Origin: Nannocystis bainbridge
Lineage (GTDB): Bacteria > Myxococcota_A > Polyangia > Nannocystales > Nannocystaceae
Assembly: GCF_028368995.1 (NCBI RefSeq)
Contig: NZ_JAQNDL010000003.1
Coordinates: forward strand, 544,001 to 608,000
Length of the DNA: 64,000 bases
Direction of reading: 5' to 3'
The translations under genes were made by a program, and so were the position numbers. Below are positions 1 through 64,000 of the stretch, piece after piece. The notes beneath the pieces are model-generated. The model made no database searches, was not told the origin of the DNA, and saw only the letters and a program-made list of their open reading frames with translations. Positions within the stretch are counted from its first letter, which is position 1, and each line of letters opens with the position of its first letter.

Positions 1-221
1 AGCGCGATCGTCTGCGAGCGGCCGTAGCCGGCGCGGCTGTACACCAGCGCCCCGCAGCCGGTCGCCGCGACCAGCCGCTCGGGGAAATCGCGCCACAGGC
101 TCACGCAGCCGAGCCCCTCGTGCAGCAGCACCAGCGTCGGCGCCTCGGCCGGCCCGGGCCCGACCCACCGGTACTCGAGCCGCTGCCCTGCCGCCGTCAG
201 ATAGCCTGTCTCTTGCGACAT
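1..221 (-). CDS. Alpha/beta-fold hydrolase, N-terminal part (runs off the window edge)
   Basis: Manual translation of the minus strand from ATG at 221: MSQETGYLTAAGQRLEYRWVGPGPAEAPTLVLLHEGLGCVSLWRDFPERLVAATGCGALVYSRAGYGRS. The LLHEGLG and YSRxGYGRS motifs are typical of alpha/beta hydrolases. Confidence 0.85.
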   Translation of the reverse strand, partial: MSQETGYLTAAGQRLEYRWVGPGPAEAPTLVLLHEGLGCVSLWRDFPERLVAATGCGALVYSRAGYGRSQTIA

Positions 222-253
222 GCCTGATTCAACATGTCCTTCCAGACATACCC
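216..253. repeat. 14-bp-pitch decamer array (3 units)
   Basis: Cores CATG 219, CATG 233, CATA 247. The first core is the start codon of the hydrolase. Confidence 0.75.
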
Positions 254-289
254 ATCACACCGAACTCGGCAGTCTCTCGCGCCATGTCT

Positions 290-1225
290 TCAGAGCAGCT
301 GCCCGTGGTGCGGCTGGGCCGGCTCGGGCAGCTCGGTTTCGCCGAGGCGCTGGCGCAGGTCGAGCTCGATCGTGCGGCACAGCGCCGACAGCGGCAGGTC
401 GTTGGGATCGCTGCCGAACGGATCTTGGATCTCCTCGCCGAGCGCGTCGAGCCCGTAGAACGCGTACGACATCATCACCACCACCACCGGTGTCATCAGC
501 CCCAGCGGCAGCAGCACCCCGAACGGCAGCGCGTAGCAGTAGGCGCCGATGATGTGGCGCAGCAGCACCTGATAGGCGAACGGGATCGGCGTATTGGCGA
601 TCCGCTCGCACCCGCCCTGCACGTCGGTCAGCGCCGTCAGCGTCTGGTGCAGCAGGCTCAGGTGCATCGGATGGATGAGCTCGGCGCGATAGGCCTCGTC
701 GAGCTGCTCCGCCATCCGCTGGACCAGCGCATTGGGTCGGTTGCGCTCGGTCTTTATCTGCTCGAGCTCGCTGGCCGACATGAACGGCGCGAGGTCGGTC
801 ACCATCGTCTCCTCGCCGCGCAGCCGCATCCGCAGCGCGTGCGGGAACGCCATCACCAGGTAGATCAGGCGCCGGCGCCGCTCCAGCACCGCCGCGCCGT
901 CCCCCGCGCCGACCAGCGTCTGCACCTGGCGCGCCAGCGTCCTGCAGGTATTGACCAGTTGGCCCCACAGCCGCCGGCCCTCCCAGTAGCGGTCGTAGGC
1001 CGTGTTGATGCGGAAGCCGAGGAAGATGCTGAGGACGAAGCCGATCAGCGTAAACGGCAGCGGCGTCACGTCGCGGCCGTCGAGCCAGCCGTAGCGCATG
1101 TGGCCCAGCGTCATCACCAGGGCGAACGTCCCGTTGAACGTCAGGCGCCGCCAGATCCGCGACAGCGTCGTCCCGCGGGCCGCGAACATGAAATACAGCC
1201 AGGACCCCCTGGTCGTGACGATCAT
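290..1225 (-). CDS. Bestrophin family (YneE/UPF0187-like) membrane channel
   Basis: Motifs [33 protein letters not shown] and [15 protein letters not shown]. Start taken at MIVTTRG; the ORF extends to 1264. Confidence 0.9.
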
Positions 1226-1306
1226 CCGCGGCGAAGGTAGCCGTTCGGCGCCCGAAAGATCCACGCCGCGTGACGCGCGGCCGCGCCCTCGCTACCCTCC
1301 GCGGGC

Positions 1307-3286
1307 ATGCCGGCTCACGACCGCCCCGTCGCCCGCGAAGACCTCGCCGCCGCCCTCGACATCCTCGGCAAGCGGCACCTCGTGCTCTCGATCCACGACG
1401 TCTCGTTTCCCGGGCGCGACGACGAAGATCTCGGGCGCGGCTCGCCGTACAGCGGCGGCGGTCGGGCCTTCCTCGGCTTCGTGCGCCAGCTCGGGTTCAC
1501 CGGCGTGCAGCTCGGCCCGCAGGGACAGACCTCGCGCTACAACCCCTCGCCGTACGACGGCGCCCTGTTCGCCCGCGACATCCTCTCGATCGCCCTGCGC
1601 CCGCTCGCCGACGACCCCGCCTACGGCAACGTCCTCCCGCGCGGCGACCTCGACGACCTCCTGCGCGGACGGCCGGCGCGGCCTCGCCAGGGGATCACCG
1701 AACAGGCCGACTACGCCGCCGTGTGGCCGCGCCAGCTGGCCGCGCTCGCCAGCGCCTGGCACGGCTTCAGCCGTCGCCGCGCCGCCGGCGATCCGTCGGT
1801 CGCCGACCTCGCCGCCGCCTTCGACGGGTTCGTCGGCGAGCACGCCGGCTGGCTCGCGCCGGCCGGGCTGTACGAGGTCCTGTCGACCGCCTACCGGACC
1901 GGAGGGACATGGTCCGGAGCACATGGTCTTCGGGTCAGCTTCGACGGATCGCACTGGAGGAGCTGGCCGCGAGACCAGGAACTTTGGGTCAGCAAGAGCG
2001 CGCACGCGACGGCGCGGCGGGCCGGCCTGTCGCGGACCTACGCGCGCGAGCTCGAGTTCCTCGCCTTCTGCCAGCTGCTCGCAGCCCGCCAGCACGCCGC
2101 CCTGCGCGCCGAGCTGGCCGCGCGGCCGGGCCTGCCGGCCCTGCGGCTGTTCGGCGATCTCCAGGTGGGGATCTCCGTCGCCGACACCTGGGCGCTGCAC
2201 GACCTGTTCTTGCCCGGCTATGCGATGGGCGCGCCGCCGAGCCGCACCAACCCCGACGGCCAGCCGTGGGGCTACCCGGTGCTCGACCCGCGGCTCTACC
2301 ACGGGTCTGGCGGCCTCGGCCCGGCGCTGCGGCTGGTGGCCGCGCGCACCGACGCGATGCTGCGCGACTACGACGGCCTGCGCGTCGACCACCCGCACGG
2401 CCTGGTGTGCCCGTGGGTCTACCGCACCGACGAGCTCGACGCCTACCGCGCCGTCCAGGGCGGCGCGCGCCTGTTCGAATCGCCATGTCTCTCGGACCAT
2501 CCGCGCCTCGCCCCGTACGCGATCGCGCGCGAAGACCAGCTCGACCAGGCCCTGCCGCGCCACGCCGACCGGTGGGTCCGCGCGCTCGACGACGACCAGG
2601 TCACCCGCTACGGCGCCCAGCTCGACGTCGTCCTCGGCGCCGCGCAGGCGCACGGCCGCGCGCTCGAGGACGTGTTGTGCGAAGTCCTCAGCACCCAGCC
2701 CTACCCGCTGCAGCGGGTGCTCGAGGGCCACGGCCTGGGCCGCTTCCGGGTCACGCAAAAGGCCAACCTGACCGACCCGAACGACGTTTATCGCAGCGAG
2801 AACGCCCGCCCCGAGGACTGGGTGATGCTCGGCAACCACGACACCCCGCCGATCTGGCGCCTCGCGGCCTCATGGCACGGGACCCCGCTCGCAGCCGCGC
2901 AGGCCGAGTACTTGTGCGGACGTCTGGGGTCGCGCAGCGACGACGACCCATTGCGCGCGCGCATGCTCGCCGACCCCGCCGCCCTCGTGCACGCCAAGTT
3001 CGCCGACCTGCTGGTGTGCCCCGCGCGCCAAGTGGCCGTGTTCATGAGCGACTTGTTCGGCGCCCACGACATCTACAACGCCCCCGGCGTGGTCGATCCG
3101 GACAACTGGACCCTGCGCCTGCGACCCGGCTGCGAGGCCGCGTACTGGCCGGCAGCGGCCCGCGGAGCGGCGCTCGACCTCGGGTGGGCCCTGGCGATCG
3201 CGCTGCGGTCGCGCGGCCCCGCTTGCGCGTCCGAGCACGCCGAACTGATCGCCAGGCTCGAGCGCGGCCTCGGGCGGCCGTGCTAG
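1307..3286 (+). CDS. malQ: 4-alpha-glucanotransferase (amylomaltase, GH77)
   Basis: Motifs [16 protein letters not shown]...[17 protein letters not shown] and GNHDTP. Confidence 0.85.
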
Positions 3287-3307
3287 CCTGCAAGCGGCTC
3301 CCCCGCC

Positions 3308-6300
3308 ATGAAGCTCCCCGTGCAGGTGCAAGCGCCGCCTGAGCAGCCGCGCACCGAAGTCGGCCTGCCGCGCGCGGCCGGCGAACGTATCCGCGAGACC
3401 ATGGCGGTGGCGATCCAATTCGCCAACACGGCGATCCTGCCGGACCTCGCGCTGTCGCCGACGATGAGCACGCCGCCCGAAGAAGGCGGCATGGAGCGAA
3501 CCGGTCCGCAGCCGCCGCCGGCGACTGCATTGACGGGCCAGGTCGGCCCGTACCGGATCTTGCGGCCGCTCGGGGCCGGCGGCATGGGGGCCGTGTACGA
3601 GGCGACCGATACGCGCACGGGCCAGCGCGTGGCCGTCAAGTCGCTGCTGCGCATGGGCCCGTCGGAGCTTCACCGCTTCAAGTACGAGTTCCGCAGCATG
3701 GCCGAGGTCGGTCACCCGAACCTCGTCACGCTCTACGAGCTGCACTCGCAGAGCGACCTGTGGCTCATCACCATGGAGTACGTCGGCGGCGTCGACCTGT
3801 GCACGGCGCTCCGCGCCCTCGTGCGCGCGCCCGACAGCGACCGCCGGCTGCGCGCGCTGATCCGCCAGCTCGTCCTCGGCGTCACCGCGCTGCATGAGCA
3901 GGGCCTGCTGCACCGCGACCTCAAGCCCTCGAACGTGCTCGTCACCTCGGGCGGCCGCGTCGTCATCCTCGACTTCGGCCTGGTCGCCGCGATCACTCGC
4001 ACCAACAGCAACGAGACCCCGGCGGGCACTCCTCTTTACATGTCGCCCGAGCAGTGCGCCGGCCAGCTCGCGACCCCCGCGAGCGACTGGTACGCCGTCG
4101 GCGTGATGCTCTACGAGGCGCTGACCGGCAAGCTGCCGTTCACCGGCGGCTACGCCCAGATCTTCCTCGCCAAGCAGTGCGAGGAGCCGGCCCCGCCGCG
4201 CGGCCCCGGCCTGCCCGACGACCTCGCGGCGCTGATCTCCGAGCTGCTGCGCCGCGACCCCGAGAAGCGCGCCTCCGGGGCCAAGCTGCTGGCGTGGTGC
4301 GGCGGCGCGGCGCTGTCGCCGGCGCCGGCGATGGCCAGCAGCTCGATCCTGTTCGGTCGCAAGGCCGAGCTCGACGCGCTCGACGAGGGCCTCGCCGCCG
4401 CCGCCCGCGGCCGCACCGCCTGCGTCTACCTGCGCGGTCAACCCGGCGTCGGCAAGACCGGCCTCGTCCACGGCTTCCTCGGCGCCCTCCAGCCACGCGG
4501 CGACGTCGTCGCCCTCACCGCTCGCTGCTACCAGCACGAGACCGTCCCCTTCAAGGCCTTCGACAGCCTCGTCGACGCCCTCGCCGATCACCTCGGCGCG
4601 CTCGAGCCGTTCGAACTCACCCCGCTGCTCGGCACCCACACCGGCGAGCTCGCGCGCGTGTTCCCGGTGCTGCAGCGCGTGTCCGCCGTGCGCGAGCTGG
4701 CCCAGAGCGCCCGCGCCGGCGTGTCCGACCAGGAGTCGCGGCGCAAGGCCTTCGCCGCGCTCAAGCGCCTGCTCGCCGCCCTGGCCGCGCGCCGCCGGCT
4801 GGTCCTGTTCCTCGACGATTTCCACTGGAGCGACGCCGACAGCGTGCGCCTGCTGTCCGAGCTGCTGGCCCCGCCCGAAGCCCCGGCGCTGCTGCTGGTC
4901 GTCGCCTATCACACCGAGTGGCCCGGCTCGCCGCTGGTCCGCCACGAGTTCGAGCGCCTGCAGCTACGCGTCCTGCCCGAGCTCCACGTCGCCCGCCTCG
5001 ACGTCGGCCGCCTCGACGAGCGCGACGCCCACGCCGCCGCGCGCGCCCTGCTGGTCGCCGCCGGCCTGCCGCCCGAGCCGTGGGCCGCCGCGATCGCCGA
5101 CGAGGCCCGCGGCGACTCCTACGTGCTCGAGGCCCTCGTCCACGAGCTCACCCACGCCGACCTCGCCACCCTCACGCCCGAGTCCCTGTCCTTCGAGACA
5201 TGTCTCCAGACGCGGGTCGACAACCTCTTCCCCGGCGACCGCGCCGCGCTCGAGCTGGTGGCCGCCGCCGGCGCCCCGCTGCCGACCGGCCTGCTCGCGC
5301 GCTCGCTCGGCGACCCTTCCGACATCCACGCCCGCCTGGCCCGCCTGCACGCCACCCGCCTGGTCCAGCTCGGCCGCCGCAACCACGCGCCCAGCGTCGA
5401 GCCGCTGCATGACCGCGGCCGCGCTCTGGTCGTGCGCGCCTTCTCGCCCGACCGCGCCCGCCAGCTGCACCGCCTGCTCGCCGACACCGCGCTGCAGCTC
5501 GGCCGCCCCGACGCCGAGTTCATGGCCCGTCACCTGTTCGCCGCCGGCGACCGCGAGCGCGCGGCCACCTACGCCGAGCGGGCCGGCAAGGCCGCCGCCG
5601 ACGCCCTCGCCTTCGCCCGCGCCGCCGAGCTGCATGAGCTGGCCCTGCGCTGCACCCCCGAGTCGTGGCCGCGCATGGTCGCCTGCGCCCGCGCCAAGGT
5701 CGACGCCGGCCTCGGCCTCGAGGCCGCGCCGATCTTCCTCCGCGCCGCCGAAAAGGCCCCGCCGGGCCAGCGCGCCGAGCTGCGCGTCCGCGCCTGCGAG
5801 CAGTACTTCGCGGTCGGCGAGACGGCCCGCGGCGAGGCTGTCCTCAAGGACCTGCTCGAAGGGACAGGCTTCTCCGACCCCGGCAGCGGCGAGGTCCTGG
5901 CCGCCGCCTTCCAGACCGAGGTCGCCGCGCTGCTCGGCGGCGCCGAGCCGGACATGTCTTACGGGACAGGTTCCGAACCGGCCGCGCAGTCCGACGCGCT
6001 GTGGGCCGCCGCCAAGGGCCTGTTCATCCACAGCCCGGTGCGCTCGGCCTACTTCGCCGCCCGCAGCGCCGCGATCGCCCGCGCCGTCGGCGACGAGGCC
6101 CGCCACGTCCGCGGCATGGTCATCGTCCGCGCGCTGTGGGCCGCCGCCGGCGACTCCGCTGCCTTGACCCGCCTGCGCGGCATCATCGACGACTACCTGC
6201 GCCGCCGCGACGATCCCTACATCGTCGGCCTCTCGGTCCTGTTCGACGGCATCTCCGCCGTCAGCCGCGGCCGCTGGGCCGACGCCATGCGCGACCTCGA

Positions 6301-7138
6301 GTTCGGCATCACCCACCTGCGCCAGCGCTGCACCAACATCGCCTGGGAGTGCAACTTCGGCGCCGTCATGCTCATGAGCTTGCTCGAGTCGCGCGGCGAG
6401 CTGCGGGCCATCGCCCTGCGCAGCGCCGTCATGAGCGAGCAGGCCCAGCAGACCGGCGACTCGATGGTCGAGTTCGTCGCCGCCTACTACAGCGCCCTCG
6501 TCCTGCTCGCCGCCGACGCCCCCTCCGACGCGCGCGAGGTCGTCGCCCGCGCCGTCCGCCTCGGCAACGTCGCCGCCGGTTCGGCCGCCGGCCTGCGCGC
6601 CTCGATGATTGAGGCCCTCTGCGCCCAGTACGCCGGCGAGATCGCCATCGCCTGGACCGAGGTCGAGCGCGTCACCGCCCTGCTCGCTGCCGGCGGCGCC
6701 GCCTTCACCAAGAACCAGCGCGCCAACTTCATCAGTCTCCACGGACAGGTCGCATTGGCCATGGCCGAACGGTCAGGTACCGGCGACGCCCGCGAGCCCT
6801 ACCTGGCCGCCGCCGCCGCCGACGCCGACGCCCTCAAGCAGATCGGCAACGCCGGCGCGCTCGCCTCCGCCGCCCTCCTCGACGCCGCCGCCCTGGCCCT
6901 CCGCGCCGCCGCCGCCCCCACCGTCGTCGAGGCCCTGCACGCCGCCGCCGAGGCCTTCGACGCCGCCGACATGCCGCTCGCCGCCGCCGCCGCCCGCCTC
7001 CGCCTCGGCACCTGGATCGGCGGATCCGAAGGCGAGCAGATGATCGCCCGCAGCGAAGCCTTCATGCGCCTGCAAGCGATCGCCTGCCCGGCCCGGTGGG
7101 TCATCACCAACACCCCCGGCCTGTCCCCGCCGCTGTGA
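3308..7138 (+). CDS. Ser/Thr protein kinase fused to a P-loop AAA ATPase and a TPR-like helical region
   Basis: Kinase motifs [36 protein letters not shown]. Walker A GQPGVGKT and Walker B-like LFLDDFHW. The true start may be later (about 3464-3491). Confidence 0.92.
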
Positions 7139-7147
7139 CATCGGCAA

Positions 7148-7171
7148 GGACATGTCCCGAAGGACATGTCA
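7148..7171. repeat. 14-bp-pitch decamer pair GGACATGTCC-CGAA-GGACATGTCA
   Basis: CATG cores at 7151 and 7165, about 10 bp after the kinase stop codon. Confidence 0.85.
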
Positions 7172-7216
7172 CCGTTCGCTTGGCAACCTCGCGCGCCGGC
7201 GATATCGTTGAACGCG

Positions 7217-8752
7217 ATGTCTCCCGCCGAAGCCACGCCGTCGTCGGCGCTGCCCGCCCGCCCCGAGGCGCAGAGTCTTCGCGTCGATGCGCTCGTCCAC
7301 GACATCCTGTCCGGCCGGGTCCGCATCCCGGAAGTTCCCTCGAGTTGGGAGCCGAGCGACGTCCTCGCCCTGCTCGACAGCATGGATCGCGGCTACCCGA
7401 TCGGCATCCTGCTCCTGTGGCAGCGGCCCGCGCCGCCCAAACGGCTCGTCTACGGCAGCGTCACGCTCGACGTCCCTGCCTGCGCCGACGCCTTGTGGGT
7501 CGTCGACGGCCAACAGCGCCTCCTCGCGCTGCTGCGGGTCTTCGCGGGCGCCGGTCGTCCCACGGAGTCGTACGCGGTGTCCTACGACCTCGAACGAGCC
7601 ACATTCGAGCGGACGCACGGCGACTTCGACCCGCACGCCCTCCCGCTCACCGAGGTCCTCGATCCCGCGCGCCTGAACGCCTGGCTGAGCGCGCGCTCGG
7701 TGAGCAGCCGCCACCGACAGGCCGCGCTTCACCTCGGCGAGCGGCTGCGCGAATACACGATCCCGGCATACGTGCTCGGCACCCCTGACGAGACCGTCGT
7801 GTATGACCTCTACCGCCGCGTCAATGCTCCACACCGACGCCTCGCCCACGAAGCCGTGTTCGCAGCGCTCCATCGACGCGGCACCTCGGGGCCCCAGACA
7901 CTCCGAGAGGTCGCCGAAGGTCTGGCGGACCTCGACTTCGGCCCACTCGAAGAACATGTCTTGAAGGGCATGTTCTTCGAGCCATCTCATTCATTGAATG
8001 CGATCGAAGGCGTCATCCGTGCGACCGTCCAGTTCTTGCGGGAAGACGCCGGAATCCCTCACGTCTCGCTCGTCCCGGTCCCGTCGTCCCTCTCCGTCCT
8101 GTCCCGCGTCCTCGCTCGCTTCCCCGCCGCCCATCCGCGCACCCGCGAGCTCCTGTCGCGCTGGCTCTGGCGCGACGCGCTCGCGGGCGCCCGTCACGGT
8201 GACCCCTCGCGGCAGCCAGAACTGAGGGCCATCGAGACCGAAGACGAATACTCGGCCGTCGGGAGCCTGTTGCGCTGCGCCGCGCCTCACCCGGCCGCGG
8301 ACATCTTCCAGGATGGCGTCTTCGACCCCGGCTCGCCGGCTTCGCGGGTTCACCTGCTCGCGCTCCTCGACCTGGGCCCCCGTCACCTCGCCGATGGCAC
8401 GCCCGTCACTCCGGCTCGACCGGCCGACGCCTGCGCCTACCAGCCGCTGATTCGTCCCATCGTCCCCAATCTGCCCGAGGGCGCTCACGAGCTCGACAAC
8501 CTCATATTGCATCCCTCAGGGCTGGACGGGCTCGTCTCCCTCATCATCGCCTGCGAGTCGAGGGAGTTGCTGGCGACCCATGCCATTCCGCTGCCCGCCC
8601 GGGACGCGCTGCAGGCAGGGCACCTCGCGCAGTTCCTCCAGCTCCGCCACGCCGACATCCACACGCAGCTCCGTCGCTTCATCGACCGGCGAGCCCAGTG
8701 GCACGAGGCCGACACTCCGCCCGTCGAGGCGCTCCGGCTCGGAGGCGACTGA
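7217..8752 (+). CDS. DUF262 (GmrSD N-terminal / ParB-like fold) domain protein
   Basis: Motifs LLDSMDRGYPIGILLLW, VVDGQQRL and ..YRRVN. C-terminal NLILHP/LATHAIP segment. Alternative ATG at 7166 lies inside the repeat. Confidence 0.8.
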   Translation: MSPAEATPSSALPARPEAQSLRVDALVHDILSGRVRIPEVPSSWEPSDVLALLDSMDRGYPIGILLLWQRPAPPKRLVYGSVTLDVPACADALWVVDGQQRLLALLRVFAGAGRPTESYAVSYDLERATFERTHGDFDPHALPLTEVLDPARLNAWLSARSVSSRHRQAALHLGERLREYTIPAYVLGTPDETVVYDLYRRVNAPHRRLAHEAVFAALHRRGTSGPQTLREVAEGLADLDFGPLEEHVLKGMFFEPSHSLNAIEGVIRATVQFLREDAGIPHVSLVPVPSSLSVLSRVLARFPAAHPRTRELLSRWLWRDALAGARHGDPSRQPELRAIETEDEYSAVGSLLRCAAPHPAADIFQDGVFDPGSPASRVHLLALLDLGPRHLADGTPVTPARPADACAYQPLIRPIVPNLPEGAHELDNLILHPSGLDGLVSLIIACESRELLATHAIPLPARDALQAGHLAQFLQLRHADIHTQLRRFIDRRAQWHEADTPPVEALRLGGD

Positions 8753-8754
8753 TC

Positions 8755-9987
8755 ATGCGTCTGGCCATCCTGCTCGGTGACATCGACGTCGCCCGCCTCG
8801 TGCGACGCGATGACGGCACCGTCGAGCTCACGTTCCTCGCGGACTACCGCGTGTCGTACCCGCGGCCGGTGCTCGGCCTCCACTACCTCGACAAACTGAC
8901 GCGTCCCCTCCCCTTCACGTCCGGCCTCCCGTCGTTCTTCACCAATCTCTTGCCCGAAGCCGACGGTCCGCTCCGACGCCTCATCGTCCACGCCGCCGGG
9001 ATCCGCGAACATCAGGAGCTCCGCCTCCTCGCCCATCTCGGCGAAGATCTGCCCGGCGCCGTCATTGTCCGCCCGCTCGACAGCTTCGAGGATCACGAGG
9101 CACCGAGCCCCGAGCTCGGCACCACGCCGCCACCGGCCACTGGCAACAAGCTGCGGTTCTCGCTCGCCGGCGTCCAGCTCAAGTATTCGATGGTCCGCCA
9201 CGGCAAGGGGCTCACCTTGCCGGCCAGCGGCCGAGGCGGCGACTGGATCGTCAAGCTGCCCGACGCCGAGTACGAGCGCGTGCCCGAGAACGAGTACGCG
9301 GTCATGAGCTGGGCGCGCGAGAGCGGCATCGAAGTCCCCGAGTTCGACCTCGTCCCTCACGCCGACCTCGTCGGCCTGCCGGACCGCCGCATCGTCCGGG
9401 ACGAGCTCTGCTTCGCCATCCGCCGCTTCGACCGTCTCCCCGGCGACCGCGTCCACATCGAAGATTTCGCCCAGGTCAACGGCGTCCATCCTTTCCGCAA
9501 GTACGACGACGAGCGTCCCGTCGCGGCGCGCCTCAACTTCGAGACGCTGGCCAACCAGATCCTCACCTTTTGCGGTGAAGCCGACCTGCGCCAATTCATC
9601 CTTCGCCTCGTCTTCACCGTCCTGTCCGGCAACGCCGACGCCCACCTCAAGAACTGGTCGCTCATCTATCCTGATGGCCGCACCCCACGTCTGAGCCCCG
9701 CCTACGACCAGGTGGCGACCATCGCCTACATCCCCTCGGATGAACTCGCCCTACCGTTCGCAAACTCTCTATCCTTCGAGACGGCCACTGTCGACGCCTT
9801 CCGCCGCCTCGCCCGCAAGCTCCGCCGCGACCCCGACGAGATGGAGCGATGGGTCACCGAGGACGTGGAGCGCATCATGGACGCCTGGACCACCCACGCT
9901 GCCGGCCTCCCGCTCCCCCTGGAAGCCCGCTTCGCCCTCGACCAGCACCACAAGCGTCTGCGCGCCACAGGAACCTTGCTCAAGTAA
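8755..9987 (+). CDS. hipA: HipA-family kinase toxin (N-terminal couple domain plus kinase domain)
   Basis: Motifs FFTNLLPE, GEDLPGAV, SLAGVQLK, WIVKLP, ENE, RRFDR, HIEDFAQ, GNADAHLKNWSL, LSPAYD. GGAGG RBS at 8741; ATG 2 bp after the DUF262 stop. Confidence 0.92.
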   Translation: MRLAILLGDIDVARLVRRDDGTVELTFLADYRVSYPRPVLGLHYLDKLTRPLPFTSGLPSFFTNLLPEADGPLRRLIVHAAGIREHQELRLLAHLGEDLPGAVIVRPLDSFEDHEAPSPELGTTPPPATGNKLRFSLAGVQLKYSMVRHGKGLTLPASGRGGDWIVKLPDAEYERVPENEYAVMSWARESGIEVPEFDLVPHADLVGLPDRRIVRDELCFAIRRFDRLPGDRVHIEDFAQVNGVHPFRKYDDERPVAARLNFETLANQILTFCGEADLRQFILRLVFTVLSGNADAHLKNWSLIYPDGRTPRLSPAYDQVATIAYIPSDELALPFANSLSFETATVDAFRRLARKLRRDPDEMERWVTEDVERIMDAWTTHAAGLPLPLEARFALDQHHKRLRATGTLLK

Positions 9988-9998
9988 GTTGCCCCGAG

Positions 9999-10022
9999 GG
10001 ACATGCCCGCTCGGACATGCCC
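9999..10022. repeat. 14-bp-pitch decamer pair between convergent genes
   Basis: GGACATGCCC-GCTC-GGACATGCCC, cores at 10002 and 10016. Confidence 0.85.
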
Positions 10023-10035
10023 CTCGCGCCAGCCC

Positions 10036-10785
10036 TCACAGCACGAACGGGATCACCGCTTTGCGGCTCGCCGGGTACTCGGGGAACTTCTGCTTGTACC
10101 ACTTGTGGTGCGCCACCGCCCGCGGCACCAGGTTGGCCGCCGTGAACACCGCGAACGACAGCCCGGCGACCGACCAGGTGGCGATCGCCCAGCCCGTCCA
10201 CTCGAGCAGCTCGCCGAAGTAGTTCGGGCACGAGATCAGCTCGTAGAGCCCGCCGCGGGGAATTTTGTAGCCCTTCTCGCCCGGCTTGCGCAGGCTGGCC
10301 AGGACCGCGTCGGCGCGGCGGTTGATGCGGTAGCCGAGCACGAACAGCCCGACCCCGATCCACAGCCGCGGGTCCAGCAGCCACGACAGCTCGTAGCGGC
10401 CGAACTCGCCGATCCAGCGCGCGTTCACGTAGGCGTTGACGAGGTTGAACACGAACCCCATCGCCACCACCGTGACCGGCGTGTGGCCGCCCGGGCGGAT
10501 CTTCAGCGGGAAGATGAACGCCCGCTGGATGTAGTGCGACTGCCACAGCACCAGCAGCAGCAGCGGCACCAGGCTCCACGCACCGGCGAAGAACACCGCC
10601 AGAAACCACAGCACCGACGGCGACTCCATCACCATCCACGCCAGCCGCGTGTCCATCTGCGGCCCCCACCCCTCGCGCGCGTGGCGACCGTACGGCGCGA
10701 CGATGAACAGCAGCGCCGGCACCGTCAGCGCGGCGACGAGGAACACTCCCTGGACCAGCAGCGTGTGAAACTCGAGCTCCGACAT
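10036..10785 (-). CDS. 3-oxo-5-alpha-steroid 4-dehydrogenase (SRD5A/DET2-like) family membrane reductase
   Basis: Motifs APYGRH, AWMVMESP, HYIQR, YKIPRGGLYELISCPNYFGELLEWTGWA, NLVPRAVAHHKWY...YPASRKAVIPF. Confidence 0.9.
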   Translation of the reverse strand: MSELEFHTLLVQGVFLVAALTVPALLFIVAPYGRHAREGWGPQMDTRLAWMVMESPSVLWFLAVFFAGAWSLVPLLLLVLWQSHYIQRAFIFPLKIRPGGHTPVTVVAMGFVFNLVNAYVNARWIGEFGRYELSWLLDPRLWIGVGLFVLGYRINRRADAVLASLRKPGEKGYKIPRGGLYELISCPNYFGELLEWTGWAIATWSVAGLSFAVFTAANLVPRAVAHHKWYKQKFPEYPASRKAVIPFVL

Positions 10786-11103
10786 CCCCGCGAGTAGACC
10801 ACACCGCCCCGGCCCCCGTCGCCCCCGCCGCGTGCGCTATTCGACGCCCGCCGGCCCCCGTCCGCGATCACCCGCTCACGCCGGGGAATCCCCCGCGCCT
10901 GTCCTTCACAACATGCTCCGAAGGCCAGCCTATGTCAGCGTCACGGCCAGCGCGGCGGCTGGCGAGCGGACCCTGGGCGCCCGGCCTCCCATGCTCCGAG
11001 GGGGAGTCTCGATCCTCGCCACGACGGACGCGACCGGCTCACGGGCGCACGCTCTCGAACTCCCCAACCTGGTCTCTGCCGCTCGGCTCACCCGGCGCTG
11101 CGG

Positions 11104-12153
11104 TCACTGCAGCGCCCGCCGCAGCGCCCCGGCGATCTCGCTCAACGCCGGCCGCGCGTTCGAGAGCCCGCCCGACGCGCTGACGTGCCCGTGGAACATC
11201 CCGCGGTGGCACGCGAACGCGACGGGCACCCCGGCCGCCTCGAGCTTGCCCGCGAACGCCTCGCCCTCGTCGCGCAGCGGATCGAACCCGGCGGTGAACA
11301 CCGCGGCCGGCGGCGCCCCGGCCACGTCCGCGAACCATGGCGACGCCCGCGGGTCGCGCCCGTCCTCGGCGCCGCGCAGGTAGTGGCCCATGAACCACTC
11401 CATCGTCTCCTTCTCGAGGAAGAACCCCTTGCCGAGGCTCTCGATCGACGGGAACGACATCGTCAGGTCGACCGCCGGATAGATGAGCAGCTGAAACACC
11501 GGCCGCACCGCGTCGCCGCGGGTCTCGAGCCCGACCACCGCCGACAGGTTGCCGCCCGCGCTGTCGCCCGCCACCGCGATCCGCTTCGGATCGATCCCGA
11601 GCGCGCCGGCGCTGGCGACCACATGACGGAACGCCGCCACCGCGTCGTCGGCCGCCGCCGGGAACCGATGCTCGGGCGCCAGGCGGTAGTCGACGGCGAT
11701 GACGACGCAGCGGGCCTCGTCGGCGAGGATCCGGCACACGGGATCATGCGAGTCGAGGCCGCCGACGACGAACCCGCCGCCGTGAAAATACACCGTCGCC
11801 GGCGCCAGCGCGGCCAGCCCCCGCGGCCGGTAGATCCGCACCGCGAGCTCACCACCTGGCCCCTGGAACCTGTCCTCAGAGACAGTCTCCAGGGTCGGCG
11901 CCAGCGGGGCCAGCATCGCCGTGTTGATGTCCATCTCCCGCCGGGCCCGCGCGACCGAGAGCTCGTGGAAATGCGGCCGCCGCATCCGCCGCTGCATCGC
12001 CAGCATGTGCTGCACCTGCGGGTCGAGCGTGTGCCCGTCGCGCTCGACCGGCCCGCCGCCCGCCAGCCTCCGCTGCAACGAGTCCGGCAGCGACAGCAGC
12101 AGCCGCGCAGCGAACGCCTGGAACCTGTGAGACACGGACAGCGGCTTCCCCAT
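11104..12153 (-). CDS. Hormone-sensitive-lipase family esterase (Aes-like alpha/beta hydrolase)
   Basis: Motifs YFHGGGF, DYRLAPEH, GDSAGG, DPLRDEG, HG. Confidence 0.92.
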   Translation of the reverse strand: MGKPLSVSHRFQAFAARLLLSLPDSLQRRLAGGGPVERDGHTLDPQVQHMLAMQRRMRRPHFHELSVARARREMDINTAMLAPLAPTLETVSEDRFQGPGGELAVRIYRPRGLAALAPATVYFHGGGFVVGGLDSHDPVCRILADEARCVVIAVDYRLAPEHRFPAAADDAVAAFRHVVASAGALGIDPKRIAVAGDSAGGNLSAVVGLETRGDAVRPVFQLLIYPAVDLTMSFPSIESLGKGFFLEKETMEWFMGHYLRGAEDGRDPRASPWFADVAGAPPAAVFTAGFDPLRDEGEAFAGKLEAAGVPVAFACHRGMFHGHVSASGGLSNARPALSEIAGALRRALQ

Positions 12154-12259
12154 CGCCGCGACGATACCCGATCGCCCGCCCCCGCGCATCACCGCCGCCA
12201 TGTCCCGTTCGACATGTCCTTCAGGACACCCGACCCCGCGGCGTCGCGTCCCCGGGCGG

Positions 12260-12448
12260 TTACGGCGAACCAGCGTTCTCGGGCGCGCTGGCCAGCAGCT
12301 CCTCGAGCACCTGCATGGCCCCGCCGATCCGCAGCAGCGTGTCGCGCACCTCCATCTGCTTGCCCTCGAGCTCGCGCAGCAGCTTCTGCCCGCCGTCGAA
12401 TTCGCGCCGGAGTTCGGCGAGCCGCGCCTCGATCATGCTCCGCTCCAT
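12260..12448 (-). CDS. Small coiled-coil hypothetical protein (62 aa)
   Basis: MERSMIEARLAELRREFDGGQKLLRELEGKQMEVRDTLLRIGGAMQVLEELL. Host-like codon usage and a heptad pattern. Confidence 0.7.
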   Translation of the reverse strand: MERSMIEARLAELRREFDGGQKLLRELEGKQMEVRDTLLRIGGAMQVLEELLASAPENAGSP

Positions 12449-12660
12449 CCCCACCCTATAACACGCGGACCACGACGCCGACGCCGGTTTCATCCGCGAC
12501 GCACGCGGCCGGCTCGCGCGGCCCAGCGCCGCCGCCTCCGCGGCCGCGCCACCCCCTCGCAACACGGGAACGCGCTCGGGTCCGCCCCGTCGCCACCGCA
12601 CCCCGGCAGCTCCGGCTCAGCTGCGCACCTGGCGAGAGCAGGCACCGCCGCGATCACGGA

Positions 12661-12712
12661 GTGCATGTCCCCGAGAACATGCCTCTTAGAGCATGCCCCA
12701 AACGACATGTCC
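12661..12712. repeat. 14-bp-pitch decamer array (4 units)
   Basis: CATG cores at 12664, 12678, 12692, 12706, just downstream of the helicase stop codon. Confidence 0.9.
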
Positions 12713-12732
12713 TGAAGTTTCTCCTAAAAAAC

Positions 12733-15045
<2,313 letters not shown>

Positions 15046-15334
15046 CGCGTGGTCTCTCCGGAGCGTCCGCTCCGCGTGGGTGAGGTCAGCGGCTGGCGCG
15101 GAAGGCCCGCAGCTGGACCCCGAAGGAGCTATGCACTTGCGTCCCGGGCACCCACAGCGCCAGCATCGCGGGGGAAATCACCCTCGCACGATACGCCGCG
15201 CCCGCCGCCCCGGCAACCCGGGCACAGCGCCCGCGCGGCCCGGCCGGCGATCGCCGCCGCGGCGCCCGCGGACGTCGTGCGCGGCGGGATCTCCGCAACT
15301 CGCCGGCCGCGTCCGGCCGGAGCCCCCCGACTCC

Positions 15335-15414
15335 GGGCATGTCGCTTCGAACATGCCCCCGAGGACATGCCCGAAGCGACATGCCCCTGCGGACATGCCC
15401 CGCGAGACAGCCTC
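15335..15414. repeat. 14-bp-pitch decamer array (6 units)
   Basis: Cores at 15338, 15352, 15366, 15380, 15394 (CATG) and 15408 (CAGC), abutting the stop codon at 15420. Confidence 0.92.
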
Positions 15415-15419
15415 GCGCC

Positions 15420-15851
15420 TCAGAACTTCCCGGACACGAACGCCATCGGCCGCATCACCTTCCCGGCGCCGCGCATCGCCGAGGTGAAGAACGACAGCAC
15501 CGCCGTCTGCACCCCGACCCGCACCTCGGTCCCGCGCACCCGGTACTGCAGCTTCGGCTGGACCAGCCCGACCCCCGCGCCCATCGCCGGCGCCGACAGC
15601 AGCGCCGCCGAAAAGCTGTCGAGGCGCCGGTGCTTCGGCGTCAGCTCGAGCGCCCACATCGGCTGCAGCTGGTACTCGAAGCCGCGAAACGGCCGCGACA
15701 GATCGATCATCGGCGACCAGGTCAGGAAGTGCTCCTGCTTGAGCACGAACACCCCTGCGAGATCCCACTCGCGCGGCGGCGCGGTCATCGGCGGCGAGAG
15801 CACCGCCGGCGCCTGCATGAGCCATCCTGCCAGCGACGCGATCGTGATCAC
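15420..15851 (-). CDS. Hypothetical exported protein with a C-terminal beta-strand ending in Phe
   Basis: GTG start after a GGGAG RBS-like sequence. Host-like codon usage; ends ...MAFVSGKF. Confidence 0.6.
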
Positions 15852-15977
15852 GCTCCCACCATACGCCGCGCCCTGCGCCCCGACAACTCGCGCCGCTCGC
15901 TCGCTCGCCGACCGGGTCCAGGGGTCGGGGAGACACTGTTCGCGGCGGGATCTCCGCGCTCGTGCTATCGTCCGCGC

Positions 15978-18020
15978 GTGACCGTCAACCCGCTCCTGCG
16001 CGTGCAGTTCCGCGTCCCCTTCGACCAGATCCGGCCCGAGCACGTCGAGCCCGCGATCGCCGAGCTCCTCACCGACGCCCGCGCCGAACTCCAGGCCATC
16101 GCCGCCGCCCCCGGGCCGCGCACCTTCGACAACACGCTCGGCGCGCTCGAGACCGCGACCGAGCGGCTCGAGTTCGCGATGACGCTGGTCGGCCACCTCG
16201 AGAGCGTCGCCACCACGCCCGAGCTGCGCGCCGCCCACAACGCGGTCCAGGGCCCGATCGCCGAGTTCTTCGCCCAGATCCCGCTCGACGCCGGGCTGTG
16301 GCAGGCGCTGCAGGAGTTCAGCCGCACGCCCGAGGCCGCCGCGCTGACCGGCGCGCGCAAGCGGCTGCTGGAGCGCACCCTCGACGATTTCCGCCGCCAG
16401 GGCGCCGAGCTCGACCCCGCCGGCAAGGCCCGCCTCGCCGAGCTCAGCGCCGAGCTGGCCCAGATCACCACGCAATACTCCGAGCACGTGCTCGACGGCA
16501 CCAACGCCTACGAGCTGTGGATCACCGACCCGGCTGACCTCGCAGGCCTGCCGCAGTCGGCGATCGACGCCGCGCGGGCCGGCGCCGAGGCCAAGGGCCG
16601 CCCGAGCGCGTGGCGGTTCACCCTGCAGCAGCCGAGCTTCGCCCCGTTCGTGACCTACGCCGACAGCCCCAAGCTGCGCGAGGAGATCTGGCGCGCCGCC
16701 AACATCTGCGCCAGCGACGGCCCGCACGACAACCGCGAGCTGCTGCGCCGGATCTTGCTGCTGCGCCGCGAGCAGGCCGCGCTGCTCGGGTTCCGCGACT
16801 TCGCCGACTTCGTGCTCAAGCCGCGCATGGCCAAAGACGGCGCCAGCGCCCGCGCCTTCGTCGACCGCCTGGCCGCCCGCACCGAGGCCGCCTTCGCCGC
16901 CGAAGCGCGTGACCTCCACGCCTTCCGCCAGCAGCTCGAAGGGCCGGCCGCCCCCGCGCCTGCGGCCTGGGACCTCGCCTATTACGCCGAGAAGCAGCGG
17001 CGCGCCCTCTACGACTTCGACGACGAGGCGCTGCGCCCCTACTTCCCGGTCGAGTCGGTGCTGAAGGGCCTGTTCGAGCTCGTCGGCGACCTCTACGGCG
17101 TGCGCGTCGAGCCGGTCGACGACTTCGCCACCTGGCACCCCGACGTGCGCACCTACGCCGTGCGCGACGGCGACGCCCTGCTCGGGGTGTTCTACGCCGA
17201 CCTGTTCCCGCGCGAGCAGAAGCGCAGCGGCGCGTGGATGAACGCGCTGGTGACCGGCCGCCCTGACGGCCGCGGCGGCTTCGGCCCGCACCTCGGCCTC
17301 ATCTGCGGCAACCTCACCCCGCCGATCGGCGACCGCCCGGCGCTGCTCACCCACGACGAGGTCGAGACGATCTTCCACGAGTTCGGCCACCTGCTGCACC
17401 ACCTGCTCACGCGCGTCGAGCTGCGCAGCCAGGCCGGCACCAACGTCGCCTGGGACTTCGTCGAGCTGCCGTCGCAGATCATGGAGAACTGGTGCTGGGA
17501 GCGAGCCGCGCTCGACCGCTTCGCCCGCCACGTCGACACCGGCGCGCCAGTGCCCGACGAGCTGGTGAGCCGCATGCTGAGCGCCCGCAACTTCCGCGCC
17601 GCCTCGGCGATGATGCGCCAGCTCAGCTTCGCCACCGTCGACCTCGAGCTGCACCGCGGCTCGCTGCCGGCCACGCCGGCGGAGATCCTCGCGCGCGCCC
17701 GCGAGATCATGAATCGCTTCAGCTCCGCCCCGCTGCCCGGCGACTACGCGATGGTGTGCCGCTTCGGCCACCTGTTCTCGAGCCCGGTCGCCTACGCCGC
17801 CGGCTACTACTCGTACAAGTGGGCCGAGGTGCTCGACGCCGACGCCTTCACCCGCTTCCAGGGCCAGGGCCTGTTCGACCGCGAAGTCGGCCTCGCCTTC
17901 CGCCGCGCGATCCTCGAGCGCGGCGACAGCGACGACCCGGCCGCCCTGTTCCGCGCCTTCATGGGCCGCGACCCCGACCCCGAGGCCCTGCTGCGCCGCG
18001 CCGGCCTGGCCGCCGCCTGA
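15978..18020 (+). CDS. prlC: Oligopeptidase A (M3 family metallopeptidase)
   Basis: Motifs [27 protein letters not shown] (HEXXH), [34 protein letters not shown]. Confidence 0.93.
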
Positions 18021-18026
18021 CCTTTC

Positions 18027-18153
18027 GGACCTGCCCCATGCGACCTGTCCTCCAAAACATGTCCATTGGCGCAGGTCCGAGCGCTGCCTCGCCTGTCCCG
18101 ACGCCCACGCCGCCCGGGACCTATCCCGCCAACCTGTCCCTCGGGACATCTCG
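18027..18153. repeat. 14-bp-pitch decamer arrays (4 units plus further degenerate units)
   Basis: Cores CCTG 18030, CCTG 18044, CATG 18058, CAGG 18072; then CCTG 18133 and CATC 18147. Confidence 0.8.
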
Positions 18154-18200
18154 CTCCCCCTCTATCCACACCCCCCTCGCCGCCTGACCGCGGAGACCCT

Positions 18201-18965
18201 ATGCGACCCGTACTCATCGGACTGTCCTGCGGGACATCCTATCCCGACCCCGGCCGCGCGCTGTTCCTCGGCAAGTCGCTCGACTACGGCGAGCAGCGGC
18301 TGTCGGCCGCGCTGGCCCGCGCCGGCGCCTTGCCGTTCCTCCTGCCTGTCCTTCCGGACACCTCGATGCTGGTCGCGCTGGTCGAGCGGGTCGACGCGCT
18401 GGTCCTGAGCGGCGGCAGCGACGTCGCCCCCGGCGTCTACGGCGAGGCCCCGCTGCGCCCCGAGTGGGCCGGCGACCCGGCCCGCGACGCCTACGAGCAG
18501 GCGCTGCTCGGCGCCGCGCTGGCCCAGGGCAAGCCGGTGCTCGGGGTCTGCCGCGGCATCCAGCTGCTCAACGCCGCCCTCGGCGGCAGCCTCTACCAGG
18601 ACATCGGCTTCCAGGTCCCGGGCGCGCTGGTCCACCGCGACCCCGCCCGCTACGACGACAACGAGCACCCGGTGCGACTGCTCGCGGAGTCATGGCTGGC
18701 CGCGCTCTACGGCGCGCCCGAGCTGCTCGTCAACTCCGTCCACCACCAGGCCATCAAGGCCCTCGCGCCCGGCCTGCGCGCCTGCGCGTGGGCGCCCGAC
18801 GGCATCATCGAGGCCGCCGCCGACGAGCGCCGTGACATCTACGGCGTGCAGTGGCACCCCGAGTGGCTCGACCGCGAGAGCCCGCACTTCGCCCGCCGCT
18901 GCGCCGGCGACCCGATCTTCAGCGCCTTTGTCGCCCGCGTCCGCGTCCGCGCCGGCGTCGCGTGA
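18201..18965 (+). CDS. Gamma-glutamyl-gamma-aminobutyrate hydrolase family (peptidase C26, PuuD-like)
   Basis: Motifs LSGGSDV, LGVCRGIQ, GGSLYQD, VNSVHHQA, GVQWHPE. Confidence 0.9.
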   Translation: MRPVLIGLSCGTSYPDPGRALFLGKSLDYGEQRLSAALARAGALPFLLPVLPDTSMLVALVERVDALVLSGGSDVAPGVYGEAPLRPEWAGDPARDAYEQALLGAALAQGKPVLGVCRGIQLLNAALGGSLYQDIGFQVPGALVHRDPARYDDNEHPVRLLAESWLAALYGAPELLVNSVHHQAIKALAPGLRACAWAPDGIIEAAADERRDIYGVQWHPEWLDRESPHFARRCAGDPIFSAFVARVRVRAGVA

Positions 18966-19159
18966 GCGCGGCTCTCACGACCGCGCGCCCTCGCATCACC
19001 AGCGCCGCAGCCGCTCGTGACGCGCAGTCGCGACGCCGCGCCGGCGCGGCGTGCATCGGCGCTCACTCGCGCCTTGCGGGCCTGTCACGACGATCTCGCC
19101 GCGATGTCCGATCGGCGTCGCCTGGATCTCCCGATCGGTTTCCGATAGCCTGCGCGATC

Positions 19160-20374
19160 ATGCTCGCTCGCCCTGCGGCCCTGCTCTCGACCTTCGTCCT
19201 CCTCCTCGGCTGCGGCGGCGACGATCGCCCTGGCGGCGACACCGAGACCACCGGCCTCACCTCGGGCGACCCGGGCAGCGACGCCGCGACCGCCGCACCG
19301 ACCACCACCGACGCGACCTCCGGGACAGGAACTTCAGGACAGGACCCTACGGGCATGTCCTCCGAGACAGACGACGTCACCACCGCCGATCCGCCGGTGA
19401 CCACCACTGAAGATCCGCCCGACACCACCGGCGGCCCGGGCCCCGCCCCTGGCGCCCTGTGCGAGCCGGTCCCGAAGTGTGACGCCGCCCCGCCGACCAT
19501 CCCTGGCCAGGGCGAGCCGGAGGGTGAGTACTCGCGCGGGCGCGACATGTTCTACGTCGAGGGCGAGGAGCAGTGGGTGATCGCCAAGTTCACCAAGTGG
19601 GGCTTCCCCGCCGACAAGGACATCGAGGGCAGCGCCGTCCACCTGTTCCTCGACCGCGGCTGCGCCGGCGAGTGGGAGGACCTCGGCGTCGCCATCACCA
19701 CCGTCGAGGGCGAGCACGCGCCGGTCCAGGGCGTCGACGACTCCGGCGGCCGCGTCTATTACAAGATCTCCCAGTCCGACCAGCTTGAGCCGGGCCGTCA
19801 CCGCGTGCACGGCGTCGTCGAGGAGTTCTGGGACACCGTCGACATCACCATCGACGTCGTCCCGGCCGGCGCCCCGATCTTCGTCAGCGACGTCGACGGC
19901 ACCCTCACCACCAGCGAGAGCGAGGAGGCCTGGGACTTCTTGCTCGGCGACATCCCCGAGGCCAACCCGTTCGCCGCCGAGGCGCTGAGCCTGCTCGCGT
20001 CGAAGGGTTATCGCCCCATGTACTTGACCGCCCGGCCCGAGTGGCTCGACCGGCGCACGCGCGAGTTCGTGGCCCTGCGCGGCTTCCCCGCCGGGATCAT
20101 TCACACCACGCTCACGTACACCGGCGGCATGGGCGACACCGCCGCCGCCTACAAGACCGGAGAATTTCAGCTACTCAAAGACAAGGGCCTCGTCCCGACC
20201 TGGCTGTTCGGCAACAAGGACAGCGACGCCGAGGCCTTCGAGTCGACCATGATCCCGACCGACCAGCGCGTGCTGTTCCAGTTCACCGACGCCGTCCACG
20301 GCGCCCGGCGGATCGAGAGCTACCAGGAGCTCCTCGCCGAATTCGAAGCCCTGCCCGACCTGTGCGGCCGATGA
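19160..20374 (+). CDS. Lipoprotein with a Thr/Pro linker and an LNS2/lipin-like HAD phosphatase domain
   Basis: Lipobox LLLGC. HAD motifs SDVDGTLT (DxDxT), YLTARP and FGNKDSD. Confidence 0.75.
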   Translation: MLARPAALLSTFVLLLGCGGDDRPGGDTETTGLTSGDPGSDAATAAPTTTDATSGTGTSGQDPTGMSSETDDVTTADPPVTTTEDPPDTTGGPGPAPGALCEPVPKCDAAPPTIPGQGEPEGEYSRGRDMFYVEGEEQWVIAKFTKWGFPADKDIEGSAVHLFLDRGCAGEWEDLGVAITTVEGEHAPVQGVDDSGGRVYYKISQSDQLEPGRHRVHGVVEEFWDTVDITIDVVPAGAPIFVSDVDGTLTTSESEEAWDFLLGDIPEANPFAAEALSLLASKGYRPMYLTARPEWLDRRTREFVALRGFPAGIIHTTLTYTGGMGDTAAAYKTGEFQLLKDKGLVPTWLFGNKDSDAEAFESTMIPTDQRVLFQFTDAVHGARRIESYQELLAEFEALPDLCGR

Positions 20375-20880
20375 AGACCGGCACCTTGCTCGCCCTCGGG
20401 GCCGTCACCCTCGGCCTGTTCGGCTACACCCTGTGCCAGCTCGGCGGCCGCCCGCCCGAGCGGCCCGCCGAGGTCGCCCGCGCCGCCGCCGCCAAGAAGA
20501 CCCGGGAGGCCGTCCAGTTCCGCGACCTCCGCGACGAGCAGGACGCCCGCGCCGCGCTCGCCGTGTCGCTGCGCAGCCGGCTCGAGCGCGCCCTCGAGGC
20601 CCCCGAGGAGCTGCCGCCGCTGCCGACCCCCAACGACCGACTCGAGGCCGAGACCGCCTTCGAGGTCGTCATGGGTCAGATCGAGGGCCTCGCCGACAAG
20701 GGCGGCCCCCACCCCAAGGGCAAGCGCAAGCGGCTCTACCGGGCCGCCAACGACGCCTTCGCCGCCCTCTCCAATCACCTCGACGGCCACGACCCGCGCG
20801 ACCGCCTCGCCCTCGAGGACGCCCACGTCCGCCTCAAGGTCATGCTGCGCGAGATCGACGCCGGCCCGCCGGGCTCCTGA
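20371..20880 (+). CDS. Hypothetical protein with an N-terminal membrane anchor
   Basis: ATGA overlap with the upstream stop codon, hydrophobic N-terminus, host-like codon usage. Confidence 0.7.
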   Translation: MKTGTLLALGAVTLGLFGYTLCQLGGRPPERPAEVARAAAAKKTREAVQFRDLRDEQDARAALAVSLRSRLERALEAPEELPPLPTPNDRLEAETAFEVVMGQIEGLADKGGPHPKGKRKRLYRAANDAFAALSNHLDGHDPRDRLALEDAHVRLKVMLREIDAGPPGS

Positions 20881-20886
20881 CCCGAA

Positions 20887-20952
20887 GCGCATGTCCCCGG
20901 CGCCATGTTCTCCAGGACATGTTTTTAAGAACATGCCCCCGGAGACATGTTC
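20887..20952. repeat. 14-bp-pitch decamer array (5 units)
   Basis: CATG cores at 20890, 20904, 20918, 20932, 20946, starting about 7 bp after the stop at 20880. Confidence 0.92.
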
Positions 20953-21178
20953 ATCCACGGTTCCGCAATTATCGAGACCGCCGGGCCTCGCGGCCGCGGC
21001 GGTCTCGCGCGGGCCCTCGCCCGCCTAGCGGTCGAGGAACAGCCCCGCCTGGATCTTCGTCTTCTTCTTCATCGCCGCGGCACCTCCCGGCTTCACGCTA
21101 CCACGGCCCTCCAGCCGGCCTCGCGCCGCGGTTTCGCGCCCCGCTCACCGGCCCCGCGCGTGCTATCGTGAGCGCCTC

Positions 21179-23548
21179 GTGCAGCTCCGCGCCCGCGTCG
21201 CGCTCCTCTTCGCTGCCGTCCTCGCCTGTCACGACGACGCGGCCGAGGCCGACCCGCACGCCGTCGACTACGGCGACGCCTGCCGCGAGTCCGACTGCGC
21301 CCCCGAGATCCCGATGACCGGCCAGGTCTCGCCCGCCTTCGTCGAGCTCGACATCGCCATGCGCCAGTTCGTCAAGGCCCGCTGCGTCGGCGCCGGCGTG
21401 CTCAGCGTGTCGCTCCGCGGCCGTCGCGTCTACAAGCGCGGCTTCGGGCGCATGGCGGGCCCGGCCGCCGCCGACATGCCCGGGTGCAACGACGGCCCCA
21501 TGGCCGACGTCGATCGCTTCCAGCCCGAGGCCACGTTCGTCCAGCCCGACACCCCGCTGCGCCTCGGCAGCGTCTCCAAGTTCCTGACCGCCGCCATGGC
21601 CCGCCGGCTGATCGGCGCCCGCATCGAGCAACATGGCCTTCAGGACATGTACCCGACGCCGTCCCACGCGCGCATCGCCGACCCCGCCCTCGGTCTGCTC
21701 CCGCCCGACCTGCTCGCCGCCTTCGCCGGCGCCCGCTGCGGCCCCGTCACCGTCGACGACGTCGCCGCCGGCTGCACCCGCAGCTGCGGCGACGCCGGCC
21801 CCGACGTGCGCTGGCGCGACGTCACCGTCGGCGACCTGCTCGCCCACACCAGCGGCCTGCCCGGCAAGGCCGCCAACTGGGGCGCCCACGTCGTCCCCAA
21901 CTTCGGCGCCCTGCGCGGCTTCACCGGCGAGGCCGACTGGGCCGCCGAGGACGCCGCCCTGCGCGCTCGCTACCCCGAGTTCGCCGGCGACATCGAAGCC
22001 ACGCGGACCTGGCTGCAGCAGACCCTCCCGGCCCGCCACGTCTATTTCGTCAGCCGCTACGATCGCCGCGACACCGACCCGCAGCGCGAGTGGCTCGGCG
22101 TCTTCCTCACCCGCTGCCTCGTGCGCGACCCCGCGGGCGCCAGCGACGACGGCGCGTTCAAGGGCCCCTACTCCAACACCAACTACGCCGTCCTCGACAG
22201 CGTCGTCGCCCATCTGTCCGCCAGCGGCCGCTACGCCGCCGAGGCCGGCCACCCCGAGCAGCACGCCGACTCGGCCCTGCGCGAGTTCCTCGCCGACCTC
22301 GAGCTGGGGGGCGGCGTCGCCAGCGTCGAGGCCATCTTCCGCACCCCCGCGGCCCAGGGCTCACCTGCCCTTTCGGACATCCCCGAGCTGCGCGCCTGGG
22401 ACGGCCGCACCTACCGCCCGCTCGACTGGGAGGACAAGCGGCCCTACTGCGTGTGGCAGGGCGATCGCTGCGACTTCTCGCCCTGGCTCGCGCGCAAGTC
22501 GACCCGCCCGCGCTGGGACTTCGCCGGCCTGCCCGCGCCCCTGGGCGTCCCGCTCGCCGGCCAGGCGCTCACCGCCGGCACCGGCGCGCTGTCGGCCGAG
22601 GCGCCCGCGCTGCTGCGGATCGTCCACCGCTACGCCCTCGGCGACGACGACATCCTGCAAGGTCGTCCGCGCGAGAGCTGCGGCGAGGCCTGCAATTTCG
22701 TCATGGACAAGGCCGGCTCGCTCGGCGGCGGTCGGGCCTACGCCATCAGCCTGCCCGGCGGGACCCGGGAAGTCACCCTGCCCGGCCTCGCGCCCGACGG
22801 CCGCCTCTCCGACCTCGGCCCGCGCCTGCGCCTCGCCATCACCGAGCCCGCCGACGTCGACGTCGTCGTCATGGTCGGCCAGAGTGACGACGGCCGTGAC
22901 GCCGGCAGCGTGGTCTACAGCGACCTCGACGAGATGATCCGCTTCGGCCTCTCGCGCGTCGACTGGGCCGCCGTCGAGGCCGAGCTGGCGGCTCAGGCCA
23001 TCCGCGTGGTCGGCCTCGCGATCGACGATCGCGGCGACGCCAACTACTGGTGCGCCGACGATCGGCTCACCGTGCGCCGCGGCGACCCGGCCGGCGTGTC
23101 GAACGGCGAGCTGCTCAGCCGCGACCCTTACCGCCTGCCCGCCACCCGGATCGGCGTCGACGTCGTCGCCGTCGCCCGCGCCCTCGATCGCCCCGGCGAC
23201 CAGGTCGTCGCCTGGTATGACGACGGCCACGTCGGTCGCGGCGATCCCCACGACCTCCGCGGCGCCGCGCGGCCCGAGCCCTACCGCCCCGCCCCCGGCC
23301 GGACCTATCGCGACCTCGCCGCCGTCGTCGTCACCCCGGCCGGCGAGGCGATCGCCCTCTATCACGACGGCGCCGCCAGCTTCGGCACCCTCACCGACCT
23401 CGCCGCCCACGGTCTCGGGCGCTTCGAGGGCCGCGACCCCGTCAGCGTCGACGCGCTCGCCCTCGCCCCTGACGGCCGCCTGTTCGTCCTGCACCGCGAC
23501 GGCAGCGTCGACATCACCGACCTCGCCGCCTTCGCGCGCGACGAGTGA
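21179..23548 (+). CDS. Serine hydrolase (class C beta-lactamase/PBP-like) lipoprotein with C-terminal beta-repeats
   Basis: Lipobox VLAC. SxxK motif in LGSVSKFLTA, LLAHTSG, YSN (YSNTNY) and KAG (DKAGSL). Confidence 0.75.
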   Translation: MQLRARVALLFAAVLACHDDAAEADPHAVDYGDACRESDCAPEIPMTGQVSPAFVELDIAMRQFVKARCVGAGVLSVSLRGRRVYKRGFGRMAGPAAADMPGCNDGPMADVDRFQPEATFVQPDTPLRLGSVSKFLTAAMARRLIGARIEQHGLQDMYPTPSHARIADPALGLLPPDLLAAFAGARCGPVTVDDVAAGCTRSCGDAGPDVRWRDVTVGDLLAHTSGLPGKAANWGAHVVPNFGALRGFTGEADWAAEDAALRARYPEFAGDIEATRTWLQQTLPARHVYFVSRYDRRDTDPQREWLGVFLTRCLVRDPAGASDDGAFKGPYSNTNYAVLDSVVAHLSASGRYAAEAGHPEQHADSALREFLADLELGGGVASVEAIFRTPAAQGSPALSDIPELRAWDGRTYRPLDWEDKRPYCVWQGDRCDFSPWLARKSTRPRWDFAGLPAPLGVPLAGQALTAGTGALSAEAPALLRIVHRYALGDDDILQGRPRESCGEACNFVMDKAGSLGGGRAYAISLPGGTREVTLPGLAPDGRLSDLGPRLRLAITEPADVDVVVMVGQSDDGRDAGSVVYSDLDEMIRFGLSRVDWAAVEAELAAQAIRVVGLAIDDRGDANYWCADDRLTVRRGDPAGVSNGELLSRDPYRLPATRIGVDVVAVARALDRPGDQVVAWYDDGHVGRGDPHDLRGAARPEPYRPAPGRTYRDLAAVVVTPAGEAIALYHDGAASFGTLTDLAAHGLGRFEGRDPVSVDALALAPDGRLFVLHRDGSVDITDLAAFARDE

Positions 23549-23931
23549 GCCGCGACCGCGATCACAGGCGACGGCTCAGTGGCGACCTCCTGTCGGCCCG
23601 CGCACGCCCGCGCGCCGCTCCGCCTCGCATCACCCGGCCCACGCCTTCGACTCCGTCCCTTACGAGCCCGCGTTCGCTGTTTCCGGCCGCGCCCGCGGCA
23701 AAATCACCGCCCTCGCAATTTTTCCTCCCGCCGCGGCGACTCCACGCCAGGACGGTGACGCTCATCATGCCCAGCCCTGCGAACAGTCCTTCGACCGCCT
23801 CACCCCATGACATGGTTGCCGTGGCGACCCTCGCACCTGGCGGCGCCGCGACCCCTCGACCTGTCCCGGGGGGCGCCCTATGCTCGGAGAGCCGGCCCGC
23901 CGCCGGGTGTTTGCATAGGGATGACGCCACC

Positions 23932-25548
23932 ATGACTCGCCGCACGCTCGCCGCCGTGTTCTCCTCCCGTCCCGAGCTGCGCCCTGCTCGCGCCCTGCTC
24001 TCCCCGACCTGGCTGGGCGCCCTCGCCGTCCTCGGCGTCAACGACCACCTGCTCAAGGGCGCCGGCATCCTGCCCGGCGGTCTCACCGGCAAGCTCAGCG
24101 ACTTCGCCGGCATGATCGTCGCCCCCGCCCTGCTCGCCGCCCTGCTCGGCGTCCGCAGCCGCCGCGGCCTGCTCCACTGTCACATCGCCGTCGGCCTGGT
24201 GTTCGCCCTCATCAACCTCTCGCCCGCCTGCGCCGACGCGTGGAGCTGGCTGATGGGCCTCGTCGGCTTCCCCTGGACCATCACCGTCGACCCGACCGAC
24301 CTGGTCGCCCTCCCGGCCCTCGCGCTCGGCTGGCGCGTCCTCGTCCCGGCCATGCGGCCCGCCGCTCGACCTGTCTCTTCGGTCAGCCTCTCTCGCTGGC
24401 CCTCGCGCCCCGAGTTCGGCGCCGCCGCGCTCGGCTCGCTGCTGTGCGTCGCCACCAGCGACACCGGCGACGACGAAGGCGGCTGGGACACCGAGGGCGA
24501 CCTGCTCTACCAGGACTTCCAGGGCGACGTGTACCTGCACAACAGTGACATCGACCGCGAGCTCGTCGTCCGCGTCCGCGACCTCCGCGAGGGCGTCGAG
24601 ATCGACTGCTTCAACGCCCAGGGCAAGCCCGGCGTGCTGTTCTCCGACGCCCTCTTCGGCGAGGGCCAGACCTGGTCGATCCCCCCCGGCGCCAACGTCC
24701 CCGTCCGCGGCGACCTCGACCGCGTCTCCCGCGACTGCTACGCCGTCCTCGTCACCAGCAACACCATCGAGCCGACCGTCCTGTTCTGGAACAGCGGTGA
24801 CATCGGGCTCGACTGGATCCCCGGCCAGCACGCCGACAGCGGCGAGTACCTCGCCGGCGCCGTCATCCTCACCGCCGACGAGGACGGCCGGGCCACGATC
24901 ACCGACTCGCGGCAGCCGATCGTCTTCCCCCAGCGCGACCCCGCCGACGACGCCTACATCCCCGGCGACGACGCCGGCCGCGTCGCGTGGAGCAAGCCTC
25001 CGATCGGCGTCCACCGGATCGCCGACCTCGCGCTCGGCAGCGACGGCTGCGCCGCCTTCGACCTCGACGCTGGCCTGCCCCGCTTCTACTTCTGCAGCCC
25101 GCTGACCGAGCTCCCGTTCGCGGCCGGCCAGTACCTCTCGGTCGTCGACCAGGGCGACCGCCTCCTGCTCGAGCGCGCCCCCGATCCCGGCGACCCGACC
25201 CCGTTCGGCGCGGTCGAGGTCGTCGCCTCGCGCGGCAACCACCTCGTGACCATCAGCGGCGCCACTCTGGCCGCCAAGCCGGAGTTCGACGTCGAGCTCG
25301 GCCCCGAGCTCACCTGCGGCACCGTCGCCCAGCCGCAGACCTTCAGCGCCTCGTTCGGCGGCCAGATCGTCCAGTTCCGCCCCGGCGAGACCGTCGAGCT
25401 CGACGACGGCGCCAGCCACCTCGTCCTCCACGGCGTCCACGCCGAGCGGCGCATCATCCTCGCCCCCGACTGCGCCGAGGGCCCCGACGCGCTCGGCGAC
25501 GACCTCGAGCTCGTCTACGTGCGGACCGCCTCGCAACAGCAGCCCTGA
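23932..25548 (+). CDS. Hypothetical membrane protein (NDHLLK/GKLSDFAG N-terminal TM domain plus soluble domain)
   Basis: N-terminal TM helices with NDHLLK, GKLSDFAG and DPTDL motifs. Strong codon bias. Confidence 0.75.
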   Translation: MTRRTLAAVFSSRPELRPARALLSPTWLGALAVLGVNDHLLKGAGILPGGLTGKLSDFAGMIVAPALLAALLGVRSRRGLLHCHIAVGLVFALINLSPACADAWSWLMGLVGFPWTITVDPTDLVALPALALGWRVLVPAMRPAARPVSSVSLSRWPSRPEFGAAALGSLLCVATSDTGDDEGGWDTEGDLLYQDFQGDVYLHNSDIDRELVVRVRDLREGVEIDCFNAQGKPGVLFSDALFGEGQTWSIPPGANVPVRGDLDRVSRDCYAVLVTSNTIEPTVLFWNSGDIGLDWIPGQHADSGEYLAGAVILTADEDGRATITDSRQPIVFPQRDPADDAYIPGDDAGRVAWSKPPIGVHRIADLALGSDGCAAFDLDAGLPRFYFCSPLTELPFAAGQYLSVVDQGDRLLLERAPDPGDPTPFGAVEVVASRGNHLVTISGATLAAKPEFDVELGPELTCGTVAQPQTFSASFGGQIVQFRPGETVELDDGASHLVLHGVHAERRIILAPDCAEGPDALGDDLELVYVRTASQQQP

Positions 25549-25554
25549 CCTTTT

Positions 25555-25592
25555 CTACCTGCCCTTAAGTACAGGAACAAAAAGCCATGCCA
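25555..25592. repeat. 14-bp-pitch decamer array (3 units) overlapping a start codon
   Basis: Cores CCTG 25558, CAGG 25572, CATG 25586; the last contains the ATG at 25587. Confidence 0.7.
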
Positions 25593-27131
25593 CGCATCGA
25601 CCTCCGCCTCGGCCTGTCTCTCCTGCTCCTCGCTCCCGCCTGCGGCGACGACGGCGGCGCCAAGGACGCCAGCGCCTCCGGCGGCGAGGACGGCGGCAGC
25701 CTCGGCGCCGGCCAGGGCGGCGCCCAGGACTTCGGCCAGTTCAAGCAGATCCTCGAGCAGGGCGGGATCCCCGGCCCCGAGACCCTCGACGACGTCGGCT
25801 TCTTCAACGAGCACAAGATCGACCTGCCCAAGCCGACCTGCACCGGCGACGTCTGTCTCCACGGCCTCTACGGCGAGATGGGCAACATGATCTCCGGCTC
25901 GAACTGCATCACCGTGCTGATCGGCCTCAACACCGCCATCGACGTCGCCAAGCTCGAGCGCCCGCCGCTCAACCTCGCCCTCGTCATCGACAGCAGCGGC
26001 TCCATGGAGGGCGAGCCGATGCAGTACGTCCGCGAGGGCCTGCTGCGCATGATCGACGCCCTCGACCCCAGCGACCGCATCACCCTCGTCGACTTCGACA
26101 GCGACGCCGAGGTCAAGGTCGAGTACATCACCGGCAGCGACCCCGCGCTGTACCAGGCCATCAACCAGCTCGAGGCCGACGGCGGCACCAACATCTACGA
26201 CGGCCTGCGCACCGGCTTCGAGCTCATGGCCGCCCACGCCGATCCTGGCCGGCAGAACCGCGTCGTCTTCCTGTCCGACGGCATGGCCACCGAGGGCATC
26301 ACCAACGACGCCAAGATCCTCGCCATGGCCCAGGGCTACAGCGAGCAGGGCTACGGCCTCACCACCATCGGCGTCGGCCGCGACTTCGACGTGTCGCTCA
26401 TGCGCACCCTGTCCGAGCAGGGCAGCGGCGCCTTTTACTTCCTCGAGGACCCCGCCGCCGTGCAGGAGGTCTTCGTCGAGGAGGTCACCGCCTTCCTCGT
26501 CCCGCTCGCCGAAGACGTCACGATCACCGCCGACATCGTCGACAACTACATCCTCCGGGCCGTACGCGGCACCAAGCTGTCGACCCTCGAGGGCAACCAC
26601 GGCACCATCGAGATCCCCAACCTCCAGCTCGCCCACCGCGAGACCGTCGACGACAACGACGACGGCCGGCGCGGCGGCGGCGGGGCGATCCTGCTCGAGC
26701 TGCTGCCGCGCAACAGCCAGCCGCGGGTCGCCGACGTCGGCGAGCTCAAGCTGCGTTACCGCGACCCGGTCAACAAGCAGTACATCGAGGAGGTCGCCGC
26801 CATCAAGACGACCGTCGACCCCGACAAGATCGACCTCGAGCAGGGCGTGTTCGACAACCCCAGCAGCGAGAAGGGGTTCGTCATGCTCAACATCTACGTC
26901 GGCTTCGACATGGCGGCCACCCGCGCCGCCCAGGGCGACCTCGCCGGCGCGCTCAACATCCTCGAGAACCTCGACGGCGCCGTCGACGGCTGGCTCGTCG
27001 ACCATCCCGACTTCGACATCGAGGATGACCTCAAGTACATCCGCATGTTCGCCGACAACCTCGTCGCCGCCGGCGCCAACGCCGATCCCGACGTGCCGAT
27101 GCCCGCGCCCGAGCCGTGGCCGCAGGACTGA
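25587..27131 (+). CDS. vWA domain lipoprotein (YfbK-like)
   Basis: Lipobox LAPAC. MIDAS motif DSSGSM, GGTNI, FLSDG, TIGVG. Confidence 0.88.
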   Translation: MPRIDLRLGLSLLLLAPACGDDGGAKDASASGGEDGGSLGAGQGGAQDFGQFKQILEQGGIPGPETLDDVGFFNEHKIDLPKPTCTGDVCLHGLYGEMGNMISGSNCITVLIGLNTAIDVAKLERPPLNLALVIDSSGSMEGEPMQYVREGLLRMIDALDPSDRITLVDFDSDAEVKVEYITGSDPALYQAINQLEADGGTNIYDGLRTGFELMAAHADPGRQNRVVFLSDGMATEGITNDAKILAMAQGYSEQGYGLTTIGVGRDFDVSLMRTLSEQGSGAFYFLEDPAAVQEVFVEEVTAFLVPLAEDVTITADIVDNYILRAVRGTKLSTLEGNHGTIEIPNLQLAHRETVDDNDDGRRGGGGAILLELLPRNSQPRVADVGELKLRYRDPVNKQYIEEVAAIKTTVDPDKIDLEQGVFDNPSSEKGFVMLNIYVGFDMAATRAAQGDLAGALNILENLDGAVDGWLVDHPDFDIEDDLKYIRMFADNLVAAGANADPDVPMPAPEPWPQD

Positions 27132-27275
27132 AGCGACCTGTTCTCGCGGAGATGTGCGTTCGCCGCCGCGCGGGGCGAACGCGAGTCCGCGCGGGCGCCG
27201 TCGCGCGCGCTCCCGGGCGCCTGCGCCCGCGGTGGCACCCTGCCCGCGATCCGGCGACACTCTGACCCCGCGCCC

Positions 27276-29213
27276 ATGGTCCCCGTCGATCGCCACCGCC
27301 TGACCAACCTCCCCTTCGGGCGCAAGCTGATGGCCTCGGCCGCCCTGCTCCTGGGCCTCGGCCTGTTCTTCGGCGGCTGGATCGTCAGCGTCCAGCTGAC
27401 CCGGTGGCAGACCTCGACGGTCGCGCTGTTTCAGTGGGGCGAGCGGCTCGAGATCTTGCGCCTGCGCCACGCTCAGGTGTTCTGGGCCCTGTTCCTCGGC
27501 CACTTCGTCTCGCTGGCGCTGGTCACCGGCGTGTCCGCCTTCTTGCTGCGGCAGGTCGCCCTGGCCCGCGGCGCGCGCAAGGCGTTGATCGGCGGCCTCG
27601 TCATCCTCGGCGTGCTCGACATCGCCTGCTGGCTGCTGCTGCCGATGTGGGAGGGCGCCTCGGCGCTGCTCGGCGGCGCCATCATCCTCGAGTCGATCCT
27701 GCTGCTCTACGTCGCCCTGCACCCGCTGCGCGACATGTGGATCTACCGCCGCTGGACCGGCACCGGCGGCCCGCCGGTGCGCGTCGCTATCGTGGGCGGC
27801 GGCTTCGCCGGCCTCTACGCCGCGCTGCACCTCGACCGCCGGCTCGGCTACCACAAGGACCTGCAGGTCAGCGTCATCGATCGTCGCAACTACTTCCTGT
27901 TCCCGCCGCTCCTGCCGAGCGTCGCCGCCGGCTCGATCGAGACCCGCCAGGTCACCTACCCCTTCCGTCGGATCTTCGAGGCCGCCAACGTCACGTTCAA
28001 GAAGGAGAACGTCGACACCATCGACCTCGACACCAGGACCATCCGCGCCCGCGTCGACGTCGACGACAACCCGATCACCGGCGAGCCCGAGACCATCTGG
28101 TGCGAGACCCAGTACGACATCCTCGTCCTCTGCCCCGGCTCCGACACCAACACCTTCAACACGCCGGGGGTCAAGCAGTACGCCTTCTTCATGCGCGAGC
28201 TCGGCGACGCGATCGCCGTCCGCAACCACATCATCGACAACTTCGAGCGGGCCGCGCGTGAGACCGACGTCGAGCGGCGGCGCGAGCAGCTGACCTTCGT
28301 CGTCGTCGGCGCCGGGCCGACCGGCGTCGAGCTGGCGGCCGAGACCCGCGACCTCATCGACCACATCCTCATGAGCCGCTACCCCGAGATCGATCCGGGG
28401 GAGGTCGGCGTGGTGATGATCCAGTCCGGCGACCAGATCTTGCCCGGCTGGCACAAGACGGTGGTCGGCAGCGCCGAGGGTCGGCTGCGCAAGCTGCGGG
28501 TCGACCTCCGCCTGAGCCGCCGCGTCGTCAACGTCACCCCGTTCGCCGTCACCCTCGACGACGGCACCAAGATCGCCACCCGCACCTGTGTCTGGTGCGC
28601 CGGCGTCAAGCCGTCGCCGCTGCTGGCCGCCTGCAAGCTGCCGCTGCACCGCTCCGGCCGCGTCGAGATCGGCGACGACCTGCGGGTCAAGGGCCGCGAC
28701 GACGTGTTCGTGCTCGGCGACGCCGCCTTCCTGCTCCACGAGGGTGTCCCGCTGCCGCCGCTCGGCCAGGTCGCGTTCCAGCAGGGCCAGCACGCCGCCA
28801 CCAACATCGACCTGCTGATCCGCAAGCAGCCGACGAAGCCCTTCAAGTACTTCAACTTCGGCGCCCTCGTCTCGGTCGGCGACAAGTTCGCCGCCGTCGA
28901 CCTGTTCGGCGTGCGGATCTCCGGCTTCATCGCCTGGTGGGTGTGGCGCACGCTCTACCTCGCCAAGTTGGTCGGCTTCGGCAACAAGGTCCGCGTCGTC
29001 CTCGACTGGACCCTCGACCTCATCGTCGAGCGATCGATCTCGCAGATCGCCGCCGACCGGCAGGACTTCTCGGGCAACAAGTTCGCCGACAACGTCCCGC
29101 TCGCCGCTCGCCCGCGCCCGCAGGACGGCGTGCCTGACGGATTGTCAGCGCCGCCGCCCCCGACCGTGCCAACCCAACAAGCCCCGGTGGCCCCGACCGC
29201 GCCGCCGGCCTGA
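27276..29213 (+). CDS. Type II NADH dehydrogenase-like FAD oxidoreductase with an N-terminal multi-TM extension
   Basis: Motifs IVGGGFAG, VVGAGPTGVELAAE, FVLGD, AFQQG, LAKLVGFGNK. About 160 hydrophobic N-terminal residues. Confidence 0.88.
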   Translation: MVPVDRHRLTNLPFGRKLMASAALLLGLGLFFGGWIVSVQLTRWQTSTVALFQWGERLEILRLRHAQVFWALFLGHFVSLALVTGVSAFLLRQVALARGARKALIGGLVILGVLDIACWLLLPMWEGASALLGGAIILESILLLYVALHPLRDMWIYRRWTGTGGPPVRVAIVGGGFAGLYAALHLDRRLGYHKDLQVSVIDRRNYFLFPPLLPSVAAGSIETRQVTYPFRRIFEAANVTFKKENVDTIDLDTRTIRARVDVDDNPITGEPETIWCETQYDILVLCPGSDTNTFNTPGVKQYAFFMRELGDAIAVRNHIIDNFERAARETDVERRREQLTFVVVGAGPTGVELAAETRDLIDHILMSRYPEIDPGEVGVVMIQSGDQILPGWHKTVVGSAEGRLRKLRVDLRLSRRVVNVTPFAVTLDDGTKIATRTCVWCAGVKPSPLLAACKLPLHRSGRVEIGDDLRVKGRDDVFVLGDAAFLLHEGVPLPPLGQVAFQQGQHAATNIDLLIRKQPTKPFKYFNFGALVSVGDKFAAVDLFGVRISGFIAWWVWRTLYLAKLVGFGNKVRVVLDWTLDLIVERSISQIAADRQDFSGNKFADNVPLAARPRPQDGVPDGLSAPPPPTVPTQQAPVAPTAPPA

Positions 29214-29270
29214 ATTGGCCGCCTCCTCGCGCGAACGGCCGCTGGCATCGTCCTTGCTCAGGGACGAGGT

Positions 29271-29588
29271 ATGGTCCTCGCGCGCTCGCTCTTCGCCCTC
29301 ACGCTCCTCTCCGGCTCGCTCGCCCACGCGGCCGCCCCCGCCTCCCCGGCCCCGGCTCTGACCCGGCCCGCCGAGGCCGTCGTGGCTGCGCGGATCCCCG
29401 TCACCTACCGCGACGTCTACGCGCTCGCAGGTGTCCTGAAGGACATCTTCGCCGTCCACCCCGAGCGCGGTGACGTGCGCGCCATCCTCTCCGACAGGAA
29501 CGACTCGGTCCTCGTCGTGTTCGCCACCCCGACCGGTCACGCCGAGGTCCGCCGCGTCCTCGCCGGCCTGCTCCCCGGCCCGCCGTGA
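29271..29588 (+). CDS. Small exported protein resembling a secretin N-domain (NolW-like)
   Basis: Signal peptide, then RIPVTYRDVYALAGVLKDIF...DVRAILSDRNDSVLVVFATPTGHAEVRRVL. The beta-alpha-beta-beta-alpha pattern recalls GspD N-domains. GAGG RBS. Confidence 0.55.
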   Translation: MVLARSLFALTLLSGSLAHAAAPASPAPALTRPAEAVVAARIPVTYRDVYALAGVLKDIFAVHPERGDVRAILSDRNDSVLVVFATPTGHAEVRRVLAGLLPGPP

Positions 29589-29745
29589 ACCCACGCGCCG
29601 CGCGGCCGCTCGACCGGGCGCGCCTCGCGTCTGCGCGACCTCCTGCGCGCACCGCTCGCGCGACCGATCGCCGCGCGCTGCCGTTCGCCGCCCCATCGAT
29701 CTCTCACCCGCTCCGAAACCGACCCGACCCAAAGGACATGTCCCC

Positions 29746-30480
29746 ATGCGCAGCTTCCTCCGCACCCTCGCCTTCCCGATCGCTTGCGCCCTCACCGGCG
29801 CCGCCGCGGCCCTCTTCGTCGTCACCGTGAACCAGGCCCCCGCGCCCGCCTGCCCAGCGGCGCCCACGATCCATATCCGCCACGAGATGCAGGCGCTGGC
29901 CACGGCGCCCAGCCTCCACGAGCGACGAGCAGCCCGCGTCGCGCCCCCGCGCGTGGCTCCGGTCGCCTTTGTCCACCCCACCGTCGCCGCGCCCGCGCGC
30001 GTCGCCCCGGTCGCCTTTGTCCACCCGACCATCGCCGCGCCCGCGCCCTTCGACGACCCCAGGAGCCGCCTCGAGGTCCCGGCGGGCGCCGTGCGCTGCG
30101 TCGAGACCGGCCGCTGCGTCGTCGACCTCGGCTTCTACCAGACCCTCCGGCGCGACCCGTCGCTGCTGGCCCGCGAGGCGCACATCCTCCCCTCGCTGAA
30201 GGACGGCCACATGCGCGGCCTCAAGCTCTACGCGATCCGCTCCGGCAGCTTGCCGAGCCTGCTCGGGCTCAAGAACGGCGACCTCCTGACCCGCCTCAAC
30301 GGCGTCCCGCTCGACCAGGAGGGCGGCGCCAGCATCGCCGGGGCAGTGGTGGGGCTCATCCGCGACCGCGAGCAGCCGATCATCCGCATGGACATCGAGC
30401 GCAAGGGCCAGCCGATCGCCGTCTCGATCGACGTCGCCTCGCTGAAGGAGGCGCTGCAACCCGCCTCCGCGGGCCACTGA
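29746..30480 (+). CDS. GspC-like protein (TM anchor plus C-terminal PDZ-like domain)
   Basis: Segment GLKLYAIRSGSLPSLLGLKNGDLLTRLNG...IERKGQP matches the GspC PDZ pattern. N-terminal hydrophobic helix. Confidence 0.75.
   Translation: MRSFLRTLAFPIACALTGAAAALFVVTVNQAPAPACPAAPTIHIRHEMQALATAPSLHERRAARVAPPRVAPVAFVHPTVAAPARVAPVAFVHPTIAAPAPFDDPRSRLEVPAGAVRCVETGRCVVDLGFYQTLRRDPSLLAREAHILPSLKDGHMRGLKLYAIRSGSLPSLLGLKNGDLLTRLNGVPLDQEGGASIAGAVVGLIRDREQPIIRMDIERKGQPIAVSIDVASLKEALQPASAGH
29950..30045 (+). repeat. 48-bp tandem duplication (RVAPVAFVHPT[V/I]AAPA x2) in the GspC-like linker
   Basis: Two adjacent near-identical 48-nt units read directly from the sequence. Confidence 0.85.
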
Positions 30481-30493
30481 CCCGCGCTCGATA

Positions 30494-30559
30494 GGACATG
30501 CCCCTGAGAGCATGCTCCATGCGACATGTGCATGCGAGCATGTCCCTTGCGACATGTAT
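30494..30559. repeat. 14-bp-pitch decamer array (5 units) between convergent genes
   Basis: CATG cores at 30497, 30511, 30525, 30539, 30553. Confidence 0.92.
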
Positions 30560-30627
30560 CGATGTACGCCGCGAGGCGAAGGACGACCCGATCCAGGCGC
30601 GACGGATGAGCCGTCGCGCCCTCGCTT

Positions 30628-31899
30628 TCACGCCGCCGAGCCCCGGCGCCGGCGTGCGAGCAGCCCCAGCGCGGCCAGCCACCACGCACCGACCGGCGCC
30701 GACCCGCGGCAGCCGCAGCCCTCGTCCGTGCCCACGCCCGCGGTCCCGCTCATGCCTGCGCTCGCGTCGGGCGCGCCCGTGACCTCGTCCTCGCCCGTTG
30801 ACGAATCCTCCCCCGTCTCCGCGCTGCCCGAGTCGCCCGCGCTCGAAGTCCCCGTCGAGCTCGGGTCCGCGGGCGGCGGCAACGGCAGCGGGTCGGATGG
30901 CAGCGGCGGCGCCGGGTTGACCGCCAGCACCCGGACCTCGAGCTGATCGTCCGGCGGACCGCCGCCGAGCGGCTCGTCGGCGAACCACGTCGTGCCCTCC
31001 TGCACCAGCGAGAGCGTCTGCGACACCTCGCCCGGGGCCGACGCGCACAGGCGGAACTCGAACCGGCCGACCGCCCCGGGCGCTACCTCGCCGGCGGTCG
31101 CCACCCGCGTCGACGACAGCCACGTGTTCGGGTCATGCAACGGCGACGGCTGATCGCGCGGCGTCGGGGCCAGCCGCGTGTCGCCGTCCCAGCTCGCGTC
31201 GCCGGTGTTGCGCAGATCGATCCACGCCTCGATGCACTCGCCGACGATCAGCAGCACCGGCGGCTGCGAGGCCAGCGGGAACGACTGCCCGACGTACTCG
31301 GCCCGGTAGTCCGGCGTCCCGCACGGCCCGCTCGTCGGCGGCCCGCCGCCCCACCACTCCCAGTGCCAGTCCTCGCTCGGCACCGTCGCCTCGAACCCGA
31401 ACTCGTCGCCGTGCGCCTCGAGCCACCCGAGCACCCCGGCCGCCGCGGTGTTGAGGTCGAGCGCGTGCCCGCTCTGGTGATTGCTGTAACCTGGCTTCGC
31501 GGCCAGGTTGCAGTTGTTGCAATTGCAGTTGATGTAACAGTTGTAGAGGTACTGCTGCTCCGCCATCGTGCGGAACCCGCTGACGACCTTGATGCCGACG
31601 CCGTCGGCCGCGGCCGCCTGCTGCATCGCGTAGAAGGCGTTGGCGGTCTCGACCTCGACCGGCTTGCCGTCGACGGTGACGACCGTGATCGCGTACGGAT
31701 CGCCCTGCACGTAACCGACGTCCTCGTGCTCGTCGCAGTCGATCGCGTACGTCGGCATCAGCGAGCCGTCGAAGTAGACCGGGTCGTCGGGCTCCGGCTC
31801 GTGCGGCCCGGCCCACGCCGGACCCGCGAGCACGATCGAACCGAGCGCGACGCCGACCATCCATGGTGCTTCGTGCATTTCCGCCCCCTCGTACCGCAA
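30628..31899 (-). CDS. M15B (VanY-like) D-Ala-D-Ala carboxypeptidase with an Ig-like domain and a MYXO-CTERM-like tail
   Basis: Motifs SGFRT, AKPGYSNHQSGHALD (SxHxxGxAxD), EDWHW. Tail GCGC...WWLAALGLLARRRR. Confidence 0.88.
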   Translation of the reverse strand: MRYEGAEMHEAPWMVGVALGSIVLAGPAWAGPHEPEPDDPVYFDGSLMPTYAIDCDEHEDVGYVQGDPYAITVVTVDGKPVEVETANAFYAMQQAAAADGVGIKVVSGFRTMAEQQYLYNCYINCNCNNCNLAAKPGYSNHQSGHALDLNTAAAGVLGWLEAHGDEFGFEATVPSEDWHWEWWGGGPPTSGPCGTPDYRAEYVGQSFPLASQPPVLLIVGECIEAWIDLRNTGDASWDGDTRLAPTPRDQPSPLHDPNTWLSSTRVATAGEVAPGAVGRFEFRLCASAPGEVSQTLSLVQEGTTWFADEPLGGGPPDDQLEVRVLAVNPAPPLPSDPLPLPPPADPSSTGTSSAGDSGSAETGEDSSTGEDEVTGAPDASAGMSGTAGVGTDEGCGCRGSAPVGAWWLAALGLLARRRRGSAA

Positions 31900-32068
31900 T
31901 TAGCCCCGGTCCCGCGGGCGCGCAAGCCTCGCTTCTCGCCCGCGCGAGCCGGGCGTAACCTCGAGGTCCGTGATCGACACACGCGACGTCGTCCATGCGC
32001 CTCCTGGCCCGCTCTCCCTCGCCGCCCGCGGCGTAAGCCTGCCCGCGGCGGCGGCGTTTCGCAGGCCG

Positions 32069-33271
32069 ATGTCCGCCCCTCGCTCGGTGCCCCGCGTCCT
32101 CGGCCTCGGTCTCCTCCTGTGCGACCTCCTCGCCTGCGCTCCGACGATCCGGACCCCGCTCAAGCAGGCCCTCCCCTCGGTCACCGGCGACTCGAGCACC
32201 GCCACCGGCCCCTGCCTCGGCGAACCCGCGCGCATCGATCTGGGCGGTCCGGCCGTCGGGGGTGCGCTCGCCGACCTCGACGGCGACGGCGTCAAGGACC
32301 TCGCGCTCGCGGCCCTGGGCCCCGGCGGCGGCGCGGCGGTGTTCTTCCGCCACGACGGCCAGGGCGGCCTCGAGCCGTCGATGCGCGTCCCGATCCCGCA
32401 GACGCCCACGGCGATCGTCGCGGGTGACTTCAACAACGACGGCCTCGACGACCTGGTGATCGGGGCCGCCGATCCGCCGGCGCTGCACGTGCTGCTGGCC
32501 CGCGGCCGCGGCGAGTTCATCGCCGGCGCGACGCCGCTGCGCGTCGCCCCCGAGGCGCTGTGGGTGGCCCGCGTCGACGGCGACGAGAGCCTCGATCTGC
32601 TGGCGCTCGACGCCGGCGGCAAGGCGGTCCGCACCCTGCTCGGCGACGGCCACGGCGAGTGGAAGGAGGGCAAGCGCAGCGCCCTGCCGGCCCGCGTGCA
32701 GCCGGCCGCGCTGACCCTGGTCGACGCCGACCGCGACCAGATCCTCGACCTGGCTGTCCTCGGGGACAGCCGCAGCGACGCCGTCGTCACCCTCGTCCGC
32801 GGCGACGGTCGCGGCGAGTTCGGCAAGACGCTGCAGCGACGGGTGGTCGGTCGCGGCGCGCGGGCCCTGCTCGGCGCGCCGCTGGCCGGCGACGACGGCC
32901 ACGACCTGCTCGCCCTCGTCGACGCCGCGGGCCCCGGCGCGGGCAGCCCGGTCGCCGCCGTGCTGGTCCACAACGGCCCGCTCGAGTACGCGGCCGTCGG
33001 CTACTTCGTGCCCGGCCCGCTCGGCGACGCGACCCTGTCCGACCTGGACCGCGACGGCGACCTCGACCTCGTCAGCGCGGCCGCCGACGGCAGCGCCGTG
33101 CACGTCGTGCCCGGCGACGGCCGCGGCGGCTTCGCCCAGGCCCAGTCCCGCCGCGCCACCGGCCTCGGCGCCGCGGTCCTGGTGCTCGACGGCAACCGCC
33201 CCACGGTCCTCGCCTTCGGCCCCGGCTCGCAGCAGCTGCACGTGTTCCCGGTCACCCGCTGCGGCGGCTGA
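32069..33271 (+). CDS. FG-GAP/VCBS repeat lipoprotein
   Basis: Repeated DLDGDGxxDL, DFNNDGLDDL and DLDRDGDLDL motifs. Lipobox LLAC. Confidence 0.88.
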   Translation: MSAPRSVPRVLGLGLLLCDLLACAPTIRTPLKQALPSVTGDSSTATGPCLGEPARIDLGGPAVGGALADLDGDGVKDLALAALGPGGGAAVFFRHDGQGGLEPSMRVPIPQTPTAIVAGDFNNDGLDDLVIGAADPPALHVLLARGRGEFIAGATPLRVAPEALWVARVDGDESLDLLALDAGGKAVRTLLGDGHGEWKEGKRSALPARVQPAALTLVDADRDQILDLAVLGDSRSDAVVTLVRGDGRGEFGKTLQRRVVGRGARALLGAPLAGDDGHDLLALVDAAGPGAGSPVAAVLVHNGPLEYAAVGYFVPGPLGDATLSDLDRDGDLDLVSAAADGSAVHVVPGDGRGGFAQAQSRRATGLGAAVLVLDGNRPTVLAFGPGSQQLHVFPVTRCGG

Positions 33272-33319
33272 GCCTCCTCCGAGGTCGCCCGCGCGGACCG
33301 CAGCCGTCGCGGAGCCTCC

Positions 33320-33456
33320 GCACATGCCCCAAGGAACCTTCCTGAAGGTCATGCTGCGGACGAGCACCCGAATTCGCCGCCTCGATGTTCGAACATGCTC
33401 CTTCGAGCATGCTCCTTCGAGCATGTCGAAACGAACATGCTCTCTTGAACATGTCT
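33320..33456. repeat. 14-bp-pitch decamer array (5 exact units plus upstream degenerate units)
   Basis: CATG cores at 33394, 33408, 33422, 33436, 33450; further units at 33323, 33337 and 33350. Confidence 0.9.
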
Positions 33457-34318
33457 TCGAGTGAAGTACGGCGAGAAGCGATACGCGGTGAGACGACCTG
33501 ACCCTTCGAGCAGGCGGTCCTCGCCCGACGTCGTCCGCTCCTGAAGAAGGCCCCGCCGCGGATTCGGGGACCGCGCAGATCGTCTCGAGCGCGCAGCCGC
33601 TGCGACGATCGGGCTGGTTCTCGCGCGAGGGCCAGGCGCGCGATGGCCCCTCACGCGCAGATCCGTGCCCTCCGTGCGCGTCGAGCACGTCGGGATCGTG
33701 GCGTGCGCAGGGCTCGAGAACGCCTCCTCGCGCCGCGCCCGACCAGCTTCTCGGGTCGCGTGCGCCGACCCCCACCGTCGCCACCCGCCGCCCGGCCGGC
33801 GCGCCAGCAGGTGGGACGCGCTCGCCCGTACCGACCGGAGTTCAGTCGGTGAAGCCTCGCCTGCGACCGCGACGGCGGCGAAAGAAGAATTGCGAGGCTC
33901 GTCGCTCGCCGGTCGTTCTCGACCGTCGGCGGCGCACGCTGCCGGCGCAGCGGTCGAAAGCGCCGCGCAGTCTCGGCATCGCGCCCCACTCCAGCGATCG
34001 TCGACGACGCCGCGGGGTGCGGGATCGATCGCGCCGCACGTGCGAGCCTGCGCGACGCGTCTTGTTCGCCAGCGCGAGGTCGCGAGGCTCATGTCGCGCC
34101 GGTCGCTCGCGCGCCGCGTGCTCGTGCTCGCTGTCGCGGCGTCCGACGTCGTGGACCGCGGGAGCGAACTCGTGAACACAACAAACATCGAGAGCATGAC
34201 AACGCCGACGACGATCACGTCGAAGGGGTCATATCGCGCCCGCGCCGCCCGCAGCACCGGTTTTCGCGCATTGTTGCGTGATCACCAACAGATTCTCCGC
34301 GGCGATACAGTTTCTGCG

Positions 34319-36226
34319 ATGCGGTTCGGGCGGCTCTTGGCGAACGTGGCGGGCGGCGGCGTGGCGATCTTCGGAGCGCTCGCTTGCGGCGACGATTCGC
34401 CGGGTGCGATGACGATGCCGAACGAGAGCGCGACCGAGGTCATGGGCTCGACGTCGGCGCCCGCGCAGACCACCTCGGGCGAACCGTCGCCGACCACCAC
34501 CGACGCGCCCACCACCGATCCAGGCACCGACTCCACCGGCGGACAGATGACCACCGGCGAGGTCATCGGGACCACCGCGGACACCACCGAGGCGACCGAC
34601 GCGAGCAGCACCACGGGCCCCGGCGGGCCCCGCTGTCCCGCCGGCGAGCTCGCGTGTGACGGCGACGTCGCGCTCACCTGCGACGACGACGGCAACATCA
34701 TCGAGACCACGCCGTGCCCCGAGGTGTGTGTGCCGACCCTCGGTTGCGTGCTGTGCGTGCCGGGCACCGACGTGTGCGACGGCCCCGTCTCGAAGCACTG
34801 CCGCGCCGACGGCCTCGGCCTCGAGGAGAGCCTGTGCGACCCGCTGCAGGGCCTGCTGTGCGAGCCTGACAGCGGCCGCTGCGTCGGCGACTGTGCCAGT
34901 GACGCCCTGACCGCCAGCTACATCGGCTGCGACTACTACCCGACGGTCACGCCCAACATCGTCGCCGCCAACTTCGACTTCGCGGTCGCGGTCTCCAACA
35001 CCACCGACGAGCCGGCGCAGATCACCATCACCCGCGACGACGTGGTCGTCGACAGCTTCGAGGTCGCGGCGGGCGAGGTCGAGGTCGCCCCGCTGCCGTG
35101 GATCGCCGCGCTCAAGGAGCCCAAGGCGAGCACGATCGTCCAGGCCGGCGCCTATCGCCTGCGCTCCGACCGGCCGGTCTCGGTCTATCAATACAGCCCG
35201 CTCGAGTACGACAAGCGCGACAAGTTCTCCTACTCGAACGACGCCAGCCTGCTGCTGCCGACCAACGTGTGGGGCGCGGCGACCCGCGTGATCACCCGCA
35301 ACACCTTCGGCGCGCTGCCCGGCGCCTACGTCGTGGTCGCGCGCATCGACGGCACCCTGGTCGAGCTCACCCCGTCCAAGACCGGCGCGCCGGTGCTGCC
35401 GGGCGGCGGCGTCACGGCCGACGGCCACGGCCAGGCGCTGCTCAACGCCGGGGATGTCCTTTTGGTCATCTCGGGCGTGGCCGGCGGCACGCCCGATCAG
35501 GCCGACCTGACCGGCACCCTCGTCAGCGCCTCGGCCCCGGTGCAGGTGATCGGCGCTCACGCCTGCACCAACATCCCGTTCGACAAGCAGGCCTGCGACC
35601 ACCTCGAGGAGAGCAACCTGCCGCTGCAGAACCTCGCCAGCGGCTATTTCCTGACCACCCCGCTGGTCAAGCCGCCCAAGCAGCCGGCCGCCAAGAAGGC
35701 GCGCATGATCCGGATCGTCGCCACCGCGCCCGGCACCAGCCTCACCTACGACCCGCCGCAACCTGGCGCTCCGAGCATGCTCGAACAGCCAGGTGACTAC
35801 GCCGAGTTCACCTCGGCGCACGACCTGTGGATCGGCGCCAACCACCGGATCGCCGTCGCCGAGTACATGCTCGGCCAGGACGCCGGCGGCAACACCGGCG
35901 ACCCCGCCATGACCGTCGCCGTCCCGCCCGAGCTGTTCCGCACCACCTACGCCATCCACGCCCCCACCAACTACGAGAGCAACTACGTCAACGTGGTCGC
36001 CCCCACCGGCGTCACCGTGACCCTCGACGGCAACCCGGTCCCCGAGCCCGGATGGACGGCGATCGGCAAGACCGGCTGGTCGGTGGCCCGCCTGCCGCTC
36101 GCCAACAAGGGCGACGGTGACCACCGGCTGACCTCCGACCACCCCTTCGGCGTGCAGGTCTACGGCTACGGCCAGTACACGAGTTACTGGTACCCGGGCG
36201 GCCTCAACCTCGCGCCGCTCCCCTGA
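34319..36226 (+). CDS. IgGFc-binding-domain lipoprotein with a Thr-rich linker and Cys-rich segment
   Basis: Lipobox ALAC. Motifs SYIGCDYY, YSNDASLLLP, CDHLEE, GDPAM, GVQVYGYGQYTSYWYPGG. Confidence 0.85.
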   Translation: MRFGRLLANVAGGGVAIFGALACGDDSPGAMTMPNESATEVMGSTSAPAQTTSGEPSPTTTDAPTTDPGTDSTGGQMTTGEVIGTTADTTEATDASSTTGPGGPRCPAGELACDGDVALTCDDDGNIIETTPCPEVCVPTLGCVLCVPGTDVCDGPVSKHCRADGLGLEESLCDPLQGLLCEPDSGRCVGDCASDALTASYIGCDYYPTVTPNIVAANFDFAVAVSNTTDEPAQITITRDDVVVDSFEVAAGEVEVAPLPWIAALKEPKASTIVQAGAYRLRSDRPVSVYQYSPLEYDKRDKFSYSNDASLLLPTNVWGAATRVITRNTFGALPGAYVVVARIDGTLVELTPSKTGAPVLPGGGVTADGHGQALLNAGDVLLVISGVAGGTPDQADLTGTLVSASAPVQVIGAHACTNIPFDKQACDHLEESNLPLQNLASGYFLTTPLVKPPKQPAAKKARMIRIVATAPGTSLTYDPPQPGAPSMLEQPGDYAEFTSAHDLWIGANHRIAVAEYMLGQDAGGNTGDPAMTVAVPPELFRTTYAIHAPTNYESNYVNVVAPTGVTVTLDGNPVPEPGWTAIGKTGWSVARLPLANKGDGDHRLTSDHPFGVQVYGYGQYTSYWYPGGLNLAPLP

Positions 36227-36321
36227 CGGCCCACTCGGAGCGCAAACTTCGGACATCTCCTGGCCTGCACGGCGGTCCAGGCAGGTGAATTCATGCCCAC
36301 CAGCGAGAGGATTTCGAACTC

Positions 36322-37968
36322 TCAGCCGTCGACGAGCGCGGAGATCGTGGCGACCTCGGCGTCCGCGCGTGTGAGAGCTGCCAGCATCTCGGCGGCGCAG
36401 GCGGCACGATCGGCGGACACCGCGAGGACCGCTGGCATGAGCGTGTGGAGATCGCGGACGGTGCAGACCCGGTCGAGCGCCGGGCCGAGCAGCTCGAGGG
36501 CTTCCGGGAGATGGCCCATCGCGGCGAGCTCGACGACGATCGGCGCCACCGCTGCGGCCGCCAGCGGCTCGAAGCGCGCCAGGGCCAGCGCCGCCTCGAT
36601 CTGGTCGGTCGCCAGCCGGGCCGCGACGAGCTCCGGTTGCAGGTCTTGGATCAACGAGACCAGGCCCTCTTCGCCGACGAACGCGCGCTCCATCAAGGCG
36701 AGCGCGCCTGCCTCGTCGCCGCGCAAGCCGAGGGCCGCCGCCGCCGCGAAGATCGTCCTGCCGGGGCGCGCCTGGCGGAACCGCGCCGTCATGTCGGGCG
36801 CGTCGCGCCACTCGGCGAGCGCTCGCTCGAGGCGGCGCTGGCCCTGCGGCGTGAACCACTTGTCGTCGGCGACGAGGCCGAGCTCGCGTTGGCCGGCGGC
36901 GACTTCGACGACGAAGTTGCGTCCGTCGTCGAGCGTCGCAGCGACCTTGTCGAGGGCTTCGCGGGTGATCGCGGCGACGACCTCGCGGGCCCGCGGGCGA
37001 TCGCTGCTGGCGTGCATCGCCGCGAACTCGAGGCGAGCCTCGCGCAACTCGCCGGCGGTCAGCAGCCCTTCGCCGTACTGCTCGACCATCTCGGGCTCGG
37101 CAGCCTCGGCGCTGGCCCGCCACGAGGGCGCCCGCGCATCGTCCGGGCACGCCCGCGCGAGCCGGGCGGGCAGCCAGCGCGGCGGGTACGCCAGCGCGAG
37201 CGCGCCGTCGGGGTCGCCGCCGCGGACGAACGCGTCCACCACGTCTCGTCGCAGGGGCCCGTGGAACCGCGGAGCGACCGCGGCGAGCTCGCCTGCAGCC
37301 AGGGCCGCGGCGATCACGGCCCGCCCGGCATAAGACGGCACGCCGATGAAATCGGACGCTTGCGTGTCGAGCACGTGCTGGCGCGCCTCGGCGGCCGCGT
37401 CGGCGTCGCCGCGGCGCGCGTGGAGGATCCACAGCGCCGCGGCGATGGCACAGTGAGCCTCGCTGGCGCGATCGATCCGCGGGAACGCGCTCGTGAGGGC
37501 CTCGAGGTAGGCGGTCTCCATCTCCGGGTCGAGCTGCGCGCGCACCAGATACCACGCCAGCTCGGCCGCATGCGCCTTGTCGGGGTTGCTGGGAAGCACG
37601 CGGTGGAGCGCGATCAACGACACATTCGCGTCGTCAAGCTCGTGCTGGACCAGCAGGTCGACCACCTGATCGTCCTGGCCCGCCGGGACGCTCGTGAAGG
37701 CCTCGGCGAGCAGCTCGCGCGCCAGCTCGTCGCGGCCGCCGTCGCGCAGCGCCTGGGAGACCCGGCTGAGGGCCGCCGAGCGCGAGAACCACCGGCCCTG
37801 GACCGGGTGGGCACGCGCCCACGCGAGGGCGAGCTCGAGCTCCCCCGCCGCAACGGCTGCCTCGCCGAAGGTCCAGCCGAGCCCGAACGCGATGTCGATG
37901 ACGGCGAACCGCGGCAGCGCATGGCACCAGCGCCGGGCGCAGGCTTCGTGGGTCGCAGGCGTGGTCAC
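36322..37968 (-). CDS. Hypothetical alpha-helical (TPR-like) protein with atypical codon usage
   Basis: Long Ala/Leu-rich ORF with more A/T at third codon positions than its neighbours. Start uncertain (ORF extends to 38076). Confidence 0.65.
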   Translation of the reverse strand: MTTPATHEACARRWCHALPRFAVIDIAFGLGWTFGEAAVAAGELELALAWARAHPVQGRWFSRSAALSRVSQALRDGGRDELARELLAEAFTSVPAGQDDQVVDLLVQHELDDANVSLIALHRVLPSNPDKAHAAELAWYLVRAQLDPEMETAYLEALTSAFPRIDRASEAHCAIAAALWILHARRGDADAAAEARQHVLDTQASDFIGVPSYAGRAVIAAALAAGELAAVAPRFHGPLRRDVVDAFVRGGDPDGALALAYPPRWLPARLARACPDDARAPSWRASAEAAEPEMVEQYGEGLLTAGELREARLEFAAMHASSDRPRAREVVAAITREALDKVAATLDDGRNFVVEVAAGQRELGLVADDKWFTPQGQRRLERALAEWRDAPDMTARFRQARPGRTIFAAAAALGLRGDEAGALALMERAFVGEEGLVSLIQDLQPELVAARLATDQIEAALALARFEPLAAAAVAPIVVELAAMGHLPEALELLGPALDRVCTVRDLHTLMPAVLAVSADRAACAAEMLAALTRADAEVATISALVDG

Positions 37969-38225
37969 GAGGGGACCATAGCAGTGACGCACGGCTCGGC
38001 GATATCCGCCACGGCTCCGGAGGTCGCGACAGTGGCAGGTCCGCCGCCGGTGTACGGCCCGGGCCGTACCTGTCACTCGGTGCCGACCTTGCTCGCCGGG
38101 GCGGGTGAGGCCCCTACGTGCTCAAGGCGTCCGCCCGCCATGCGGCCTGGCGACCGCGCTACGGGCCATTTGCCAGTACACCCGCGACGGGTACCCGGGC
38201 GGCATCGCCTCTGAAGTTTCCGAAG

Positions 38226-38305
38226 GGACATGCCCTCACGGACATGCCCCATGCGTCATGCCCCATCGGACATGCCCCATCGGACATGCCCTCGCGGACA
38301 TGCCT
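38226..38305. repeat. 14-bp-pitch decamer array (6 units), the best-conserved copy
   Basis: GGACATGCCC-TCAC-GGACATGCCC-CATG-CGTCATGCCC-CATC-GGACATGCCC-CATC-GGACATGCCC-TCGC-GGACATGCCT. Cores 38229, 38243, 38257, 38271, 38285, 38299; abuts the purQ stop. Confidence 0.95.
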
Positions 38306-39129
38306 TAGCGCGACGCGATCGCCCGCACGCCGCCGGCCAGCAGGTGCAGGCCGAGCCCGTGCTCCGGCAGCGTCCCGGCCTCGCGCTGGGCGATCCAGTG
38401 CGGGTGGTTCTCCGGGTACAGGTACGCCTCCGGGTGCGGCATCAGCCCGAACACGCGGCCGCTCGGGTCGCACAGGCCGGCGATCCCACCTGGCGAGCCG
38501 TCGGGGTTGTCGGGCCAGCGCTCGGTCGGCGCCCCGGTCTCGTCGGCGTAGCGGACCGGGATGAGATGCCTGTCCTCGAGGACCTGTCGCAACGGACCTG
38601 TCTCGAAGACCAGCTTGCCCTCGCCGTGGCGGCTCGGCAGCTCGATGGTCGGCGGCAGGTCGCGGGTGAACACGCACGGGCTGGCGCGGTCGACCGCCAG
38701 GCGGACCCACGCGTCCCAGTAGCCGAGGCGGTCGTTCATCACCAGCGAGACCCGCTGCTGCAGCCCGGGCTCCAGGCCCGGCAACAGGCCCAGCTTGACG
38801 ATGGTCTGAAAGCCGTTGCAGATGCCGAGCACCAGCCCGCCGGCCTCGACGTGGCGCTGCAGCCGTTCGCCCATGCGGTAGCGCAGGCGGTTGGCGAACA
38901 CCCGGCCGCTGGCGATGTGGTCGCCGAAGCTGAAGCCGCCGATGAACACCACCAGCGGGTGGCCGGCCAGCGCGTCGTCGTCGGCGATCGCGTCGGCGAC
39001 GTGGCGCGCGGTCACCCGGGCCCCGATCGTCTGCAGCGCGGCGCACGTCTCGGCCTCGCAGTTGAGGCCGTAGCCGGTCAGGACCAGCGCGCGCACCTCG
39101 GCGGCGCCCTCGATCGCCAGCGGGTTCAT
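38305..39129 (-). CDS. purQ: Phosphoribosylformylglycinamidine synthase, glutaminase subunit
   Basis: Motifs GYGLNCE, GGFSFGD, GICNGFQ, HGEG, NPDGS, GLMPHPE. Start overlaps the purL stop. Confidence 0.95.
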   Translation of the reverse strand: MNPLAIEGAAEVRALVLTGYGLNCEAETCAALQTIGARVTARHVADAIADDDALAGHPLVVFIGGFSFGDHIASGRVFANRLRYRMGERLQRHVEAGGLVLGICNGFQTIVKLGLLPGLEPGLQQRVSLVMNDRLGYWDAWVRLAVDRASPCVFTRDLPPTIELPSRHGEGKLVFETGPLRQVLEDRHLIPVRYADETGAPTERWPDNPDGSPGGIAGLCDPSGRVFGLMPHPEAYLYPENHPHWIAQREAGTLPEHGLGLHLLAGGVRAIASR

Positions 39130-42100
39130 CGCTGCACCTCCTGCGCCCGCGCCGGCAGCGGCGCCGGTGGCCCGTGCAGCGCCGCCGGGCGGAACCGTTC
39201 GCGCAGCGCCGCCGCCGTCAATTCGACGATCGTCTGGGCTCCACGGCGCACGCGGAGCCAGCCGCCGCCGTCCTCGCCCGGCGCCGCGACCTGCCCCAGC
39301 GCCTGCAGCCCGTGCCCGCCGAGCCGCGCGGTCAGCTCGCCCGCGGCCGCCGGCTTGCACGTGAAGACGATGCGCCCGGTGCTCTCGCTGAACAGGAACT
39401 CGGCTGGCGTCAAGGACATGTCCTCCGGGACCGGTCGCAAAAGCTCATCGGTGACGGCGACCTCGAGCCCGAGCTCGCCGGCCAGCGTCATGTGGGCCAG
39501 GGCGACCGCCAGGCCGCCGCGGCCGGCGACGTGGGCCGAGCGGACCAGGCCGGCGTCGCGCGCCGCGGCGAAGGCGGCGTAGCGGGCCGCCGCGGCCGCG
39601 AGGTCGGTCGTCGGCACGCCGTGCAGGACGAGCCCGCGCTGGCGCGACAGCTCGCTGCCGCCGAGGTGCCGGCCGGTCGGGCCGAGCACGAACACGAGGT
39701 CGCCAGCGGCGATCGGCGCCAGGTCGAGGGCGCGCCGCACGTCGGGCATCTGACCGATCACCGAGACCAGCAGGGTCGGCGGGATCGAGATCTTCACGCC
39801 GCCGAGGTGGGCGTCGTTCTTCATCGAGTCCTTGCCGCTGACGAGCGGGACCCCGAACGCCTCGCAGGCGGCCCGCAGGCCCTCGCAGCAGCGCACCAGC
39901 TGGGCCAGCTTGTGCTCGCCGTCGGGCGTCTTGTCGCTCTGCACCGGGTCCGGCCAGCAGAAGTTGTCGAGCGCCGCCAGCCGATCGATCCGCGCCCCCG
40001 CGCACAGCGCCCGCCGCACCGCCTCGTCGACGCACGCGCGCGCCATCGCGTCGGTGTCGAGGTCGCCGTAGTGCGGGTGCACGCCCTCGGCCAGGATCAC
40101 GCCCTCGGGACGCAGGTGACGCGCGCGCATCACCGTCGCCGTCGACGGCACGTCCTGACGGGCCCCGACCCACGGCTTGACCACCGACAGGCCCTTGACC
40201 TCGTGGTCGTAGCGGCGCCCCAGGTGCTCGTGCGAGGCCATGTTCGGCCGCACCAGCATGTCCAAGAGGTCATGGCCGATCGAACCTGGCGCATCGGCCA
40301 GGCGCTGCTCGCCGAGCACCGCGGCGACCGCTGCCGGCGCGCTCTCGGGCCGCGCCGGCGGGCTCCAACGGGCCCGCAGCGGCACCCGCGGGGTGCCCTC
40401 GTGGAGGAACTCGAGGCCCAGGTCGAGCACCGGCTTGCCGGCCCAGGTGGCGCGCAGCCGGCCGCTGCTCGTGAACTCGCCGAGCGGGGTGGCCTCGACC
40501 TCGCGCCGGCGGGCCAGCTCGAGCAAGGCCTCGAGCCTGTCCTTCGGGACAGCCAGCGTCATGCGCTCCTGAGCCTCGGAGATCAGGACCTCCCACGGCA
40601 TCAGCCCGGGGTACTTGAGCGGCGCGAGCGCGAGGTCGATGTCGGCGCCGCCGGTGAAGGTGGCCATCTCGCCGATCGACGACGAAAGGCCGCCGGCGCC
40701 GTTGTCGGTGAGGCCGCTGTAGAGCCCGAGCTCGCGCGCCTCGGTCAGGAAGTCGGCGACCATCTTCTGCGTGATCGGGTCGCCGATCTGGACCGCCTGC
40801 ACCGGCGACGACTCGTCGAGCTCGACGCTCGAGAAGGTGGCGCCGTGGATGCCGTCCTTGCCGATGCGCCCGCCGAGCATGACGACGACGTCGCCGGCGC
40901 GCACGACCTTCTCGGCGGTCGGGCGCCCGGCCGAGGTCACCGGCATGACCGCGACGGTGCCGCAATAGACCAGCGGCTTGCCGGCGTAGCGGGCGTCGAA
41001 CAGCTCCCAGCCGCGGCTGTAGGGGATGCCGGATTGATTGCCGCCGTCGATGACGCCGCGGTGCACGCCGTCGCGGATCTTCCGCGGATGCATGAGCCCG
41101 GGCGGCAGCTGGCCGGCGAAGTCGGGCTCGCCGAAGCAATAGCCCCACACGTTGGTCAGCAGGTCGGCGCCGAGGCCGGTGCCGAGGCTGTCACGATTGA
41201 CGCCGACGATGCCGGTCATGGCCCCGCCATACGGGTCGAGGGCCGACGGCGAGTTGTGCGTCTCGACCTTGTAGACGAGGTGATCGGCGTCGCTGAAGCG
41301 GACCACGCCGGCGTTGTCGTGGAACACCGAGACGAGGAACGGCGCGTCGCCGTCGTCCGCCGCCCGGGCCGCCGCGATCGCCTCGGTGGCCCCGCGGATG
41401 TACGTGCGGAACAGGCCGCGATCGATCGTCCGCGTGGCGCCGTCAGGGTCGGTGTACTCGATCGGCGCGGCGAAGATCTTGTGCTTGCAGTGCTCGCTCC
41501 ACGTCTGCGCCAGGCACTCGAGCTCGGCGTCGGTCGGGTCGCGGCCGAGATCCACGAAGTGGCGCTGAATGGCCCGCATCTCCGTGAGCGTCAGCGCGAG
41601 CATGCCCTGCGTGCTGATCCGCATCAGCGTCGCGTCGTCGGCCGCGCCCAGCGCCACGGTGGCGACCACCGCCTCGTGGACCCCGCCGGCCCGCGGCACC
41701 GCGAACGCCTGCGGCCGCGGCGAGCGCTCGAGCGTCGCCCGCTCGATCAGCGGGTTGTGCAGCTCTCGCGCCGCTCGCTCGGCGTGGGCCTCCTCGAGGC
41801 CCCAGATCGCATAGGTGGTGCCCGTATAGACCTGCCCGCGCAGGGCCCGGCCGAGGCAGTCCTCCGCGGCTCGCTTGACGCTGGTGCCGACGCTGTCGGT
41901 CACGCCGGGGCGAAAGCCGATCGTCAGCAGCCAGGGATGGCCGGCGGCCCCCGCGGGCGCGCCGAAGTCGTCGGCGAGGGCGCCGATGGCCCCGACCTCG
42001 GCGACCGGATCGGTGAGCGCCGCGAGCACCTGCCGGGCCTCGTCCGGGCTGATGTCCAGATCGAGCCAATAGACCTTGCGCGACCGCAGGCCGGTCGGGT

Positions 42101-42233
42101 GCAGACCCGCGAGCTGCGCACCGGTCGCCGTCGCCAGCGCGTCGCTCAGGTCCGGCCGTACCGCGATCTCGAGCCGATACGTGCAGAGCTCGGGGACCGT
42201 CTCATGTGGATGCTCCGCTGATCGCTGGGCCAC
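39126..42233 (-). CDS. purL: Phosphoribosylformylglycinamidine synthase subunit PurL with N-terminal PurS-like domains
   Basis: Motifs AQTWSEHCKHKIF, DNAG, KVETHNSPS, DGIHGATFSS, DNGAGG, SEAQERM, DNFCWPDP, SGKDS, LFSES. Start uncertain. Confidence 0.95.
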   Translation of the reverse strand: MAQRSAEHPHETVPELCTYRLEIAVRPDLSDALATATGAQLAGLHPTGLRSRKVYWLDLDISPDEARQVLAALTDPVAEVGAIGALADDFGAPAGAAGHPWLLTIGFRPGVTDSVGTSVKRAAEDCLGRALRGQVYTGTTYAIWGLEEAHAERAARELHNPLIERATLERSPRPQAFAVPRAGGVHEAVVATVALGAADDATLMRISTQGMLALTLTEMRAIQRHFVDLGRDPTDAELECLAQTWSEHCKHKIFAAPIEYTDPDGATRTIDRGLFRTYIRGATEAIAAARAADDGDAPFLVSVFHDNAGVVRFSDADHLVYKVETHNSPSALDPYGGAMTGIVGVNRDSLGTGLGADLLTNVWGYCFGEPDFAGQLPPGLMHPRKIRDGVHRGVIDGGNQSGIPYSRGWELFDARYAGKPLVYCGTVAVMPVTSAGRPTAEKVVRAGDVVVMLGGRIGKDGIHGATFSSVELDESSPVQAVQIGDPITQKMVADFLTEARELGLYSGLTDNGAGGLSSSIGEMATFTGGADIDLALAPLKYPGLMPWEVLISEAQERMTLAVPKDRLEALLELARRREVEATPLGEFTSSGRLRATWAGKPVLDLGLEFLHEGTPRVPLRARWSPPARPESAPAAVAAVLGEQRLADAPGSIGHDLLDMLVRPNMASHEHLGRRYDHEVKGLSVVKPWVGARQDVPSTATVMRARHLRPEGVILAEGVHPHYGDLDTDAMARACVDEAVRRALCAGARIDRLAALDNFCWPDPVQSDKTPDGEHKLAQLVRCCEGLRAACEAFGVPLVSGKDSMKNDAHLGGVKISIPPTLLVSVIGQMPDVRRALDLAPIAAGDLVFVLGPTGRHLGGSELSRQRGLVLHGVPTTDLAAAAARYAAFAAARDAGLVRSAHVAGRGGLAVALAHMTLAGELGLEVAVTDELLRPVPEDMSLTPAEFLFSESTGRIVFTCKPAAAGELTARLGGHGLQALGQVAAPGEDGGGWLRVRRGAQTIVELTAAALRERFRPAALHGPPAPLPARAQEVQR

Positions 42234-42475
42234 GGGGCCTTGCTTGGCGCAGGACCACTCCGCTGTCAATCGCGCCTCCGGCCGGCTAGAGAGGAGTTTC
42301 CGCAAGGTCGAGCCTTGACAACCGCGATCCCGTCATGCAAAAGTCCGGACGAGGCTGACGCTTGGAGTGTCTGGTCTGGCGACTTCGTCGCCGTGACGAG
42401 TCGCTCGCTCGTTGTGATTTCCGTGGCGTCGGCACGGCCCTTTACGGGCTTCGCATACCGCTCCGAGGTTCATCT

Positions 42476-43093
42476 GTGAACAATCTGCCCCCCGGCCCTG
42501 CGGGCCTTGTGGACGATCGGCAAGAGCCGGTCCGTGACGCTTGGGCCGAGTCCCTGCGCGAAGTATTCGTCGACGTCATCAAGCAGCTGCCGAGCACCGT
42601 CACGCTCGGCGAGTTGGTCGAGGTCACGCGACAGAACCCCGCCCTCGCCCCGGTGCTCGATCACTACACCGTCCAGGAGCTCATCGACCTGGTGAAGGAC
42701 CGCCCGCGCTCGGCCGACCCGCTCGGCGCCGCCGCTGCGGCCGCCGTCGCCGCCGCCGCCGCCGCCAAGGTCAGCGAGCCGCAGTTCGACGAGGACGGCA
42801 ACCCGCTGCTCGACCTCGACGCCGGCTCGGCCGTCATCCGCCGCCGCGCCGACGCGCCCGACGGCGACCTCCGCCTGCTGCGCGCCCTCCTGCGCCAGAA
42901 GACCGGCCGCCGCGAGCCCGAGCTCGTGCAGGCCACCGGCCTCGCCTCCGACCAGGTGCGCCTGATCCTCCGCAACCTGCGGACCCGCGGCTACATCCAC
43001 ATCGAAGGCACCGGCGTCAAGCGCCGCGTCAAGATCACCCGCCACGGGGCCGGCTACCTGCGCAAGCTCGACCCCACGGCCGTGATCGCCTGA
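42476..43093 (+). CDS. Hypothetical protein with a C-terminal winged helix-turn-helix-like domain
   Basis: GAGG RBS and GTG start. Segment ELVQATGLASDQVRLILRNLRTRGYIHIEG...VKITRHG resembles a wHTH. Confidence 0.7.
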   Translation: MNNLPPGPAGLVDDRQEPVRDAWAESLREVFVDVIKQLPSTVTLGELVEVTRQNPALAPVLDHYTVQELIDLVKDRPRSADPLGAAAAAAVAAAAAAKVSEPQFDEDGNPLLDLDAGSAVIRRRADAPDGDLRLLRALLRQKTGRREPELVQATGLASDQVRLILRNLRTRGYIHIEGTGVKRRVKITRHGAGYLRKLDPTAVIA

Positions 43094-43111
43094 GCTGCTC
43101 GCTGTCCCGCG

Positions 43112-43163
43112 GAGCATGTCCTCCGCGCCATGCTCGTCAGGACATGTCCTGAAGCGCATGTGC
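43112..43163. repeat. 14-bp-pitch decamer array (4 units) between convergent genes
   Basis: CATG cores at 43115, 43129, 43143, 43157, plus a degenerate GCTG at 43101. Confidence 0.9.
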
Positions 43164-43210
43164 TCTCGGTCGTCCGCGACGCGTCCGCCCCCCTGACCTC
43201 CCCCGCGCAC

Positions 43211-43247
43211 GAAAAGCCCCGCCGCGTCGCCGCGAGCGGGGCTCTCG
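43211..43247 (-). terminator. Probable rho-independent terminator
   Basis: Minus strand reads GAGCCCCGC-(loop)-GCGGGGCTTTTC, downstream of the 43286 stop. Confidence 0.65.
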
Positions 43248-43285
43248 TCACGCCCAGATACGGATGGTAGGGCGGCGGCGCGGGC

Positions 43286-44770
43286 TCAGCCCGGCACTTC
43301 CAGGGTCTCGCGGAGGATGCCGGCGAGGCAGTTGATCGCGTCCGAGAAGTCGTCGTCGCAGATCGACTCGATGCAGCAGCGGACCTTGTCGTCCTCGTTC
43401 AGCGACTGGCACACGTCGATGACGCGGGTGTTGGGGATCGCCTGGCCGGTGGCGGCGTCGGTGCAGCCGGGCCCGATGCCGAAGTCGTACTCCTTCTGCG
43501 CCGGGCTGTCGGTGTCGCCGGGCAGGATGTCGCCCTGGTTCCACACGCGGTAGACGAGGTCGAGCACGCCGCCGGCGGTCGGCTCGAACGGCGGCTCCGG
43601 GTTGTGCTCGGTCACCTTCGGCACGCCGAGGATGCCGAGCATGATGACGTCCTTCTTCTTCTGCTGGACCAGGTTGGTCTTGAGGTAGCCGATGTAGCGC
43701 GACAGCGGCTGCAGCACGCCCTTGTCCTCGGACATGCAGCTCTCGTAGATGCCGTCGGCGTTGGCGTCGACGCACGACACGCCGGCGTTGAAGCACGTCG
43801 CGCTGGTCGGCTCGTCCTTGACGCCTGGCTGGCCCGGCGTGTCCTCCCAGTACTGGTTGAACATCGGGTCGCTGGCGAGCTGCGGGTCGAAGTACTTGTA
43901 GTCCTTGACCGAGCACTCTGCCTCGTCCGTCAGGACGACGATCGCCAGCACCGCGCCGTCACGCAGGAACGGCTTGTTGCCCTGGTTCCACGGCTTGTTC
44001 GGGTCGAGCGCCTGCAGCATCGTCTCGAGCGGCGCCTCCATGCCGCAGCCGTCGATGCCCTGCGGGCCGATGCACGACAGCGCCTGCGCGACCGGGTCGC
44101 CGCCGTTCGGGTCGGCGTTGAGGATGTTGTCCTGGTCGAGCTGGAAGTTGATGAACGGGTCCGACGGGACCACCGAGCCCTTGCAGCCGTTGTTGCAGGC
44201 CTGCTCGACCTGGACCGGGTTGGCGCCGAGACCAGTGAAGCGGCCGATGCGGTCGACGCACGCGGTGTTGATCGGCGCGCCCTTGGCCGGGTCGTAGTCG
44301 GGCTTCTCGAACGGCGAACACAGCGGGTGACCGAAGTCGGTCGTCGTCACCATGATGTTGATGTTCGCGTTCACCGGCTTCTCGTTCTCGTCGGTGACGT
44401 TGCGCAGCTTGTCGATCAAGTACGGGAAGTTGGCCGCGAGGTTGGTCTGCTCCTCGCCCATCGTCCCCGAGTTGTCGATCACGAACAGCACGTCGAGCAG
44501 GTTGCACGCCGAGTCGGTGCCGCAGCTGCTCGCCGACGAGTCGTCCGGCGGCAGGTCGAACTTCATGCCCCCGGTCGTCGGGTTGACCGAGGTCATGCCC
44601 TCGGTCTCGTCAGGACCGGAGGTGAGCGTCAGGCCACCGGCGATCCCCGTCATCTGATTGGTGGTGACGTTGTCGGTGTCAGCCTTGTTGTCGTCGCCGC
44701 AACCGAAGAGCGCGAGCCCGAGCACGGAGAGGACGGTGAGGCGCTGTAAGTGTGAACGCTGAATGGTCAT
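43286..44770 (-). CDS. Myxobacterial vWA-like Cys-rich lipoprotein
   Basis: Lipobox LFGC. Motifs DVLFVIDNSGTM (MIDAS-like), GCGMEAPLE, FLRDGAVLAIVVLTDE. Confidence 0.82.
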   Translation of the reverse strand: MTIQRSHLQRLTVLSVLGLALFGCGDDNKADTDNVTTNQMTGIAGGLTLTSGPDETEGMTSVNPTTGGMKFDLPPDDSSASSCGTDSACNLLDVLFVIDNSGTMGEEQTNLAANFPYLIDKLRNVTDENEKPVNANINIMVTTTDFGHPLCSPFEKPDYDPAKGAPINTACVDRIGRFTGLGANPVQVEQACNNGCKGSVVPSDPFINFQLDQDNILNADPNGGDPVAQALSCIGPQGIDGCGMEAPLETMLQALDPNKPWNQGNKPFLRDGAVLAIVVLTDEAECSVKDYKYFDPQLASDPMFNQYWEDTPGQPGVKDEPTSATCFNAGVSCVDANADGIYESCMSEDKGVLQPLSRYIGYLKTNLVQQKKKDVIMLGILGVPKVTEHNPEPPFEPTAGGVLDLVYRVWNQGDILPGDTDSPAQKEYDFGIGPGCTDAATGQAIPNTRVIDVCQSLNEDDKVRCCIESICDDDFSDAINCLAGILRETLEVPG

Positions 44771-45029
44771 GTGAGCTCCCTGGCGGGCCGTGCCGCGCGA
44801 GCAGTCCTTCGTGCCACCATCGCACATGCTCGCAGCACAGCGCCACGGAAATTCGTGGCGCTAAGCGTGAGGCATTCCGTCCCCACGTTCGCAAAGATGG
44901 GCGAGAGAACTCACGATTACGTGCGACGCCTTCGCCCTGCGATGACACGGGCGGCAGCACCGCCGGCCATGCACGCGAACTTCGTCGCGCACTGTCCGAG
45001 CGCGCGCGCTGACGCGGGCTCGCGCGCGC

Positions 45030-46499
45030 TCAGAAGGTCGCCTGCAGCTGCAAGCGCACCTGGTCCATCGCGCCAGTGAACGCCGAGCTGTAGAGGCGGA
45101 GATAGTCGAGCTGCAGCTTGAGGAAGTGACGGGCGAAGAACACGTTCACCACGCCGCCCACCTCGGTCTGATCGGGCAAGCTCGTGCCGTGGCGCGCCGC
45201 GATCCCGCGCGAGCCGCCATAGCGCACGCCCAGCTCGAGCGGCGTATACGGGATCAGGTAGCCCGCCTGCGCGAAGTAGCCGATGCCGTTGCGCGCGGCG
45301 ACGGGCGTGAGCGGCTGACCCATGAGATCGACGGCGTTGCCGGGGATCCGCCAGCCGTTCCGCCAAAAGAAGGCGCTGTCGAGCGAGAAACCGGCGATCC
45401 GGAAACTCAGATCGGCGGTCGCGTTGTGGGTGCTGGTCAAGCCGCCGTCGGCCGGGATGGCGCCGGCAAAGCCATGGGTGTCGTGCGGGTCGCGATCGAT
45501 GAAGCCGTAGGCACCGCCGATGAGCATGCGCGGCTTCATGCTGCGGTCGAGGTCCGACTCCTCGAGGTCGTCGTACTGGCCGAACGGCAGCACCTCGAAG
45601 CGGCCGAGGTACATCAGGCCAAAGTTGCTCGGGCCGTACTTGGCGATGCCGTCGCCAAGGTAGACGCCGAGGTAGTAGCGCAGCTTGCCGAGCCCGGCGA
45701 TGTCCTTCGAGCGCAGGTCGAGGCCGATGTCGCGATCGAAGGTGAACTCGTTGTTGGCCAGCGAGCGATCGACGAACTGCAAGCTCGTGATCTTGTTCAT
45801 CCGCTGGTGGTTGTAAGGGACCTTGTACTGACCGACGACGAGGGTGAAGTCGCGGAAGCGGTCGAAGGTGAAGAACCAGTCGAGGATCGGCGAGCGGTGC
45901 GGGACGCCGTCCTTGAACCCGAGCTCGGCCGGCGCGAACGTGAGGGCGATGCGGTACTTGATGTTCTTGGTGAACACGTTGCCGCTCAGCCACACGCGCG
46001 CGCGCCGGAACTGCAGCGTGAGGTCGGTGTGCTCGGCGGGGCCGGGGCCCTGATCGGTGCCGGGCTGGCCGGGCACGTGCAGCACGCTCGCCTGCAGCTG
46101 CATGAAGGCGTTGAAAGCGAGCGAGAAGCGACCGCTGGCGCTGGCGACCTCGAGGCCGACGCCGGGCCGCCACTTGGTGCGGCCGTCAGCGGTGATCGGG
46201 TCCTCCGCCATGCGCGCGGCCTCCCACCGCGGCGCCCACTTCGAGGGCGGGGGCGTCGCGGGTGTGGCGGGCGTCACCTGAGCGGCGGCCCGCGGGGCCG
46301 CAGCCGGGGTCACGACCGGCGTCGCAGCCGGCGCCGGGGCAGCGACGCCCGGGCTCGTCGCGGGCGCGGGGCTCGGCGTCGCGGCCGGCGTCTCAGCGGG
46401 GGCGTCGCTCGCGGGCGGCGGCAGATCCGGCGACGGCGTCGGCTCCCACGGACCGGGAGACGCGAGGGCGACGAGCCCGCAGAGAAGCGTGACGTGCAT
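45030..46499 (-). CDS. Outer-membrane porin (OprO/OprP-like)
   Basis: Pro/Ala-rich N-terminus, motifs FRRARV, GQYKVPY, LQFVDRS, RDIG, C-terminal QLQATF. Confidence 0.8.
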   Translation of the reverse strand: MHVTLLCGLVALASPGPWEPTPSPDLPPPASDAPAETPAATPSPAPATSPGVAAPAPAATPVVTPAAAPRAAAQVTPATPATPPPSKWAPRWEAARMAEDPITADGRTKWRPGVGLEVASASGRFSLAFNAFMQLQASVLHVPGQPGTDQGPGPAEHTDLTLQFRRARVWLSGNVFTKNIKYRIALTFAPAELGFKDGVPHRSPILDWFFTFDRFRDFTLVVGQYKVPYNHQRMNKITSLQFVDRSLANNEFTFDRDIGLDLRSKDIAGLGKLRYYLGVYLGDGIAKYGPSNFGLMYLGRFEVLPFGQYDDLEESDLDRSMKPRMLIGGAYGFIDRDPHDTHGFAGAIPADGGLTSTHNATADLSFRIAGFSLDSAFFWRNGWRIPGNAVDLMGQPLTPVAARNGIGYFAQAGYLIPYTPLELGVRYGGSRGIAARHGTSLPDQTEVGGVVNVFFARHFLKLQLDYLRLYSSAFTGAMDQVRLQLQATF

Positions 46500-46555
46500 G
46501 GCGGCTATGTGCGGGAACAGCCCCCGCGCTGTCCAATGAATGTACTTTCACCGGA

Positions 46556-49192
<2,637 letters not shown>

Positions 49193-49372
49193 GGCGCGCC
49201 GCAACGCTAAGCCGAGCGCGCGCGATTGCCAAGAGAAACCCGCGGCGGCTCCGCGGAGGATCCGCCCGTCCGCGACCTCGGCGTGGACCGGTCGACTGCG
49301 GCGCGGCCCGACGGCCTCCGCGACCGGTCCGGCGACCTGCCTGACGCAGGCGCGGCCCGCCGCGACCGGCGC

Positions 49373-49882
49373 TCAGGGCTCCGGGCAGGGCCCGGAGCGG
49401 GGCGTCACGGCGATCGTCGCACCGGCCTCGACCTGGACCTTCGTCACCAGCGTGACCTCTTCCTTGCCGGGGCCGAAGCAGCGGCCGACGTAGCCGGTGT
49501 CGGTGAGCGCGCGGGCCTCGATGTGCCAGCGCCCGGCCGACCCGACGACCACCCGCATCTCCGCCGAGTTCTGGCTCGCGGGACAGGTGGCGGCGTCGCC
49601 GACCACCTCCTCGTACGGATCGACCTTGATCGTGCACGGGGCCGGCGGCGCCTGCTCGCAGCCGACCTTGGTCGCGCGCAGCGACACCGTGGTCGCGCCG
49701 TTGGTGCCGCACAGGTCGATGACGTCGACCTGCGCCACGATCTCGACCTCGCCCGGCGTCGCCCCGGGCGGGGTCGTCGTCGACCCGCTGCTGCCGCTCT
49801 CGGTGCTCGCGCCGCCGTCGTCGCCGCAGGCCATGACCAGCGCCAACGAACCTGTCCCCAGGAACCTGCTCCAAAGTCTCAT
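49373..49882 (-). CDS. Hypothetical Cys-containing lipoprotein
   Basis: Lipobox VMAC followed by GDD; host-like codon usage. Confidence 0.75.
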   Translation of the reverse strand: MRLWSRFLGTGSLALVMACGDDGGASTESGSSGSTTTPPGATPGEVEIVAQVDVIDLCGTNGATTVSLRATKVGCEQAPPAPCTIKVDPYEEVVGDAATCPASQNSAEMRVVVGSAGRWHIEARALTDTGYVGRCFGPGKEEVTLVTKVQVEAGATIAVTPRSGPCPEP

Positions 49883-49922
49883 CAAAGCTCCGTCTCCGTG
49901 CCCGTGTCGCCGCGCATCCTGT

Positions 49923-49960
49923 TTACATGCCCCATGGGTCATGTCCCCAAGGACATGTCC
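49923..49960. repeat. 14-bp-pitch decamer array (3 units)
   Basis: CATG cores at 49926, 49940, 49954. Confidence 0.85.
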
Positions 49961-50016
49961 TGAAGCATCCTCGGCCCCCGCGCCTCGCCGACCTGTCCCG
50001 AAGTATCATCGCCGGC

Positions 50017-52146
50017 TCACTTGCCCTTGCCCTTGCCGGTGTTGGTCTTCGGCTTGCCCTGCGGCTCGACGTGCTTGTCGCCGCGCGCGCCCTTGCCGGT
50101 GGTCGCCGCGGCCCCGCCCTCGACGGCCTGCTTGCTGGCCTTGAGGACATCCTGCCACACCTTCTTGCGACCGGCCGGCAGCGCCGCGAGGCGGCCCGTC
50201 ACCTCGGCCTCGACCGCCGGCCAGGTCTTGCCCTGGGCCAGCACCGTCGCGAACGCGGCCTCGATCGCCTCCGCGTAGTGCTTCGCCACATCGACCTTCG
50301 CCACCGCGCCGGCCTCGCTGAGCAGCTTGCCGCTGGCGACGAACTTGTTCTTGCAGGCCGCGTCGACCTGGGCCCGCGCCGCCGTGGCCGCCGCGATCTC
50401 GGCGTCGACCTCGGCCAGCCCGGTGCCCGCGTCGCTCGCCGTGGCCGCCAGCGGCAGGCCCGACCACAGGTCGCGCAGCTGCACGACGAGCAGCTGCGCG
50501 TGCTTCTGGCTGGCCCGCAGCGCGTCGCCGAGGTCCGCGTTGGCGTCCGCCTGGGCCTGCGTCTTGCCGGCCGTCATCTGCGCGCACAGTGCAACCTGCG
50601 CGACCGTGAAGCGGCGCAGATCGAGCGCGAGCTGCCGGCCCGCCGCCGCCGCGTCGGCCTGTCCTTCGGGACCGGTCGCCGCCCGCCCGAGCGCCTTGAG
50701 CGGCTCGGCCCCGCGACCCTCCTGGCGCCGGCTGACCTCGAGGTCCGCCTCGACCGCGGCGGCCGTGTAGCCCGCCCCGCCGGCCGCGAGGATCTCGGCC
50801 AGCCGCGCCGGCCCGGCGCTGTAGCCCCCGGCGGCCCCGTCGACCGTCAGCGCCGGCCCCTTGTACTTGCCGGTCTTGGCCTGCAGCGGCTGCTCGGCGG
50901 CCTTGGGCGCCTTGAGCAGCGCGAACGTCACCCGCGTCGGTCCGACGTAGCTGGTCTTCACGCTCTTGCCTGCCAGCGTGAATTTGGTCTTGTCGGTCAG
51001 CTCGCGCCCGCGGATCTCGCCCTCGACGCCCTTGCCTTCGGGACCTGTCCAATAGGACATGGCCTCCACGACAGGCGTCTTGATCACCGCGACCGGCTTC
51101 TTGCTGGCGAACTCGCGGCCCTGCGAGACCGCGACCAGCGGCTGGTCGGTCGGCGCGTCGTCGGGCAGCGTCAGCGTCACCTTCGACTTGCTGGCCGGCG
51201 CCTCGGGCTGCAGACTCACCTGTCCCAAGCGCCAGGTGGTGACCGCGTCGAGGTTCTTGCCGCTGATCTTGAGCGTGCCGGGCGCGCCGACCTCCTTGGG
51301 CACCGTCGTCAGCCCCGGCGTCGGGTGGACCGTGAACGCCACCGCCGAGCCCTTCTTGCGCGCCTCGGCCTTGAGGTCGCCCGACTTGGCGCCCTTGGCG
51401 ATCGTCACCGTCGCCTTGGTCTCGCCCTGCTCGCCGGCCTTGAGCGGCTTGCTGCCGAGCTTGAACTTGGCCGCCTCGAGGTGCGCGCCGGTGAGCGCCA
51501 CGCTGTCGCCCTCGAACGCCGCCGTCGGGCTCACCGCCGTCAGCGCCGGCGCGTAGAAGATCTCGTAGTCCTTCTTCAGCGCCGCCTCGCCGCCGACGCT
51601 CGTCACCGCCAGCGGCCCGGTGGTCCCCGCCGGCGCGGTGAAGCGGAGCGACGTCGCCCCGAGCTCGTCGACCTTCACCGGCGCGCCCGCGAGCGTCAGC
51701 GTCGTCACCCGGTCGAGGTTCTTGCCCTTGAGCGTCACGACCTCGCCGGGCGCCGCGAACTTCGGCGACGCGCTCGTGAGCCCCGGCGCCTTGACGAAGC
51801 CGGTGACCGCCAGCTCGGCGACCTTCTTCTTGGCCCGCTTGAGGAGCAGCTTCTTGGCGCTCTTGGTCTTGAGCGGCACGGTCGCGGAGATCGAGCCGGC
51901 CGTGATCTTCACTTCCTCGAGCGCGATCGCGTCGAGCATGACGACGTCGCCTTCGACGAAGTCCGTGCCGGTGATCGTGATCGTGTCGCCGGCGCCGAAC
52001 TCCGCCGGAGTCACGGCCTGCAGCGTCGGCGCGGCGGAGGCCTCCGCGGGCGTCTGCTCGGCCCGCACCGGCGCCGCGGCGGCGAGCAAGATCGCGACCC
52101 CGATCGCCGCGCCGATCACGTTCGCTCCAGAACCCGACCACGTCAT
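50017..52146 (-). CDS. Exported IPT/TIG-repeat protein with a helical C-terminal domain
   Basis: Signal peptide, then repeated P.L..V.P...G..VTL.G.NL motifs. Lys-rich. Confidence 0.82.
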   Translation of the reverse strand: MTWSGSGANVIGAAIGVAILLAAAAPVRAEQTPAEASAAPTLQAVTPAEFGAGDTITITGTDFVEGDVVMLDAIALEEVKITAGSISATVPLKTKSAKKLLLKRAKKKVAELAVTGFVKAPGLTSASPKFAAPGEVVTLKGKNLDRVTTLTLAGAPVKVDELGATSLRFTAPAGTTGPLAVTSVGGEAALKKDYEIFYAPALTAVSPTAAFEGDSVALTGAHLEAAKFKLGSKPLKAGEQGETKATVTIAKGAKSGDLKAEARKKGSAVAFTVHPTPGLTTVPKEVGAPGTLKISGKNLDAVTTWRLGQVSLQPEAPASKSKVTLTLPDDAPTDQPLVAVSQGREFASKKPVAVIKTPVVEAMSYWTGPEGKGVEGEIRGRELTDKTKFTLAGKSVKTSYVGPTRVTFALLKAPKAAEQPLQAKTGKYKGPALTVDGAAGGYSAGPARLAEILAAGGAGYTAAAVEADLEVSRRQEGRGAEPLKALGRAATGPEGQADAAAAGRQLALDLRRFTVAQVALCAQMTAGKTQAQADANADLGDALRASQKHAQLLVVQLRDLWSGLPLAATASDAGTGLAEVDAEIAAATAARAQVDAACKNKFVASGKLLSEAGAVAKVDVAKHYAEAIEAAFATVLAQGKTWPAVEAEVTGRLAALPAGRKKVWQDVLKASKQAVEGGAAATTGKGARGDKHVEPQGKPKTNTGKGKGK

Positions 52147-52211
52147 GACGCGCACCGGCGAAGATTCGCCCCGCGAGCCGGCGATCGTCAAGGTATCCTC
52201 GCCGGCGCCGT

Positions 52212-55200
52212 ATGCCATCGCGTCGACTGTCGCTGTTCTCCGCCTCGCTCGTGTCCCTCGCGATGATCCCGCTGGCCGGCGCCGCCGAGCCGACCGGCAA
52301 GCACGCTGCCGGCAACAAGACCCTCGGCAAGCCGCTCGCGCGCGTCGTCGCCGCGGATCATCCGGCCGCGCGTCCGCGGCCGCTGAGCCTCGCGCAGGCG
52401 GGCAAGGCCGCCGCCCCGGCGCCGTTCGTGCGGGCCGCGCTGATCGATCTCGCAGCGCGCTCGAGCGAGCCGGCGCGGGTCCGCCTCGATCCCGCGCACG
52501 GCACCTTGCGGCGCTTCGACGGCCGTGTCGCCAACCCGCACGGCCTCGGCGTGCGCGCGTGCGAGGCCCTGCTCGCCGAGCACCGCGACGTGCTCGGCCT
52601 CGCCGCCGCCCCGGGCGCGGCCGATCTCGTGCAGACGCGCGTCATCAATGGCGACGCCGGCGACCTCGCGCTCCACTACGACGTCCGCTTCCGCGGCCTG
52701 CCGGTGTGGGGCGCCGAGGTCCGGGCTCACTTCGACGCCAGCGGCGCCCTCACCTCGATCGCCGCGCAGAACCTCGGCCGCCTCGATCCGCCGCAGCTCG
52801 TCAAGTTCGGGGCCGACGCCGCCCGCGTCCGCGCCCGTCGTGCCAACGGCCCTGACGCCGTCGATCGCCGCGCCGTCGACCTCGGCCCCGCCGAGCTCGG
52901 CGTATGGCCGCAGAGCCACGATCGCGGCGGCGTGCTCGCCTGGCGCCTGCTTCAGACCGTCAGCCTCGCCGAAGGCGGCTATCAACACTTCGAGACCTAC
53001 GTCGACGCCGAGGCCGGCCGCGTGCTCGCTCGCCGCCCGCTCGTCGCCACCGAGACCGTCAACTCGACCACCGGCACCGCCAACGATCACTTCGGCAAGC
53101 AGGTCACCCTGCGACTCTCGCACTACCCGGGCAAGGGCGAGTACGGCCTCTACGACCGCAGCAAGGGCCTCGCCGCCGCCACCTTGCAGACCCTCGACGC
53201 CGGCAACAGCGACCTTCCGGGCAACGCCGCGCTGGCCACCAGCAAGACCAAGACCGCGTGGACGGCCGCCGAGGCGACCGCGCACGCCCACATGCAGAAG
53301 GTCATCGACTACTTCCAGGCCACCCACGCCCGCAACTCGTGGGACGGCAAGGGCGCCGCGGTCGAGCAGCTCATCCACTACGGCCAGGCCTACAACAACG
53401 CCTTTTGGGACCCGTACAACAAGCACATGGCCATCGGCGACGGCGACAAGTTGATCTTCAAGGAGTTCACGCGCTCGCTCGACGTCTCGGCCCACGAGTA
53501 CAGCCACGCCGTCATCACCGGCACCGCCAACCTCGTCTATCAGAACCAGCCGGGCGCGCTCAACGAGAGCTTCGCCGACGTCATGGCGATGATGATCGAC
53601 CGCGACGACTGGGTCCTCGGCGAGGACGTGGTCGGCCCCGGCTTCGGCGCCCCGTTCGCGCGCAGCTTCATCGATCCCAATTTGGGCGGTCAGCCCAAGC
53701 ACATGGAGAAGATCTACAAGGGCACCGACGACTACGGCGGCGTCCACATCAACAGCGGGATCCCCAACCACGCCGCCTACCGCCTCGCCATCGCCCGCAG
53801 CCGCGAGCTCGTCGAGAAGGTCTGGTACCGCACCCTCTACAAGGGCCACATCGGCAGCCAGGCCAGCTTCGTCGACATGGCCCAGGGGACAGTCGCCGCC
53901 TGCAAGGAGCTCATCGCGCTCGGCCAGGCCACCGGCGCCGACTGCACCGCCACCGCCGAGGCGTGGGTCGACGTCGGCGTGCTCGCGGCCAGCGACGTGC
54001 CGAAGGACGGCTGCCCTGACAAGTCGTCCGAGAAGGACGGCCTGTGCTACTGCGACCCCGGCTTCGTCCCCAGCGGCGACGGCACCGCCTGCGTCGCGCT
54101 CGGCGGCGTCGACTGCCCCGCCAACTCGATCGAGGCCAACGGCCTGTGTCTGTGCCAGGACGGCTTCAAGCCCAACCAGGACGGCAGCCAGTGCGTCGCC
54201 GAGCAGAACGGCTGCCCGCTCAACTCCGGCTGGGACGCCGCCAAAAAGAAGTGCGTGTGCGACCCCGGCTTCGAGGGCGCCCCCAACGCGCCTGACGGCA
54301 AGTGCGAGCCTGTCGAGAGCGACTGCCCGGCCGACGCGCACCCCGAGTGGGCCGACCCGATGGACCAGGCCGACTACACCTGCGCCTGCAACGACAACTT
54401 CGAGGACGACGGCAACGGCAACTGCGTCGTCATCGCCGGCACCTGCGGCAACGAGTCGTTCTTCGGCCGCTGCGACGGCGACACCCTCGTCTACTGCCAG
54501 CCCGGCGTGCCCGACGACGAGATCCACGGCATCGACTGCGCCGGCGAGGGCCTCGTGTGCGGCAAGTTCGACTCCGTCGTCGGCTACGACTGCCTCAACC
54601 CTGACGGCAAGGGAGCGGCCGCCACCTGCGACGCTGACGGCTATCAGGAGTGCGGCGCGGGCAACCCGTTCTGCGTGTCCGAGCAGGACGCATCCACCGG
54701 CTTCTGCTCGCACGAGTGCAAGGCCGGCGGCGACTGTGAGAGCGCCTACGACTGCTGCGCCAGCGTCTCCGACGGCACCCGCGCCTGCCTCGTCGATCCG
54801 TACTGCGCCGAGAACATCGACACCAAGGCCACCTGCAAGGACATCCCCGGCGGCAGCACCTTCCACGGCAAGTGCGTCGGCGACGTGCTCGTCTACTGCG
54901 ACGGCTCGACCGGCGTCACCCAGGAGGTCTTCTGCGTCAAGGAGGGCAAGGAGTGCGGCTTCGTCGACAAGGCGACCGGCTACAGCTGCGTCGACCCTGA
55001 CTCGGGCGCCTTGCCGGAGGCGCCGGCCGACTGGTGCCCGCACGAGAAGGACGGCAGCTGCGACGTGCCCGACCTGTGCCCCGAGGGCTCCGACGGCGCC
55101 GACTGCAACGCGTGCGGCGACATCGGCGAGGCCGGCGCCTGCGACGGCGACCTGCTCAAGTTCTGCGACCCCGACGACGGCCTCGTCACCACCGACTGCG

Positions 55201-55472
55201 CCGCCACGCCGACCACCCCGAGCTGCGGCCCGGGCGACGACGGCACGTTCGCCTGCGGCCCCGGCCCCGGCCCCGACGACCCGACCACCGGCGGCCCCGG
55301 CAGCGACAGCGAGGGCTCGGACAGCACCGGCGAGGCCCCCAGCTCCGACACCGCCACCGCCGGCGAGGTCGGCACGATCACCTGCGCCTGCCGCAGCGAC
55401 GCCCCCGTCGACTGGCGCCAGCTGCTGCTCGCCGCCCCGCTGCTGCTCCGCCGGCGCCGCAAGCATGGCTGA
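52212..55472 (+). CDS. M4 (thermolysin-family) metallopeptidase with long Cys-rich EGF-like repeats and a MYXO-CTERM-like tail
   Basis: FTP/PepSY-like prodomain; motifs NNAFW, AHEYSH (HEXXH), GALNESFAD, GGVHINSG. Many CxCxxGF repeats; tail CAC...LLLRRRRK. Confidence 0.92.
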   Translation: MPSRRLSLFSASLVSLAMIPLAGAAEPTGKHAAGNKTLGKPLARVVAADHPAARPRPLSLAQAGKAAAPAPFVRAALIDLAARSSEPARVRLDPAHGTLRRFDGRVANPHGLGVRACEALLAEHRDVLGLAAAPGAADLVQTRVINGDAGDLALHYDVRFRGLPVWGAEVRAHFDASGALTSIAAQNLGRLDPPQLVKFGADAARVRARRANGPDAVDRRAVDLGPAELGVWPQSHDRGGVLAWRLLQTVSLAEGGYQHFETYVDAEAGRVLARRPLVATETVNSTTGTANDHFGKQVTLRLSHYPGKGEYGLYDRSKGLAAATLQTLDAGNSDLPGNAALATSKTKTAWTAAEATAHAHMQKVIDYFQATHARNSWDGKGAAVEQLIHYGQAYNNAFWDPYNKHMAIGDGDKLIFKEFTRSLDVSAHEYSHAVITGTANLVYQNQPGALNESFADVMAMMIDRDDWVLGEDVVGPGFGAPFARSFIDPNLGGQPKHMEKIYKGTDDYGGVHINSGIPNHAAYRLAIARSRELVEKVWYRTLYKGHIGSQASFVDMAQGTVAACKELIALGQATGADCTATAEAWVDVGVLAASDVPKDGCPDKSSEKDGLCYCDPGFVPSGDGTACVALGGVDCPANSIEANGLCLCQDGFKPNQDGSQCVAEQNGCPLNSGWDAAKKKCVCDPGFEGAPNAPDGKCEPVESDCPADAHPEWADPMDQADYTCACNDNFEDDGNGNCVVIAGTCGNESFFGRCDGDTLVYCQPGVPDDEIHGIDCAGEGLVCGKFDSVVGYDCLNPDGKGAAATCDADGYQECGAGNPFCVSEQDASTGFCSHECKAGGDCESAYDCCASVSDGTRACLVDPYCAENIDTKATCKDIPGGSTFHGKCVGDVLVYCDGSTGVTQEVFCVKEGKECGFVDKATGYSCVDPDSGALPEAPADWCPHEKDGSCDVPDLCPEGSDGADCNACGDIGEAGACDGDLLKFCDPDDGLVTTDCAATPTTPSCGPGDDGTFACGPGPGPDDPTTGGPGSDSEGSDSTGEAPSSDTATAGEVGTITCACRSDAPVDWRQLLLAAPLLLRRRRKHG

Positions 55473-55526
55473 AAGAGCATGTCTCTCCGGGCATGCCCTT
55501 CGGGGCATGTCTCCGAGGACATGTAT
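55461..55526. repeat. 14-bp-pitch decamer array (5 units) straddling the M4 peptidase stop
   Basis: CATG cores at 55464, 55478, 55492, 55506, 55520. Confidence 0.92.
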
Positions 55527-55731
55527 CTCTATAAAATCTCCGAAGCGCTGGCCTGCTCCGATGGGGCTGGTCGGTATGGCTACGAGCTCGAGATTCCGTC
55601 AGCCTCGCCCGCCGAAATCATCCGAGGCCGCGAGACCGGGCCCCACGCTCGAGCCCGATGGACATCCCTGCCTTGTCCTGCTCTCCTGTGTGCTCGCCAT
55701 GGCTAAAAACTCGCCGACGAGACACGACCGT

Positions 55732-58004
55732 ATGCATCGGCCCTCGCGGCCGTCCGCGCTCCCTGCTCTGCTCGCGGCCGGTTTGGTCCTCGGCCTCTCC
55801 GCCAGCGCCTCCGCGGCCTGCGTCGACGAGGCCACCTGCACCGTCAAGAAGCCGCTCCTGCTGTTCGTGCTCGACTACTCGACCTCGATGAACAGCCCGA
55901 TCTCCGGCCCGCTGACCCGCTGGCAGGCCGCGGTCGACGGCCTCGTCGATCTCCTCGCGGAGAACGACGGCCTGCTCGCCGATCAGCTGCAGATCGGCGT
56001 GCTGCGCTTCGGCCACGATCCCGCGCCCGCGATCGCCGGCACCGCGATCGCCGGCGACGCCTCCGGCCTGGTCGACGGCCAGCGCCTCGACATCGGTTTT
56101 TATGATGCGCTCGCGCCCGACCATGCCTACCTGCAATGCAACGGCGACGCCCTGACCACCGCCCTGTTCGCCGTCCCGACGCCCCTCGACGGTCAGCCTG
56201 ACGGCATCGAGTCCTGGACCGGCGGCGCCCTCGCACAGGCCAAAACCTACTTGCAGCAGACCCTCGCCGATCACCCGCTCGACCTCGGCACGCGCGACGC
56301 GGCGATCGTGCTCGTCACCGACGGCCCGTGGACCGACCCCTCCGGCGCCACCGAGCTGGCCCCACCGGACGCCGACCCCGCCCTCGTCGCCGCCGACCTT
56401 CTCAATGACATGTCCGTTCGGACATACGTGGTCGCGCTCGGCGAGGCTGCCAATCAGCCCTGGGCCGACGCGATCGGCGTCGCCGGCGGCACCGGCTCCG
56501 CGCGCCTCGGCCTGTCCTTGCAGGGCCTGAACACCTCCCTCGCGGCGAGCGCCCGCGCCGTCGCCCGGGACGTCCGTCTGCCGCGGTGCAGCCCGACCAT
56601 GGCGCGAGCGACGGTGCTGCTCGACGCCTCGTCGTCGCTGCTCAACATCAACGGCGGCACCCAGGCCGGCCCCATGGGCACCACGTCCTGGGACCAGATC
56701 CGCGACGCCCTCACCGGCACCGCCTCGCTGTTCGACCGCCCCGTCCTCGCCAGCACGCGCGAGCACTTCTCGCTCTTCGGCCTTTCCGTGTTCGGCCACG
56801 ACACGCCCGCGCCCGGCGAGCAGCAGCGCCTCGTCGACTACGGCCTGTGTCACGAGGCCCAGTTCGCCTGGGCTCTCGATCCCGAGACCTCGTGCGAGCT
56901 GCCAGGTTGCATCGATCCATGGCAGGCCCGCCCATCACCTGGACCTTCAAAAATTCCGCCGACGAGCCCGCCCTGCCGTTCGCCGGGCCCGTCGTCAGCC
57001 ACATGCCGCGCTGCGACCTCCACCCCAACAACCCCCAGGCGTGCACCGGCTCCGGCAGCTACCTCCACCTCGGCCTCGAGCTCGTGCAAGCCGACCTCGC
57101 CGCCTACAGGTCCGCCTGCCTGGCCGACGGCGCCGCCATGCCGTGCACCGCGACGACCCCGTTCGTCAACGTCCTGATCGTCGACAGCCCCTACAACTCG
57201 AGCGACGCCGCGGTCCAGGTCCCGCTCGAGGCGATGCACGCCGCCGGCGTCACCACCCGCGTGATCGGCTTCGGCGAGCTCCTCGGCCTGCCGCTGCTCA
57301 CCACCCAGCTCGACGCCATGGCCGCCTGGGGCTCGGGCGGGCTCGAGCCCCCGCTCGAAGCCAAGAACCAGCTGCAGCTCGAGGCCGCGCTGGCGAGCAT
57401 CGCCGATGGTTTGCCCGCCGATCCGTGCTGCGACACCCGCGTGTGCAGCCCGGCCAGCTCCTGCGGCGACGGCATCGTCGACTTCGGCGAAGAGTGCGAC
57501 GACGGCAACGGCCAGACCGGCGACGGCTGCAAACCCAACTGCTTCCTCGAGCCGCCCGACGAGACCACCACCGGCGACGAGACCACCACCGGCGACGCGA
57601 CCGACACCGCGACCGACACGGCCTCGACCACCGGCACCTCGACCACCGACGCGATCACCAGCACGACCTCGACCGACACGACCTCGACCACCGGCACCTC
57701 GACCACCGACGCCATCACCGGCACCACCTCGACCACCACGCTCGACCCGACGACGACGACGACCGCGACGACCTTCGTCCCCACGACCGACGGCCCGCCC
57801 ACCACGCAGGGCCCCGGCGACACCTCCGACACGACCGCCAGCAGCAGCAGCGCCACCGACTCCGCAGGCACCGGCGGCATGAACGCGAGCGACGGTTGCA
57901 ACTGCAACAGCGACCCATCCCGCGACCTCGGGCCCGCCTTCTTGTTGGCCCTCGCCGCCCTCGCCCGCCGACGCCGTGACAGGGCCGTTTCGCCCTGTCT
58001 CTGA
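55732..58004 (+). pseudogene. Double-vWA surface protein with a Myxococcus Cys-rich repeat, Thr-rich stalk and MYXO-CTERM-like tail, split by a frameshift near 56920
   Basis: The first frame gives LFVLDYSTSM...LLDASSSL...GCIDPW. Sensible coding continues in another frame (GPPITWTFK...CGDGIVDFGEECDDGN...GCNC...LARRRR). One extra G after TGG restores DPWAGPP. True lesion or sequencing error. Confidence 0.8.
57562..57770 (+). repeat. Thr-rich low-complexity tandem repeats (GDETTT x2; STTGTSTTDAIT x2)
   Basis: Direct repeats visible in both the DNA and the translation. Confidence 0.8.
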
Positions 58005-58076
58005 AGCCATGTCTCTGCGGCACCCAGGGGTCGAGCGGGTGCTCGATCCACCGGGGCTCTCAAACAAGTTGCGCGC

Positions 58077-58661
58077 TCACGTCGACCGCGTGAACTCGTC
58101 GATCTCGCCGCGCAGCCACGCCGTGAAGTCCGCGTAGTCGTGCGCCTCGGCCGACACCCGGGCCCCGCCCTCGCGCTTGCGGGCGAACAGCGGCTCCTCG
58201 GCGTGGTGGCGGCACACCGGGTATTCTGGCCCGGGCGCGCTGGTGTCGAAGCACCACTGCCCGCCCCCCCCGGCGTCGGCGAACGCCACCAGGTGGTCGG
58301 TGACGATCGCGTACTCGCTGCCGTCGTCGTCGACCCACCGCACCCCGGGCCCGACGCGCACGTGCTCGCGCGTGTGCGCGGCCGCCTCGCGCGGCGTGTA
58401 CGCGCACAGCTCCACCACCTCGCCGGCCGCGTCGAGCACCCGCAGCGAGCCGAACGACGCCATGAACGCGCTCCAGCTCGGCGGCGGCGAGAACTCGACC
58501 TCCGGCCGCAGCGCCGCCACTAGTTCGCTCAGCACCGCCGGTGGCACCGCCCCGTAGACCGCCCCGAGGTCGCGCTCGGCCGCCACGGCGATCAGCCCGT
58601 AGACCAACTCGTCGAGGCCGCCGCTGCCCCCCTTGCCCTTCGCAACTGTCTTTCGCGCCAT
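58077..58661 (-). CDS. SMI1/KNR4 (SUKH) family protein
   Basis: Motifs PPSWSAFMASFG, LVAFADAGGGGQWCFD, DFTAWL. Confidence 0.75.
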   Translation of the reverse strand: MARKTVAKGKGGSGGLDELVYGLIAVAAERDLGAVYGAVPPAVLSELVAALRPEVEFSPPPSWSAFMASFGSLRVLDAAGEVVELCAYTPREAAAHTREHVRVGPGVRWVDDDGSEYAIVTDHLVAFADAGGGGQWCFDTSAPGPEYPVCRHHAEEPLFARKREGGARVSAEAHDYADFTAWLRGEIDEFTRST

Positions 58662-58749
58662 GTCCTCTCCGACCTTGCCCTTCGGACCTGCCCTCTACGC
58701 CATGTCCGGATCGACCTTGCCCTTCGGACCTGTCCTCCATGACATGTCC
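58656..58749. repeat. 14-bp-pitch decamer array (7 units) containing a 42-bp higher-order duplication
   Basis: Cores at 58659, 58673, 58687, 58701, 58715, 58729, 58743. The unit GCCATGTCC....CGACCTTGCCCTTCGGACCTG occurs twice, 42 bp apart. Confidence 0.88.
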
Positions 58750-58810
58750 GAGAGCCCCCGGCCCCGGCCTCGCGCTTCGGACCTGTCCTTCATTCCCTGC
58801 CCCGAGCGCC

Positions 58811-59599
58811 TCAGAAGCGCAGGCGCAGCCCCGCCCCGCCGGTCCATTGCAGCCGCGTCGGCCCGAGGGCGATGCTGTCGAGCTTGCGCTTCGACTTGAC
58901 CGCCTGCACCAGTAGGCCGATGGCTGCCCCGGTCACGAACAGGCCGAAGAGCCCGCTCCAGTAGCCGCCGGCCACCAGCCCGCCCTTCGGCTTCTCCGCC
59001 TCTTTCATGGGCAGGCCGCCCATAGCGTTCCAGTCCAGCGCCTCCGCGTACTCCTTCTTGCGCTGGACATGGATCGTCAGCATCGCCGCCGCGCCCCCGA
59101 GCGCCCCGAGCCCGAGCACCAGCAGCCCGGCGCCGAGCCCGATCTGCCGCTTGTACGCGCCGGCGATCCGCACCCGCCGTCGGCCGAGCTCGTCGATGCG
59201 CTGATCGACCAGCATCTGCTCGTCGGGCGACGCGTGCGGGCGGAACGCCTGGTACTCGCTCACCGCGGTGTTGAGCTTGCCCTGCGCCTCCGCCAGCACC
59301 GCCAGGTTGAAGTGCATCGGCCGCCAGTTCGGCGCGAAGAAGGCCACCCGGCGGAACTCCGCCTCCGAACCGACGTAGTTCCCCTTATTAAAATGGTCGA
59401 CCGCCTTGAAGGCGTGCTTCTGCGCCTGAGGGTTAAGCGCCTCCGTCAGCTCCGCGCTCGCCGGCTCCGGCTGCTCCGCCTCGGCCGGCTCCCCCGCCTC
59501 GCGCGCATGGACCGTCGTGGGCGCGGCCAGCGAGGCCGCGCACGCGCAGGCCACGGCCGCGCGGCCGAGCCTTCGACATGCTGTTTCGGACATCTTCAT
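58811..59599 (-). CDS. Exported TPR-containing protein with two TM segments (paralog A)
   Basis: Motifs AVDHFNKGNY..SEAEFRRVAFFAPNWRPMHFNLAVLAEAQGK; ends GAGLRLRF. Confidence 0.8.
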   Translation of the reverse strand: MKMSETACRRLGRAAVACACAASLAAPTTVHAREAGEPAEAEQPEPASAELTEALNPQAQKHAFKAVDHFNKGNYVGSEAEFRRVAFFAPNWRPMHFNLAVLAEAQGKLNTAVSEYQAFRPHASPDEQMLVDQRIDELGRRRVRIAGAYKRQIGLGAGLLVLGLGALGGAAAMLTIHVQRKKEYAEALDWNAMGGLPMKEAEKPKGGLVAGGYWSGLFGLFVTGAAIGLLVQAVKSKRKLDSIALGPTRLQWTGGAGLRLRF

Positions 59600-59636
59600 G
59601 GCCGCTCGCCTCTCGGACCGGCTCTCCGGCGCCTCG

Positions 59637-59688
59637 ACACCTGTCTCGAACAACATGTCCCTCACGCCATGCCCCGAAGGTCAGAAGC
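59637..59688. repeat. 14-bp-pitch decamer array (3-4 units)
   Basis: Cores CCTG 59640, CATG 59654, CATG 59668, CAG 59682. Confidence 0.8.
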
Positions 59689-60526
59689 GCAGCGTGACCC
59701 CGGCCCCGCCGTTCCACTTGAGGCGGGTCTTGCCGAGGTTGATGCCGTCGAGCTGGCGCTTCGACTTGATGGCGTTGCGCAGCGGGATGATCGAGTACGT
59801 CGTCAGCAGCAGGCCGACGATCACGACGTAGATGCCGCCGTACAGCATCAGCTTCCCGCGCCGCTCGAACTTGTCGGACTCTTCGCGGAGGCCGGCCGCA
59901 TGCTCCGCGTACTCGTTGTAACATTGGCTGCCCACGTCCGGCTGAGGACAGTTATTCCCCATCTGAACGACCGTCTCCGCCGCCGCGTCCCACTCCTTGG
60001 CCTTCTCGGTCTGCTTCGGCCCGAGGATGAACATCGCCACCGCGCCGCCGATCGCTCCGACCCCGAGCGTCATCGCCGTCGCGCTGAGCGCGATCTGCCG
60101 CTTGTACGCCCCTGCGATGTTCGTCTTCCGTCGCCCCAGCTCGTCGAGCCGCTGATCGACCACCATTTGCTCGTCGGGCGACCCGTGCGGCCGGAATTCC
60201 TTGTACTCCGACACCGCCGTCCCGAGCTTGCCCTGCGCCTCCGCCAGCACCCCCAAATTGAAGTGCAGCGGCCGCCAGCGCGGCGCGAAGAAAGCCACCC
60301 GGCGCCACTCCTCTTCCGAGTCGACGAACGCCCCATTTTTAAAATGTTCGATCGCCTTGACCGCGTGCTTTTGGGCCTGCGCGTTCAGCTCCTCCGAAGT
60401 CTCCGCCGACGACGGCGCCGGCCCCTCCGGCTCGGTCGCCGACGCCACCGACGGCGTCGCCAGCGAGGCGGCACAGATCACCGCGACCGCCGCCCGGCCC
60501 AGCTTGCGTCCTGTCCCTTCGAACAT
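59681..60526 (-). CDS. Exported TPR-containing protein with two TM segments (paralog B)
   Basis: Clearly similar to 58811-59599 (AQKHA.KA, RRVAFFAP.WRP.HFNL, AYKRQI); ends GAGVTLRF. Start may be up to 60553. Confidence 0.8.
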   Translation of the reverse strand: MFEGTGRKLGRAAVAVICAASLATPSVASATEPEGPAPSSAETSEELNAQAQKHAVKAIEHFKNGAFVDSEEEWRRVAFFAPRWRPLHFNLGVLAEAQGKLGTAVSEYKEFRPHGSPDEQMVVDQRLDELGRRKTNIAGAYKRQIALSATAMTLGVGAIGGAVAMFILGPKQTEKAKEWDAAAETVVQMGNNCPQPDVGSQCYNEYAEHAAGLREESDKFERRGKLMLYGGIYVVIVGLLLTTYSIIPLRNAIKSKRQLDGINLGKTRLKWNGGAGVTLRF

Positions 60527-60549
60527 GTTCCTTGAACCTTGCAGCAGCA

Positions 60550-61626
60550 TCACTCGCCGTCCTTCGGCACGATCTCATAGGACTTCGTCACCCGCGACCA
60601 GCGGGAGATCGGCACCTGCGCCAGCGCCTTCTCCAGCTTGTCCGCGTAGGCCAGGCCCTCGCCGGCGTCCATCGCCGCCGGCTTGAAGCGGTCGAAGTCC
60701 TCGCGGTGGGTGAACGCGTAGACCACCAGCGTCTCGCGGGCGGGCGTGTTCGGGTCGCGCAGGCTCGCCGCGATCGCCTTCTCGTCGGGCGTCGGCAGGA
60801 CCAGGCTGGCCTTGCCCTTGATCGTCGGCAGCGGCACCGAGTCGCTCGGATACACCACCCCGCCGGCCGCGGTCTCCTCGAGCGCGATGACGATCAGGTA
60901 CGCCGTCTCGCTGGCCGAGAACTCGAAGTGGACCCGCTCGCCGTCGACGAACTTCTCCGGCATCTTGACCCAGAAGTCGAACTGCTTCTGCTGGGCCGCG
61001 CGGTCGTAGGAGAACGCGTACGCCTGCGGGTCGCCCCACTCCATCGAGTCGAGCGCCTCCGTCGCCGCCTCGCGGCCGCCCTGGACGCCGATGCCGCCCT
61101 TGCCCACGCGGCCCTTCGCCGCGCCCTCGGCCGAGCGGACCAGCTTGCGGAAGCCCGAGCCGACGCGGACCGACTTGACGATCACCTCGCCGCACGGCCC
61201 GTCGGTGTCGGCGGTCAGCGTCTTCACGTTCTGGATCTCGTACTCCGCCTCGACCGAGCGGCCGTAGCGGGCCTCGAGCTTGAGCATGTCCATGTAGCCG
61301 CCGGCGAACGCCGTCAGGTCGCCGAGGCCGACGCGGTACTTCTTCTTGTAGCTCGACGACGACTCCTTGACCCGGACCTCGCAGCCGGGCGCGCGCTCGT
61401 CCGCGATCGTCCACGCCCCCGCCGTCGTCACCCGCACCTGGCGGCCGAGCAGCGCCTCGGCGTCGCCGGTCGGCTCGAGCAGGAAGTGGGTGTCGGACGA
61501 GAACCCGCCGATCTTCTCCGCCACCTCGGAGTCGGCCTTGGGCGCGGCCAGGAAGCCTTGCTTCGTACATGCCCCGAGGGACATGCCCCCGAGGACAGCC
61601 ATCACGACCCACGCGGCGCGGCTCAT
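60550..61626 (-). CDS. Lipoprotein with a C-terminal DUF4384-like domain
   Basis: Lipobox LGAC. Segment F.DGERVHFEFSASETAYLIVI...VVYP...ETLVVYA. Start overlaps the caspase stop. Confidence 0.7.
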   Translation of the reverse strand: MSRAAWVVMAVLGGMSLGACTKQGFLAAPKADSEVAEKIGGFSSDTHFLLEPTGDAEALLGRQVRVTTAGAWTIADERAPGCEVRVKESSSSYKKKYRVGLGDLTAFAGGYMDMLKLEARYGRSVEAEYEIQNVKTLTADTDGPCGEVIVKSVRVGSGFRKLVRSAEGAAKGRVGKGGIGVQGGREAATEALDSMEWGDPQAYAFSYDRAAQQKQFDFWVKMPEKFVDGERVHFEFSASETAYLIVIALEETAAGGVVYPSDSVPLPTIKGKASLVLPTPDEKAIAASLRDPNTPARETLVVYAFTHREDFDRFKPAAMDAGEGLAYADKLEKALAQVPISRWSRVTKSYEIVPKDGE

Positions 61627-62711
61627 CGCGAGTACCCCCACGAGACGATGAACTCGTCGGCGGCGCTGAGCTTCTTGCCGAGCGTCAGGTGCGGCGTCTG
61701 CTCGCGGTTGGCCTTCTTGGCCTCGCGCTTGACCCGGGGCCCGATCCACTCCGCCAGCTCCTTGAGCGAGATCTGGCCGTCGCCGTTGATGTCGCCCTGG
61801 CCGCTGCCGATCGCCTCGATCAGGTACTTCGAGAACAGCCCGCCCGAGCCGTCGGCGGCCGGGCCCGAGATCTCGGCGCCCGACGAGGCCGACAGCATCG
61901 CCACGCGGGTCTGCGGCTTCACGTCCTCGATGCGGACCAGCGGGCGCGTCCCCGGGGCCAGGACCGAGCGGCCGCCGGCGCCGGAGAAGCACGAGTCGGC
62001 CATCGCCAGCACGTCCTTCGCCTTGGTCTTCTCGAGGTCGCCGAGCACCTCGGTCATCGGGATCGCCGTGTCCTTGAGGTACTGCGGATCGCCGTCGAAC
62101 GGCACGATGTAGCTGACGCCGGTCGTCGGCTCGGGCGCCCCGTGGCCGCTGAAATAGAAGTACACCCGGCCGCCGCTGGGCACGTTGGCCTGCAGCCAGC
62201 GCATCTGCTTGGCGATGTCGGTGCGGCTGGCGCGGTCGTCGAGCAGCACCTTGATGTTGTCCTCGGGCACGCCGAGGGTGACCCGCGCCAGCTCGGCGAA
62301 CTTCTCCGCGTCCGAGCGGGCCCCGCCGGCCGGCGTCACGTCGCGGTACTTCTCGATGCCGACGATCAGCGCGTACGCGGTCGGCTGAGGCGACGCCGAC
62401 ACCATCGACGCGCCCTTGCTGCCGCCGCCGCCGCCGCCGCCGTTGTTCTTGATCCGCGCGCTCGGCTCGTCGCCGGTGGCCCGCCAGTCGGAGCTGCCGG
62501 AGTCGCCGGAGCCGCCGACTTCGTTGCTCGCCATCCGCGAGTCGCCGCCGCCGGAGCCGAGCGAGCCGGCGTCGACGCGCAGCTCGGAGGGGATGATGAG
62601 GGGCGGGAGCTCGTCGACCGGGGTGGCGGTGGCGATCTGCTGTTGTTTGCAGGCCGGCGCCAGGAGCAGCGCGGCGAGGGGTAAAACGATGCGACGCGAC
62701 ACGGGGGACAT
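61623..62711 (-). CDS. Caspase-family (peptidase C14) lipoprotein
   Basis: Lipobox LAPAC. Motifs YALIVGIEKY, FYFSGHG (catalytic His), ADSCFSG (catalytic Cys), GLFSKYL, QTP. Confidence 0.9.
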   Translation of the reverse strand: MSPVSRRIVLPLAALLLAPACKQQQIATATPVDELPPLIIPSELRVDAGSLGSGGGDSRMASNEVGGSGDSGSSDWRATGDEPSARIKNNGGGGGGGSKGASMVSASPQPTAYALIVGIEKYRDVTPAGGARSDAEKFAELARVTLGVPEDNIKVLLDDRASRTDIAKQMRWLQANVPSGGRVYFYFSGHGAPEPTTGVSYIVPFDGDPQYLKDTAIPMTEVLGDLEKTKAKDVLAMADSCFSGAGGRSVLAPGTRPLVRIEDVKPQTRVAMLSASSGAEISGPAADGSGGLFSKYLIEAIGSGQGDINGDGQISLKELAEWIGPRVKREAKKANREQTPHLTLGKKLSAADEFIVSWGYSR

Positions 62712-62751
62712 CCATATCCGTGCGCCGCTGCTACAGTCAACGCACCCCCGG

Positions 62752-63588
62752 ATGATTGAAGTCGTCGATCTCACCAAGTCCTTCCCGATCTCGCGCCAGC
62801 AACGGCGCGAGCAGGCTGCCGCGGGGCCTCCAGCACCCGGCGCCGCGCCGGCTCCTGGAGCCGCGGGCGCGTCGAGCCTCCAGGCTGTCGCCGGCGCCAG
62901 CTTCCGCTGCCTGCCCGGACGCGTATTCGCCCTCCTCGGGCCCAACGGCGCCGGCAAGACCACCGTCTTGCGCATGATCGCCACCCTGCTGCGCCCTGAC
63001 GGCGGGCGGATCTCGATCGCCGGCGTCGATGCCCTGGCCGACCCGGTCGCGGCCCGCCGCCGGCTCGGCTTCCTCACCGGCTCGACCAAGCTTTACGAGC
63101 GCCTGACCGCCGAGGAGAACGTGCGCTACGCCGCCGACCTCCACGGCGTCGGCGCCGCGGACTACAAGCGCCGCCGCGACGCCCTGTTCGCCGCGCTCGG
63201 CATCGACGCCTACGCCGGCCGCCGCGCGGGCCAGCTCTCGACCGGCATGAAGCAGAAGGTCGCAATCGCCCGCACCATCATCCACGACCCCGAGGTGGTC
63301 GTGTTCGACGAGGCCACCTCCGGGCTCGACGTCATCGCCGCGCGGGCCATCATCCAGCTGATCCAGGACTGCCGCGCCCGGGGCAAGACCGTCCTGTTCT
63401 CGACCCACATCATGAGCGAGGTGACGATGCTCGCCGACGACCTCGCGGTGGTCCATCGCGGCCGCCTGCTGGCGATGGGCGGCCTCGAGGAGGTCCTGGC
63501 CCGCGCCGTCGACGAGCGCGGCCAGCGGCGCACGCTCGAGGACGAATTCGTGCGGCTCGTCGACGCCGCCGAGGAGGTGCGGACATGA
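62752..63588 (+). CDS. natA: ABC transporter ATP-binding protein (NatA-like)
   Basis: Motifs GPNGAGKTT, LSTGMKQKV, FDEATSGLD, STHIMSE. Confidence 0.85.
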   Translation: MIEVVDLTKSFPISRQQRREQAAAGPPAPGAAPAPGAAGASSLQAVAGASFRCLPGRVFALLGPNGAGKTTVLRMIATLLRPDGGRISIAGVDALADPVAARRRLGFLTGSTKLYERLTAEENVRYAADLHGVGAADYKRRRDALFAALGIDAYAGRRAGQLSTGMKQKVAIARTIIHDPEVVVFDEATSGLDVIAARAIIQLIQDCRARGKTVLFSTHIMSEVTMLADDLAVVHRGRLLAMGGLEEVLARAVDERGQRRTLEDEFVRLVDAAEEVRT

Positions 63589-64000
63589 GTTCGCCGGCCC
63601 TGGTCGTCTTCCGCAAGGAGCTGCGCGACACCCTCCGCGACCGCCGCACGCTGATCGCGATGGTCGTCGTGCCCTTGCTGCTGTTCCCGCTGTTGATGGT
63701 GGGCATGGCCAAGTTCTCGCAGTCGCGGGCCGCCGAGGCGCGCGACAAGACCCTCGCCGTGGCCGTCGCGGACGCCGAGGCCGGAGCCGGCCGCGGCTCC
63801 GGCCTGGCCGATTTCCTGCGCCACGAGCCCGGCCTCGAGATCACCGAGGTCCAGGACGTCATGGCCCTGCCCGAGCGCGTGCGCACCGAGGAGCTCGACG
63901 CCGCGATCGTCATCCCCGCCGGCTACGCCGCCGCCGTGGCCGCCCACCAGCCCGCGCCGCTGCAGCTGCTCCACAAGTCGAGCGACGACTTCGACATCCC
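63585..64000 (+). CDS. natB: ABC transporter permease (NatB-like), truncated by the window end
   Basis: MSSPALVVFRKELRDTLRDRRTLIAMVVVPLLLFPLL; ATGA overlap with natA. Confidence 0.82.
   Translation, partial: MSSPALVVFRKELRDTLRDRRTLIAMVVVPLLLFPLLMVGMAKFSQSRAAEARDKTLAVAVADAEAGAGRGSGLADFLRHEPGLEITEVQDVMALPERVRTEELDAAIVIPAGYAAAVAAHQPAPLQLLHKSSDDFDI

Follow-up and report, generated by a model that had tools for sequence, protein, structure and literature searches.

The window, a 64-kb stretch of DNA from the soil myxobacterium Nannocystis, is best explained as an ordinary piece of Nannocystis chromosome that carries lineage-specific repetitive extragenic palindromic arrays. In brief, the decamer GGRCATGYCC occurs 2-12 times in an array, with unconstrained spacers of exactly four bases in between, and the arrays are gene-end elements. 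We tentatively favour the reading that they are REP/BIME-like 3'-boundary arrays, which would form long hairpins and be read by a putative symmetric factor. The repeat family is apparently undescribed; known bacterial gene-end palindromes lie in similar positions but are built differently.

The phased arrays are real and lie far above chance. In the window, pairs of CATG cores peak at distances of 14, 28 and 42 bp (43, 24 and 20 pairs), as an earlier sequence-only reading of this DNA had predicted, against 0-2 pairs at the control distances of 13 and 15-17 bp. The pattern GRCATGYC-N6-GRCATGYC, with at most one mismatch, gave 20 matches, against 0.02 on average and never more than 1 in 100 dinucleotide shuffles. 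The predicted peak is also present genome-wide, with 3736 CATG pairs at 14 bp compared to 72 at 13 bp and 262 at 15 bp. The 11-Mb genome holds 1218 arrays of at least three units at a pitch of 14 bp and 0-5 at any other pitch, and runs of at least two units number approximately 2,700 per genome.

All seven example loci of the sequence-only reading are present, with a core spacing of exactly 14 bp. Its count of 35-40 loci was somewhat too high: the window holds 14 arrays of at least three units, as scored with a weight matrix, and 31 runs of at least two units, 11 of which fall inside crude gene calls (Table 1). A relaxed core gave 24 chains, of which several are probably chance, e.g. 38569-38597 within the GATase_5 gene. 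The locus at 58659-58743, one of the seven, is a super-repeat with a 42-bp period made up of three weaker units, and the block repeat to which it belongs is a recent three-unit duplication.

Table 1. Decamer arrays in the window, their surroundings, and arrays at the matching place in related species
Position	Units	Strand	Surroundings or structure	Arrays in relatives
216..253	3	.	tandem (-/-) intergenic region	
7148..7171	2, perfect cores	.	~10 nt past stop of + gene 3308-7138	
9999..10022	2	.	convergent intergenic region 9988-10035	
12661..12712	4	.	20 nt past stop of - Suv3-like helicase gene 12733-15045	matching gene end in five related species
15335..15400	5	.	spacers 1 and 3 complementary, giving a 24-bp perfect stem	4/5
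18027..18078	4, cores CCTG, CCTG, CATG, CAGG	.	6 nt past stop of M3 peptidase gene 15978-18020	5/5
20887..20952	5	.	6 nt past stop of + gene 20371-20880	
30494..30559	5	.	between convergent 29746-30480 (+) and 30628-31860 (-, VanY domain)	4/4 with anchors found
33391..33456	5, GARCATGCTC type	.	after + gene 32087-33271	
38226..38305	6	.	abuts TAA stop of - GATase_5 (purQ-like) gene 38305-39129	4/5, same gene end
43112..43163	4	.	between convergent 42476-43093 (+) and 43286-44770 (-)	
49923..49960	3	.	tandem (-/-) intergenic region	
55461..55526	5	.	overlaps stop of + gene 52251-55472	
58631..58750	2.9 copies of 42-bp block (three different weaker units)	.	fills -/- intergenic region	
59637..59674	3	.	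6 nt from stop of - gene 59681-60526	
61565..61588	2	.	just downstream of stop (61623) of - gene 61623-62711	

The consensus unit is the palindrome GGRCATGYCC followed by four free, A/T-enriched bases, repeated at a pitch of exactly 14 bp; the same lattice may be viewed as abutting 14-bp inverted repeats, TGYCC-N4-GGRCA. This refines the consensus given earlier, GGAC[A/C]TG[T/C]CC with CATG, CCTG or CAGG cores. The CATG core dominates, with 402 of the 507 units in an unbiased sample where every unit has strong units on either side, compared to 18 with CCTG and 14 with CAGG. More than 5,000 units obey this one consensus. Strong units lie 14 bp apart in 3693 cases, 13 bp in 30 and 15 bp in 33, and off-pitch neighbours account for less than 2% of the distances. 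The spacer centre is approximately 60% A/T (genome 28%). Spacers vary freely, as had been claimed: neighbouring spacers are 0.30-0.33 identical and random pairs 0.26-0.28. An extra proximal half-site is found at 29.1% of 2020 array ends and a distal half at 4.0%.

Pairing between neighbouring units barely exceeds that of shuffles (6.96 vs 6.79 of 10). Array sizes in the genome (445 arrays of three units, 284 of four, 253 of five and 174 of six) gave no sign of the preference for even unit numbers expected of a simple hairpin. Core variants of the same type cluster within arrays (251 cases, 60.5 expected), and the corresponding figures for complementary types are 79 and 57.6. Copying of a neighbouring unit from a hairpin template was rejected, as it predicts alternating CCTG and CAGG cores instead of the same-type clustering seen; this clustering is also contrary to what selection for a hairpin would predict. 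The orientation of CCTG/CAGG variants tracks the replication skew in approximately 74% of arrays, against a genome background of 57%.

With respect to genes, 542 of the 1218 arrays of at least three units lie in convergent, 422 in tandem and 46 in divergent intergenic regions. Such an array is found in 44% of the 1242 convergent regions, in 13% of the tandem and in 3% of the divergent ones. Among regions of 60-250 bp, a run of at least two units occurs in 497 of 836 convergent, 288 of 1766 tandem and 12 of 654 divergent regions. Relative to stop codons, the arrays begin at about -5 to +20 nt, and the distance from stop to array lies between -5 and +19 nt in 691 of 1506 cases. We estimate that arrays mark approximately one third of the transcription-unit ends. 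Six of 102 tRNA genes have an array within 120 nt downstream, and some have ordinary hairpin-plus-T terminators. It should be noted that the location at gene 3' ends was absent from the sequence-only reading. The interior of called genes holds 558 two-unit runs, compared to 9-65 at other pitches, and these are not explained by a gene-end model.

The arrays fold strongly. The 422 arrays in tandem regions have a mean minimum free energy of -25.6 kcal/mol, compared to -15.5 kcal/mol for dinucleotide shuffles. Eight folds of four window arrays gave z scores from -0.4 to -7.8, seven of them at -2.4 or lower; the array at 38226..38305 reaches -55.4 kcal/mol on the - strand (z -4.9) and -28.2 on the + strand (z -0.4). 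Convergent regions without arrays are also more stably folded than their shuffles, with a mean z of -1.88 and 43% below -2, whereas divergent regions are not (z -0.44, 9%), indicating that hairpins seem to be wanted at gene ends generally. The sense and antisense strands of the tandem arrays hardly differ in folding (213 vs 209 arrays, p = 0.044). In both replication-skew strata, the mRNA-sense strand has an excess of units compatible with G.U pairing, with GT fractions of 0.81 vs 0.48 and 0.44 vs 0.28 (per array, p = 0.015 and 5.6e-6), while the flanking sequence predicts a smaller difference (0.56 vs 0.53 and 0.47 vs 0.45). This bias could stem from transcription-linked cytosine deamination instead of selection.

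We did not find a T-tract after the arrays: beyond the last half-unit, the T fraction of the outward flank is 0.12-0.16, equal to the background. No conserved flanking motif was found around them either. A search for consensus hairpin-plus-T-tract terminators between 30000 and 49999 gave three, with 4.5 +/- 2.2 expected from shuffles and thus no excess, and the 64-kb window gave no match to Rfam families at gathering score.

Comparison with related genomes, suggested in the sequence-only reading, revealed the arrays in other Nannocystis species and in two sister genera, with the same core and pitch in all three. No hits came from 50 genomes in 14 further genera of the family, from 400 genomes elsewhere in the phylum or from viral contigs. 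Between two species, identity is 0.93-0.97 for the core, 0.82-0.89 for the arms, 0.74-0.82 for the spacers and 0.947 for the flanks, and their alignment contains seven one-base gap runs inside 23 arrays. Arrays are found at matching gene ends in five species despite diverged array sequences. The number of doublet matches ranges from 0 to 90 within genus g4 and from 1 to 223 within Nannocystis; a housekeeping signal would hardly be expected to vary so widely among close relatives. In 200 kb of genome G024, from a different genus, a search for comparable arrays built on another motif found no phased 4-mer (top ratio 5.0, count 5, compared to 44.8, count 112, in genome G000). Matches in low-GC metagenomes are ordinary perfect 14-bp tandem repeats on unrelated contigs that fit the loose pattern by chance and do not look like the Nannocystis arrays.

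In the reading we favour, the arrays would act as gene-end (3'-boundary) elements, like REP/BIME in enterobacteria. Located in the first bases past the stop codon, they would become part of the 3' end of the mRNA. Each unit is self-complementary, so that in either orientation a whole array could form a single long hairpin interrupted by 4x4 internal loops; this structure would terminate or protect transcripts and keep convergent genes insulated from each other. The units would be read side by side by a sequence-specific factor with two-fold symmetry, most likely a protein dimer per decamer, and we propose that sequence and pitch are kept constant because of this factor. Such a reader is a reasonable inference from the exact pitch, from the fact that units match the consensus individually and hardly compensate for one another, and from the conservation of the core between species and genera. 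The symmetric DNA-binding protein of the sequence-only reading is retained to this extent, while a global regulator or partition site, also proposed there, fits poorly to approximately 2,700 sites that avoid promoter regions.

REP/BIME elements of enterobacteria and REPINs of Pseudomonas are likewise palindromes outside genes that number from hundreds to thousands and lie at 3' ends or in the gaps between convergent genes. They are also clustered with fixed internal spacing, hairpin-forming and lineage-restricted, and vary in copy number among relatives. A REP unit is defined by approximately 20-40 nt and a conserved 5' tetranucleotide. The Nannocystis unit is a 10-bp palindrome of the perfect type, whereas theirs is an imperfect one of 20-40 nt. 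The Nannocystis units follow one another head-to-tail every 14 bp exactly, with 4-bp spacers of free sequence, whereas theirs have conserved linkers, and the Nannocystis arrays are without a RAYT/Y1 gene and without a conserved flanking motif. The arrays share high extragenic copy number and stem-loops with REP/BIME-RAYT systems but lack the Y1 transposase and the long unit with its tetranucleotide. Of the earlier suggestion of a REP-like family, position (extragenic, after stops, enriched between convergent genes) and copy number hold up, and membership in the REP/RAYT family does not. A RAYT/Y1 transposase (IS200-like, PF01797) as driver was rejected, with no matches in genome G000 (90.5% complete) and in none of 22 genomes of the array-bearing genera; in other genera of the same family, it is found in 20 of 50 genomes.

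It is possible, although rather unlikely, that the arrays work purely at the level of DNA. At gene ends, a sequence-specific dimeric protein would then polymerise along the double helix in steps of 14 bp, i.e. three dimers per four helical turns. It would block RNA polymerase, act as a barrier to supercoiling or organise the nucleoid, and the RNA hairpin would be a by-product of the palindromic sites. The arrays do resemble tandem operator or iteron arrays, such as MetJ met-boxes, omega heptads and ParR/TubR centromeres, which are read by small dimeric repressors. In both, short symmetric sites abut at a fixed pitch and spacing is more conserved than sequence, which would imply side-by-side cooperative binding; in Nannocystis, the fixed pitch is evident from the strong-unit distances. 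The known arrays lie at a few promoters or at one centromere per replicon, whereas those of Nannocystis occupy approximately 2,700 loci. A DNA lattice would fit the exact pitch, the single-unit match to the consensus, core conservation beyond pairing between species and across three genera, the A/T-enriched spacer centres and the extra proximal half-sites. It would also fit the intragenic two-unit runs, 9-60 times commoner than other pitches, since genes could tolerate cooperative sites in their interior. Neither the tight start directly after stop codons nor, unless it is mutational, the G/T bias of the mRNA-sense strand is predicted by such a lattice, and it needs a reason for so many sites avoiding promoter regions. 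Abundance differing up to 90-fold among close relatives also speaks against it, and no candidate protein, nor any for the symmetric binding protein proposed earlier, was identified. We find it doubtful that, as a particular form of such binding, the predicted protein coats gene-end DNA as a helical filament with a dimer per 14 bp, three per four turns, and bounds transcription units via a roadblock or supercoil barrier.

That the arrays are a selfish or neutral repeat is unlikely. Such a repeat would arise and expand as blocks of 14, 28 or 42 bp are duplicated in tandem, or through a mobilising enzyme, and persist without host function where it is harmless, i.e. after stops; REP elements show the same distribution over tolerated sites. 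Recent block duplications did occur, with tandem repeat (TRF) periods of 28 and 42 at 15351, 30495, 38227 and 58631, and the clustering of same-type core variants, their orientation along the replication skew and the copy-number variation among close relatives agree with this explanation. Yet the spacers of neighbouring units are almost unrelated, off-pitch neighbours are rare, no target-site-duplication signal is seen in the spacers, Y1 transposase is absent from the 22 genomes and arrays are kept at matching gene ends in five species. The core is held while the spacers drift, which points to purifying selection on the unit sequence.

Ordinary factor-independent terminator hairpins that share their sequence through common descent, with no specific reader, are quite improbable. 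Intrinsic terminators, including bidirectional ones between convergent genes, have the same G+C-rich hairpin soon after the stop codon in both orientations, and the strong folds of the arrays agree. The arrays lack the U/T tract after the stem, and they have one sequence at all loci and a periodic build of several units. The single consensus over more than 5,000 units in three genera, the exact 4-base spacer and the uncompensated core variants would be left unexplained. Other identities were rejected: a mini-transposon or MITE, as spacers flanking a unit show no excess identity indicative of a target-site duplication and conserved ends are missing; a slippage VNTR, as the sequence-only reading held, in view of the near-random spacer identity, with recent 14/28/42-bp duplications in a minority of arrays; and a CRISPR array, also dismissed there, which has repeats of 23-47 bp and unique spacers of similar length compared to 10-bp units and 4-bp spacers here.

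Compared to known gene-end palindromes, what is new is that one decamer forms a strict 14-bp lattice with spacers that are free to vary, without RAYT and with core and pitch conserved in three genera. In our analysis, this combination, at many transcription-unit ends, all but calls for a dedicated reader, and the arrays offer a ready probe for finding the putative protein. If the arrays terminate or insulate transcription, they would be compact bidirectional parts, tunable by unit number, and useful for engineering in high-GC myxobacteria, whose genomes hold many gene clusters for natural products. If they serve as landing pads for a protein, they would represent a new bacterial way of marking gene boundaries, and if the filament reading is true, a protein-based genome-wide code for gene ends, common to the three array-bearing genera.

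Paired DNA-uptake sequences and Correia elements of Neisseria are similar in that a single short motif occurs genome-wide, often as inverted pairs downstream of genes that double as a terminator hairpin. They do not form phased multi-unit arrays, and uptake is tied to competence, whereas nothing links the Nannocystis arrays to uptake. In full-text listings and the openings of abstracts, we found no description of palindrome arrays with a 14-bp pitch. The sequences GGACATGCCC and GGACATGTCC are textbook p53 half-sites (RRRCWWGYYY). Among the matches listed for GGACATGTCC in the full-text literature, most concern p53 and none bacteria. A search for the P53 domain in the Nannocystis genome gave no hits, which carries little weight since it was equally empty in control genomes. 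As far as can be told, the resemblance to p53 half-sites is a coincidence of sequence.

At 38226-38305 the unit GGACATGCCC occurs six times with 4-base gaps, and the array ends at the stop codon (TAA) of a gene on the minus strand. The sequence-only reading had described such decamers on an exact 14-bp pitch, and its example coordinates were all correct on re-reading. The core autocorrelation that it had proposed peaks accordingly in the window, with 43, 24 and 20 CATG-CATG pairs at 14, 28 and 42 bp and 0-2 at lags 13 and 15-17. The pattern GRCATGYC-N6-GRCATGYC (at most 1 mismatch) has 20 matches in the window, compared with a mean of 0.02 in 100 dinucleotide shuffles. Across the Nannocystis genome under study (11.05 Mb, 71.5% G+C, 5 contigs) there are 3736 CATG pairs at lag 14, while lags 13 and 15 have 72 and 262; harmonics extend to lag 84.

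A symmetric weight matrix was built from 507 units, selected solely for having strong units on both sides. Its consensus is GGRCATGYCC, and the cores are CATG (402), CATT (23), CCTG (18), CAGG (14) and AATG (11). Scanning the genome with the matrix, likewise proposed earlier, returned 1218 arrays of at least 3 units (5238 units) at pitch 14 and 0-5 at each of the other pitches between 10 and 21. There are 1743 runs of exactly two units at pitch 14 versus 23-98 at pitches 12, 13 and 15-17, and strong units are spaced by 14 bp 3693 times, by 13 bp 30 times and by 15 bp 33 times (background approximately 5-12). The arrays do recur along the window as claimed, the count of 35-40 loci being slightly too high (14 arrays of at least 3 units, 31 runs of at least 2). 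Some relaxed-core chains within real genes, such as 38569-38597 in a GATase_5 gene, look like chance.

The 4-base spacers are A/T-enriched (approximately 60% at the two central bases) and vary freely, as had been described; identity between neighbouring spacers is 0.30-0.33 versus 0.26-0.28 in random pairs, so that they are essentially unrelated. An extra proximal half-site, GGRCA, is present at 29.1% of 2020 array ends and the distal half at 4.0%, with a background of 3.5-3.8%. The lattice is therefore equally readable as abutting TGYCC-N4-GGRCA sites. By arithmetic, assuming 10.5 bp per turn, a 14-bp step is approximately 480 degrees, placing three units per four helical turns. The window also holds a 48-bp tandem repeat at 29940-30046 (2.2 copies, 91% match) and a Thr/Pro-type coding repeat at 57557-57773 (periods 15-60), neither related to the arrays.

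The arrays are gene-end elements, which the sequence-only reading overlooked; this follows from their intergenic distribution (see the table) and their distances from stop codons. Genes were called with a custom codon-usage score (8158 genes, 84% of the genome), a set that is crude, especially at gene starts. In tandem regions the arrays lie at a median of 18-21 nt past the upstream stop and 170-195 nt ahead of the next start, and the distance from stop to first unit is -5 to +19 nt in 691 of 1506 cases. Among intergenic regions of 60-250 bp, runs of at least 2 units occur in 497 of 836 convergent, 288 of 1766 tandem and 12 of 654 divergent regions. We estimate that the convergent and tandem figures agree if arrays occur independently at approximately 30-36% of gene ends. 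Pfam confirms real genes beside the window arrays (GATase_5, Suv3-like helicase, M3 peptidase and VanY). An array lies at most 120 nt downstream of only 6 of the 102 tRNA genes, and upstream of 1.

Gene context of the arrays, two-unit runs inside window genes, and identity of array parts between two close Nannocystis species
Feature	Scope	Count or coordinates	Share or identity
Convergent intergenic	arrays of at least 3 units	542	44% of 1242 regions
Tandem intergenic	arrays of at least 3 units	422	13% of regions
Divergent intergenic	arrays of at least 3 units	46	3% of regions
Within called genes	arrays of at least 3 units	208	
Gene-interior two-unit run	window example	5950-5973	
Gene-interior two-unit run	window example	7952-7975	
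Gene-interior two-unit run	window example	21629-21652	
Gene-interior two-unit run	window example	40254-40277	
CATG core	two close species		0.93-0.97
Arms	two close species		0.82-0.89
Spacers	two close species		0.74-0.82
Flanks	two close species		0.947

Called genes contain 558 interior two-unit runs at pitch 14 versus 9-65 at pitches 13 and 15-17, and 388 of the 558 fall in high-scoring genes. Since a 14-bp duplication would disrupt the reading frame, these runs must come from substitution. They fit none of the models considered well.

The three-unit pattern was found in 8 of 10 Nannocystis genomes (24-61 matches in those of 12-13 Mb, 105 in the genome under study). None of the 30 sampled genomes from other genera had it, nor did any of 400 additional genomes from the phylum; the reversed pattern, used as a control, gave 0 matches in all genomes. 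Among 73 family genomes, the two-unit pattern occurs in 10 of 10 Nannocystis, 6 of 7 of genus g4 (0-90 matches), 3 of 5 of genus g2 (0-4 matches) and 0 of 50 from the remaining 14 genera. The suggested comparison with related genomes thus places arrays in Nannocystis relatives, g4 and g2. Stretches of the g4 genome G454 that were selected for having matches (360 kb in total) hold 64 CATG pairs at lag 14 versus 0-4 nearby; their unit is RGACATGTCY. In 200 kb of G024, from a different genus, no 4-mer was phased.

In metagenomes, further Nannocystis-like high-GC contigs match the array pattern, and viral contigs gave no match. Mid-GC (0.58-0.66) metagenome loci (L139, L149, L167, L186, L199, L211 and L215) carry WGACATGTCW arrays with 14-bp pitch and diverged spacers. 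Proteins of these contigs have 45-61% identity to those of the genome under study, and the contigs probably come from unsampled relatives with a variant of the array system. Low-GC metagenome matches were ruled out as family members; they are plain perfect tandem repeats that fit the pattern by chance.

Five Nannocystis species have arrays at matching gene ends, but in diverged form: pitch and cores are retained, while spacers and unit numbers vary. Of 31 arrays compared between two close species, 23 could be aligned; over 1223 array bases these alignments contain 181 substitutions and 9 gap runs, of which seven are 1 base long and the other two 6 and 11. In the intergenic region at 12455-12732, the species G005, G007, G001 and G003 have an extra gene of approximately 1.29 kb, absent from the genome under study and from G010, and there the array comes after the stop of the extra gene.

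Three observations count for a transcript hairpin. Folding energy is -25.6 kcal/mol (422 arrays) versus -15.5 for shuffles, the predicted whole-array fold being a single long stem with 4x4 internal loops. Even without arrays, convergent regions have unusually strong folds (z -1.88 versus -0.44 in divergent regions). G.U-compatible units (GGGCATGTCC) are over-represented on the mRNA-sense strand in both replication-skew strata (0.81 versus 0.48 and 0.44 versus 0.28; p = 0.015 and 5.6e-6 per array), beyond what flank composition predicts.

Other observations count against a hairpin alone. Fold energies are nearly equal for the sense and the antisense strand (213 versus 209 arrays), and in the window the better-folding strand mostly tracks replication skew, not gene direction. 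The mRNA-sense bias of G.U-compatible units could come from transcription-linked deamination. Complementarity of neighbouring units is barely higher than in shuffles (6.96 versus 6.79 of 10), and the R/Y pair within a unit is complementary less often than random (0.39 versus 0.45). Core variants of the same type cluster (251 versus 60.5 +/- 7.2 expected) far more than complementary types (79 versus 57.6 +/- 6.9). The decisive argument is conservation, because pairing alone requires neither a single consensus nor an exact 4-base spacer. One consensus kept over 5,000-plus units, in different species and in three genera, together with that spacer, points to recognition of the units by a putative two-fold symmetric, sequence-specific reader.

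We tentatively suggest that the arrays are REP/BIME-like 3'-boundary elements acting via a transcript hairpin, their shape maintained by the putative reader, and hold this at a little short of even probability. A protein lattice on the DNA only is considered unlikely.

That the arrays are a selfish or neutral repeat appears quite unlikely. A selfish component is favoured by visible 28- and 42-bp block duplications, by the same-type clustering of core variants and by copy numbers that differ up to 90-fold between close relatives; no target-site-duplication signal was found between neighbouring spacers. Membership of a REP/RAYT family was rejected, as the defining Y1/RAYT transposase was searched for and detected neither in this genome nor in any of the 22 that represent the three array-bearing genera. 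Of 50 genomes from array-free genera of the same family, 20 have a Y1_Tnp (IS200-like) match; this complete anti-correlation in the sampled family genomes is only a hint, because related genomes lack independence. Rfam gave 0 family matches across the 64-kb window. Extragenic palindromes at gene ends are a known kind of element, and the arrays share that placement and palindromic nature; the strict 14-bp lattice, the free spacers and the lack of a RAYT are new. Full-text literature searching, covering main texts and part of the subscription literature, returned no published description of the arrays.

Plain terminators without a reader, which the gene-end placement and fold would also suit, are highly improbable: no T-run follows the arrays, the outward flank holding one degenerate half-unit with background beyond, and consensus hairpin-plus-T terminators at 30000-49999 show no excess (3 versus 4.5 +/- 2.2 in shuffles). 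Some tRNA genes (e.g. C1:20972-21050) are followed by an ordinary G+C hairpin and T-tract terminator, so the organism has canonical terminators besides the arrays.

The genome has a strong replication-type GC skew of 0.05-0.10, with sign flips at approximately 1.5 Mb on contig C3 and near the end of contig C1. The window lies on contig C2 (544001-608000) and its plus strand is C-rich, and unit asymmetry (GGACATGCCC versus GGGCATGTCC) follows the skew. A sub-family has CCTG or CAGG cores (e.g. C1:390784, C3:120799 and window 18027-18078), some arrays being of a single type throughout, and the orientation of these cores follows replication skew in approximately 74% of intergenic arrays versus 57% in the genome background.
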